This document shows positions 1-64,000 of a stretch of 64,000 bases of DNA, in pieces. Where the stretch lies: NCBI RefSeq assembly GCF_964355755.1, contig NC_092678.1:9668252-9732251 (forward strand). Direction: 5' to 3'. This DNA is from Antedon mediterranea. Its lineage: Eukaryota; Animalia; Echinodermata. The notes beneath the pieces were generated by a model. The model did no database searches. It saw only the letters and a list, made by a program, of their open reading frames with translations, and had not been told where the DNA came from. Position numbers and translations under genes: made by a program. Position 1 is the stretch's first letter. Every line of letters begins with the position of its first letter.

Positions 1-190
1 GTGATTTCAATAGTGGGTTCGAACTTCTAGGGATATTTTTTTTTTTTTTTTTTTATTTGAAAATAAATATTTTTTTTGAAGGTGAGATATTTTGAGGGTT
101 GTAAATGACAGGCCTAAACAAATGAACCTTTTTTAAAATCAGAAACAAAGTTGCATGGCATTATTTTTCATTGATTTATTATTTATTTCA

Positions 191-196
191 TATAAA
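191..196 (+). promoter_or_regulatory. TATA-like element upstream of the tRNA-like unit (representative; present in nearly every monomer)
   Basis: TATAAA lies 36 to 31 bp upstream of the predicted tRNA position 1 (227), compatible with a TFIIIB/TBP site. The region is AT-rich, so chance occurrence is possible. Confidence 0.4.
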
Positions 197-226
197 TAGA
201 GTATTATCAGCTCTTCAGTCATCTAC

Positions 227-300
227 TGGTTTGTGGCGTAGCGGGTAATGCTCAAGTTTGAGTGCTCTCACTAGTGGGTTCGAACCTCTACTGATATTTT
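227..300 (+). ncRNA. Representative tRNA-like Pol III unit inside each satellite monomer (tRNA-derived, not a canonical tRNA)
   Basis: A-box TGGCGTAGCGG at 234-244 and B-box GGTTCGAACC at 277-286 with tRNA-like spacing. D-stem GCGT/ATGC can pair. A T-run follows from ~297. Acceptor and T stems pair poorly, so a functional cloverleaf is unlikely. Transcription is inferred, not shown. Confidence 0.55.
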
Positions 301-2242
301 ATTTCTTTTTTTTTTTTAATTGAAAAAATATTGTTTTTGAAAGTGAGATATTTTGAGGGTTGTAAATGTCAGGCCAAAACAAGTGAACCTTTTTTAAAAT
401 CAGAAACAAAGTTGCATGGCATTATTTTTCATTGATTGATCATTCATTTCATATAAATAGACTATTATCAGCTCCTCAGTCACCTACTGGTTGGTGGCGT
501 AACGGATAATGCTCAGGTTTGAGTTCTCTCAGTAGTGGGTTCGAACCTCTAGGGATTTTTTTTTTTAAATTGAAAATAAATATTGTTTTTGAAAGTGAGA
601 TATTTTTAGGGTTGTAAATGTCAGGCCTAAACAAGTGAACCTTTTTTTAAATCAGAAACAAAGTTGCATGGCATTATTTTTCATTGATTGATCATTCATT
701 TCATATAAATAGACTATTATCAGCTCTTCAGTCATCTACTGGTTTGTGGCGTAACGGGTAATGCTCAGTTTTGAGTGCTCTGAGTAGTGGGTCGAACCTC
801 TAGGGATATTTTTTTTCTTTTTTTTTTAAATTGAAAATAAATATGGTTTTTGAAAGTGAGATATTTTGAGGGTTGTAAATGTCAGGCCTAAACAAGTGGA
901 CCTTTTTTAAAATCAGAAACAAAGTTGCATGGCATTATTTTTCATTGATTGATCATTCATTTCATATAAATAGACTATTATCAGCTCTTCAGTCATCTAC
1001 TGGTTTGTGGCGTAACGGGTAATGCTCAGGTTTGAGTGCTCTGAGTAGTGGGTCGAACCTCTAGGGATATTTTTTTTCTTTTTTTTTTAATTGAAAATAA
1101 ATATGGTTTTTGAAAGTGAGATATTTTGAGGGTTGTAAATATCAAGCCTAAACAAGTGGACCTTTTTTAAAATCAGAAACAAAGTTTCATGGCATTATTT
1201 TTCATTGATTGATCATTCATTTCATATAAATAGACTATTATCAGCTCTTCAGTCATCTACTGGTTTGTGGCGTAACGGGTAATGCTCAAGTTTGAGTGCT
1301 CTCACTAGTGGGTTCGAACCTCTACGGATATTTTGTTTCTTTTTTTTTTTTTATTTAAAATAAATATTGTTTTTGAAAGTGAGATGTTTTGAGGGTTGTA
1401 AATGTCAGGCCTAAACAAGTGAACCTTTTTTAAAATCAGAAACAAAGTTTCATGGAATTATTTTTCATTGATTTATTATTAGTTTCATATAAATAGAGTA
1501 TTATCAGCTCTTCAGTCATCTACTGGTTTGAGGCGTAACGGGTAATGCTCAGGTTTGAGTTCTCGCAGTAGTGGGTTCGAACCTCTACGGATATTTTTTT
1601 TCTTTTTTTTTTTTATTGAAAAAAATATTGTTTTTGAAAGTGAGATATTTTGAGGGTTGTAAATGTCAGGCCTAAACAAGTGGACCTTTTTTAAAATCAG
1701 AAACAAAGTTGCATGGCATTATTTTTCATTGATTTATTATTTATTTCATATAAATAGAGTATTATCAGCTCTTCAGTCATCTACTGGTTTGTTGCGTAAC
1801 GGGTAATGCTCAAGTTTGAGTGCTCTCACTAGTGGGTTCGAACCTCTACGGATATTTTGTTTCTTTTTTTTTTTATTTAAAATAAATATTGTTTTTGAAA
1901 GTGAGATATTTTGAGGGTTGTAAATGTCAGGCCTAAACAAGTGAACCTTTTTTAAAATCAGAAACAAAGTTGCATGGCATTATTTTTCATTGATTTATTA
2001 TTCATTTCATATAAATAGAGCATTATCAGCTCTTCAGTCATCTACTGGTTTGAGGCGTAACGGGTAATGCTCAAGTTTGAGTGCTCGCAGTAGTGGGTTC
2101 GAACCTCTAGGGATATTTCTTTTCTTTTTTTTTTTATTGAAAATAAATATTTTTTTTGAAGGTGAGATATTTTGAGGGTTGTAAATGACAGGCCTAAACA
2201 AATGAACCTTTTTTAAAATCAGAAACAAAGTTGCATTGCATT

Positions 2243-2379
2243 GTCGTGGTACGTGAGACCATGCCCGGATTGATTTGGAAGTTTTCTCCCCGGGTATCAA
2301 GCGTGCGAGGCTTGGCTCAAATGAATGCAATATCAAGACCAACAGAAAGACAACAAGTTGTTGATTGCCGTTATCAGAC
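2243..2379. other. ~137-bp non-satellite insertion of unknown origin within one monomer
   Basis: GTCGTGGTACGTGAGACC...CCGTTATCAGAC replaces ATTTTT of the normal GCATTATTTTTCATTG. The paralogous empty monomer is at ~23251-23280. CATTG occurs at both ends (2239-2243 and 2380-2384). Confidence 0.9.
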
Positions 2380-3670
2380 CATTGATTTATTATTAATTTC
2401 ATATAAATAGAGTATTATCAGCTCTTCAGTCATCTACTGGTTTGAGGCGTAACGGGTAATGCTCAGGTTTGAGTTCTCGCAGTAGTGGGTTCGAACCTCT
2501 ACGAATATTTTTTTTTCTTTTTTTTTTAATTGAAAATAAATATTGTTTTTGAAAGTGACATATTTTGAGGGTTGTAAATGTCAGGCCTAAACAAGTGGAC
2601 CTTTTTTAAAATCAGAAACAAAGTTGCATGGCATTATTTTTCATTGATTGATCATTCATTTCATATAAATAGACTATTATCAGCTCCGCAGTCATCTACT
2701 GGTTTGTGGCGTAACGGATAATGCTCAGGTTTGAGTGCTTTCAGTAGTGGGTTCGAACCTCTAGGGATTTTTTTTTTTTAAATTGAAAATAAATATTGTT
2801 TTTGAAAGTGAGATATTTTGAGGTTTGTAAATGTCAGGCCTAAACAAGTGGACCTTTTTTAAAATCAGAAACAAAGTTGCATGGCATTATTTTTCATTGG
2901 TTGATCATCCATTTCATATAAATAGACTATTATCAGCTCTTCAGTTATATACTGGTTTGCGGCGTAACGGGTAATGCTCAGTTTTGAGGGATTTCAATAG
3001 TGGGTTCGAACTTCTAGGGATATTTTTTTTTTTTTTTTTATTTGAAAATAAATATTGTTTTTGAAAGTGAGATATTTTGAGGGTTGTAAATGTAAGGCCT
3101 AAACAAGTGAACATTTTTTTCAATCAGAAACAAAGTTGCATGGCATTATTTTTCATTGATTTATTATTCATTTCATATAAATAGAGTATTATCAGCTCTT
3201 CAGTCATCTACTGGTTTGAGGCGTAACGGGTAATGCTCAGGTTTGAGTGCTCTCAGTAGTGGGTTCGAACCTATACGGGTATTTTTTTTCTTTTTTTTTA
3301 AATTGAAAATAAATATTGTTTTTGAAAGTGAGATATTTTGAGGGTTGCAACTGTCAGGCCTAAACAAGTGAACCTTTTTTAAAATCAGAAACAAAGTTGC
3401 ATGGCATTATTTTTCATTGATTGATCATCTATTTCATATAAATAGACTATTATCAGCTCTTCAGTCATATACTGGTTTGCGGCGTAACGGGTAATGCTCA
3501 GGTTTGAGTGATTTCAATAGTGGGTTCGAACTTCTAGGGATATTTTTTTTTCTTTTTTTTTTTATTTGAAAATAAATATTGTTTTTGAAAGTGAGATATT
3601 TTTATGGTTTTAAATGTCAAGCCTAATCAAGTGGACCTTTTTTTAAAATCAGAAACAAAGTTGCATAACA

Positions 3671-4130
3671 TGTAATAAATTACCATTCCCTAACATATAG
3701 AGTAACATAGTATTTACATGAACATTCTAGAATAAGATGTTTTGATTTAAGAAACCATGTATAATTAATAAGAACAATCAAGAACATTCCAGAAGTGCTA
3801 TTAATAGAAACTGTAATCATGTAATAATGAGAAGTATAAAGAATGATCTAGAAGGATAGGAGCATCTTGTATATAAAGGGATGTAAACTATTGTAAGGTT
3901 GTTGGATTAGAGGTTGGATTAGAGGTTGGATGTTATATTGTAAAGTCATTGTGAAGCTGTTGTTTAAAGTGCTTACTGGATTGTTAAAAGTTGAAGTTGA
4001 TTGAAATTAAAGCTTTGTTTTTGAGTTATTTTACAACTTTGTGGATTTTGTGTGTATACTTTTATGTCACAAGGGAGTTCCTAAAGTATTTTCAACCGCT
4101 CGGAAACATACGTGAGAGGAGTTCGTGACA
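3671..4130 (+). repeat. 5' LTR (460 bp)
   Basis: Begins TGTAATAAAT and ends TTCGTGACA. Contains TATATAAA at 3870-3877 and ATTAAA at 4006-4011. Matches 9200-9659. Confidence 0.97.
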
Positions 4131-4135
4131 TAATT

Positions 4136-4148
4136 TGGTGGCAGCGGT
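4136..4148 (+). promoter_or_regulatory. Primer-binding site complementary to the 3' end of tRNA-Leu (AAG/TAG type)
   Basis: TGGTGGCAGCGGT, 5 nt after the 5' LTR, is the reverse complement of ACCGCTGCCACCA, the 3' end of metazoan tRNA-Leu(AAG/UAG) as recalled. Confidence 0.8.
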
Positions 4149-4463
4149 TATTTCGATCTACTGTTCGACTTAACTGTGTATTTATCTACTGTTGGGATAT
4201 TTTGTGGTAGCAGTTTGATCTACTGTATTTTGCCATAGATTGGTGGCTGTTTTAGGATCAACTGTACTTTATTGATATTTTGAGGAAGCGGTACTTACGA
4301 TACTGTGATATTTTACGGAAGCCGTGGTGCTACGTTTTGTTTAATCGTAAGTACACAAACATTGTTTAAAGAACAGTAGATTATTTTATTTGGAACAGTA
4401 GACTTGTGAACGTCTCGGTAACTACGATTAACTAGTAACAAGACCCTCATCCAGATTTAAAAT

Positions 4464-7400
4464 ATGGCTGATAAACAATCAACAACAAGATCCGGTAGAG
4501 AATACAGCGGCGGCGATGAATCTGATTCTGAGGTAGAATCGGTTCAGTCAATACAACCTGAACAACAGGCAGAAGAGTCTGGACCAACCAGTGGACATAA
4601 CCCTACAGGGGCTGACTCATCTTCAAAAGATGTTTTGTTGTTGATGCAGCAGCAAATGCAGCAGCAAATGCAGCAGCAAATGCAGCAGCAAATGCAACAA
4701 CAGAATCTTATGATGCAGCAGATGATGGAACAACAAGAACGTTTACGCAAAGAAGATATGGAAAGACAAGAACGTTTACGTAGGGAAGATATGGAGAAAC
4801 AGCAAGCATTAGTAATGGCGTTAATGGACAAGCAAAAGGACAGTGAGGAGAAACGATTAAAAGACATAATGAGATTGAAGGAAGTTCAGATTGCAAAACT
4901 TTCTGATAGTGATGATATTGAAAATTATCTCACTACGTTTGAACGTATTGCTAACACCTATGAGTGGCGAAAAGAACACTGGGTAGTAAAACTAATACCT
5001 CATTTGACAGGCAAAGCAAGAGCAGCCTATGCATCACTACCAGTGACAGAAAGTAACCAGTACGACATAGTGAAGAAAGCAATATTACAAAGGTATGACA
5101 TAACTGAAGAGACATATAGGCAAAGGTTTAGGTCAATTAAAAAGAAAAGTGAAGAAAGTTATAGAGAAATGTATGTTAGGTTAAAAGATTTATTTACTAA
5201 GTGGGCTAGGCCTGCTGAAAAAAGCAAAGATGATTTAGCTGAAATTGTTATTTTAGAGCAATTAATAGATATTATGCCCACAGGGGTACAAATTTGGGTT
5301 AAAGAACATAAACCAGATTCTGGATTAAATGCTGCAGAATTAGCAGATAATTATTTTCAAGCTAGAAAAGGTATCGATTTTGAGAAAAAGTTTCAAAATA
5401 GAAAACACGAAAATAGAAACAACCAGGAGAAAACAGTGAAAGGCACTCCTGAAGTTGACAGTAAGGGTAATAATAATCCCCCTGATAACTTTCATAAATC
5501 ACATTCTGACGCTAGACAACCTCTCGTTTGTAGACGGTGCAAAAAAGTAGGCCACATAGAACGATTTTGTCGAAGTAAGGATGGCTTTTTGTCGACAAAG
5601 ACAGATACTGTTTCAAAACCATGTACACCTTACGTTTGTAGAGGCCTAGTTGAAGGATGTGATTGTGAAATTTTGATAGACTCTGGATGTGATATGACAC
5701 TTGTTCATTCTGATTTAGTAGCGGCTAAGAAAATTAATCGCGCGGAGCAAGCTAAAATTACATGCAGGTGCGTCCATGACCATGTCCAAGCCTATCCTAC
5801 TGCATTCGTCAATATTAAGGTTAATAACGAAGACCATAATTTGTTGGTTGGCGTTTGCAGCGATTTACCAAGAGATGTAATTCTTGGTAGGGACTTTCCT
5901 AAATTTGGAGACTTATTAGGGAAGGGGGATAAGAATCATGATAGGCATAGTTTTGTTGCCACTAGAGATCATGCTAGAAAAGAGAAACTAAGAGAGGAAA
6001 ACGAATTAAATTCGGAAAAAGCTTCTGGGGTTATTTCACATCAGTTAGATGATGTGGTTAATTTTCAAGAAGAATTTGGACATTTAGATGGCCAACTACT
6101 CAGTAACAACCCTCCCAAGGAAAAAGTTCATAAAACCAGAAGTGAGAAACGAAAAGTTAGGAAAGAGTTTGCAAAAACAAAGGAAGTTCAATCTAGCCAA
6201 GATAGTGAATTAGACATTTTAGATATTGGCAGAGATAAAATTAAGGATTATCAGGTTAAGGATAGAACTTTAATTTCACTTCGAGAACAGATGTTAGTAC
6301 AGAAAGATGATGACACTATAAAGATAGTCTATAAGGATGGAATTTTATTTAGGCTGGTTTTCACTAAACACCAGACAGAACCAATAGAGCAATTAGTGGT
6401 TCCATACCCTTGCCGTAATAGTGTATTGAAAGTCTCACATGATATTCCTTTGGCAGGTCATTTAGGTAGGAAAAAGACATTAGATAGGATAAAGCAGAGA
6501 TTCTTTTGGCCTGGTATTAGAAAGGATGTGACCGAATATTGCAACACTTGTGAAAATTGCCAGAAAACTTCAAAGTATAAAACTAAATTGAAGGCCCCGA
6601 TGATTCCTATGCCAATAATCAGTGAACCATTCCGCCGAATCACTATGGACATTGTTGGTCCACTAGCACGGAGTAAGACAGGAAATAAATATGTCTTGGT
6701 TATATGTGATTATGCAACTCGATATCCGGAGGCTATCCCACTGAGAAGTATTGAAGCTCCAAAGATAGCGGATGAGTTGATTAAATTATTTTCCAGGGTA
6801 GGGGTACCAACAGAAATTTTAACCGATCAAGGTTCTAACTTTACCTCTAAGTTGTTGAGTCAAATTTATAAGTTACTTTCAATTAAGGGCTTGACTACTT
6901 CTCCCTACCATCCACAAACCGATGGATTAGTGGAAAGATTTAATGGCACCCTTAAGGCTATGATTAGAAAATTTGTTCAGGATGATCCCCGAGAATGGGA
7001 TAAATTGCTTCCGTACCTATTATTTGCTTATAGGGAGGTACCGCAGGAGTCAACTGGGTTCTCTCCATTTGAATTATTGTATGGTTGGAAGGTACGAGGT
7101 CCACTTGATATAATGAAAGAAATGTGGACAGGCACGGTGACAGGTCCTCAAAGTGTGGTTTCCAACGTTGTTAAAATGAGAGATAGGTTAACTTCAATGA
7201 AAGATCTAGTCCAGGAAAACATTGAACTATCCCAAACAAGGCAAAAACAAAAATATGATCAGAAATCTGTTTGTAGAGAATTTAGTCCAGGTGATGAAGT
7301 CCTATTACTCTTACCATCTAGTAACGATGCATTAGAGGCAAAATGGCAAGGTCCTTACAAGGTTTTAAGGAAACTAGGTCCAGTAAACTATGAGGTGGAA

Positions 7401-8972
7401 ACTAATGATAAACGGAAAAAGTCAAAAGTCTACCACATAAATCTTTTAAAACAATTTCATCGTAGAACTATTGAGGTTATGCTGGCTATAAATGATGTAA
7501 CTGGACAAGACGAGGGTCAGGATAAGGACATTTCTTGGTCAAATATTTCTAGTTCCAATTTAACCTTAGATTCTGGTGAAGGATTAGATGAATCTCAGCT
7601 TTCAGATTTAGCGGAGGTGTTTTCTGAATTTGACTCAGTGTTACAGGACAAGCCAGGGAAAACTACTGTAATAAAGCATGATATTGAAATGAACCTAGGG
7701 GTACACCCAGTTAGATTAAGAGCTTATCCAATTCCTCAGGCTAAGTTAGGCAAAGTAAAAGAAGAGATAGAATCTATGTTGGAACTTGGGGTAATAGAAG
7801 AGTCTCACAGTCCCTGGTCCTCTCCTTATATCATGGTACCAAAGCCGGACGGTACAGCTCGCTTTTGCGTAAATTACAAAAAAGTGAATAGCTTGAGCAA
7901 GTTTGATGCATATCCAATGCCTCGAATAGATGAAATAATAGGCAGGGTTGGTCCTGCTAAATTTATAACAAAGTTAGATTTATGTAAAGGTTACTGGCAG
8001 GTTCCGTTAACTGAACGGTCAAAACCATATACTGCTTTTTCAACACCAATGGGTTTGTACCAATTTAAGTATTTACCATTTGGCTTGCATGGGGCTCCTG
8101 CAACGTTTCAAAGAATGATGGATCAACTGTTGCGCAAGAAAGAATCTTATGCAGCAGCTTATATGGATGATCTGGTAATATTTAGTCCAGACTGGGAAAG
8201 TCATATCCATCATCTTAGGGACATTTTTCGGACCCTCAAGCAAGCTAATCTGACAGTCAAACCTGCAAAATGTAGTTTCGCACATAGTAAAGTGCATTAT
8301 TTAGGGTATGTAGTTGGAGAGGGAATGATACGTCCTCAAAAGACTAAGGTAGAAGCGGTAGTACAATGGGAAAAACCTAAAACTAAGAAGGATGTTAAAT
8401 CTTTTCTTGGCCTGACAGGATACTACCGAAAGTTTATTCCTAATTATGCTGACATTGCAGCACCTCTAACTGATCTGACGGGGAAAAAACATCCAGATAA
8501 AATCAAATGGACGCCTGAGTGCGAAGATGCACTTGTAAAGTTAAAACAGGCGTTATGTTCAGACCCTGTGTTACGAAACCCAGATTTTAATGCAGAGTTT
8601 ATACTGCAAACAGATGCTTCAGATCGAGGGTTAGGTGCAGTACTTAGTCAACTAGGTCCTGATGGTACTGACCATCCAGTATTGTATCTTAGTCGTAAGA
8701 TGTTCCCAAGAGAACAGAATTATGCAACTATAAAGAAAGAGTGTTTAGCTATAAAATGGGCTGTCGAAAGTCTGCGATATTATCTACTAGGCAGAAAATT
8801 TAAGATAGTTACTGACCATCAACCACTCAAATGGTTGGTTGAAATGAAAGAGACAAACAAAAGACTAACTAGATGGAGTCTTGATTTACAACCTTATTGC
8901 TTTACTGTTGTACATAGAAGGGGTATTTCTAATGGTAATGCTGACGGATTGTCACGAAAACCATTAACTTAA
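4464..8972 (+). CDS. Gag-Pol polyprotein, 1502 aa (SCAN-like capsid, CCHC knuckle, aspartic protease, integrase, RT, RNase H)
   Basis: SCAN-like segment YRQRFR...LKDLFTKWARP...VILEQLIDIMP...WVKEHKPDS (~5110-5360). Knuckle CRRCKKVGHIERFC (~5529-5570). Protease LIDSGC (~5680). Integrase HHCC (HDIPLAGHLG...CENC), D-D-E (MDIVGP, TDQGSNF, VERFNGTLK) and GPY motif. RT motifs LDLCKGYWQ, PFGLHGAPATFQ and YMDD (~8160). RNase H motifs TDASD, ECLAI, TDHQPL and NADGLSR. No stops or frameshifts. Confidence 0.97.
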   Translation: MADKQSTTRSGREYSGGDESDSEVESVQSIQPEQQAEESGPTSGHNPTGADSSSKDVLLLMQQQMQQQMQQQMQQQMQQQNLMMQQMMEQQERLRKEDMERQERLRREDMEKQQALVMALMDKQKDSEEKRLKDIMRLKEVQIAKLSDSDDIENYLTTFERIANTYEWRKEHWVVKLIPHLTGKARAAYASLPVTESNQYDIVKKAILQRYDITEETYRQRFRSIKKKSEESYREMYVRLKDLFTKWARPAEKSKDDLAEIVILEQLIDIMPTGVQIWVKEHKPDSGLNAAELADNYFQARKGIDFEKKFQNRKHENRNNQEKTVKGTPEVDSKGNNNPPDNFHKSHSDARQPLVCRRCKKVGHIERFCRSKDGFLSTKTDTVSKPCTPYVCRGLVEGCDCEILIDSGCDMTLVHSDLVAAKKINRAEQAKITCRCVHDHVQAYPTAFVNIKVNNEDHNLLVGVCSDLPRDVILGRDFPKFGDLLGKGDKNHDRHSFVATRDHARKEKLREENELNSEKASGVISHQLDDVVNFQEEFGHLDGQLLSNNPPKEKVHKTRSEKRKVRKEFAKTKEVQSSQDSELDILDIGRDKIKDYQVKDRTLISLREQMLVQKDDDTIKIVYKDGILFRLVFTKHQTEPIEQLVVPYPCRNSVLKVSHDIPLAGHLGRKKTLDRIKQRFFWPGIRKDVTEYCNTCENCQKTSKYKTKLKAPMIPMPIISEPFRRITMDIVGPLARSKTGNKYVLVICDYATRYPEAIPLRSIEAPKIADELIKLFSRVGVPTEILTDQGSNFTSKLLSQIYKLLSIKGLTTSPYHPQTDGLVERFNGTLKAMIRKFVQDDPREWDKLLPYLLFAYREVPQESTGFSPFELLYGWKVRGPLDIMKEMWTGTVTGPQSVVSNVVKMRDRLTSMKDLVQENIELSQTRQKQKYDQKSVCREFSPGDEVLLLLPSSNDALEAKWQGPYKVLRKLGPVNYEVETNDKRKKSKVYHINLLKQFHRRTIEVMLAINDVTGQDEGQDKDISWSNISSSNLTLDSGEGLDESQLSDLAEVFSEFDSVLQDKPGKTTVIKHDIEMNLGVHPVRLRAYPIPQAKLGKVKEEIESMLELGVIEESHSPWSSPYIMVPKPDGTARFCVNYKKVNSLSKFDAYPMPRIDEIIGRVGPAKFITKLDLCKGYWQVPLTERSKPYTAFSTPMGLYQFKYLPFGLHGAPATFQRMMDQLLRKKESYAAAYMDDLVIFSPDWESHIHHLRDIFRTLKQANLTVKPAKCSFAHSKVHYLGYVVGEGMIRPQKTKVEAVVQWEKPKTKKDVKSFLGLTGYYRKFIPNYADIAAPLTDLTGKKHPDKIKWTPECEDALVKLKQALCSDPVLRNPDFNAEFILQTDASDRGLGAVLSQLGPDGTDHPVLYLSRKMFPREQNYATIKKECLAIKWAVESLRYYLLGRKFKIVTDHQPLKWLVEMKETNKRLTRWSLDLQPYCFTVVHRRGISNGNADGLSRKPLT
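4644..4703 (+). repeat. 12-bp coding minisatellite (ATGCAGCAGCAA)x4 plus one variant, encoding (MQQQ)5 in the Gag N-terminus
   Basis: Read directly. It is followed by an 11-aa duplication, MEQQERLRKED / MERQERLRRED. Confidence 0.92.
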
Positions 8973-9184
8973 AGCAAGGGTTACTTTACAAATAGACAAA
9001 ATAGGTTTTAATGTTTATAAGTTACTTGTTTCTTACATTTTGTTTGTAATGAGAATTTGGTTTTCACGTAATGTAGTTTGAATTTATATTCATATATTAA
9101 ACAGGGTTTCTAGGTCGAAAATGATATATTTGCCACGTCCGTGTATACTTGCCCCTCAAAACTCCAAGAAAGAGTTTTGAGCTC

Positions 9185-9199
9185 AGAAAGAGGGGGGAG
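9185..9199 (+). promoter_or_regulatory. Polypurine tract
   Basis: AGAAAGAGGGGGGAG immediately precedes the TG of the 3' LTR. Confidence 0.92.
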
Positions 9200-9659
9200 T
9201 GTAATAAATTACCATTCCCTAACATATAGAGTAACATAGTATTTACATGAACATTCTAGAATAAGATGTTTTGATTTAAGAAACCATGTATAATTAATAA
9301 GAACAATCAAGAACATTCCAGAAGTGCTATTAATAGAAACTGTAATCATGTAATAATGAGAAGTATAAAGAATGATCTAGAAGGATAGGAGCATCTTGTA
9401 TATAAAGGGATGTAAACTATTGTAAGGTTGTTGGATTAGAGGTTGGATTAGAGGTTGGATGTTATATTGTAAAGTCATTGTGAAGCTGTTGTTTAAAGTG
9501 CTTACTGGATTGTTAAAAGTTGAAGTTGATTGAAATTAAAGCTTTGTTTTTGAGTTATTTTACAACTTTGTGGATTTTGTGTGTATACTTTTATGTCACA
9601 AGGGAGTTCCTAAAGTATTTTCAACCGCTCGGAAACATACGTGAGAGGAGTTCGTGACA
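9200..9659 (+). repeat. 3' LTR (460 bp)
   Basis: Same length as 3671-4130, with no differences detected by manual comparison. Confidence 0.97.
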
Positions 9660-12600
9660 AACATCATTTTACATTGATGGATCATGCATTTCATATAAAT
9701 AGACTGTTATCAGCTCTTCAGTCATCTACTGGTTTGTGGCGTAACCGGTAGTGCTCAGGTTTGAGTTCTCGCAGTAGTGGGTTCGAACCTCTACGAATTT
9801 TTTTTTTTCTTTTTTTTTTAATTGAAAATAAATATTTTTTTTGAAAGTGAGATATTTTGAGCGTGTTAGAGTGCTTTCAGTAGTGGGTTCGAACCTCTAG
9901 GGATTTTTTTTTTTTTTGAAATTGAAAATAAATATTGTTTTTGAAAGTGAGATATTTTGAGGGCTGTAAATGTCAGGCCTAAACAAGTGGACCTTTTTTA
10001 AAATCAGAAACAAAGTTGCATGGCATTATTTTTCATTGGTTGATCATCCATTTCATATATATAGACTATTATCAGCTCTTCAGTCATATACTGGTTTGCG
10101 GCGTAACGGGTAATGCTCAGTTTTGAGTGATTTCAATAGTGGGTTTGAACTTCTAGGGATATTTGTTTTCTTTTTTTTTATTTGAAAATAAATATTGTTT
10201 TTGAAAGTGAGATATTTTGAGGGTTGTAAATGTCAGGCCTAAACAAGTGAACCTTTTTTAAAATTAGAAACAAAGTTGCATGGCATTATTTTTCATGGAT
10301 TGATCATTAATTTCATATAAATAGACTATTATCAGCTCTTCAGTTATCTACTGGTTTGTGGCGTAACGGGTAATACCCAGGTTTGAGTGCTCTCAGTAGC
10401 GGGTTCCAACCTCTAGGGATATTGCTTTTTTTTTCTTATTGAAAATAAATATTTTTTTTGAAAATGAGATATTTTTTAGGGTTGTAAATGTCAGGCTTAA
10501 AAAATGGATCTTTTTTCAAATCAGAAACAAAGTTGCATGGCATTATTTTTCATTGATTGATAATTCATTTCATATAAATAGACTATTACCAGCTCTTCAG
10601 TAATCTACTGGTTTGTGGCGTAACGAGTAATGCTCAGGTTTGAGTGCTCTGAGTAGTGGGTCGAATCTCTAGGGATACTTTTTTTCTTTTTTTTTTAAAT
10701 TGAAAATAAATATGGTTTTTGAAAGTGAGATATTTTGAGGGTTGTAAATGTCAGGCCTAAACAAGTGGACCTTTTTTTAAATCAGAATCAAAGTTGCATG
10801 GCATTATTTTTCATTGATTGATAATTTGTTTCATATAAATAGACTATTATCAGCTCTTCAGTCATCTACTGGTTTGAGGCGTAACGGGTAATGCTCATGT
10901 TTGAGTGCTCTCAGTAGTGGGTTCGAACATATACGGGTATTTTTTTTCTTTTTTTTTAATTGAAAATAAATATTGTTTTTGAAAGTGAGATATTTTGAGG
11001 GTTGCAACTGTCAGGCCTAAACAAGTGAACCTTTTTTAAAATCAGAAACAAAGTTGCATGGTATTATTTTTCATTGATTGATCATCTATTTCATATAAAT
11101 AGACTATTATCAGCTCTTCAGTCATATACTGGTTTGCGGCGTAACGGGTAATGCTCAGGTTTGAGTGATTTCAATAGTGGGTTCGAACTTCTAGGGATAT
11201 TTTTTTTTCTTTTTTTTTTTATTTGAAAATAAATATTGTTTTTGAAAGTGAGATATTTTGAGGGTTTTAAATGTCAAGCCTAACCAAGTGGACCTTTTTT
11301 TAAAATCAGAAACAAAGTTACATAACATCATTTTACATTGATGGATCATTCATTTCATATAAATAGACTGTTATCAGCTCTTCAGTCATCTACTGGTTTG
11401 TAGCGTAACCGGTAGTGCTCAGGTTTGAGTTCTCGCAGTAGTGGGTTCGAAACTCTACGAATATTTTTTTTCTTTTTTTTTTAATTGAAAATAAATATTT
11501 TTTTTGAAAGTGAGATATTTTGAGGGTTGTAAATGTCAGGCCTAAACAAGTGGACCTTTTTTAAAATCAGAAACAAAGTTGCATGGCATTATTTTTCATT
11601 GATTGATCATTCATTTCATATAAATAGACTATTATCAGCTCCGCAGTCATCTACTGGTTTGTGGCGTAACGGATAATGCTCAGGTTTGAGTGCTTTCAGT
11701 AGTGGGTTCGAACCTCTAGGGATTTTTTTTTTTTTAAATTGAAAATAAATATTGTTTTTGAAAGTGAGATATTTTGAGGGTTGTAAATGTCAGGCCTAAA
11801 CAAGTGGACCTTTTTTAAAATCAGAAACAAAGTTGCATGGCATTATTTTTCATTGGTTGATCATCCATTTCATATAAATAGACTATTATCAGCTCTTCAG
11901 TTATATACTGGTTTGCGGCGTAACGGGTAATGCTCAGTTTTGAGTGATTTCAATAGTGGGTTCAAACTTCTAGGGATATTTTTTTTTTTTTTTTTTATTT
12001 GAAAATAAATATTGTTTTTGAAAGTGAGATATTTTGAGGGTTGTAAATGTCAGGCCTAAACAAGTGAACATTTTTTTCAATCAGAAACAAAGTTGCATGT
12101 CATTATTTTTCATTGATTGATCATTCATTTCATATATATAGACTATTATCAGCTCCTCAGTTACCTACTGGTTTTTGGCGTAACGTGTAATGCTCAGGTT
12201 TGAGTGCTCCCAGTAGTGGGTTCGAACCTATACGGGTATTTTTTTTTCTTTTTTTTTTAATTGAAAATAAATATTAAAAGTGAGATATTTTGAGGGTTGC
12301 AACTGTCAGGCCTAAACAAGTGAACCTTTTTTTAAATCAGAAACAAAGTTACATGGAATTATTTTTCATTGATTGATCATCCATTTCATATAAATAGACT
12401 ATTATCAGCTCTTCAGTCATAAAATGGTTTGCGGCGAACGGGTAATGCTCAGGTTTGAGTGATTTCAATAGTGGGTTCGAACTTCTAGGGATATTTTTTT
12501 TCTTTTTTTTTTTATTTGCAAATAAATATTGTTTTTGAAGGTGAGATATTTTGAGGGTTGTAAATGTCAGGCCTAAACAAGTGAACATTTTTTTAAATCA

Positions 12601-15600
12601 GAAACAAAGTTGCATGGCATTATTTTTCATTCATTTATTATTCATTTCATATAAATAGAGTATTATCAGCTCTTCAGTCATCTACTGGTTTGAGGCGTAA
12701 CGGGTAATGCTCAAGTTTGAGTGCTCGCAGTAGTGGGTTCGAACCTCTAGGGATAGTTCTTTTCTTTTTTTTTTATTGAAAATAAATATTTTTTTTGAAG
12801 GTGAGATATTTTGAGGGTTGTAAATGACAGGCCTAAACAAATGAACCTTTTTTAAAATCAGAAACAAAGTTGCATGGCGTTATTTTTCATTGATTGATCA
12901 TTAATTTCATATATATAGACTATTATCAGCTCTTCAGTCATCTACTGGTTTGTGGCGTAACCGGTAGTGCTCAGGTTTGAGTTCTCGCAGTAGTGGGTTC
13001 GAAACTCTACGAATATTTTTTTTCTTTTTTTTTAATTGAAAATAATATTGTTTTTGAAAGTGAGATAGTTTGAGGGTTGTAAATGTCAGGCCTAAACAAG
13101 TGAACCTTTTTTAAAATCAGAAACAAAGTTGCATGGCATTATTTTTCATTGATTTATTATTCATTTCATATAAATAGATTATTATCAGCTCTTCAGTCAT
13201 CTACTGGTTTGAGGCGTAACGGGTAATGCTCAAGTTTGAGTGCTCGCAGTAGTGGGTTCGAACCTCTAGAGATATTTCATTTCTTTTTTTTTTAATTGAA
13301 AATAAATATTTTTTTTGAAAGTGAGATATTTTGAGGTTTGTAAATGTCAGGCCTAAACAAATGAACCTTTTTTAAATCAGAAACAAAGTTGCATGGCATT
13401 ATTTTTCATTGATTGATCATTAATTTCATATAAATAGACTATTATCAGCTATTCAGTTATCTACTGGTTTGTGGCGTAACGGGTAATACCCAGGTTTGAG
13501 TGCTCTCAGTAGCGGGTTCCAACCTCTAGGGATATTACTTTTTTTTTCTTATTGAAAATAAATATTTTTTTTGAAAATGAGATTTTTTTTAGGGTTGTGA
13601 ATGTCAGGCCTAAACAAATGGATCTTTTTTAAAATCAGAAACAAAGTTGCATGGCATTGTTTTTCATTGATTGATCATTTATTTCATATAAATAGACTAT
13701 TATCAGCTCCTCAGTCACCTACTGGTTTGTGGCGTAACGGATAATGCTCAGGGTTGAGTGCTCTCAGTAGTGGGTTCGAACCTCTAGGGTTTTTTTTTTT
13801 TTTAAATTGAAAATAAATATTGTTTTTGAAAGTGAGATATTTTGAGGGTTGTAAATATCAGGTCTAAACAAGTGGACCTTTTTTAAAATCAGAAACAAAG
13901 TTGCATGGCATTATTTTTCATTGATTTATTATTTATTTCATATAAATAGAGTATTATCAGCTCTTCAGTCATCTAGTGGTTTGTGGCGTAACGGGTAATG
14001 CTCAAATTTGAGTGCTCTCACTAGTGGGTTCGAACCTCTACGGATATTTTTTTTTTTTTTTTTAAATTTAAAATAAATATTGTTTTTGAAAGTGAAATAT
14101 TTTGAGGGTTGTAAATGTCAGGCCTAAACAAGTGAACCTTTTTTAAAATCAGAAACAAGGTTGAATGGCATTATTTTTCATTGATTTATTATTAATTTCA
14201 TATAAATAGAGTATTATCAGCTCTTCAGTCATCTACTGGTTTGAGGCGTAACGGGTAATGCTCAAGTTTGAGTGTTCGCAGTAGTGGGTTCGAACCCCTA
14301 GGGATATTTCTTTTCTTTTTTTTTTAATTGAAAATAATTTTTTTTTTTAAAGTGAGATATTTTGAGGGTTGTAAATGTCAGGCCTAAACAAATGAACCTT
14401 TTTTAACATCAGAAACAAAGTGGCATGGCATTATTTTTCATTGATTGATCATTAATTTCATATAAATAGACTATTATCAACTCGTCAGTTATCTACTGGT
14501 TTGTGGCGTAACGGGTAATACCCAGGTTTGAGTGCTCTCAGTAGCGTGTTCCAACCTGTAAGGATATTTTTTTTTTAATTGAAAATAAATATTGTTTTTG
14601 AAAGTGAGATATTTTGAGGGTTGTAAATGTCAGGCCTAAACAAGTGAACATTTTTTTCAATCAGAAACAAAGTTGCATGGCATTATTTTTCATTGACTGA
14701 TCATTCATTTCATATATATAGACTATTATCAGCTCTTCAGTCATCTACTGGTTTGTGGCGTAACGGGTAATGCTCAAGTTTGAGTGCTCTCACTAGTAGT
14801 TTCTACGGATATTTTGTTTCTATTTTTTTTTTTATTTAAAATAAATATTGTTTTTGAAAGTGAGATATTTTGAGGGTTGTAAATGTCAAGCCTAAACAAA
14901 TGAACCTTTTTTTAAATCAGAAACAAAGTTGCATGGCATTATTTTTCATTGATTTATTATTTAATTCATATAAATAGAGTATTATCAGCTCTTCAGTCAT
15001 CTACTTGTTTGTGGCGTAGCGGGTAATGCTCCAATTTCAGCGCTCTCACTAGTGGGTTCGAACCTCTACTGATATTTTATTTCTTTTTATTTTTTAATTG
15101 AAAAAATATTGTTTTTGAAAGTGAGATATTTTGAGGGTTGTAAATGTCAGGCCAAAACAAGTGAACCTTTTTTAAAATCAGAAACAAAGTTGCATGGCAT
15201 TATTTTTCATTGATTGATCATTCATTTCATATAAATAGACTATTATCCGCTCCTCAGTCACCTACTGGTTGGTGGCGTAACGGATAATGCTCAGGTTTGA
15301 GTTCTCTCAGTAGTGGGTTCGAACCTCTAGGGATTTTTTTTTTTAAATTGAAAATAAATATTGTTTTTGAAAGTGAGATATTTTTAGGGTTGTAAATATC
15401 AGGCCTAAACAAGTGGACCTTTTTTAAAATCAGAAACAAAGTTGCATGGCATTATTTTTCATTGATTGATCATTCATTTCATATAAATAGACTATTATCA
15501 GCTCTTCAGTCATCTACTGGTTTGTGGCGTAACGGGTAATGCTCAGTTTTGAGTGCTCTGAGTAGTGGGTCGAACCTCTAGGGATATTTTTTTTCTTTTT

Positions 15601-18600
15601 TTTTTAAATTGAAAATAAATATGGTTTTTGAAAGTGAGATATTTTGAGGGTTGTAAATGTCAGGCCTAAACAAGTGGACCTTTTTAAAAATGATAAACAA
15701 AGTTGCATGGCATTATTTTTCATTGATTGATCATTCATTTCATATAAATAGACTATTATCAGCTCTTCAGTCATCTACTGGTTTGTGGCGTAACGGGTAA
15801 TGCTCAGGTTTGAGTGCTCTGAGTAGTGGGTCGAACCTCTAGGGATATTTTTTTTCTTTTTTTTTTAATTGAAAATAAATATGGTTTTTGAAAGTGAGAT
15901 ATTTTGAGGGTTGTAAATATCAGGCCTAAACAAGTGGACCTTTTTTAAAATCAGAAACAAAGTTGCATGGCATTATTTTTCATTGATTTATTATTTATTT
16001 CATATAAATAGAGTATTATCAGCTCTTCAGTCATCTACTGGTTTGTGGCGTAACGGGTAATGCTCAAGTTTGAGTGCTCTCACTAGTGGGTTCGAACCTC
16101 TACGGATATTTTGTTTCTTTTTTTTTTTTATTTAAAATATATATTGTTTTGAAAGTGAGATATTTTGAGGGTTGTAAATGTCAGGCCTAAACAAGTGAAC
16201 CATTTTTAAAATCAGAAACAAAGTTGCATTGCATTATTTTTCATTGATTTATTATTAATTTCTTATAAATAGAGTATTATCAGCTCTTCAGTCATCTACT
16301 GGTTTGAGGCGTAACGGGTAATGCTCAGGTTTGAGTTCTCGCAGTAGTGGGTTCGAACCTCTACGAATATTTTTTTTTTTTTTTTTTTTTTTATTGAAAA
16401 TAAATATTGTTTTTGAAAGTGAGATATTTTGAGGGTTGTAAATGTCAGGCCTAAACAAGTGGACCTTTTTTAAAATCAGAAACAAAGTTGTATGGCATTA
16501 TTTTTCATTGATTTATTATTTATTTCATATAAATAGAGTATTATCAGCTCTTCAGTCATCTACTAGTTTGTGGCGTAACGGGTAATGCTCAAGTTTGAGT
16601 GCTCTCACTAGTGGGTTCGAACCTCTACGGATATTTTGTTTCTTTTTTTTTTTTATTTAAAATAAATATTGTTTTTGAAAGTGAGATATTTTGAGGGTTG
16701 TAAATGTCAGGCCTAAACAAGTGAACCTTTTTTAAAATCAGAAGCAAAGTTGCATGGCATTATTTTTCATTGATTTATTATTAATTTCATATAAATAGAG
16801 TATTATCAGCTCTTCAGTCATCTACTGGTTTGAGGCGTAACGGGTAATGCTCAGGTTTGAGTTCTCGCAGTAGTGGGTTCGAACCTCTACGAATATTTGT
16901 TTTCTTTTTTTTTTTTTATTTAAAAAAATATTTTTTTTGAAAGTGAGATATTTTGAGGGTTGTAAATGTCAGGCCTAAACAAGTGGACCTTTTTTAAAAT
17001 CAGAAACAAATTTGCATGGCATTATTTTTTATTGATTGATCATTCATTTCATATAAATAGACTATTATCAGCTCTTCAGTTATCTACTGGTTTGTGCCGT
17101 AACGGGTAATGCTCAAGTTTGAGTGCTCTCACTAGTGGGTTCGAACCTCTACGGATATTTTTTTTTTTTTTTTTTAAATAAATATTGTTTTTGAAAGTGA
17201 GATATTTTGAGGGTTGTAAATGTCAGGCCTAAACAAGTGAACCTTTTTTAAAATCAGAAACAAAGTTGCATGGCATTATTTTTCATTGATTTATTATTAA
17301 TTTCATATAATTAGAGTATTATCAGCTCTTCAGTCATCTACTGGTTTGAGGCGTAACGGGTAATGCTCAGGTTTGAGTTCTCGCAGCAGTGGGTTCGAAC
17401 CTCTACGAATATTTTTTTTCTTTTTTTTTCTTATTGAAAAAAATATTGTTTTTGAAAGTGAGATATTTTGAGGGTTGTAAATGTCAGGCCTAAACAAGTG
17501 GACCTTTTTTAAAATCAGAAACAAAGTTGCATGGCAATATTTTTCATTGATTGATCATTAATTTCATATAAATAGACTAATATCAACTCTTCAGTTATCT
17601 ACTGGTTTGTGGCGTAACTGGTAATACCCAGGTTTGAGTGCTCTCAGTAGCGGGTTCCAACCTCTAGGGATATTGCTTTTTTTTTTTCTTATTGAAAATA
17701 AATATTTTTTTTGAAAATGAGATATTTTTTAGGGTTGTAAATGTCAGGCCTAAACAAATGGATCTTTTTTAAAATCAGAAACAAAGTTGCATGGCATTAT
17801 TTTTCATTGATTGATAATTCATTTCATATAAATAGACTATTACCAGCTCTTCAGTCATCTACTGGTTTGTGGCGTAACGAGTAATGCTCAGGTTTGAGTG
17901 CTCTGAGTAGTGGGTCGAACCTCTAGGGATACTTTTTTTCTTTTTTTTTACATTGAAAATAAATATTGTTTTTGAAAGTGAGATATTTTGAGGGTTGTAA
18001 ATATCAGGCCTAAACAAGTGAACCTTTTTTAAAATCAGAAACAAAGTTGCATTGCATTATTTTTCATTGATTTATTATTAATTTCATATAAATAGAGTAT
18101 TATCAGCTCTTCAGTCATCTACTGGTTTGAGGCGTAACGGGTAATGCTCAGGTTTGAGTTCTCGCAGTAGTGGGTTCGAACCTCTACGAATATTTTTTTT
18201 ATTTTTTTTTTTTTATTGAAAATAAATATTGTTTTTGAAAGTGAGATATTTTGAGGGTTGTAAATGTCAGGCCTAAACAAGTGGACCTTTTTTAAAATCA
18301 GAAACAAAGTTGTATGGCATTATTTTTCATTGATTTATTATTTATTTCATATAAATAGAGTATTATCAGCTCTTCAGTCATCTACTAGTTTGTGGCGTAA
18401 CGGGTAATGCTCAAGTTTGAGTGCTCTCACTAGTGGGTTCGAACTTCTACGGATATTTTGTTTCTTTTTTTTTTTTTATTTAAAATAAATATTGTTTTTG
18501 AAAGTGAGATATTTTGAGGGTTGTAAATGTCAGGCCTAAACAAGTGAACCTTTTTTAAAATCAGAAGCAAAGTTGCATGGCATTATTTTTCATTGATTTA

Positions 18601-21600
18601 TTATTAATTTCATATAAATAGAGTATTATCAGCTCTTCAGTCATCTACTGGTTTGAGGCGTAACGGGTAATGCTCAGGTTTGAGTTCTCGCAGTAGTGGG
18701 TTCGAACCTCTACGAATATTTGTTTTCTTTTTTTTTTTTTATTTAAAAAAATATTGTTTTTGAAAGTGAGATATTTTGAGGGTTGTAAATGTCAGGCCTA
18801 AACAAGTGGACCTTTTTTAAAATCAGAAACAAAGTTGCATGGCATTATTTTTTATTGATTGATCATTCATTTCATATAAATAGACTATTATCAGCTCTTC
18901 AGTTATCTACTGGTTTGTGCCGTAACGGGTAATGCTCAAGTTTGAGTGCTCTCACTAGTGGGTTCGAACCTCTACGGATATTTTTTTTTTTTTTTTTTAA
19001 ATAAATATTGTTTTTGAAAGTGAGATATTTTGAGGGTTGTAAATGTCAGGCCTAAACAAGTGAACCTTTTTTAAAATCAGAAACAAAGTTGCATGGCATT
19101 ATTTTTCATTGATTTATTATTAATTTCATATAATTAGAGTATTATCAGCTCTTCAGTCATCTACTGGTTTGTGGCGTAACCGGTAGTGCTCAGGTTTGAG
19201 TGCTCAGGTTTGAGTTCTCGCAGTAGTGGGTTCGAACCTCTACGAATATTTTTTTTCTTTTTTTTTTAATTGAAAATAAATATTGTTTTTGAAAGTGAGA
19301 TATTTTGAGAGTTGTAAATGTCAGGCCTAAACAAGTGGACCTTTTTTAAAATCAGAAACAAAGTTGCATGGCATTATTTTTCATTGATTGATCATTCATT
19401 TCATATAAATGGACTATTATCAGCTCCGCAGTCATCTACTGGTTTGTGGAATAACGGATAATGCTCAGGTTTGAGTGCTCTGAGTAGTGGGTCGAACCTC
19501 TAGGGATATTTTTTTTCTTTCTTTTTTAAATTGAAAATAAATTTGGTTTTTGAAAGTGAGATATTTTGAGGGTTGTAAATATCAGGCCTAAACAAGTGGA
19601 CCTTTTTTAAAATCAGAAACAAAGTTGCATGGCATTATTTTTCATTGATTTATTATTTATTTCATATAAATAGAGTATTATCAGCTCTTCAGTCATCTAC
19701 TGGTTTGTGGCGTAGCGGGTAATGCTCAAGTTTGAGTGCTCTCACTAGTGGGTTCGAACCTCTACTGATATTTTATTTATTTATTTTTTTAATTGAAAAA
19801 ATATTGTTTTTGAAAGTGAGATATTTTGAGGGTTGTAAATGTCAGGCCTAAACAAGTCAACATTTTTTTCAATCAGAAACAAAGTTGCATGGCATTATTT
19901 TTCATTGATTGATCATTCATTTCATATATATAGACTATTATCAGCTCCTCAGTCATCTACTGGTTTGTGGCGTAACGTGTAATGCTCAGATTTGAGTGCT
20001 CTCAGTAGTGGGTTCGAACCTATACGGGTATTTTTTTTTTCTTTTTTTTTTAATTGAAAATAAATATTGTTTTTGAAAGTGAGATATTTTGAGGGTTGCA
20101 ACTGTCAGGCCTAAACAAGTGAACCTTTTTTAAAATCAGAAACAAAGTTGCATGGCATTATTTTTCATTGATTGATCATCCATTTCATATAAATAGACTA
20201 TTATAAGCTCCTCAGTCATAAAATGGTTTGCGGCGAACGGGTAATGCTCAGGTTTGAGTGATTTCAATAGTGGGTTCGAACTTCTAGGGATATTTTTTTT
20301 TTTTTTTTTATTTGAAAATAAATATTTTTTTTGAAGGTGAGATATTTTGAGGGTTGTAAATGACAGGCCTAAACAAATGAACCTTTTTTAAAATCAGAAA
20401 CAAAGTTGCATGGCATTATTTTTCATTGATTTATTATTTATTTCATATAAATAGAGTATTATCAGCTCTTCAGTCATCTACTGGTTTGTGGCGTAGCGGG
20501 TAATGCTCAAGTTTGAGTGCTCTCACTAGTGGGTTCGAACCTCTACTGATATTTTATTTCTTTTTTTTTTTAATTGAAAAAATATTGTTTTTGAAAGTGA
20601 GATATTTTGAGGGTTGTAAATGTCAGGCCAAAACAAGTGAACCTTTTTTAAAATCAGAAACAAAGTTGCATGGCATTATTTTTCATTGATTGATCATTCA
20701 TTTCATATAAATAGACTATTATCAGCTCCTCAGTCACCTACTGGTTGGTGGCGTAACGGATAATGCTCAGGTTTGAGTTCTCTCAGTAGTGGGTTCGAAC
20801 CTCTAGGGATTTTTTTTTTTAAATTGAAAATAAATATTGTTTTTGAAAGTGAGATATTTTTAGGGTTGTAAATGTCAGGCCTAAACAAGTGAACCTTTTT
20901 TTAAATCAGAAACAAAGTTGCATGGCATTATTTTTCATTGATTGATCATTCATTTCATATAAATAGACTATTATCAGCTCTTCAGTCATCTACTGGTTTG
21001 TGGCGTAACGGGTAATGCTCAGTTTTGAGTGCTCTGAGTAGTGGGTCGAACCTCTAGGGATATTTTTTTTCTTTTTTTTTTAAATTGAAAATAAATATGG
21101 TTTTTGAAAGTGAGATATTTTGAGGGTTGTAAATGTCAGGCCTAAACAAGTGGACCTTTTTTAAAATCAGAAACAAAGTTGCATGGCATTATTTTTCATT
21201 GATTGATCATTCATTTCATATAAATAGACTATTATCAGCTCTTCAGTCATCTACTGGTTTGTGGCGTAACGGGTAATGCTCAGGTTTGAGTGCTCTGAGT
21301 AGTGGGTCGAACCTCTAGGGATATTTTTTTTCTTTTTTTTTTAATTGAAAATAAATATGGTTTTTGAAAGTGAGATATTTTGAGGGTTGTAAATATCAGG
21401 CCTAAACAAGTGGACCTTTTTTAAAATCAGAAACAAAGTGGCATGGCATTATTTTTCATTGATTTATTATTTATTTCATATAAATAGAGTATTATCAGCT
21501 CTTCAGTCATCTACTGGTTTGTGGCGTAATGGGTAATGCTCAAGTTTGAGTGCTCTCACTAGTGGGTTCGAACCTCTACGGATATTTTGTTTCTTTTTTT

Positions 21601-24600
21601 TTTTTATTTACAATAAATATTGTTTTTGAAAGTGAGATATTTTGAGGGTTGTAAATGTCAGGCCTAAACAAGTGAACCTTTTTTAAAATCAGAAACAAAG
21701 TTGCATTGCATTATTTTTCATTGATTTATTATTAATTTCATATAAATAGAGTATTATCAGCTTTTCAGTCATCTACTGGTTTGAGGCGTAACGGGTAATG
21801 CTCAGGTTTGAGTTCTCGCAGTAGTGGGTTCGAACCTCTACGATTTTTTTTTTTTTTTTTTTTTTATTGAAAATAAATATTGTTTTTGAAAGTGAGATAT
21901 TTTGAGGGTTGTAAATGTCAGGCCTAAACAAGTGGACCTTTTTTAAAATCAGAAACAAAGTTGCATGGCATTATTTTTCATTGATTTATTATTTATTTCA
22001 TATAAATAGAGTATTATCAGCTCTTCAGTCATCTACTGGTTTGTGGCGTAACGGGTAATGCTCAAGTTTGAGTGCTCTCACTAGTGAGTTCGAACCTCTA
22101 CGGATATTTTGTTTCTTTTTTTTTTTTATTTAAAATAAATATTGTTTTTGAAAGTGAGATATTTTGAGGGTTGTAAATGTCAGGCCTAAACAAGTGAACC
22201 TTTTTTAAAATCAGAAACAAAGTTGCATGGCATTATTTTTCATTGATTTATTATTAATTTCATATAAATAGAGTATTATCAGCTCTTCAGTCATCTACTG
22301 GTTTGAGGCGTAACGGGTAATGCTCAGGTTTGAGTTCTCGCAGTAGTGGGTTGGAACCTCTAGGGATATTACTTTTTTTTTCTTATTGAAAATAAATATT
22401 TTTTTTGAAAATGAGATATTTTTTAGGGTTGTGAATGTCAGGCCTAAACAAATGGATATTTTTTAAAATCAGAAACAAAGTTGCATGGCATTATTTTTCA
22501 TTGATTGATCATTCATTTCATATAAATAGACTATTATCAGCTCCGCAGTCATCTACTGGTTTGTGGCGTAACGGATAATGCTCAGGTTTGAGTGCTTTCA
22601 GTAGTGGGTTCGAACCTCTAGGGATTTTTTTTTTTAAATTGAAAATAAATATTGTTTTTGAAAGTGAGATATTTTGAGGGTTGTAAATGTCAGGCCTAAA
22701 CAAGTGGACCTTTTTTAAAATCAGAAACAAAGTTGCATGGCATTATTTTTCATTGATTTATTATTTATTTCATATAAATAGAGTATTATCAGCTCTTCAG
22801 TCATCTACTGGTTTGTGGCGTAACGGGTAATGCTCAAGTTTGAGTGCTCTCACTAGTGGGTTCGAACCTCTACGGATATTTTGTTTCTTTTTTTTTTATT
22901 TAAAATAAATATTGTTTTTGAAAGTGAGATATTTTGAGGGTTGTAAATGTCAGGCCTAAACAAGTGAACCTTTTTTAAAATCAGAAACAAAGTTGCATGG
23001 CATTATTTTTCATTGATTTATTATTCATTTCATATAAATAGAGCATTATCAGCTCTTCAGTCATCTACTGGTTTGAGGCGTAACGGGTAATGCTCAAGTT
23101 TGAGTGCTCGCAGTAGTGGGTTCGAACCTCTAGGGATATTTCTTTTCTTTTTTTTTTATTGAAAATAAATATTTTTTTTGAAGGTGAGATATTTTGAGGG
23201 TTGTAAATGACAGGCCTAAACAAATGAACCTTTTTTAAAATCAGAAACAAAGTTGCATTGCATTATTTTTCATTGATTTATTATTAATTTCATATAAATA
23301 GAGTATTATCAGCTCTTCAGTCATCTACTGGTTTGAGGCGTAACGGGTAATGCTCAGGTTTGAGTTCTCGCAGTAGTGGGTTCGAACCTCTACGAATATT
23401 TTTTTTTCTTTTTTTTTTAATTGAAAATAAATATTGTTTTTGAAAGTGAGATATTTTGAGGGTTGTAAATGTCAGGCCTAAACAAGTGGACCTTTTTTAA
23501 AATCAGAAACAAAGTTGCATGGCATTATTTTTCATTGATTGATCATTCATTTCATATAAATAGACTATTATCAGCTCCGCAGTCATCTACTGGTTTGTGG
23601 CGTAACGGATAATGCTCAGGTTTGAGTGCTTTCAGTAGTGGGTTCGAACCTCTAGGGATTTTTTTTTTTTAAATTGAAAATAAATATTGTTTTTGAAAGT
23701 GAGATATTTTGAGGGTTGTAAATGTCAGGCCTAAACAAGTGGACCTTTTTTAAAATCAGAAACAAAGTTGCATGGCATTATTTTTCATTGGTTGATCATC
23801 CATTTCATATAAATAGACTATTATCAGCTCTTCAGTTATATACTGGTTTGCGGCGTAACGGGTAATGCTCAGTTTTGAGGGATTTCAATAGTGGGTTCGA
23901 ACTTCTAGGGATATTTTTTTTTTTTTTTTTATTTGAAAATAAATATTGTTTTTGAAAGTGAGATATTTTGAGGGTTGTAAATGTAAGGCCTAAACAAGTG
24001 AACATTTTTTTCAATCAGAAACAAAGTTGCATGGCATTATTTTTCATGGATTGATCATTAATTTCATATAAATAGACTATTATCAGCTCTTCAGTCATCT
24101 ACTGGTTTGTGGCGTAACCGGTAGTGCTCAGGTTTGAGTTCTCGCAGTAGTGGGTTCGAACCTCTACGAATTTTTTTTTTTCTTTTTTTTTTAATTGAAA
24201 ATAAATATTTTTTTTGAAAGTGAGATATTTTGAGCGTGTTAGAGTGCTTTCAGTAGTGGGTTCGAACCTCTAGGGATTTTTTTTTTTTTTGAAATTGAAA
24301 ATAAATATTGTTTTTGAAAGTGAGATATTTTGAGGGCTGTAAATGTCAGGACTAAACAAGTGGACCTTTTTTAAAATCAGAAACAAAGTTGCATGGCATT
24401 ATTTTTCATTGGTTGATCATCCATTTCATATATATAGACTATTATCAGCTCTTCAGTCATATACTGGTTTGCGGCGTAACGGGTAATGCTCAGTTTTGAG
24501 TGATTTCAATAGTGGGTTTGAACTTCTAGGGATATTTGTTTTCTTTTTTTTTATTTGAAAATAAATATTGTTTTTGAAAGTGAGATATTTTGAGGGTTGT

Positions 24601-27600
24601 AAATGTCAGGCCTAAACAAGTGAACCTTTTTTAAAATTAGAAACAAAGTTGCATGGCATTATTTTTCATGGATTGATCATTAATTTCATATAAATAGACT
24701 ATTATCAGCTCTTCAGTTATCTACTGGTTTGTGGCGTAACGGGTAATACCCAGGTTTGAGTGCTCTCAGTAGCGTGTTCCAACCTCTAGGGATATTGCTT
24801 TTTTTTTCTTATTGAAAATAAATATTTTTTTTGAAAATGAGATATTTTTTAGGGTTGTAAATGTCAGGCTTAAAAAATGGATCTTTTTTAAAATCAGAAA
24901 CAAAGTTGCATGGCATTATTTTTCATTGATTGATAATTCATTTCATATAAATAGACTATTACCAGCTCTTCAGTCATCTACTGGTTTGTGGCGTAACGAG
25001 TAATGCTCAGGTTTGAGTGCTCTGAGTAGTGGGTCGAACCTCTAGGGATACTTTTTTTCTTTTTTTTTTAAATTGAAAATAAATATGGTTTTTGAAAGTG
25101 AGATATTTTGAGGGTTGTAAATGTCAGGCCTAAACAAGTGGACCTTTTTTTAAATCAGAATCAAAGTTGCATGGCATTATTTTTCATTGATTGATAATTT
25201 GTTTCATATAAATAGACTATTATCAGCTCTTCAGTCATCTACTGGTTTGAGGCGTAACGGGTAATGCTCAAGTTTGAGTGCTCTCAGTAGTGGGTTCGAA
25301 CCTATACGGGTATTTTTTTTCTTTTTTTTTTAATTGAAAATAAATATTGTTTTTGAAAGTGAGATATTTTGAGGGTTGCAACTGTCAGGCCTAAACAAGT
25401 GAACCTTTTTTAAAATCAGAAACAAAGTTGCATGGCATTATTTTTCATTGATTGATCATCTATTTCATATAAATAGACTATTATCAGCTCTTCAGTCATA
25501 TACTGGTTTGCGGCGTAACGGGTAATGCTCAGGTTTGAGTGATTTCAATAGTGGGTTCGAACTTCTAGGGATATTTTTTTTTCTTTTTTTTTTTATTTGA
25601 AAATAAATATTGTTTTTGAAAGTGAGATATTTTGAGGGTTTTAAATGTCAAGCCTAACCAAGTGGACCTTTTTTTAAAATCAGAAACAAAGTTACATAAC
25701 ATCATTTTACATTGATGGATCATTCATTTCATATAAATAGACTGTTATCAGCTCTTCAGTCATCTACTGGTTTGTAGCGTAACCGGTAGTGCTCAGGTTT
25801 GAGTTCTCGCAGTAGTGGGTTCGAAACTCTACGAATATTTTTTTTCTTTTTTTTTTAATTGAAAATAAATATTGTTTTTGAAAGTGAGATATTTTGAGGG
25901 TTGTAAATGTCAGGCCTAAACAGGTGGACCTTTTTTAAAATCAGAAACAAAGTTGCATGGCATTATTTTTCATTGATTGATCATTCATTTCATATAAATA
26001 GACTATTATCAGCTCCGCAGTCATCTACTGGTTTGTGGCGTAACGGATAATGCTCAGGTTTGAGTGCTTTCAGTAGTGGGTTCGAACCTCTAGGGATTTT
26101 TTTTTTTTTTAATTGAAAATAAATATTGTTTTTGAAAGTGAGATATTTTGAGGGTTGTAAATGTCAGGCCTAAACAAGTGGACCTTTTTTAAAATCAGAA
26201 ACAAAGTTGCATGGCATTATTTTTCATTGGTTGATCATCCATTTCATATAAATAGACTATTATCAGCTCTTCAGTTATATACTGGTTTGCGGCGTAACGG
26301 GTAATGCTCAGTTTTGAGTGATTTCAATAGTGGGTTCGAACTTCTAGGGATATTTTTTTATTTTTTTTTATTTGAAAATAAATATTGTTTTTGAAAGTGA
26401 GATATTTTGAGGGTTGTAAATGTCAGGCCTAAACAAGTGAACATTTTTTTCAATCAGAAACAAAGTTGCATGTCATTATTTTTCATTGATTGATCATTCA
26501 TTTCATATATATAGACTATTATCAGCTCCTCAGTTACCTACTGGTTTTTGGCGTAACGTGTAATGCTCAGGTTTGAGTGCTCCCAGTAGTGGGTTCGAAC
26601 CTATACGGGTATTTTTTTTTTCTTTTTTTTTTAATTGAAAATAAATATTGTTTTTGAAAGTGAGATATTTTGAGGGTTGCAACTGTCAGGCCTAAACAAG
26701 TGAACCTTTTTTTAAATCAGAAACAAAGTTACATGGAATTATTTTTCATTGATTGATCATCCATTTCATATAAATAGACTAATATCAGCTCTTCAGTCAT
26801 AAAATGGTTTGCGGCGAACGGGTAATGCTCAGGTTTGAGTGATTTCAATAGTGGGTTCGAACTTCTAGGGATATTTTTTTTCTTTTTTTTTTTATTTGAA
26901 AATAAATATTGTTTTTGAAGGTGAGATATTTTGAGGGTTGTAAATGTCAGGCCTAAACAAGTGAACATTTTTTTAAATCAGAAACAAAGTTGCATGGCAT
27001 TATTTTTCATTCATTTATTATTCATTTCATATAAATAGAGTATTATCAGCTCTTCAGTCATCTACTGGTTTGAGGCGTAACGGGTAATGCTCAAGTTTGA
27101 GTGCTCGCAGTAGTGGGTTCGAACCTCTAGGGATAGTTCTTTTCTTTTTTTTTTATTGAAAATAAATATTTTTTTTGAAGGTGATATATTTTGAGGGTTG
27201 TAAATGACAGGCCTAAACAAATGAACCTTTTTTAAAATCAGAAACAAAGTTGCATGGCGTTATTTTTCATTGATTGATCATTAATTTCATATAAATAGAC
27301 TATTATCAGCTCTTCAGTCATCTACTGGTTTGTGGCGTAACCGGTAGTGCTCAGGTTTGAGTTCTCGCAGTAGTGGGTTCGAAACTCTACGAATATTTTT
27401 TTTCTTTTTTTTTAATTGAAAATAATATTGTTTTTGAAAGTGAGATAGTTTGAGGGTTGTAAATGTCAGGCCTAAACAAGTGAACCTTTTTTAAAATCAG
27501 AAACAAAGTTGCATGGCATTATTTTTCATTGATTTATTATTCATTTCATATAAATAGATTATTATCAGCTCTTCAGTCATCTACTGGTTTGAGGCGTAAC

Positions 27601-30600
27601 GGGTAATGCTCAAGTTTGAGTGCTCGCAGTAGTGGGTTCGAACCTCTAGAGATATTTCATTTCTTTTTTTTTTAATTGAAAATAAATATTTTTTTTGAAA
27701 GTGAGATATTTTGAGGTTTGTAAATGTCAGGCCTAAACAAATGAACCTTTTTTAAATCAGAAACAAAGTTGCATGGCATTATTTTTCATTGATTGATCAT
27801 TAATTTCATATAAATAGACTATTATCAGCTATTCAGTTATCTACTGGTTTGTGGCGTAACGGGTAATACCCAGGTTTGAGTGCTCTCAGTAGCGGGTTCC
27901 AACCTCTAGGGATATTACTTTTTTTTTCTTATTGAAAATAAATATTTTTTTTGAAAATGAGATTTTTTTTAGGGTTTTGAATGTCAGGCCTAAACAAATG
28001 GATCTTTTTTAAAATCAGAAACAAAGTTGCATGGCATTGTTTTTCATTGATTGATCATTTATTTCATATAAATAGACTATTATCAGCTCCTCAGTCACCT
28101 ACTGGTTTGTGGCGTAACGGATAATGCTCAGGGTTGAGTGCTCTCAGTAGTGGGTTCGAACCTCTAGGGTTTTTTTTTTTTTTTAAATTGAAAATAAATA
28201 TTGTTTTTGAAAGTGAGATATTTTGAGGGTTGTAAATATCAGGTCTAAACAAGTGGACCTTTTTTAAAATCAGAAACAAAGTTGCATGGCATTATTTTTC
28301 ATTGATTTCTTATTTATTTCATATAAATAGAGTATTATCAGCTCTTCAGTCATCTAGTGGTTTGTGGCGTAACGGGTAATGCTCAAATTTGAGTGCTCTC
28401 ACTAGTGGGTTCGAACCTCTACGGATATTTTTTTTTTTTTTTTTAAATTTAAAATAAATATTGTTTTTGAAAGTGAAATATTTTGAGGGTTGTAAATGTC
28501 AGGCCTAAACAAGTGAACCTTTTTTAAAATCAGAAACAAGGTTGAATGGCATTATTTTTCATTGATTTATTATTAATTTCATATAAATAGAGTATTATCA
28601 GCTCTTCAGTCATCTACTGGTTTGAGGCGTAACGGGTAATGCTCAAGTTTGAGTGTTCGCAGTAGTGGGTTCGAACCCCTAGGGATATTTCTTTTCTTTT
28701 TTTTTTAATTGAAAATAATTTTTTTTTTTAAAGTGAGATATTTTGAGGGTTGTAAATGTCAGGCCTAAACAAATGAACCTTTTTTAAAATCAGAAACAAA
28801 GTGGCATGGCATTATTTTTCATTGATTGATCATTAATTTCATATAAATAGACTATTATCAACTCGTCAGTTATCTACTGGTTTGTGGCGTAACGGGTAAT
28901 ACCCAGGTTTGAGTGCTCTCAGTAGCGTGTTCCAACCTGTAAGGATATTTTTTTTTTAATTGAAAATAAATATTGTTTTTGAAAGTGAGATATTTTGAGG
29001 GTTGTAAATGTCAGGCCTAAACAAGTGAACATTTTTTTCAATCAGAAACAAAGTTGCATGGCATTATTTTTCATTGACTGATCATTCATTTCATATATAT
29101 AGACTATTATCAGCTCTTCAGTCATCTACTGGTTTGTGGCGTAACGGGTAATGCTCAAGTTTGAGTGCTCTCACTAGTAGTTTCTACGGATATTTTGTTT
29201 CTATTTTTTTTTTAATTTAAAATAAATATTGTTTTTGAAAGTGAGATATTTTGAGGGTTGTAAATGTCAAGCCTAAACAAATGAACCTTTTTTTAAATCA
29301 GAAACAAAGTTGCATGGCATTATTTTTCATTGATTTATTATTTAATTCATATAAATAGAGTATTATCAGCTCTTCAGTCATCTACTTGTTTGTGGCGTAA
29401 CGGATAATGCTCAGGTTTGAGTTCTCTCAGTAGTGGGTTCGAACCTCTAGGGATTTTTTTTTTAAAATTGAAAATAAATATTGTTTTTGAAAGTGAGATA
29501 TTTTTAGGGTTGTAAATGTCAGGCCTAAACAAGTGAACCTTTTTTTAAATCAGAAACAAAGTTGCATGGCATTATTTTTCATTGATTGATCATTCATTTC
29601 ATATAAATAGACTATTATCAGCTCTTCAGTCATCTACTAGTTTGTGGCGTAACGGGTAATGCTCAGTTTTGAGTGCTCTGAGTAGTGGGTCGAACCTCTA
29701 GGGATATTTTTTTTCTTTTTTTTTTAAATTGAAAATAAATATGGTTTTTGAAAGTGAGATATTTTGAGGGTTGTAAATGTCAGGCCTAAACAAGTGGACC
29801 TTTTTAAAAATGATAAACAAAGTTGCATGGCATTATTTTTCATTGATTGATCATTCATTTCATATAAATAGACTATTATCAGCTCTTCAGTCATCTACTG
29901 GTTTGTGGCGTAACGGGTAATGCTCAGGTTTGAGTGCTCTGAGTAGTGGGTCGAACCTCTAGGGATATTTTTTTTCTTTTTTTTTTAAATTGAAAATAAA
30001 TATGGTTTTTGAAAGTGAGATATTTTGAGGGTTGTAAATATCAGGCCTAAACAAGTGGACCTTTTTTAAAATCAGAAACAAAGTTGCATGGCATTATTTT
30101 TCATTGATTTATTATTTATTTCATATAAATAGAGTATTATCAGCTCTTCAGTCATCTACTGGTTTGTGGCGTAACGGGTAATGCTCAAGTTTGAGTGCTC
30201 TCACTAGTGGGTTCGAACCTCTACGGATATTTTGTTTCTTTTTTTTTTTTATTTAAAATATATATTGTTTTGAAAGTGAGATATTTTGAGGGTTGTAAAT
30301 GTCAGGCCTAAACAAGTGAACCTTTTTTAAAATCAGAAACAAAGTTGCATTGCATTATTTTTCATTGATTTATTATTAATTTCTTATAAATAGAGTATTA
30401 TCAGCTCTTCAGTCATCTACTGGTTTGAGGCGTAACGGGTAATGCTCAGGTTTGAGTTCTCGCAGTAGTGGGTTCGAACCTCTACGAATATTTTTTTTTT
30501 TTTTTTTTTTATTGAAAATAAATATTGTTTTTGAAAGTGAGATATTTTGAGGGTTGTAAATGTCAGGCCTAAACAAGTGGACCTTTTTTAAAATCAGAAA

Positions 30601-33600
30601 CAAAGTTGCATGGCATTATTTTTCATTGATTTATTATTTATTTCATATAAATAGATTATTATCAGCTCTTCAGTCATCTACTGGTTTGTGGCGTAACGGG
30701 TAATGCTCACGTTTGAGTGCTCTCACTAGTGGGTTCGAACATCTACGGATATTTTGTTTCTTTTTTTTTTTTTATTTAAAATAAATATTGTTTTTGAAAG
30801 TGAGATATTTTGAGGGTTGTAAATGTCAGGCCTAAACAAGTGGACCTTTTTTAAAATCAGAAACAAAGTTGCATGGCATTATTTTTCATTGATTGATCAT
30901 TAATTTCATATAAATAGACTATTATCAGCTCTTCAGTTATGTACTGGTTTGTGGCGTAACGGGTAATACCAAGGTTTGAGTGCTCTCAGTAGCGGGTTCC
31001 AACCTCTAGGGATATTGCTTTTTTTTTTTTCTTATTGAAAATAAATATTTTTTTTGAAAATGAGATATTTTTTAGGGTTGTAAATGTCAGGCCTAAACAA
31101 ATGGATCTTTTTTAAAATCAGAAACAAAGTTGCATGGCATTATTTTTCATTGATTGATAATTCATTTCATATAAATAGACTATTACCAGCTTTTCAGTCA
31201 TATACTTGTTTGTGGCGTAACGAGTAATGTTCAGGTTTGAGTGCTCTGAGTAGTAAATCGAACCTCTAGGGATACTTTTTTTCTTTTTTTTTTAAATTGA
31301 AAATAAATATGGTTTTTGAAAGTGAGATATTTTGAGGGTTGTAAATGTCAGGCCTAAACAAGTGGACCTTTTTTAAAATCAGAAACAAAGTTGCATGGCA
31401 TTATTTTTCATTGATTGATAATTCATTTCATATAAATAGACTATTATCAGCTCTTCAGTCATCTACTGGTTTGTGGCGTAACGGGTAATGCTCAGGTTTG
31501 AGTGCTCTGAGTAGTGGGTCGAACCTCAAAGGATATTTTTTATCTTTTTTTTTAAATTGAAAATAAATATGGTTTTTGAAAGTGAGATATTTTGAGGGTT
31601 TTAAATGTCAATCCTAACCAAGTGGACCTTTTTTTAAAATCAGAAACAGAGTTGCATAACATCATTTTACATTGATGGATCATTCATTTCATATAAATAG
31701 ACTGTTATCAGCTCTTCAATCATCTACTGGTTTGTGGCGTAACCGGTAGTGCTCAGGTTTGAGTTCTCGCAGTAGTGGGTTCGAACCTCTACGAATATTT
31801 TTTTTCTTTTTTTTTAATTGAAAATAAATATTGTTTTTGAAAGTGAGATATTTTGAGGGTTGTAAATGTCAGGCCTAAACAAGTGGACCTTCTTTACAAT
31901 CAGAAACAAAGTTGCATGGCATTATTTTTCATTGAATGATCATTCATTTCATATAAATAGACTATTATCAGCTCTTCAGTCATCTACTGGTTTGTGGCGT
32001 AACAGGTAATGCTCAGGTTTGAGTGCTCTGAGTAGTGGGTCGAACCTCTAGGGATATTTTTTTTCTTTTTTTTTTAAATTGAAAATAAATATGGTTTTTG
32101 AAAGTGAGATATTTTGAGGGTTGTAAATATCAGGCCTAAACAAGTGGACCTTTTTTAAAATCAGAAACAAAGTTGCATGGCATTATTTTTCATTGATTGA
32201 TCATTTATTCCATATAAATAGACTATTATCAGCTGTTCAGTCATCTACTGGTTTGAGGCGTAACGGGTAATGCTAAGGTTTGAGTTCTCGCAGTAGTGGG
32301 TTCCAACCTCTACGAATATTTTTTTTTTTTTTTTTTTTTTATTGAAAATAAATATTGTTTTTGAAAGTGAGATATTTTGAGGGTTGGAAATGTCAGGCCT
32401 AAACAAGTGGACCTTTTTTAAAATCAGAAACAAAGTTGTATGGCATTATTTTTCATTGATTTATTATTTATTTCATATAAATAGAGTATTATCAGCTCTT
32501 CAGTCATCTACTAGTTTGTGGCGTAACGGGTAATGCTCAAGTTTGAGTGCTCTCACTAGTGGGTTCGAACCTCTACGGATATTTTGTTTCTTTTTTTTTT
32601 TTTTTTTTAAATAAATATTGTTTTTGAAAGTGAGATATTTTGAGGGTTGTAAATGTCAGGCCTAAACAAGTGAACCTTTTTTAAAATCAGAAGCAAAGTT
32701 GCATGGCATTATTTTTCATTGATTTATTATTAATTTCATATAAATAGAGTATTATCAGCTCTTCAGTCATCTACTGGTTTGAGGCGTAACGGGTAATGCT
32801 CAGGTTTGAGTTATCGCAGTAGTGGGTTCGAACCTCTACGAATAATTTTTTTCTTTTTTTTTTAAATTGAAAATAAATATGGTTTTTGAAAGTGAGATAT
32901 TTTGAGGGTTGTAAATATCAGGCCTAAACAAGTGGACCTTTTTTAAAATCAGAAACAAAGTTGCATGGCATTATTTTTCATTGATTTATTATTTATTTCA
33001 TATAAATAGAGTATTATCAGCTCTTCAGTCATCTACTGGTTTGTGGCGTAACGGGTAAAGCTCAAGTTTGATTGCTCTCACTAGTGGGTTCGAACCTCTA
33101 CGGATATTTTGTTGCTTTTTTTTTTTTTATTTAAAATAAATATTGTTTTTGAAAGTGAGATATTTTGAGGGTTGTAAATATCAGGCCTAAACAAGTGAAC
33201 CTTTTTTAAAATCAGAAACAAAGTTGCATTGCATTATTTTTCATTGATTTATTATTAATTTCATATAAATAGAGTATTATCAGCTCTTCAGTCATCTACT
33301 GGTTTGAGGCGTAACGGGTAATGCTCAGGTTTGAGTTCTCGCAGTAGTGGGTTCGAACCTCTACGAATATTTTTTTTTTTTTTTTTTTATTGAAAATAAA
33401 TATTGTTTTTGAAAGTGAGATATTTTGAGGGTTGTAAATGTCAGGCCTAAACAAGTGGACCTTTTTTAAAATCAGAAACAAAGTTGTATGGCATTATTTT
33501 TCATTGATTTATTATTTATTTCATATAAATAGAGTATTATCAGCTCTTCAGTCATCTACTAGTTTGTGGCGTAACGGGTAATGCTCAAGTTTGAGTGCCC

Positions 33601-36600
33601 TCACTAGTGGGTTCGAACCTCTATGGATATTTTTTTTTTTTTTTTTTAAATAAATATTGTTTTTGAAAGTGAGATATTTTGCGGGTTGTAAATATCAGGC
33701 CTAAACAAGTGAACCTTTTTTAAAATCAGAAACAAAGTTGCATGGCATTATTTTTCATTGATTTATTATTAATTTCATATAATTAGAGTATTATCAGCTC
33801 TTCAGTCATCTACTGGTTTGAGGCGTAACGGGTAATGCTCAGGTTTGAGTTCTCGCAGTAGTGGGTTCGAACCTCTACGAATATTTTTTTTCTTTTTTTT
33901 TCTTATTGAAAAAAATATTGTTTTTGAAAGTGAGATATTTTGAGGGTTGTAAATGTCAGGCCTAAACAAGTGGACCTTTTTTAAAATCAGAAACAAAGTT
34001 GCATGGCATTATTTTTCATTGATTGATCATTAATTTCATATAAATAGACTATTATCAACTCTTCAGTTATCTACTGGTTTGTGGCGTAACGGGTAATACC
34101 CAGGTTTGAGTGCTCTCAGTAGCGGGTTCCAACCTCTAGGGATATTGCTTTTTTTTTTCTTATTGAAAATAAATATTTTTTTTGAAAATGATATATTTTT
34201 TAGGGTTGTAAATGTCAGGCCTAAACAAATGGATCTTTTTTAAAATCAGAAACAAAGTTGCATGGCATTATTTTTCATTGATTGATAATTCATTTCATAT
34301 AAATAGACTATTACCAGCTCTTCAGTCATCTACTGGTTTGTGGCGTAACGAGTAATGCTCAGGTTTGAGTGCTCTGAGTAGTGGGTCGAACCTCTAGGGA
34401 TACTTTTTTTTTTTTTTTTTACATTGAAAATAAATATGGTTTTTGAAAGTGAGATATTTTGAGGGTTGTAAATGTCAGGCCTAAACAAGTGAACCTTTTT
34501 TTAAATCAGAAACAAAGTTGCATGGCATTATTTTTCATTGATTGATCATTCATTTCATATAAATAGACTATTATCAGCTCTTCAGTTATCTACTGGTTTG
34601 TGGCGTAACGGGTAATGCTCAGGTTTGAGTGCTCTGAGTAGTGGGTCGAACCTCAAGGGATATTTTTTTTCTTTTTTTTTAAATTGAAAATAAATATGGT
34701 TTTTGAAAGTGAGATATTTTGAGGGTTTTAAATGTCAAGCCTAACCAAGTGGACCTTTTTTTAAAATCAGAAACAAAGTTGCATAACATCATTTTACATT
34801 GATGGATCATTCATTTCATATAAATAGACTGTTATCAGCTTTTCAGTCATCTACTGGTTTGTGGCGTAACCGGTAGTGCTCAGGTTTGAGTGCTCAGGTT
34901 TGAGTTCTCGCAGTAGTGGGTTCGAACCTCTACGAATATTTTTTTTCTTTTTTTTTTAATTGAAAATAAATATTGTTTTTGAAAGTGAGATATTTTGAGA
35001 GTTGTAAATGTCAGGTCTAAACAAGTGGACCTTTTTTAAAATCAGAAACAAAGTTGCATGGCATTATTTTTCATTGATTGATCATTCATTTCATATAAAT
35101 GGACTATTATCAGCTCCGCAGTCATCTACTGGTTTGTGGCGTAACGGATAATGCTCAGGTTTGAGTGCTCTGAGTAGTGGGTCGAACCTCTAGGGATATT
35201 TTTTTTCTTTCTTTTTTAAATTGAAAATAAATATGGTTTTTGAAAGTGAGATATTTTGAGGGTTGTAAATATCAGGCCTAAACAAGTGGACCTTTTTTAA
35301 AATCAGAAACAAAGTTGCATGGCATTATTTTTCATTGATTTATTATTTATTTCATATAAATAGAGGATTATCAGCTCTTCAGTCATCTACTGGTCTGTGG
35401 CGTAGCGGGTAATGCTCAAGTTTGAGTGCTCTCACTAGTGGGTTCGAACCTCTACTGATATTTTATTTATTTTTTTTTTTAATTGAAAAAATATTGTTTT
35501 TGAAAGTGAGATATTTTGAGGGTTGTAAATGTCAGGCCTAAACAAGTCAACATTTTTTTCAATCAGAAACAAAGTTGCATGGCATTATTTTTCATTGATT
35601 GATCATTCATTTCATATATATAGACTATTATCAGCTCCTCAGTCATCTACTGGTTTGTGGCGTAACGTGTAATGCTCAGGTTTGAGTGCTCTGAGTAGTG
35701 GGTTCGAACCTATACGGGTATTTTTTTTTCTTTTTTTTTTAATTGAAAATAAATATTGTTTTTGAAAGTGAGATATTTTGAGGGTTGCAACTGTCAGGCC
35801 TAAACAAGTGAACCTTTTTTAAAATCAGAAACAAAGTTGCATGGCATTATTTTTCATTGATTGATCATCCATTTCATATAAATAGACTATTATCAGCTCT
35901 TCAGTCATAAAATGGTTTGCGGCGAACGGGTAATGCTCAGGTTTGAGTGATTTCAATAGTGGGTTCGAACTTCTAGGGATAGTTTTTTTTTTTTTTTTAT
36001 TTGAAAATAAATATTTTTTTTGAAGGTGAGATATTTTGAGGGTTGTAAATGACAGGCCTAAACAAATGAACCTTTTTTAAAATCAGAAACAAAGTTGCAT
36101 GGCATTATTTTTCATTGATTTATTATTAGTTTCATATAAATAGAGTATTATCAGCTCTTCAGTCATCTACTGGTTTGAGGCGTAACGGGTAATGCTCAGG
36201 TTTGAGTTCTCGCAATAGTGGGTTCGAACCTCTACGAAAATATTTTTTCTTTTTTTTTTTAATTGAAAAAAATATTGTTTTTGAAAGTGAGAAATGTTGA
36301 GGGTTGTAAATGTCAGGCCTAAACAAGTGGACCTTTTTTAAAATCAGAAACAAAGTTGCATGGCATTATTTTTCATTGATTTATTATTTATTTCATATAA
36401 ATAGAGTATTATCAGCTCTTCAGTCATCTACTGGTTTGTGGCGTAACGGGTAATGCTCAAGTTTGAGTGCTCTCACTAGTGGGTTCGAACCTCTACGGAT
36501 ATTTTGTTTCTTTTTTTTTTATTTAAAATAAATATTGTTTTTGAAAGTGAGATATTTTGAGGGTTGTAAATGTCAGGCCTAAACAAGTGAACCTTTTTTA

Positions 36601-39600
36601 AAATCAGAAACAAAGTTCCATGGCATTATTTTTCATTGATTTATTATTCATTTCATATAAATAGAGCATTATCAGCTCTTCAGTCATCTACTGGTTTGAG
36701 GCGTAACGGGTAATGCTCAAGTTTGAGTGCTCGCAGTAGTGGGTTCAAACCTCTAGGGATATTTCTTTTCTTTCTTTTTTTTATTGAAAATAAATATTTT
36801 TTTTGAAGGTGAGATATTTTGAGGGTTGTAAATGACAGGCCTAAACAAATGAACCTTTTTTAAAATCAGAAACAAAGTTGCATTGCATTATTTTTCATTG
36901 ATTTATTATTAATTTCATATAAATAGAGTATTATCAGCTCATCAGTCATCTACTGGTTTGAGGCGTAACGGGTAATGCTCAGGTTTGAGTTCTCGCAGTA
37001 GTGGGTTCGAACCTCTACGAATATTTTTTTTTTTTTTTTTTATTGAAAATAAATATTGTTTTTGAAAGTGAGATATTTTGAGGGTTGTAAATGTCAGGCC
37101 TAAACAAGTGGACCTTTTTTAAAATCAGAAACAAAGTTGCATGGCATTATTTTTCATTGATTTATTATTCATTTCATATAAATAGAGTATTATCAGCTCT
37201 TCAGTCATCTACTGGTTTGAGGCGTAACGGGTAATGCTCAGGTTTGAGTGCTCTCAGTAGTGGGTTCGAACCTATACGGGTATTTTTTTTCTTTTTTTTT
37301 AAATTGAAAATAAATATTGTTTTTGAAAGTGAGATATTTTGAGGGTTGCAACTGTCAGGCCTAAACAAGTGAACCTTTTTTAAAATCAGAAACAAAGTTG
37401 TATGGCATTATTTTTCATTGATTGATCATCTATTTCATATTAATAGACTATTATCAGCTCTTCAGTCATATACTGGTTTGCGGCGTAACGGGTAATGCTC
37501 AGGTTTGAGTGATTTCAATAGTGGGTTCGAACTTCTAGGGATATTTTTTTTCTTTTTTTTTTATTTGAAAATAAATATTGTTTTTGAAAGTGAGATATTT
37601 TTATGGTTTTAAATGTCAAGCCTAATCAAGTGGACCTTTTTTTAAAATCAGAAACAAAGTTGCATAACATCATTTTACATTGATGGATCATGCATTTTAT
37701 ATAAATAGACTGTTATCAGCTCTTCAGTCATCTACTGGTTTGTGGCGTAACCGGTAGTGCTCAGGTTTGAGTTCTCGCAGTAGTGGGTTCGAACCTCTAC
37801 GAATTTTTTTTTTCTTTATTTTTTAATTGAAAATAAATATTTTTTTTGAAAGTGAGATATTTTGAGCGTGTTAGAGTGCTTTCAGTAGTGGGTTCAAACC
37901 TCTAGGGATTTTTTTTTTTTTTGAAATTGAAAATAAATATTGTTTTTGAAAGTGAGATATTTTGAGGGTTGTAAATGTCAGGCCTAAACAAGTGGACCTT
38001 TTTTAAAATCAGAAACAAAGTTGCATGGCATTATTTTTCATTGGTTGATCATCCATTTCATATATATAGACTATTATCAGCTCTTCAGTCATATACTGGT
38101 TTGCGGCGTAACGGGTAATGCTCAGTTTTGAGTGATTTCAATAGTGGGTTTGAACTTCTAGGGATATTTGTTTTCTTTTTTTTTTATTTGAAAATAAATA
38201 TTGTTTTTGAAAGTGAGATATTTTGAGGGTTGTAAATGTCAGGCCTAAACAAGTGAACCTTTTTTAAAATCAGAAACAAAGTTGCATGGCATTATTTTTC
38301 ATTGATTTATTATTAATTTCATATAAATAGAGTATTATCAGCTCTTCAGTCATCTACTGGTTTGAGGCGTAACGGGTAATGCTCAGGTTTGAGTTCTCGC
38401 AGTAGTGGGTTCGAACCTCTACGAATATTTTTTTTCTTTTTTTTTTTTTATTGAAAAAAATATTGTTTTTGAAAGTGAGATATTTTGAGGGTTGTAAATG
38501 TCAGGCCAAAACAAGTGGACCTTTTTTAAAATCAGAAACAAAGTTGCATGGCATTATTTTTCATTGATTGATCATTCATTTCATATAAATAGACTATTAT
38601 CAGCGCTTCAGTTATCTACTGGTTTGTGGCGTAACGGGTAATGCTCAAGTTTGAGTGTTCTCACTAGTGGGTTCGAACTTCTACGGATATTTTTTTTTTT
38701 TAATTTAAAATAAATATTGTTTTTGAAAGTGAGATATTTTGAGGGTTGTAAATGTCAGGCCTAAACAAGTGAACCTTTTTTAAAATCAGAAACAAAGTTG
38801 CATGGCATTATTTTTCATTGATTGATCATTAATTTCATATAAATAGACTATTATCAGCTCTTCAGTTATCTACTGGTTTGTGGCGTAACGGGTAATACCC
38901 AGGTTTGAGTGCTTTCAGTAGCGGGTTCCAACCTCTAGGGATATTGCTTTTTTTTTTCTTATTGAAAATAAATTTTTTTTTTTGAAAATGAGATATTTTT
39001 TAGGGTTCTAAATGTCAGGCCTAAACAAATGGATTTTTTTTTAAATCAGAAACAAAGTTGCGTGGCATTATTTTTCATCGATTGATAATTCATTTCATAT
39101 AAATAGACTATTACCAGCTCTTCAGTCATCTACTGGTTTGTGGCGTAACGAGTAATGCTCAGGTTTGAGTGCTCTGAGTAGTGGGTCGAACCTCTAGGGA
39201 TACTTTTTTTCTTTTTTTTTTAAATTGAAAATAAATATGGTTTTTGAAAGTGTGATATTTTGAGGGTTGTAAATGTCAGGCCTAAACAAGTGGACCTTTT
39301 TTAAAATCAGAAACAAAGTTGCATGGCATTATTTTTCATTGATTGATCATTCATTTCATATAAATAGACTATTATCAGCTCTTCAGTCATCTACTGGTTT
39401 GTGGCGTAACGAGTAATGCTCAGGTTTGAGTGCTCTGAGTAGTGGGTCGAACCTCAAGGGATACTTTTTTTCTTTTTTTTTTAAATTGAAAATAAATATG
39501 GTTTTTGAAAGTGAGATATTTTGAGGGTTTTAAATGTCAAGCCTAACCAAGTGGACCTTTTTTTAAAATCAGAAACAAAGTTGCATGGCATTATTTTTCA

Positions 39601-42600
39601 TTGATTTATTATTTATTTCATATAAATAGAGTATTATCAGCTCTTCAGTCATCTACTGGTTTGTGGCGTAACGGGTAATGCTCAAGTTTGAGTGCTCTCA
39701 CTAGTGGGTTCGAACCTCTACGGATATTTTGTTTCTTTTTTTTTTTATTTAAAATATATATTGTTTTTGAAAGTGAGATATTTTGAGGGTTGTAAATGTC
39801 AGGCCTAAACAAGTGGACCTTTTTTAAAATCAGAAACAAAGTTGCATGGCATTATTTTTCATTGATTTATTATTTATTTCATATAAATAGAGTATTATCA
39901 GCTCTTCAGTCATCTACTGGTTTGTGGCGTAACGTGTAATGCTCACGTTTGAGTGCTCTCACTAGTGGGTTCGAACATCTACGGATATTTTGTTTCTTTT
40001 TTTTTTTTTATTGAAAATAAATATTTTTTTTGAAAGTGAGATATTTTGAGGGTTGTAAATGTCAGGCCTAAACAAGTGGACCTTTTTTAAAATCAGAAAC
40101 AAAGTTGCATGGCATTATTTTTCATTGATTGATCATTAATTTCATATAAATAGACTATTATCAGCTCTTCAGTTATCTACTGGTTTGTGGCGTAACGGGT
40201 AATACCCAGGTTTGAGTGCTCTCAGTAGCGGGTTCCAACCTCTAGGGATATTGCTTTTTTTTTTCTTATTGAAAATAAATATTTTTTTTGAAAATGAGAT
40301 ATTTTTTAGGGTTGTAAATGTCAGGCCTAAACAAATGGATCTTTTTTAAAATCAGAAACAAAGTTGCATGGCATTATTTTTCATTGATTGATAATTCATT
40401 TCATATAAATAGACTATTACCAGCTCTTCAGTCATCTACTGGTTTGTGGCGTAACGAGTAATGTTCAGGTTTGAGTGCTCTGAGTAGTGGGTCGAACCTC
40501 TAGGGATACTTTTTTTCTTTTTTTTTTAAATTGAAAATAAATATGGTTTTTGAAAGTGAGATATTTTGAGGGTTGTAAATGTCAGGCCTAAACAAGTGGA
40601 CCTTTTTTAAAATCAGAAACAAAGTTGCATGGCATTATTTTTCATTGATTGATAATTCATTTCATATAAATAGACTATTATCAGCTCTTCAGTCATCTAC
40701 TGGTTTGTGGCGTAACGGGTAATGCTCAGGTTTGAGTGCTCTGAGTAGTGGGTCGAACCTCAAAAGATATTTTTTTTCTTTTTTTTTAAATTGAATATAA
40801 ATATGGTTTTTGAAAGTGAGAAATTTTGAGGGTTTTAAATGTCAAGCCTAACCAAGTGGACCTTTTTTTAAAATCAGAAACAAAGTTGCATAACATCATT
40901 TTACATTGATGGATCATTCATTTCATATAAATAGACTGTTATCAGCTCTTCAGTCATCTACTTGTTTGTGGCGTAACCGGTAGTGCTCAGGTTTGAGTTC
41001 TCGCAGTAGTGGGTTCGAACCTCTACGAATATTTTTTTTTCTTTTTTTTTAATTGAAAATAAATATGGTTTTTGAAAGTGAGATATTTTGAGGGTTGTAA
41101 ATATCAGGCCTAAACAAGTGGCCCTTTTTTAAAATCAGAAACAATGTTGCATGGCATTATTTTTCATTGATTTATTATTTATTTCATATAAATAGAGTAT
41201 TATCAGCTCTTCAGTCATCTACTGGTTTGTGGCGTAACGGGTAATGCTCAAGTTTGATTGCTCTCACTAGTGGGGGCGAACCTCTACGGATATTTTGTTT
41301 CTTTTTTTTTTTTTATTTAAAATAAATATTGTTTTTGAAAGTGAGATATTTTGAGGGTTGTAAATGTCAGGCCTAAACAAGTGAACCTTTTTTAAAATCA
41401 GAAACAAAGTTGCATTGCATTATTTTTCATTGATTTATTATTAATTTCATATAAATAGAGTATTATCAGCTCTTCAGTCATCTACTGGTTTGAGGCGTAA
41501 CGGGTAATGCTCAGGTTTGAGTTCTCGCAGTAGTGGGTTCGAACCTCTACGAATATTTATTTATTTTTTTTTTTTATTGAAAATAAATATTGTTTTTGAA
41601 AGTGAGATATTTTGAGGGTTGTAAATGTCAGGCCTAAACAAGTGGACCTTTTTTAAAATCAGAAACAAAGTTGTATGGCATTATTTTTCATTGATTTATT
41701 ATTTATTTCATATAAATAGAGTATTATCAGCTCTTCAGTCATCTACTGGTTTGTGGCGTAACGGGTAATGCTCAAGTTTGAGTGATCTCACTAGTGGGTT
41801 CGAACCTCTACGGATATTTTGTTTCTTTTTTTTTTTTTATTGAAAATAAATATTGTTTTTGAAAGTTAGATATTTTGAGGGTTGTAAATGTCAGGCCTAA
41901 ACAAGTGAACCTTTTTTAAAATCAGAAACAAAGTTGTATGGCATTATTTTTCATTGATTTATTATTAATTTCATATAAATAGAGTATTATCAGCTCTTCA
42001 GTCATCTACTGGTTTGAGGCGTAACGGGTAATGCTCAGGTTTGAGTTCTCGCAGTAGTGGGTTCGAACCTCTACGAATATTTGTTTTCTTTTTTTTTTTT
42101 CATTGAAAAAAATATTGTTTTTGAAAGTTAGATATTTTGAGGGTTGTTAATGTCAGGCCTAAACAAGTGGACCTTTTTTAAAATCAGAAACAAAGTTGCA
42201 TGGCATTATTTTTTATTGATTGATCATTCATTTCATATAAATAGACTATTATCAGCTCTTCAGTTATCTACTGGTTTGTGCCGTAGCGGGTAATGCTCAA
42301 GTTTGAGTGCTCTCACTAGTGGGTTCGAACCTCTACGGATATTTTTTTTTTTTATTTAAAATAAATATTGTTTTTGAAAGTGAGATATTTTGAGGGTTGT
42401 AAATGTCAGGCCTAAACAAGTGAACCTTTTTTAAAATCAGAAACAAAGTTGCATGGCATTATTTTTCATTGATTTATTATTAATTTCATATAAATAGAGT
42501 ATTATCAGCTCTTCAGTCATCTACTGGTTTGAGGCGTAACGGGTAATGCTCAGGTTTGAGTTCTCGCAGTAGTGGGTTCGAACCTCTACGAATATTTTTT

Positions 42601-45600
42601 TTTTTTTTTTTTTATTGAAAAAAATATTGTTTTTGAAAGTGAGATATTTTGAGGGTTGTAAATGTCAGGCCTAAACAAGTGGACCTTTTTTAAAATCAGA
42701 AACAAAGTTGCATGGCATTATTTTTCATTGATTGATCATTAATTTCATATAAATAGACTATTATCAGCTCTTCAGTTATCTACTGGTTTGTGGCGTAACG
42801 GGTAATACCCAGGTTTGAGTGCTCTCAGTAGCGGGTTCCAACCTCTAGGGATATTGCTTTTTTTTTTCTTATTGAAAATAAATATTTTTTTTGAAAATGA
42901 GATATTTTTTAGGGTTGTAAATGTCAGGCCTAAACAAATGGATCTTTTTTAAAATCAGAAACAAAGTTGCATGGCATTATTTTTCATTGATTGATAATTC
43001 ATTTCATATAAATAGACTATTACCAGCTCTTCAGTCATCTACTGGTTTGTTGCGTAACGAGTAATGCTCAGGTTTGAGTGCTCTGAGTAGTGGGTCGAAC
43101 CTCTAGGGATACTTTTTTTCTCTTTTTTTACATTGAAAATAAATATGGTTTTTGAAAGTGAGATATTTTGAGGGTTGTAAATGTCAGGCCTAAACAAGTG
43201 GACCTTTTTCAAAATCAGAAACAAAGTTGCATGGCATTATTTTTCATTGATTGATAATTTATTTCATATAAATAGACTATGATCAGCTCTTCAGTCATCT
43301 ACTGGTTTGTGGCGTAACGGGTAATGCTCAGGTTTGAGTGCTCTGAGTAGTGGGTCGAACCTCAAGGGATATTTTTTTTCTTTTTTTTTAAATTGAAAAT
43401 AAATATTGTTTTTGAAGGTGAGATATTTTGAGGGTTGTAAATGTCAGGCCTAAACAAGTGAACCTTTTTTAAAATCAGAAACAAAGTTGCATGGCATTAT
43501 TTTTGATTGATTTATTATTCATTTCATATAAATAGAGTATTATCAGCTCTTCAGTCATCTACTGGTTTGAGGCGTAACGGGTAATGCTCAAGTTTGAGTG
43601 CTCGCAGTAGTGGGTTCGAACCTCTAGGGATATTTCTTTTATTTTTTTTTTATTGAAAATAAATATTTTTTTTGAAGGTGAGATATTTTGAGGGTTGTAA
43701 ATGACAGGCCTAAACAAATGAACCTTTTTTAAAATCAGAAACAAAGTTGCATGGCATTATTTTTCATTGATTTATTATTTATTTCATATAAATAGAGTAT
43801 TATCAGCTCTTCAGTCATCTACTGGTTTGTGGCGTAGCGGGTAATGCTCAAGTTTGAGTGCTCTCACTAGAAGGTTCGAACCTCTACTGATATTTTATTT
43901 CTTTTTTTTTTTTAATTGAAAAAATATTGTTTTTGAAAGTGAGATATTTTGAGGGTTGTAAATGTCAGGCCAAAACAAGTGAACATTTTTTTCAATCAGA
44001 AACAAAGTTGCATGGCATTATTTTTCATTGATTGATCATTCATTTCATATAAATAGACTATTATCAGCTCCTCAGTCACCTACTGGTTGGTGGCGTAACG
44101 GATAATGCTCAGGTTTCAGTTCTCTCAGTAGTGGGTTCGGACCTCTAGGGATTTTTTTTTTTAAATTGAAAATAAATATTGTTTTTGAAAGTGAGATATT
44201 TTTAGGGTTGTAAATGTCAGGCCTAAACAAGTGAACCTTTTTTTAAATCAGAAACAAAGTTGCATGGCATTATTTTTCATTGATTGATCATTCATTTAAT
44301 ATAAATAGACTATTATCAGCCCTTCAGTCATCTACTGGTTTGTGGCGTAACGGGTAATGCTCAGGTTTGAGTGCTCTGAGTAGTGGGTCGAACCTCTAGG
44401 GATATTTTTTTCCTTTTTTTTTAAATTGAAAATAAATATGGTTTTTGAAAGTGAGATATTTTGAGGGTTGTAAATGTCAGGCCTAAACAAGTGGACCTTT
44501 TTTAAAATCAGAAACAAAGTTGCATGGCATTATTTTTCATTGATTGATCATTCATTTCATATAAATAGAATATTATCAGCTGTTCAGTCATCTACTGGTT
44601 TGTGGCGTAACGGGTAATGCTCAGGTTTGAGTGCTCTGAGTAGTGGGTCGAACCTCAATGGATATTTTTTTTCTTTTTTTTTTAAATTGAAAATAAATAT
44701 GGTTTTTGAAAGTGAGATATTTTGAGGGTTGTAAATATCAGGCCTAAACTAGTGGACCTTTTTTAAAATCAGAAACAAAGTTGCATGGCATTATTTTTCA
44801 TTGATTTATTATTTATTTCATATAAATAGAGTATTATCAGCTCTTCAGTCATCTACTGGTTTGTGGCGTAACGGGTAATGCTCAAGTTTGATTGCTCTCA
44901 CTAGTGGGTTCGAACCTCTACGGATATTTTGTTGCTTTTTTTTTTTTATTTAAAATAAATATTGTTTTTGAAAGTGAGATATTTTGAGGGTTGTAAATAT
45001 CAGGCCTAAACAAGTGAACCTTTTTTAAAATCAGAAACAAAGTTGCATTGCATTATTTTTCATTGATTTATTATTAATTTCATATAAATAGAGTATTATC
45101 AGCTCTTCAGTCATCTACTGGTTTGAGGCGTAACGGGTAATGCTCAGGTTTGAGTTCTCGCAGTAGTGGGTTCGAACCTCTACGAATATTTTTTTTTTTT
45201 TTTTTTTATTGAAAATAAATATTGTTTTTGAAAGTGAGATATTTTGAGGGTTGTAAATGTCAGGCCTAAACAAGTGGACCTTTTTTAAAATCAGAAACAA
45301 AGTTGTATGGCATTATTTTTCATTGATTTATTATTTATTTCATATAAATAGAGTATTATCAGCTCTTCAGTCATCTACTGGTTTGTGGCGTAACGGGTAA
45401 TGCTCAAGTTTGAGTGCTCTCACTAGTGGGTTCGAACCTCTACGGATATTTTGTTTCTTTTTTTTTTTTTTTTAAAATAAATATGGTTTTTGAAAGTGAG
45501 ATATTTTGAGGGTTGTAAATGTCAGGCCTAAACAAGTGGACCTTTTTTAAAATCAGAAACAAAGTTGCATGGCATTATTTTTCATTGATTGATCATTAAT

Positions 45601-48600
45601 TTCATATAAATAGACTATTATCAGCTCTTCAGTTATCTACTGGTTTGTGGCGTAACGGGAAATACCCAGGTTTGAGTGCTCTCAGTAGCGGGTTCCAACC
45701 TCTAGGGATATTGCTTTTTTTTTTCTTATTGAAAATAAATATTTTTTTTGAAAATGAGATATTTTTTAGGGTTGTAAATGTCAGGCCTAAACAAATGGAT
45801 CTTTTTTAAAATCAGAAACAAAGTTGCATGGCATTATTTTTCATTGATTGATAATTCATTTCATATAAATAGACTATTACCAGCTCTTCAGTCATCTACT
45901 GGTTTGTGGCGTAACGAGTAATGCTCAGGTTTGAGTGCTCTGAGTAGTGGGTCGAACCTCTAGGGATACTTTTTTTCTCTTTTTTTACATTGAAAATAAA
46001 TATGGTTTTTGAAAGTGAGATATTTTGAGGGTTGTAAATGTCAGGCCTAAACAAGTGGACCTTTTTCAAAATCAGAAACAAAGTTGCATGGCATTATTTT
46101 TCATTGATTGATAATTTATTTCATATAAATAGACTATGATCAGCTCTTCAGTCATCTACTGGTTTGTGGCGTAACGGGTAATGCTCAGGTTTGAGTGCTC
46201 TGAGTAGTGGGTCGAACCTCAAGGGATATTTTTTTTCTTTTTTTTTAAATTGAAAATAAATATTGTTTTTGAAGGTGAGATATTTTGAGGGTTGTAAATG
46301 TCAGGCCTAAACAAGTGAACCTTTTTTAAAATCAGAAACAAAGTTGCATGGCATTATTTTTGATTGATTTATTATTCATTTCATATAAATAGAGTATTAT
46401 CAGCTCTTCAGTCATCTACTGGTTTGAGGCGTAACGGGTAATGCTCAAGTTTGAGTGCTCGCAGTAGTGGGTTCGAACCTCTAGGGATATTTCTTTTTTT
46501 TTTTTTTTATTGAAAATAAATATTTTTTTTGAAGGTGAGATATTTTGAGGGTTGTAAATGACAGGCCTAAACAAATGAACCTTTTTTAAAATCAGAAACA
46601 AAGTTGCATGGCATTATTTTTCATTGATTTATTATTTATTTCATATAAATAGAGTATTATCAGCTCTTCAGTCATCTACTGGTTTGTGGCGTAGCGGGTA
46701 ATGCTCAAGTTTGAGTGCTCTCACTAGAAGGTTCGAACCTCTACTGATATTTTATTTCTTTTTTTTTTTTAATTGAAAAAATATTGTTTTTGAAAGTGAG
46801 ATATTTTGAGGGTTGTAAATGTCAGGCCAAAACAAGTGAACATTTTTTTCAATCAGAAACAAAGTTGCATGGCATTATTTTTCATTGATTGATCATTCAT
46901 TTCATATAAATAGACTATTATCAGCTCCTCAGTCACCTACTGGTTGGTGGCGTAACGGATAATGCTCAGGTTTCAGTTCTCTCAGTAGTGGGTTCGGACC
47001 TCTAGGGATTTTTTTTTTTAAATTGAAAATAAATATTGTTTTTGAAAGTGAGATATTTTTAGGGTTGTAAATGTCAGGCCTAAACAAGTGAACCTTTTTT
47101 TAAATCAGAAACAAAGTTGCATGGCATTATTTTTCATTGATTGATCATTCATTTAATATAAATAGACTATTATCAGCTCTTCAGTCATCTACTGGTTTGT
47201 GGCGTAACGGGTAATGCTCAGTTTTGAGTGCTCTGAGTAGTGGGTCGAACCTCTAGGGATATTTTTTTTCTTTTTTTTTTAAATTGAAAATAAATATGGT
47301 TTTTGAAAGTGAGATATTTTGAGGGTTGTAAATGTCAGGCCTAAACAAGTGGACCTTTTTTAAAATCAGAAACAAAGTTGCATGGCATTATTTTTCATTG
47401 ATTGATCATTCATTTCATATAAATAGAATATTATCAGCTGTTCAGTCATCTACTGGTTTGTGGCGTAACGGGTAATACCCAGGTTTGAGTGCTCTCAGTA
47501 GCGGGTTCCAACCTCTAGGGATATTGCTTTTTTTTTTCTTATTGAAAATAAATATTTTTTTTTAAAATGAGATATTTTTTAGGGTTGTAAATGTCAGGCC
47601 TAAACAAATGGATCTTTTTTAAAATCAGAAACAAAGTTGCATGGCATTATTTTTCATTGATTGATAATTCATTTCATATAAATAGACTATTACCAGCTCT
47701 TCAGTCATCTACTGGTTTGTGGCGTAACGAGTAATGCTCAGGTTTGAGTGCTCTGAGTAGTGGGTCGAACCTCTAGGGGTACTTTTTTTCTTTTTTTTTA
47801 CATTGAAAATAAATATGGTTTTTGAAAGTGAGATATTTTGAGGGTTGTAAATGTCAGGCCTAAACAAGTGAACCTTTTTTTAAATCAGAAACAAAGTTGC
47901 ATGGCATTATTTTTCATTGATTGATCATTCATTTCATATAAATAGACTATTATCAGCTCTTCAGTCATCTACTGGTTTGTGGCGTAACGGGTAATGCTCA
48001 GGTTTGAGTGCTCTGAGTAGTGGGTCGAACCTCAAGGGATATTTTTTTTCTTTTTTTTTTAATTGAAAATAAATATGGTTTTTGAAAGTGAGATATTTTG
48101 AGGGTTTTAAATGTCAAGCCTAACCAAGTGGACCTTTTTTTAAAATCAGAAACAAAGTTGCATAACATCATTTTACATTGATGGATCATTCATTTCATAT
48201 AAATAGACTGTTATCAGCTCTTCAGTCATCTACTGGTTTGTGGCGTAACCGGTAGTGCTCAGGTTTGAGTTCTCGCAGTAGTGGGTTCGAACCTCTACGA
48301 ATATTTTTTTTCTTTTTTTTTTTAATTTAAAATAAATATGGTTTTTGAAAGTGAGATAGTTTGAGGGTTGTAAATGTCAGGCCTAAACAAGTGAACCTTT
48401 TTTAAAATCAGAAACAAAGTTGCATGGCATTATTTTTCATTGATTTATTATTAGTTTCATATAAATAGAGTATTATCAGCTCTTCAGTCATCTACTGGTT
48501 TGAGGCGTAACGGGTAATGCTCAGGTTTGAGTTCTCGCAGTAGTGGGTTCGAACCTCTACGAATATTTTTTTTCTTTTTTTTTTCTTATTGAAAAAAATA

Positions 48601-51600
48601 TTGTTTTTGAAAGTGAGATATTTTGAGGGTTGTAAATGTCAGGCCTAAATAAGTGGACCTTTTTTAAAATCAGAAACAAAGTTGCATGGCATTATTTTTC
48701 ATTGATTGATCATTCATTTCATATAAATAGACTATTATCAGCTCTTCAGTTATCTACTGGTTTGTGGCGTAACGGGTAATGCTCAAGTTTGAGTGCTCTC
48801 ACTAGTGGGTTCGAACCTCTACGGATATTTTTTTTTTTTTTTTTATTTAAAATAAATATTGTTTTTGAAAGTGAGATATTTTGAGGGTTGTAAATGTCAG
48901 GCCTAAACAAGTGAACCTTTTTTAAAATCAGAAACAAAGTTGCATGGCATTATTTTTCATTGATTTATTATTAATTTCATATAAATAGAGTATTATCAGC
49001 TCTTCAGTCATCTACTGGTTTGAGGCGAAACGGGTAATGCTCAGGTTTGAGTTCTCGCAGTAGTGGGTTCGAACCTCTACGAATATTTTTTTTTTTTTTT
49101 TTTTTTTATTGAAAAAATATTGTTTTTGAAAGTGAGATATTTTGAGGGTTGTAAATGTCAGGCCTAAGCAAGTGGGCCTTTTTTTAAATCAGAAACAAAG
49201 TTGCATGGCATTATTTTTCATTGATTGATCATTCATTTCATATAAATAGACTATTATCAGCTCTTCACTCATCTACTGGTTTGTGGCGTAACGGGTAATG
49301 CTCAAGTTTGAGTGCTCTCACTAGTGGGTTCGAACCTCTACTGATATTTTATTTCTTTTTTTTTTTAATTGAAAAAATATTGTTTTTGAAAGTGAGATAT
49401 TTTGAGGGTTGTAAATGTCAGGCCAAAACAAGTGAACCTTTTTTAAAATCAGAAACAAAGTTGCATGGCATTATTTTTCATTGATTGATCATTCATTTCA
49501 TATAAATAGACTATTATCAGCTCCTCAGTCACCTACTGGTTGGTGGCGTAACGGATAATGCTCAGGTTTGAGTTCTCTCAGTAGTGGGTTCGAACCTCTA
49601 GGGATTTTTTTTTTAAAATTGAAAATAAATATTGTTTTTGAAAGTGAGATATTTTTAGGGTTGTAAATGTCAGGCCTAAACAAGTGAACCTTTTTTAAAA
49701 TCAGAAACAAAGTTGCATGGCATTATTTTTCATTGATTGATCATTCATTTCATATAAATAGACTATTATCAGCTCTTCAGTCATCTACTGGTTTGTGGCG
49801 TAACGGGTAATGCTCAAGTTTGAGTGCTCTCACTAGTGGGTTCGAACCTCTACGGATATTTTGTTTCTTTTTTTTTTTTATTTAAAATAAATATTGTTTT
49901 TGAAAGTGAGATATTTTGAGGGTTGTAAATGTCAGGCCTAAACAAGTGAACCTTTTTTAAAATCAGAAACAAAGTTGCATTGCATTATTTTTCATTGATT
50001 TATTATTAATTTCATATAAATAGAGTATTATCAGCTCTTCAGTGATCTACTGGTTTGAGGCGTAACGGGTAATGCTCAGGTTTGAGTTCTCGCAGTAGTG
50101 GGTTCGAACCTCTACGAATATTTTTTTTTTTTTTTTTTTTTTTATTGAATATAAATATTGTTTTTGAAAGTGAGATATTTTGAGGGTTGTAAATGTCAGG
50201 CCTAAACAAGTGGACCTTTTTTAAAATCAGAAACAAAGTTGCATGGCATTATTTTTCATTGATTTATTATTTATTTCATATAAATAGAGTATTATCAGCT
50301 CTTCAGTCATCTACTGGTTTGTGGCGTAACGGGTAATGCTCAAGTTTGAGTGCTCTCACTAGTGGATTCGAACCTCTACGGATATTTTGTTTCTTTTTTT
50401 TTTATTTAAAATAAATATTGTTTTTGAAAGTGAGATATTTTGAGGGTTGTAAATGTCAGGCCTAAACAAGTGAACCTTTTTTAAAATCAGAAACAAAGTT
50501 GCATGGTATTATTTTTCATTGATTTATTATTAATTTCATATAAATAGAGTATTATCAGCTCTTCAGTCATCTACTGGTTTGAGGCGTAACGGGTCATGCT
50601 CAGGTTTGAGTTCTCGCAGTAGTGGGTTCGAACCTCTAGGGATATTGCTTTTTTTTTCTTATTGAAAATAAATATTTTTTTTGAAAATGAGATATTTTTT
50701 AGGGTTGTGATTGTCAGGCCTAAACAAATGGATATTTTTTTAAATCAGAAACAAAGTTGCATGGCATTATTTTTCATTGATTGATCATTCATTTCATATA
50801 AATAGACTATTATCAGCTCTTCAGTCATCTACTGGTTTGTGGCGTAACGGATATTGCTCAGGTTTGAGTGCTCTGAGTAGTGGGTCGAACCTCTAGGGAT
50901 ATTTTTTTTCTTTTTTTTTTAAATTGAAAATAAATATGGATTTTGAAAGTGAGATATTTTGAGGGTTGTAAATGTCAGGCCTAAACAAGTGGACCTTTTT
51001 TAAAATCAGAAACAAAGTTGCATGGCATTATTTTTCATTGATTTATTATTTATTTCATATAAATAGAGTATTGTCAGCTCTTCAGTCATCTACTGGTTTG
51101 TGGCGTAACGGGTAATGCTCAAGTTTGAGTGCTCTCACTAGTGGGTTCGAACCTCTACGGATATTTTGTTTCTTTTTTTTTTTTTAATTAAAATAAATAT
51201 TGTTTTTGAAAGTGAGATGTTTTGAGGGTTGTAAATGTCAGGCCCAAACAAGTGGACCTTTTTTAAAATCAGAAACAAAGTTGCATGGCATTATTTTTCA
51301 TTGATTTATTATTAGTTTCATATAAATAGAGTATTATCAGCTCTTCAGTTATCTACTGGTTTGTGGCGTAACGGGTAATGCTCAAGTTTGAGTGTTCTCA
51401 CTAGTGGGTTCGAACCTCTACTGATATTTTATTTCTTTTTTTTTTTAATTGAAAAAATATTGTTTTTGAAAGTGAGATATTTTGAGGGTTGTAAATGTCA
51501 GGCCAAAACAAGTGAACCTTTTTTAAAATCAGAAACAAAGTTGCATGGCATTATTTTTCATTGATTGATCATTCATTTCATATAAATAGACTATTATCAG

Positions 51601-54600
51601 CTCCTCAGTCACCTACTGGTTGGTGGCGTAATGGATAATGCTCAGGTTTGAGTTCTCTCAGTAGTGGGTTCGAACCTCTAGGGATTTTTTTTTTTAAATT
51701 GAAAATAAATATTGTTTTTGAAAGTGAGATATTTTGAGGGTTGTAACTGTCAGGCCTAAACAAGTGAACCTTTTTTAAAATCAGAAACAAAGTTGCATGG
51801 CACTATTTTTCATTGATTTATTATTAATTTCATATAAATAGACTATTATCAGCTCTTCAGTCATCTACCGGTTTGTAGCGTAACTGGTAGTGCTCAGGTT
51901 TGAGTTCTCGCAGTGGTGGGTTCGAACCTCAACGAATATTTTTTATTTATTTTTTTTTTTATTGAAAATAAATATTGTTTTTGAAAGTGAGATATTTTTA
52001 GGGTTGTAAATGTCAGGCCTAAACAAGTGAACCTTTTTTTAAATCAGAAACAAAGTTGCATGGCATTATTTTTCATTGATTGATCATTCATTTCATATAA
52101 ATAGACTATTATCAGCTCTTCAGTCATCTACTGGTTTGTGGCGTAACGGGTAATGCTCAGTTTTGAGTGCTCTGAGTAGTGGGTCGAACCTCTAGGGATA
52201 TTTTTTTTCTTTTTTTTTTTAAATTGAAAATAAATATGGTTTTTGAAAGTGAGATATTTTGAGGGTTGTAAATGTCAGGCCTAAACAAGTGGACCTTTTT
52301 TAAAATCAGAAACAAATTTGCATGGCATTATTTTTCATTGATTAATCATTCATTTCATATAAATAGACTATTATCAGCTCTTCAGTCATCTACTGGTTTG
52401 TGGCGTAACGGGTAATGCTCAAGTTTGAGTGCTCTCACTAGTGGGTTCGAACCTCTACGGATATTTTGTTTCTTTTTTTTTTTTATTTAAAATAAATATT
52501 GTTTTTGAAAGTGAGATATTTTGAGGGTTGTAAATGTCAGGCCTAAACAAGTGAACCTTTTTTAAAATCAGAAACAAAGTTGCATTGCATTATTTTTCAT
52601 TGATTTATTATTAATTTCATATAAATAGAGTATTATCAGCTCTTCAGTGATCTACTGGTTTGAGGCGTAACGGGTAATGCTCAGGTTTGAGTTCTCGCAG
52701 TAGTGGGTTCGAACCTCTACGAATATTTTTTTTTTTTTTTTTTTTTTATTGAATATAAATATTGTTTTTGAAAGTGAGATATTTTGAGGGTTGTAAATGT
52801 CAGGCCTAAACAAGTGGACCTTTTTTAAAATCAGAAACAAAGTTGCATGGCATTATTTTTCATTGATTTATTATTTATTTCATATAAATAGAGTATTATC
52901 AGCTCTTCAGTCATCTACTGGTTTGTGGCGTAACGGGTAATGCTCAAGTTTGAGTGCTCTCACTAGTGGATTCGAACCTCTACGGATATTTTGTTTCTTT
53001 TTTTTTTATTTAAAATAAATATTGTTTTTGAAAGTGAGATATTTTGAGGGTTGTAAATGTCAGGCCTAAACAAGTGAACCTTTTTTAAAATCAGAAACAA
53101 AGTTGCATGGTATTATTTTTCATTGATTTATTATTAATTTCATATAAATAGAGTATTATCAGCTCTTCAGTCATCTACTGGTTTGAGGCGTAACGGGTAA
53201 TGCTCAGGTTTGAGTTCTCGCAGTAGTGGGTTCCAACCTCTAGGGATATTGCTTTTTTTTCTTATTGAAAATAAATATTTTTTTTGAAAATGAGATATTT
53301 TTTAGGGTTGTGAATGTCAGGCCTAAACAAATGGATATTTTTTAAAATCAGAAACAAAGTTGCATGGCATTATTTTTCATTGATTGATCATTCATTTCAT
53401 ATAAATAGACTATTATCAGCTCTTCAGTCATCTACTGGTTTGTGGCGTTACGGATAATGCTCAGGTTTGAGTGCTCTGAGTAGTGGGTCGAACCTCTAGG
53501 GATATTTTTTTTCTTTTTTTTTTAAATTGAAAATAAATATGGATTTTGAAAGTGAGATATTTTGAGGGTTGTAAATGTCAGGCCTAAACAAGTGGACCTT
53601 TTTTAAAATCAGAAACAAAGTTGCATGGCATTATTTTTCATTGATTTATTATTTATTTCATATAAATAGAGTATTGTCAGCTCTTCAGTCATCTACTGGT
53701 TTGTGGCGTAACGGGTAATGCTCAAGTTTGAGTGCTCTCACTAGTGGGTTCGAACCTCTACGGATATTTTGTTTCTTTTTTTTTTTTTAATTAAAATAAA
53801 TATTGTTTTTGAAAGTGAGATGTTTTGAGGGTTGTAAATGTCAGGCCCAAACAAGTGGACCTTTTTTAAAATCAGAAACAAAGTTGCATGGCATTATTTT
53901 TCATTGATTTATTATTAGTTTCATATAAATAGAGTATTATCAGCTCTTCAGTTATCTACTGGTTTGTGGCGTAACGGGTAATGCTCAAGTTTGAGTGTTC
54001 TCACTAGTGGGTTCGAACCTCTACTGATATTTTATTTCTTTTTTTTTTTAATTGAAAAAATATTGTTTTTGAAAGTGAGATATTTTGAGGGTTGTAAATG
54101 TCAGGCCAAAACAAGTGAACCTTTTTTAAAATCAGAAACAAAGTTGCATGGCATTATTTTTCATTGATTGATCATTCATTTCATATAAATAGACTATTAT
54201 CAGCTCCTCAGTCACCTACTGGTTGGTGGCGTAACGGATAATGCTCAGGTTTGAGTTCTCTCAGTAGTGGGTTCGAACCTCTAGGGATTTTTTTTTTTAA
54301 ATTGAAAATAAATATTGTTTTTGAAAGTGAGATATTTTGAGGGTTGTAAATGTCAGGCCTAAACAAGTGAACCTTTTTTAAAATCAGAAACAAAGTTGCA
54401 TGGCACTATTTTTCATTGATTTATTATTAATTTCATATAAATAGACTATTATCAGCTCTTCAGTCATCTACTGGTTTGTAGCGTAACTGGTAGTGCTCAG
54501 GTTTGAGTTCTCGCAGTGGTGGGTTCGAACCTCTACGAATTTTTTTTTTCTTTTTTTTTAATTTAAAATAAATATGGTTTTTGAAAGTGAGATAGTTTGA

Positions 54601-57600
54601 GGGTTGTAAATGTCAGGCCTAAACAAGTGGACCTTTTTTAAAATCAGAAACAAAGTTACATGGCATTATTTTTCATTGATTTATTATTTATTTCATATAA
54701 ATAGAGTATTATCAGCTCTTCAGTCATCTACTGGTTTGTGGCGTAACGGGTAATGCTCAAGTTTGAGTGCTCTCACTAGTGGGTTCGAACCTCTACTGAT
54801 ATTTTATTTCTTTTTTTTTTTAATTGAAAAAATATTGTTTTTGAAAGTGAAATATTTTGAGGGTTGTAAATGTCAGGCCAAAACAAGTGAACCTTTTTTA
54901 AAATCAGAAACAAAGTTGCATGGCATTATTTTTCATTGATTGATCATTCATTTCATATAAATAGACTATTATCAGTTCCTCAGTCACCTACTGGTTGGTG
55001 GCGTAACGGATAATGCTCAGGTTTGAGTTCTCTCAGTAGTGGGTTCGAACCTCTAGAGATTTTTTTTTTTAAATTGGAAATAAATATTGTTTTTGAAAGT
55101 GAGATATTTTTAGGGTTGTAAATGTCAGGCCTAAACAAGTGAACCTTTTTTTAAATCAGAAACAAAGTTGCATGGCATTATTTTTCATTGATTGATCATT
55201 CATTTCATATAAATAGACTATTATCAGCTCTTCAGTCATCTACTGGTTTGTGGCGTAATGGGTAATGCTCAGTTTTGAGAGCTCTGAGTACTGGGTCGAA
55301 CCTCTAGGGATATTTTTTTTCTTTTTTTTTTAAATTGAAAATAAATATGGTTTTTGAAAGTGAGATATTTTGAGGGTTGTAAATATCAGGCCTAAACAAG
55401 TGGACCTTTTTTAAAATCAGAAACAAAGTTGCATGGCATTATTTTTCATTGATTTATTATTTATTTTATATAAATAGAGTATTATCAGCTCTTCAGTCAT
55501 CTACTGGTTTGTGGCGTAACGGGTAATGCTCAAGTTTGAGTGCTCTCACTAGTGGGTTCGAACCTCTACAGATATTTTTTTTTTTTTTTTTTATTTAAAA
55601 TAAATATTGTTTTTGAAAGTGAGATTTTTTGAGGGTTGTAAATGTCAGGCCTAAACAAGTGAACCTTTTTTAAAATCAGAAACAAAGTTGCATTGCATTA
55701 TTTTTCATTGATTTATTATTAATTTCATATAAATAGAGTATTATCAGCTCTTCAGTCATCTACTGGTTTGAGGCGTAACGGGTAATGCTCAGGTTTGAGT
55801 TCTCGCAGTCGTGGGTTCGAATCTCTACGAATATTTTTTATTTATTTTTTTTTTTTATTGAAAATAAATATTGTTTTTGAAAGTGAGATATTTTGAGGGT
55901 TGTAAATGTCAGGCCTAAACAAGTGGACCTTTTTTAAAATCAGAAACAAAGTTGTATGTCAATATTTTTCATTGATTTATTATTTATTTCATATAAATAG
56001 AGTATTATCAGCTCTTCAGTCATCTACTGGTTTGTGGCGTAACGGGTAATGCTCAAGTTTGAGTGCTCTCACTAGTGGGTTCGAACCTCTACGGATATTT
56101 TTTTTTTTTTTTTTATTTAAAATAAATATTGTTTTTGAAAGTGAGATATTTTGAGGGTTGTAAATGTCAGGCCTAAACAAGTGAACCTTTTTTAAAATCA
56201 GAAACAAAGTTGCATGGCATTATTTTTCATTGATTTATTATTAATTTCATATAAATAGAGTATTATCAGCTCTTCAGTCATCTACTGGTTTGAGGCGTAA
56301 CGGGTAATGCTCAGGTTTGAGTTCTCGCAGTAGTGGGTTCGAACCTCTAGGGATATTGCTTTTTTTTTTCTTATTGAAAATAAATATTTTTTTTGAAAAT
56401 GAGATAGTTTGAGGGTTGTAAATGTCAGGCCTAAACAAGTGGACCTTTTTTAAAATCAGAAACAAAGTTGCATGGCTTTATTTTTCTTTGATTTATTATT
56501 TATTTCATATAAATAGACTATTATCAGCTCTTCAGTTATCTACTGGTTTGTGGCGTAACGGGTAATACCCAGGTTTGAGTGCTCTCAGTAGCGGGTTCCA
56601 ACCTCTAGGGATATTGCTTTTTTTTTTCTTATTGAAAATAAATATTTTTTTTGAAAATGAGATATTTTTTAGGGTTGTAAATGTCAGGCCTAAACAAATG
56701 GATCTTTTTTAAAATCAGAAACAAAGTTGCATGGCATTATTTTTCATTGATTGATAATTCATTTCATATAAATAGACTATTACCAGCTCTTCAGTCATCT
56801 ACTGGTTTGTGGCGTAACCGGTAGTGCTCAGGTTTGAGTTCTCGCAGTAGAAGGTTCGAACCTCTACGAATATTTTTTTTCTTTTTTTTTACATTGAAAA
56901 TAAATATGGTTTTTGAAAGTGAGATATTTTTAGGGTTGTAAATGTCAGGCCTAAACAAGTGAACCTTTTTTTAAATCAGAAACAAAGTTGCATGGCATTA
57001 TTTTTCATTGATTGATCATTCATTTCATATAAATAGACTATTATCAGCTCTTCAGTCATCTACTGGTTTGTGGCGTAACGGGTAATGCTCAGTTTTGAGT
57101 GCTCTGAGTACTGGGTCGAACCTCTAGGGATATTTTTTTTCTTTTTTTTTTAAATTGAAAATAAATATGGTTTTTGAAAGTGAGATATTTTGAGGGTTGT
57201 AAATATCAGGCCTAAACAAGTGGACCTTTTTTAAAATCAGAAACAAAGTTGCATGGCATTATTTTTCATTGATTGATCATCCATTTCATATAAATAGACT
57301 ATTATCAGCTCTTCAGTCATAAAATGGTTTGCGGCGAACGGGTAATGCTCAGGTTTGAGTGATTTCAATAGTGGGTTCGAACCTATACGGGTATTTTTTT
57401 TCTTTCTTTTTTTATTTGAAAATAAATATTGTTTTTGAAGGTGAGATATTTTGAGGGTTGTAAATGTCAGGCCTAAACAAGTGAACCTTTTTTAAAATCA
57501 GAAACAAAGTTGCATGGCATTATTTTTCATTGATTTATTATTCATTTCATATAAATAGAGTATTATCAGCTCTTCAGTCATCTACTGGTTTGAGGCGTAA

Positions 57601-60600
57601 CGGGTAATGCTCAAGTTTTAGTGCTCGCAGTAGTGGGTTCGAACCTCTAGGGATATTTCTTTTCTTTTTTTTTTATTGAAAATAAATATTTTTTTTGAAG
57701 GTGAGATATTTTGAGGGTTGTAAATGACAGGCCTAAACAAATGAACCTTTTTTAAAATCAGAAACAAAGTTGCATGGCGTTATTTTTCATTGATTGATCA
57801 TTAATTTCATATAAATAGACTATTATCAGCTCTTCAGTCATCTACTGGTTTGTGGCGTAACCGGTAGTGCTCAGGTTTGAGTTCTCGCAGTAGTGGGTTC
57901 GAACCTCTACGAATATTTTTTTTCTTTTTTTTTAATTGAAAATAATATTGTTTTTGAAAGTGAGATAGTTTGAGGGTTGTAAATGTCAGGCCTAAACAAG
58001 TGAACCTTTTTTAAAATCAGAAACAAAGTTGCATGGCATTATTTTTCATTGCTTTATTATTCATTTCATATAAATAGACTATTATCAGCTCTTGAGTTAT
58101 CTACTGTTTTGTGGCGTAAAGGGTAATACCCAGGTTTGAGTGCTCTCAGTAGCGGGTTCCAACCTCTAGGGATATTACTTTTTTTTTCTTATTGAAAATA
58201 AATATTTTTTTTGAAAATGAGATTTTTTTTAGGGTTGTGAATGTCAGGCCTAAACAAGTGGACCTTTTTAAAAATCAGAAACAAAGTTGCATGGCATTAT
58301 TTTTCATTGATTTATTATTTATTTCATATAAATAGAGTATTATCAGCGCTCTTCAGTCATCTACTGGTTTGTCGTGTAACGGGTAATGCTCAAATTTGAG
58401 TGCTCTCACTAGTGCGTTCGAACCTCTACGGATATTTTGTTTTTTTTTTTTTTTTATTTAAAATAAATATTGTTTTTGAAAGTGAAATATTTTGAGGGTT
58501 GTAAATGTCAGGCCTAAACAAGTGAACCTTTTTTAAAATCAGAAACAAAGTTGCATGGCATTATTTTTCATTGATTTATTATTAATTTCATATAAATAGA
58601 CTATTATCAGCTCTTCAGTCATCTACTGGTTTGTAGCGTAACTGGTAGTGCTCAGGTTTGAGTTCTCTCAGTAGTGGGTTCGAACCTCTAGGGATTTTTT
58701 TTTTAAATTGAAAATAAATATTGTTTTTGAAAGTGAGATATTTTTAGGGTTGTAAATGTCAGGCCTAAACAAGTGAACCTTTTTTTAAATCAGAAACAAA
58801 GTTGCATGGCCTTATTTTTCATTGATTGATCATTCATTTCATATAAATAGACTATTATCAGCTCTTCAGTCATCTACTGGTTTGTGGCGTAACGGGTAAT
58901 GCTCAGTTTTGAGTGCTCTGAGTAGTGGGTCGAACCTCTAGGGATATTTTTTTTCTTTTTTTTTAAATTGAAAATAAATTTGGTTTTTGAAAGTGAGATA
59001 TTTTGAGGGTTGTAAATGTCAGGCCTAAACAAGTGGATCTTTTTTTAAATCAGAAACAAAGTTGCATGGCATTATTTTTCATTGATTGATCATTCATTTC
59101 ATATAAATAGACTATTATCAGCTCTTCAGTCATCTACTGGTTTGTGGCGTAACGGGTAATGCTCAGGTTTGAGTGCTCTAAGTAGTGGGTCGAACCTCTA
59201 GGGATATTTTTTTTCTTTTTTTTAAAATTGAAAATAAATATGGTTTTTGAAAGTGAGATATTTTGAGGGTTGTAAATATCAGGCCTAAACAAGTGGACCT
59301 TTTTTAAAATCAGAAACAAAGTTGCATGGCATTATTTTTCATTGATTTATTATTTATTTCATATAAATAGAGTATTATCAGCTCTTCAGTCATCTACTGG
59401 TGTGTGGCGTAACGGGTAATGCTCAAGTTTAAGTGCTCTCACTAGTGGGTTCGAACCTCTACGGATATTTTGTTTCTTTTTTTTTATTTAAAATAAATAT
59501 TGTTTTTGAAAGTGAGATATTTTGAGGGTTGTAAATGTCAGGCCTGAACAAGTGAACCTTTTTTAAAATCAGAAACAAAGTTGCATTGCATTATTTTTCA
59601 TTGATTTATTATTAATTTCATATAAATAGAGTATTATCAGCTCTTCAGTCATCTACTGGTTTGAGGCGTAACAGGTAATGCTCAGGTTTGAGTTCTCGCA
59701 GTAGTGGGTTCGAACCTCTACGAATATTTTTATTTTTTTTTTTTATTGAAAATAAATATTGTTTTTGAAAGTGAGATATTTTGAGGGTTGTAAATGTCAG
59801 GCCTAAACAAGTGGACCTTTTTTAAAATCAGAAACAAAGTTGCATGGCATTATTTTTCATTGATTTATTATTTATTTCATATAAATAGAGTATTATCAGC
59901 TCTTCAGTCATCTACTGGTTTGTGGCGTAACGGGTAATGCTCAAGTTTGAGTGCTCTCACTAGTGGGTTCGAACCTCTACGGATATTTTGTTTCTTTTTT
60001 TTTTTTTTTTTTAAATAAATATTGTTTTTGAAAGTGAGATATTTTGAGGGTTGTAAATGTCAGGCCTAAACAAGTGAACCTTTTTTAAAATCAGAAACAA
60101 AGTTGCATGGCATTATTTTTCATTGATTTATTATTAATTTCATATAAATAGACTATTATCAGCTCTTCAGTCATCTACTGGTTTGTAGCGTAACTGGTAG
60201 TGCTCAGGTTTGAGTTCTCGCAGTGCTGGGTTCGAACCTCTACGAATATTTTTTTTCTTTTTTTTTTAAATTTAAAATAAATATGGTTTTTGAAAGTGAG
60301 ATAGTTTGAGGGTTGTAAATGTCAGGCCTAAACAAGTGGACCTTTTTTAAAATCAGAAACAAAGTTGCATGGCATTATTTTTCATTGATTTATTATTTAT
60401 TTCATATAAATAGAGTATTATCAGCTCTTCAGTCATCTACTGGTTTGTGGCGTAACGGGTAATGCTCAAGTTTGAGTGCTTTCACTAGTGGGTTCGAACC
60501 TCTACTGATATTTTATTTCTTTTTTTTTTTTTTAATTGAAAAAATATTGTTTTTGAAAGTGAGATATTTTGAGGGTTGTAAATGTCAGGCCAAAACAAGT

Positions 60601-61952
60601 TAACCTTTTTTAAAATCAGAAACAAAGTTGCATGGCATTATTTTTCATTGATTGATCATTCATTTCATATAAATAGACTATTATCAGCTCCTCAGTCACC
60701 TACTGGTTGGTGGCGTAACGGATAATGCTCAGGTTTGAGTTCTCTCAGTAGTGGGTTCGAACCTCTAGGATTTTTTTTTTAAAATTTGAAAATAAATATT
60801 GTTTTTGAAAGTGAGATATTTTTAGGGTTGTAAATGTCAGGCCTAAACAAGTGAACCTTTTTTTAAATCAGAAACAAAGTTGCATGGCATTATTTTTCAT
60901 TGATTGATCATTCATTTCATATAAATAGACTATTATCAGCTCCTCAGTCACCTACTGGTTGGTGGCGTAACGGATAATGCTCAGGTTTGAGTTCTCTCAG
61001 TAGTGGGTTCGAACCTCTGGGATTTTTTTTTTTAAATTGAAAATAAATATTGTTTTTGAAAGTGAGATATTTTTAGGGTTGTAAATGTCAGGCCTAAACA
61101 AGTGAACCTTTTTTTAAATTAGAAACAAAGTTGCATGGCATTATTTTTCATTGATTGATCATTCATTTCATATAAATAGACTATTATCAGCTCTTCAGTC
61201 ATCTACTGGTTTGTGGCGTAACGGGTAATGCTCAGGTTTGAGTGCTCTGAGTAGTGGGTCGAACCTCTAGGGATATTTTTTTTCTTTTTTTTTTAAATTG
61301 AAAATAAATATGGTTTTTGAAAGTGAGATATTTTGAGGGTTGTAAATATCAGGCCTAAACAAGTGGACCTTTTTAAAAATCAGAAACAAAGTTGCATGGC
61401 ATTATTTTTCATTGATTTATTATTTATTTCATATAAATAGAGTATTATCAGCTCTTCAGTCATCTACTGGTTTGTGGCGTAACGGGTAATGCTCAAGTTT
61501 GAGTGCTCTCACTAGTGGGTTCGAACCTCTACGGATATTTTGTTTCTTTTTTTTTTATTATTTAAAATAAATATTGTTTTTGAAAGTGAGATATTGTGAG
61601 GGTTGTAAATGTCAGGCCTAAACAAGTGAACCTTTTTTAAAATCAGAAACAAAGTTGCATGGCATTATTTTTCATTGATTTATTATTTATTTCATATAAA
61701 TAGAGTATTATCAGCTCTTCAGTCATCTACTGGTTTGTGGCGTAACGGGTAATGCTCAAGTTTGAGTGCTCTCACTAGTGGGTTCGAACCTCTACGGATA
61801 TTTTGTTTCTTTTTTTTTTTTTATTTAAAATAAATATTGTTTTTGAAAGTGAGATATTTTGAGGGTTGTAAATGTCAGGCCTAAACAAGTGAACCTTTTT
61901 TAAAATCAGAAACAAAGTTGCATTGCATTATTTTTCATTGATTTATTATTAA
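9660..61952 (+). repeat. ~260-bp tandem satellite, tRNA-derived (main segment, ~200 monomers)
   Basis: The same monomer continues in one orientation to 61952, where ...ATTTATTATTAA switches to a different repeat. Copy number is estimated from length divided by period. Confidence 0.97.
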
Positions 61953-63310
61953 ATGCGATTTGAAGCTTTTCCAAGCACTTTGCTGTTTTTATGTTACCAA
62001 GCTTTTTCGAAAATCACAAGATGGTCTAAAACGTCTCCAAATGCGATTTGAAGATATTCTGAGCACTTTGGTGTTTTAATGTTAAAAAGTTTTTTCGAAA
62101 ATCACAAAATGGTCTAAAACGTCTCCAAATGCGATTTGAAGCTATTCTGTACACTTTGATGTTTTGTGTGAAAAAGTTTTGTCAAAATGCTCAAAATGAT
62201 CTAAAACGTTTTTAAAACGATATTAAGCTATTTTGTGCTCTTTGATGTTTTTGTATAACCAAGTTTTTTCGAAAATCACAAAATGGTCTAAAACGTCTCC
62301 AAATGCGATTTGAAGCTTTTCCAAGCACTTTGCTGTTTTTATGTTAACAAGTTTTTTCGAAAATCACAAAATGGTCTAAAACGTCTCCAAATGCGATTTG
62401 AAGATATTCTGAGCACTTTGGTGTTTTTATGTTAAAAAGTTTTTTCGAAAATCACAAAATGGTCTAAAACGTCTCCAAATGCGATTTGAAGCTATTCCGT
62501 ACACTTTGATGTTTTGTGTGAAAAAGTTTTGTCGAAATGCTCAAAATGGTCTAAAACGTTTTTAAAACGATATTAAGCTATTTTGTGCTCTTTGATGTTT
62601 TTGTGTAACCAAGTTTCATCGAAATGAACAAAATGGTCTAAAACGTCTCCAAATGCGATTTGAAGCTTTTCCAAGCACTTTGCTGTTTTTATGTTAACAA
62701 GTTTTTTCGAAAATCACAAAATGGTCTAAAACGTCTCAAAATGCGATTTGAAGGTATTCTGAGCACTTTGGTGTTTTTGTGTGAAAAGTTTTAACGAAAT
62801 GCTCAAAATGGTCTAAAACGGTTCTAATGTGATTTTAAGCACTTTGATGTTTTTGTATAACCAAGTTTCATCGAAATGCACAAAATGGTCTAAAACGTCT
62901 CCAAATGCGATTTAAAGCTATTCTGACACTTTGATGTTTTGTGTGAAAAAGTTTTCTCGAAATGCTCAAAATGGTCTAAAACGTTTTCCAATACCATATT
63001 AAGCTATTTTGTGCAATTTGATGTTTTTGTGTAACCAAGTTTTTTGAAATGCGATTTGAAGATATTCTGAGCACTTTGGTGGTTTTATGTTCAAAAGTTT
63101 TTTCGAAAATCACAAAATGGTCTAAAACGTCTCCAAATGCGATTTGAAGATATTCTGAGCACTTTGGTGTTTTTATGTTAAAAAAGTTTTTTCGAAAATC
63201 ACAAAATGGTCTAAAACGTCTCCAAATGCGATTTGAAGCTATTCTGTACACTTTGATGTTTTGTGTGAAAAAAGTTTTGTCGAAATCCTCAAAATGGTCT
63301 AAAACGTTTT
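61951..63310. repeat. ~88-bp tandem repeat (~15 units) with a 350-bp 4-mer higher-order period
   Basis: The unit AAATGCGATTTGAAG...CACTTTG...TTTTCGAAAATCACAAAATGGTCTAAAACGTCTCC starts at 61951, 62039 and 62127. The GCTTTTCCAAG variant recurs at 61951, 62301 and 62651. Confidence 0.93.
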
Positions 63311-63355
63311 TAGTCACGTGGAAGCGACTCTATAGTTCACTATGTCGGTCGGTCG

Positions 63356-63386
<31 letters not shown>

Positions 63387-64000
63387 GGTCTGTATGTCGG
63401 TCTGTCTGTCGGTCTGTCTGTCTGTCTGTCGGTCCGGTATCACTATGCGTTTTATCGCTTTATGACCTTATCTTGATATCAGTTTAATCTAGCTAAGTCA
63501 ATTTTTCACAGAATATTCCTTATGGCCAGCAATCGATGTGGTTATGTTTTCACGGTGCGCAATAAAAAATTACGCGGTCTACGCACGATTTAACGAAATC
63601 ACGTTTGTAATCATATCTTAACAACCATGAATCACAATTAAATAAAATTTGGTACTCATAAATTTCAGGGCATAAATCATCATATGGCAATACAATTAAG
63701 TGCGTAGCGCATGTAACGCATGCGTAAGCGCGCTTAAAATTTTCAAAATTTATTTTCGATGAAATAAGAGTACGTTTCAGGCAATTTTAAGCGTTTACAA
63801 AATTGCCATGAGTGCGCAGATTTTTGCGCGCGCACTGATTGCGCACTCTTCTTGCCCGATTTCTGTTTTCTTGACTTACTTTTAAACTCGAAATGACGTT
63901 ATACGAGCACGTCAAAAGTGACAGGCTACGCAAGTGTAAATTAAAAAAATATAAATGTTTTTAAACAATTCAACATTTTTAAACATGTTCAGTAATTTCG
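63311..64000 (+). mobile_element. Probable non-autonomous Helentron/DINE-1-like (HINE) element, 5' part; runs off the window
   Basis: Starts in a T-run (TTTTT-AGTCAC). Has a short imperfect inverted repeat AGTCAC...GCGACT (63312-63329), then a GTCY-type microsatellite, then degenerate ATATCTT...AAATTTGGTA core-like blocks. The 3' hairpin is not visible in the window. Confidence 0.6.
63344..63434 (+). repeat. (GTCT/GTCG)n tetranucleotide microsatellite
   Basis: Read directly: GTCGGTCGGTCGGTCTGTCTGTCTGTCT... Confidence 0.95.

What the first reader, a model, noticed from the sequence alone, without database searches (positions are those of the whole stretch)
1..61952. A >55-kb satellite whose monomer is laid out as a complete tRNA-type Pol III transcription unit
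Seen: each ~260-bp monomer has, in order on the + strand, TATAAA, a ~30-bp spacer, an A-box (TGGCGTA(A/G)CGG), a B-box (GGTTCGAACC) and a long oligo-dT tract about 10 nt later. Numbering from the A-box T as T8 gives G10, A14, G18-G19, A21, T33, and G53-T54-T55-C56-G57-A58-C61 with a 4-nt variable loop, which is the invariant tRNA skeleton. The D-stem pairs. The acceptor stem does not pair and the T and anticodon stems are imperfect. Established: A and B boxes bind TFIIIC, runs of 4-5 T terminate Pol III, and tRNA genes and B-boxes can act as chromatin barriers and cohesin/condensin loading sites. Inference: this is an amplified array of ~215 tRNA-like small-RNA genes (~80-90 nt products) or a TFIIIC-binding chromatin domain, not necessarily inert satellite.
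Basis: partly seen in the sequence, partly recalled or inferred. Interest (0 to 1): 0.8.

Follow-up and report, generated by a model that had tools for sequence, protein, structure and literature searches.

The report
Satellite built from a worn tRNA
A 260-base repeat, likely from a feather star, carries the worn remains of a transfer-RNA gene in each of about 213 copies, and its promoter letters vary as freely as the rest, so it is likely a tRNA-derived satellite that is now drifting rather than a working gene cluster, a kind already described in frogs and newts.

Summary
The layout is real: 213 monomers (about 260 bp, 55,961 bp) carry TATA, A-box, B-box and T-run; 0 of 20,000 shuffles gave it. 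The body is tRNA-derived: a class I covariance model places it in register (best 22.4 bits, most 8-15; intact tRNAs mostly 40-80). Its closest tRNA is Leu, then Arg(ACG); related copies in read contigs keep a 12-13-nt variable region.

It is not a tRNA and shows no current selection: stems are broken, compensation is absent, the 14 invariant sites change as often as base-matched outside sites, and only 58-72 of 207 copies keep both boxes. An intact Gmr1-like retrotransposon splits the array; its protein points to Antedon. Expression is untested.

Verdict: likely a tRNA-gene-derived satellite of the amphibian OAX / PolIII-TAN / Rana-polIII kind. I found none reported from echinoderms. The scan noted this kind before in other genomes (e1-9535991, e1-7880797). 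Open point: the consensus keeps all 14 invariants while about 30-40% of other sites differ, hinting at earlier promoter selection; a third of copies could still be transcribed.

The parts
1..3670 (+). 260-bp tRNA-derived satellite, left part (runs off the window start)
9660..61950 (+). 260-bp tRNA-derived satellite, main part, about 200 monomers, no fixed higher-order period
191..196 (+). example monomer: TATAAA, 36 nt before the tRNA-like position 1
227..297 (+). example monomer: degenerate tRNA body (monomer positions 39-109), closest to tRNA-Leu
234..244 (+). example monomer: A-box
277..286 (+). example monomer: B-box GGTTCGAACC
297..317 (+). example monomer: oligo-dT tract, predicted Pol III terminator
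40962..41033 (+). best-scoring tRNA-like body (22.4 bits, E 6.6e-5 with class I model R2)
3671..9659 (+). Gmr1-like LTR retrotransposon inserted in the spacer (monomer position about 237); identical 460-bp LTRs, 4-bp target duplication
4464..8972 (+). intact 1502-aa polyprotein ORF: SCAN, protease, integrase, RT, RNase H

Best explanation
The monomer holds a decayed tRNA-type unit (TATA, A-box, B-box, T-run) and likely arose from a genomic tRNA gene, likely tRNA-Leu, that was likely copied as DNA with its flanks, amplified in tandem, and is now likely drifting as satellite. Steps: (1) a tRNA-Leu-like Pol III gene lost its cloverleaf but kept its promoter bases (decay shown; a phase of promoter retention inferred); (2) most of the long variable arm was deleted (inferred from related copies that keep 12-13 nt); (3) the unit with about 150 bp of AT-rich 3' flank was multiplied by unequal exchange and mixed by recombination or gene conversion (mosaic haplotypes shown; mechanism inferred); (4) today the boxes mutate like spacer (shown). 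About a third of copies keep both boxes and could yield an 80-85-nt RNA ending in U, as a by-product (predicted, untested).
For: tRNA origin: best local score to 195 unique real tRNAs 41, against 23.9 +/- 2.9 (max 36) in 300 shuffles; model R2 hits lie in register, up to 22.4 bits. Isotype: Leu best in 133 of 200 balanced draws, Arg 48; Leu profile max 18.1 bits, Arg 13.2; with the 14 invariants fixed, 4 of 300 shuffles reached the observed score. Loose ends of read contigs show relatives with 12-13 nt between the anticodon arm and the B-box, against 4 here and 15 in tRNA-Leu. Gene-like end: T-run directly after the tRNA 3' end, no A-tail. Drift: invariant sites no better kept than base-matched outside sites; 58-72 of 207 copies intact; 1 double-change pair in 207 copies at 19 stem pairs; intact copies no closer to consensus elsewhere (p 0.23). 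Mixing: 297 of 561 pairs of common sites show all four gametes. A fresh retrotransposon insertion and a 131-bp insert are tolerated. Precedent: PMC10702118 and PMC12054243, passages.
Against: The consensus keeps 14 of 14 invariants while only 34/57, 36/58 or 37/52 other aligned sites match the best tRNAs (rough binomial 0.001-0.008). Pure drift from an intact tRNA gene would not favour the boxes, though the finding was picked because the boxes are visible. The TATA box is the least variable block (0.0097 per site), not significant against base-matched sites (p 0.39), and is rare in the real-tRNA panel (5 of 266). Leu and Arg(ACG) tie at 53.5 in global alignment, and the Leu-specific covariance model gave no significant hit (best 9.4 bits, E 1.8). 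The panel is Leu-heavy (113 of 278) by how it was fetched. Lack of selection among copies does not exclude a function of the array as a whole.
Confidence: 0.65

Rival explanations
1. An OAX-like amplified Pol III gene family or TFIIIC-bound chromatin domain: the intact third of copies is transcribed or bound, and the array is kept for its RNA or as a barrier or condensin-loading block.
For: Full TATA-A-B-T layout in 71 of 207 copies; all 14 invariants in the consensus despite about 30-40% change elsewhere; the block shared with related copies starts at the first T of the TATA box (loose ends at 21219). PolIII/TAN is transcribed in vitro (PMC10702118 passage); OAX is transcribed in oocytes (title in reference lists).
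Against: No box conservation among copies; no conserved or compensated RNA fold; broken-box haplotypes are amplified as freely as intact ones.
Confidence: 0.18
2. The monomer comes from a tRNA-headed mobile element (a SINE or a non-autonomous element) one copy of which expanded in place between short direct repeats.
For: Promoter bases kept while the cloverleaf decays is typical of SINE heads (own knowledge). Low-depth related contigs carry the TATA-to-anticodon block and part of the spacer, then end in a second TATA-like stretch and other DNA, as a single unit between short direct repeats would (tables 5, 7, 8; read from loose-end consensus only).
Against: A strong T-run straight after the tRNA head would stop Pol III before any body or tail; there is no sense-strand A-tail; the unit keeps about 36 nt upstream of the tRNA start, which an RNA copy would lack.
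Confidence: 0.13
3. The tRNA likeness comes from a mitochondrial tRNA (for example Ser-UGA in a nuclear insertion), or is chance.
For: ARAGORN's relaxed fold reads a TGA anticodon with a short variable loop. The strand is T- and G-rich, and a crinoid mitogenome is 44.9% T (PMC10478607, start of abstract).
Against: ARAGORN mitochondrial mode: 4 calls on 207 monomers against 2 on shuffled bodies; no frame longer than 66 aa under code 9 across two monomers. Ser scores below Leu and Arg. Layout 0 of 20,000 by chance. No crinoid mitogenome was compared.
Confidence: 0.04

Closest known systems
Rana/polIII (about 250-nt tandem repeat of water frogs; PMC10702118 passage)
   Same: Tandem unit of similar size with a tRNA-like segment (64% over 64 nt there; about 60-70% at non-invariant aligned sites here) and no known SINE beyond it.
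   Different: Echinoderm host; here TATA and a terminator flank the tRNA part directly. Sequence homology not tested.
Xenopus OAX / satellite 1 and newt PolIII/TAN (PMC10702118, PMC12054243 passages; the OAX paper itself was not held)
   Same: Tandem repeats holding a tRNA-derived segment with Pol III potential.
   Different: Those have shown transcription (PolIII/TAN in vitro; OAX in oocytes by its title); none is shown here. PolIII/TAN is from tRNA-Glu by retroposition (title); this unit looks like a DNA-level copy of a Leu-like gene.
SINE-derived satellites sSat1-3 of squamates (PMC10702118 passages)
   Same: Satellite whose unit includes Pol III box sequence of tRNA origin.
   Different: Those units are parts of a known SINE; here the unit has both boxes plus TATA and terminator, and no parent SINE is shown.
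Tandem tRNA gene arrays (own knowledge)
   Same: Head-to-tail units with A-box, B-box and terminator.
   Different: Bodies here fail tRNA tests and are not better conserved than spacer.

Membership tests
functional tRNA gene | invariant bases of the A- and B-box and T33 | tested here: met
   14 of 14 in the consensus, but in only 58 of 207 copies
functional tRNA gene | passes a tRNA finder or covariance model | tested here: not met
   ARAGORN 0 at default; no Rfam tRNA hit in 3 scans covering 3,922 bases; R2 at most 22.4 bits against 39.5-81.6 for full-length tRNAs on four held-out loci (a mutated Leu copy on L008 scored 24.9 and AT-rich ones on L033 15-57)
functional tRNA gene | paired cloverleaf kept by compensatory change | tested here: not met
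   T stem 3 of 5, anticodon stem 3 of 5, acceptor 5 of 7 in the consensus; 1 double-change pair in 207 copies
tRNA-related tandem repeats (OAX, PolIII/TAN, Rana/polIII kind) | long head-to-tail array | tested here: met
tRNA-related tandem repeats (OAX, PolIII/TAN, Rana/polIII kind) | tRNA-derived segment with A- and B-box in the unit | tested here: met
tRNA-related tandem repeats (OAX, PolIII/TAN, Rana/polIII kind) | Pol III transcription in vitro or in vivo (shown for some members) | not testable with these tools
   no raw RNA reads on offer
tRNA-related tandem repeats (OAX, PolIII/TAN, Rana/polIII kind) | sequence homology to the amphibian families | not tested
   their sequences were not at hand; the claim is likeness of kind, not descent
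SINE or SINE-derived satellite | dispersed parent element with target-site duplications | tested here: inconclusive
   no genome held; only low-depth related contigs seen
SINE or SINE-derived satellite | head read through into a body and an A-rich or LINE-derived tail | tested here: not met
   T-run directly after the head in nearly all copies; no sense-strand A-tail
selected multigene array (rDNA, 5S or tRNA type) | gene part more conserved than spacer across copies | tested here: not met
Gmr1-like LTR retrotransposon (the insertion) | SCAN, protease, integrase, RT, RNase H in that order between LTRs | tested here: met
   definition from bioRxiv 10.1101/2025.03.03.638093 passages; LTRs and target duplication

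The most novel reading that the evidence does not exclude
A crinoid has turned a tRNA-Leu-derived, TATA-driven Pol III gene into a satellite-scale gene family, an echinoderm counterpart of Xenopus OAX, in which the intact third of copies makes an abundant 80-85-nt non-tRNA RNA or forms a large TFIIIC-bound chromatin block, with selection acting on the array as a whole rather than on single copies.
Probability: 0.15. Interest if true: 0.65.

Novelty: new member of a known kind. Interest (0 to 1): 0.3.

Why it matters
As it stands, it is a clear example of a satellite born from a whole Pol III gene, outside the amphibians where this kind is described, with likely older relatives still in the genome that record the loss of the variable arm. 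The mix of intact and broken promoter haplotypes side by side is a ready internal control: one small-RNA or CUT&Tag experiment would show whether a satellite full of A/B-boxes is bound and read by Pol III or silenced. If it is active, it would be a very large Pol III or TFIIIC domain in an animal. If silent, it is ordinary satellite DNA with a traceable origin.

Tried and rejected
Expression: no RNA holder listed among 5 runs; this says nothing either way. X1 (RNA is only a guess) is contigs; they cover spacer as well as body, and its summed depths over satellite, LTR and retroelement interior fall in the same order and about the same proportions as in X2, X4 and X5, so it may be DNA; contigs cannot show strand, ends or level. 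Summed depth on the satellite is about 100-300 times that on the retroelement interior in all four runs, hinting at many more copies than the window holds, but the tool states that this is no copy number. The T-tract was skipped as repeat in both lays.

No whole genome held. Exact 40-base monomer stretch in metagenome contigs: 0 loci. Rfam: no tRNA or other credible family. Phage blastn of the body: 2 records with a 22-base match, taken as chance. Leu-only covariance model R1: best 9.4 bits, E 1.8, close to non-satellite hits of 8.3 and 7.4, so the Leu call rests on sequence and on the long-armed relatives, not on structure. Higher-order repeat: no dominant lag up to 79 monomers, apart from 16 near-identical pairs at lag 54. 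Targeting of the retrotransposon to the Pol III units: flanks at other insertions are mixed (agreement about 0.5), so no targeting shown. Kinship of the 88-bp satellite to the 260-bp monomer: score 35 against 24.8 +/- 3.7, max 41, in 300 shuffles; not shown. Mitochondrial origin: no support. Look-alikes among earlier findings by sequence, near or relatives: none. Literature: 'Antedon' + 'satellite DNA' 0 papers; searches listed no crinoid or echinoderm tRNA-derived satellite in titles or abstract starts. The library lacks most subscription papers; Dfam, Repbase and SINEBase could not be searched.
Full report
Observation. The window is almost all one tandem array of about 260 bp, from base 1 to 61950, followed by an 88-bp satellite. 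A fuzzy anchor finds 213 monomers; 207 of regular length were aligned and 5 longer intervals were left out. Mean pairwise divergence is 7.2%, with 176 distinct sequences among 207. Each monomer has TATAAA at positions 3-8, an A-box at 46-56, a B-box at 89-98 and a T tract from about 109. In 20,000 dinucleotide shuffles of the consensus the A+B spacing arose 5 times and the full layout never. The patterns were written knowing the sequence, so this shows only that the layout is far from chance. Exact motifs are less universal than stated: 103 A-box and 122 B-box matches.

Host. The array is split by a 5,989-bp LTR retrotransposon (3671-9659) with identical 460-bp LTRs, a 4-bp target duplication and an intact 1502-aa ORF in the order SCAN, protease, integrase, RT, RNase H. 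That order defines Gmr1-like elements (bioRxiv 10.1101/2025.03.03.638093, passages). Residues 1000-1500 are 100% identical to a protein that its source names as from Antedon mediterranea, so the host is likely this feather star or a close relative. No whole genome was held.

Is the body a tRNA relic? ARAGORN finds nothing at default but makes 98 calls at -ps80 and 14 at -ps90, nearly all at positions 30-40 to 109-110, against 9 and 0 on body-shuffled monomers. Rfam gave no tRNA hit in three scans. I collected 278 real tRNA genes (195 unique) from 119 metagenome loci; the panel is rich in Leu (113 of 278) because of the search pattern. The body's best local score is 41, against 23.9 +/- 2.9 (max 36) for 300 shuffles. 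A class I covariance model built from 70 of these tRNAs lists 175 matches at E up to 10, all but 14 of them on the plus strand over the body, best 22.4 bits (E 6.6e-5) and mostly 8-15 bits. Full-length tRNAs on four held-out loci score 39.5-81.6; a mutated Leu copy scored 24.9 and AT-rich ones on L033 15-57. So the origin is real and the state is that of a pseudogene.

Which tRNA? Leu leads by local alignment, by profile HMM (18.1 against 13.2 bits for Arg) and in 133 of 200 balanced draws (Arg 48), but Leu and Arg(ACG) tie in global alignment, and a Leu-only covariance model gives nothing significant. Read contigs bear on this. In runs X2, X3 and X4, 5-10 contigs each share the TATA-to-anticodon block and then carry 13 nt before a B-box-like motif (loose-end consensus, agreement 0.60-0.71); in X5, 3 contigs carry 12 nt (agreement 0.94). 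The window has 4 nt there and tRNA-Leu 15. The '4-nt variable loop' is therefore likely a deletion from a class II (Leu-type) ancestor. This rests on 30-letter loose ends from one sample; I could not recover the relatives in full.

Is it selected now? No sign. Per-site divergence is 0.061 in the A-box and 0.053 in the B-box against 0.038 in the spacer. The 14 invariant positions are no better kept than base-matched outside sites by divergence (P 0.80) or by changes on a tree (3.3 against 2.8, P 0.73), and carry more distinct alleles; recombination inflates tree counts on both sides. All 14 survive in 58 of 207 copies and an A..B pattern in 72 of 207. The T and anticodon stems pair at 3 of 5 positions each, the acceptor at 5 of 7 and the D stem at 4 of 4 in the consensus, with one double-change pair in all 207 copies at 19 pairs. 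Four predicted transcripts fold no better than shuffles (z -1.16 to 0.08); the two real tRNAs folded gave -2.17 and -1.27, so this test is weak. Of 561 pairs of common sites, 297 show all four gametes, as expected from exchange among copies.

What points the other way. The consensus has all 14 invariants, while 60-71% of other aligned sites match the best tRNAs. That suggests a past phase in which the promoter was kept while the cloverleaf decayed, though the finding was selected for visible boxes. The TATA box is the least variable block, not significantly so, is rare in the panel (5 of 266), and marks the start of the block shared with the relatives. About a third of copies look able to be transcribed.

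Mechanism. A terminator straight after the tRNA end (as in 226 of 266 panel genes, duplicates included), about 36 nt of retained upstream flank and no A-tail fit a DNA-level copy of a gene better than a retroposed SINE. Tandem growth and mixing by unequal exchange is inferred. Any RNA would be an 80-85-nt by-product. The runs on offer could not test expression (see Tried and rejected).

Known kinds. Tandem repeats with a tRNA-related part are described in amphibians: OAX, PolIII/TAN (about 360 nt, transcribed in vitro), Rana/polIII (about 250 nt, 64% over 64 nt to tRNA) and Hy/polIII (PMC10702118 and PMC12054243, passages). The OAX paper was not held; of PMC2114352 I saw part of the abstract and a reference entry; PMC12692304 passages add only that satellites arise from SINEs and other elements. 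No supplements were read. I found no echinoderm case (listings only). Earlier notes of this scan describe the same kind in other genomes, with no sequence look-alike to this one.

Verdict. Observation confirmed with corrections; interpretation partly supported. New member of a known kind, interest 0.3; active-array reading 0.15, worth 0.65 if true.

Noticed in passing
window 3671-9659: Intact, very young SCAN-bearing Gmr1-like LTR retrotransposon (LTRs identical at 460 of 460 bases; primer-binding site complementary to the 3' end of tRNA-Leu). The paper read on SCAN elements surveyed vertebrates; relatives also appear in Branchiostoma. Read contigs show the empty site and mixed flanks at other insertions.
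   Followed up: partly
window about 2243-2380: A 131-bp unique insertion in one monomer, at nearly the same spacer position (about 235-241) as the retrotransposon (about 237); the array end (about 258) and the break with the related copies (about 245) also lie just upstream of the TATA box. Few events; other rearrangements lie elsewhere.
   Followed up: partly
read contigs on window 21125-21385: Low-depth relatives of the monomer with a longer variable region and different DNA upstream of TATA; some end in a second TATA-like stretch, as a single unit between short direct repeats would. Possible founder copies of the satellite.
   Followed up: partly
window 61951-63309: A second, 88-bp satellite with 262- and 350-bp higher-order periods abuts the array directly; kinship to the 260-bp monomer not shown.
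   Followed up: partly
window 63314-64000: Element with a (TGTC)n-type microsatellite near its start (63343-63434), resembling a DINE-1/HINE-type non-autonomous element (recalled, not tested).
   Followed up: no
window 9772-9961, 24145-24334, 37778-37966; 19185-19219, 34875-34909; 1-2242 and 20258-22492: Shared rare marks (a 100-bp and a 14-bp internal duplication) and a 2.2-kb block at 97.9% identity record recent multi-kb duplications within the array.
   Followed up: partly
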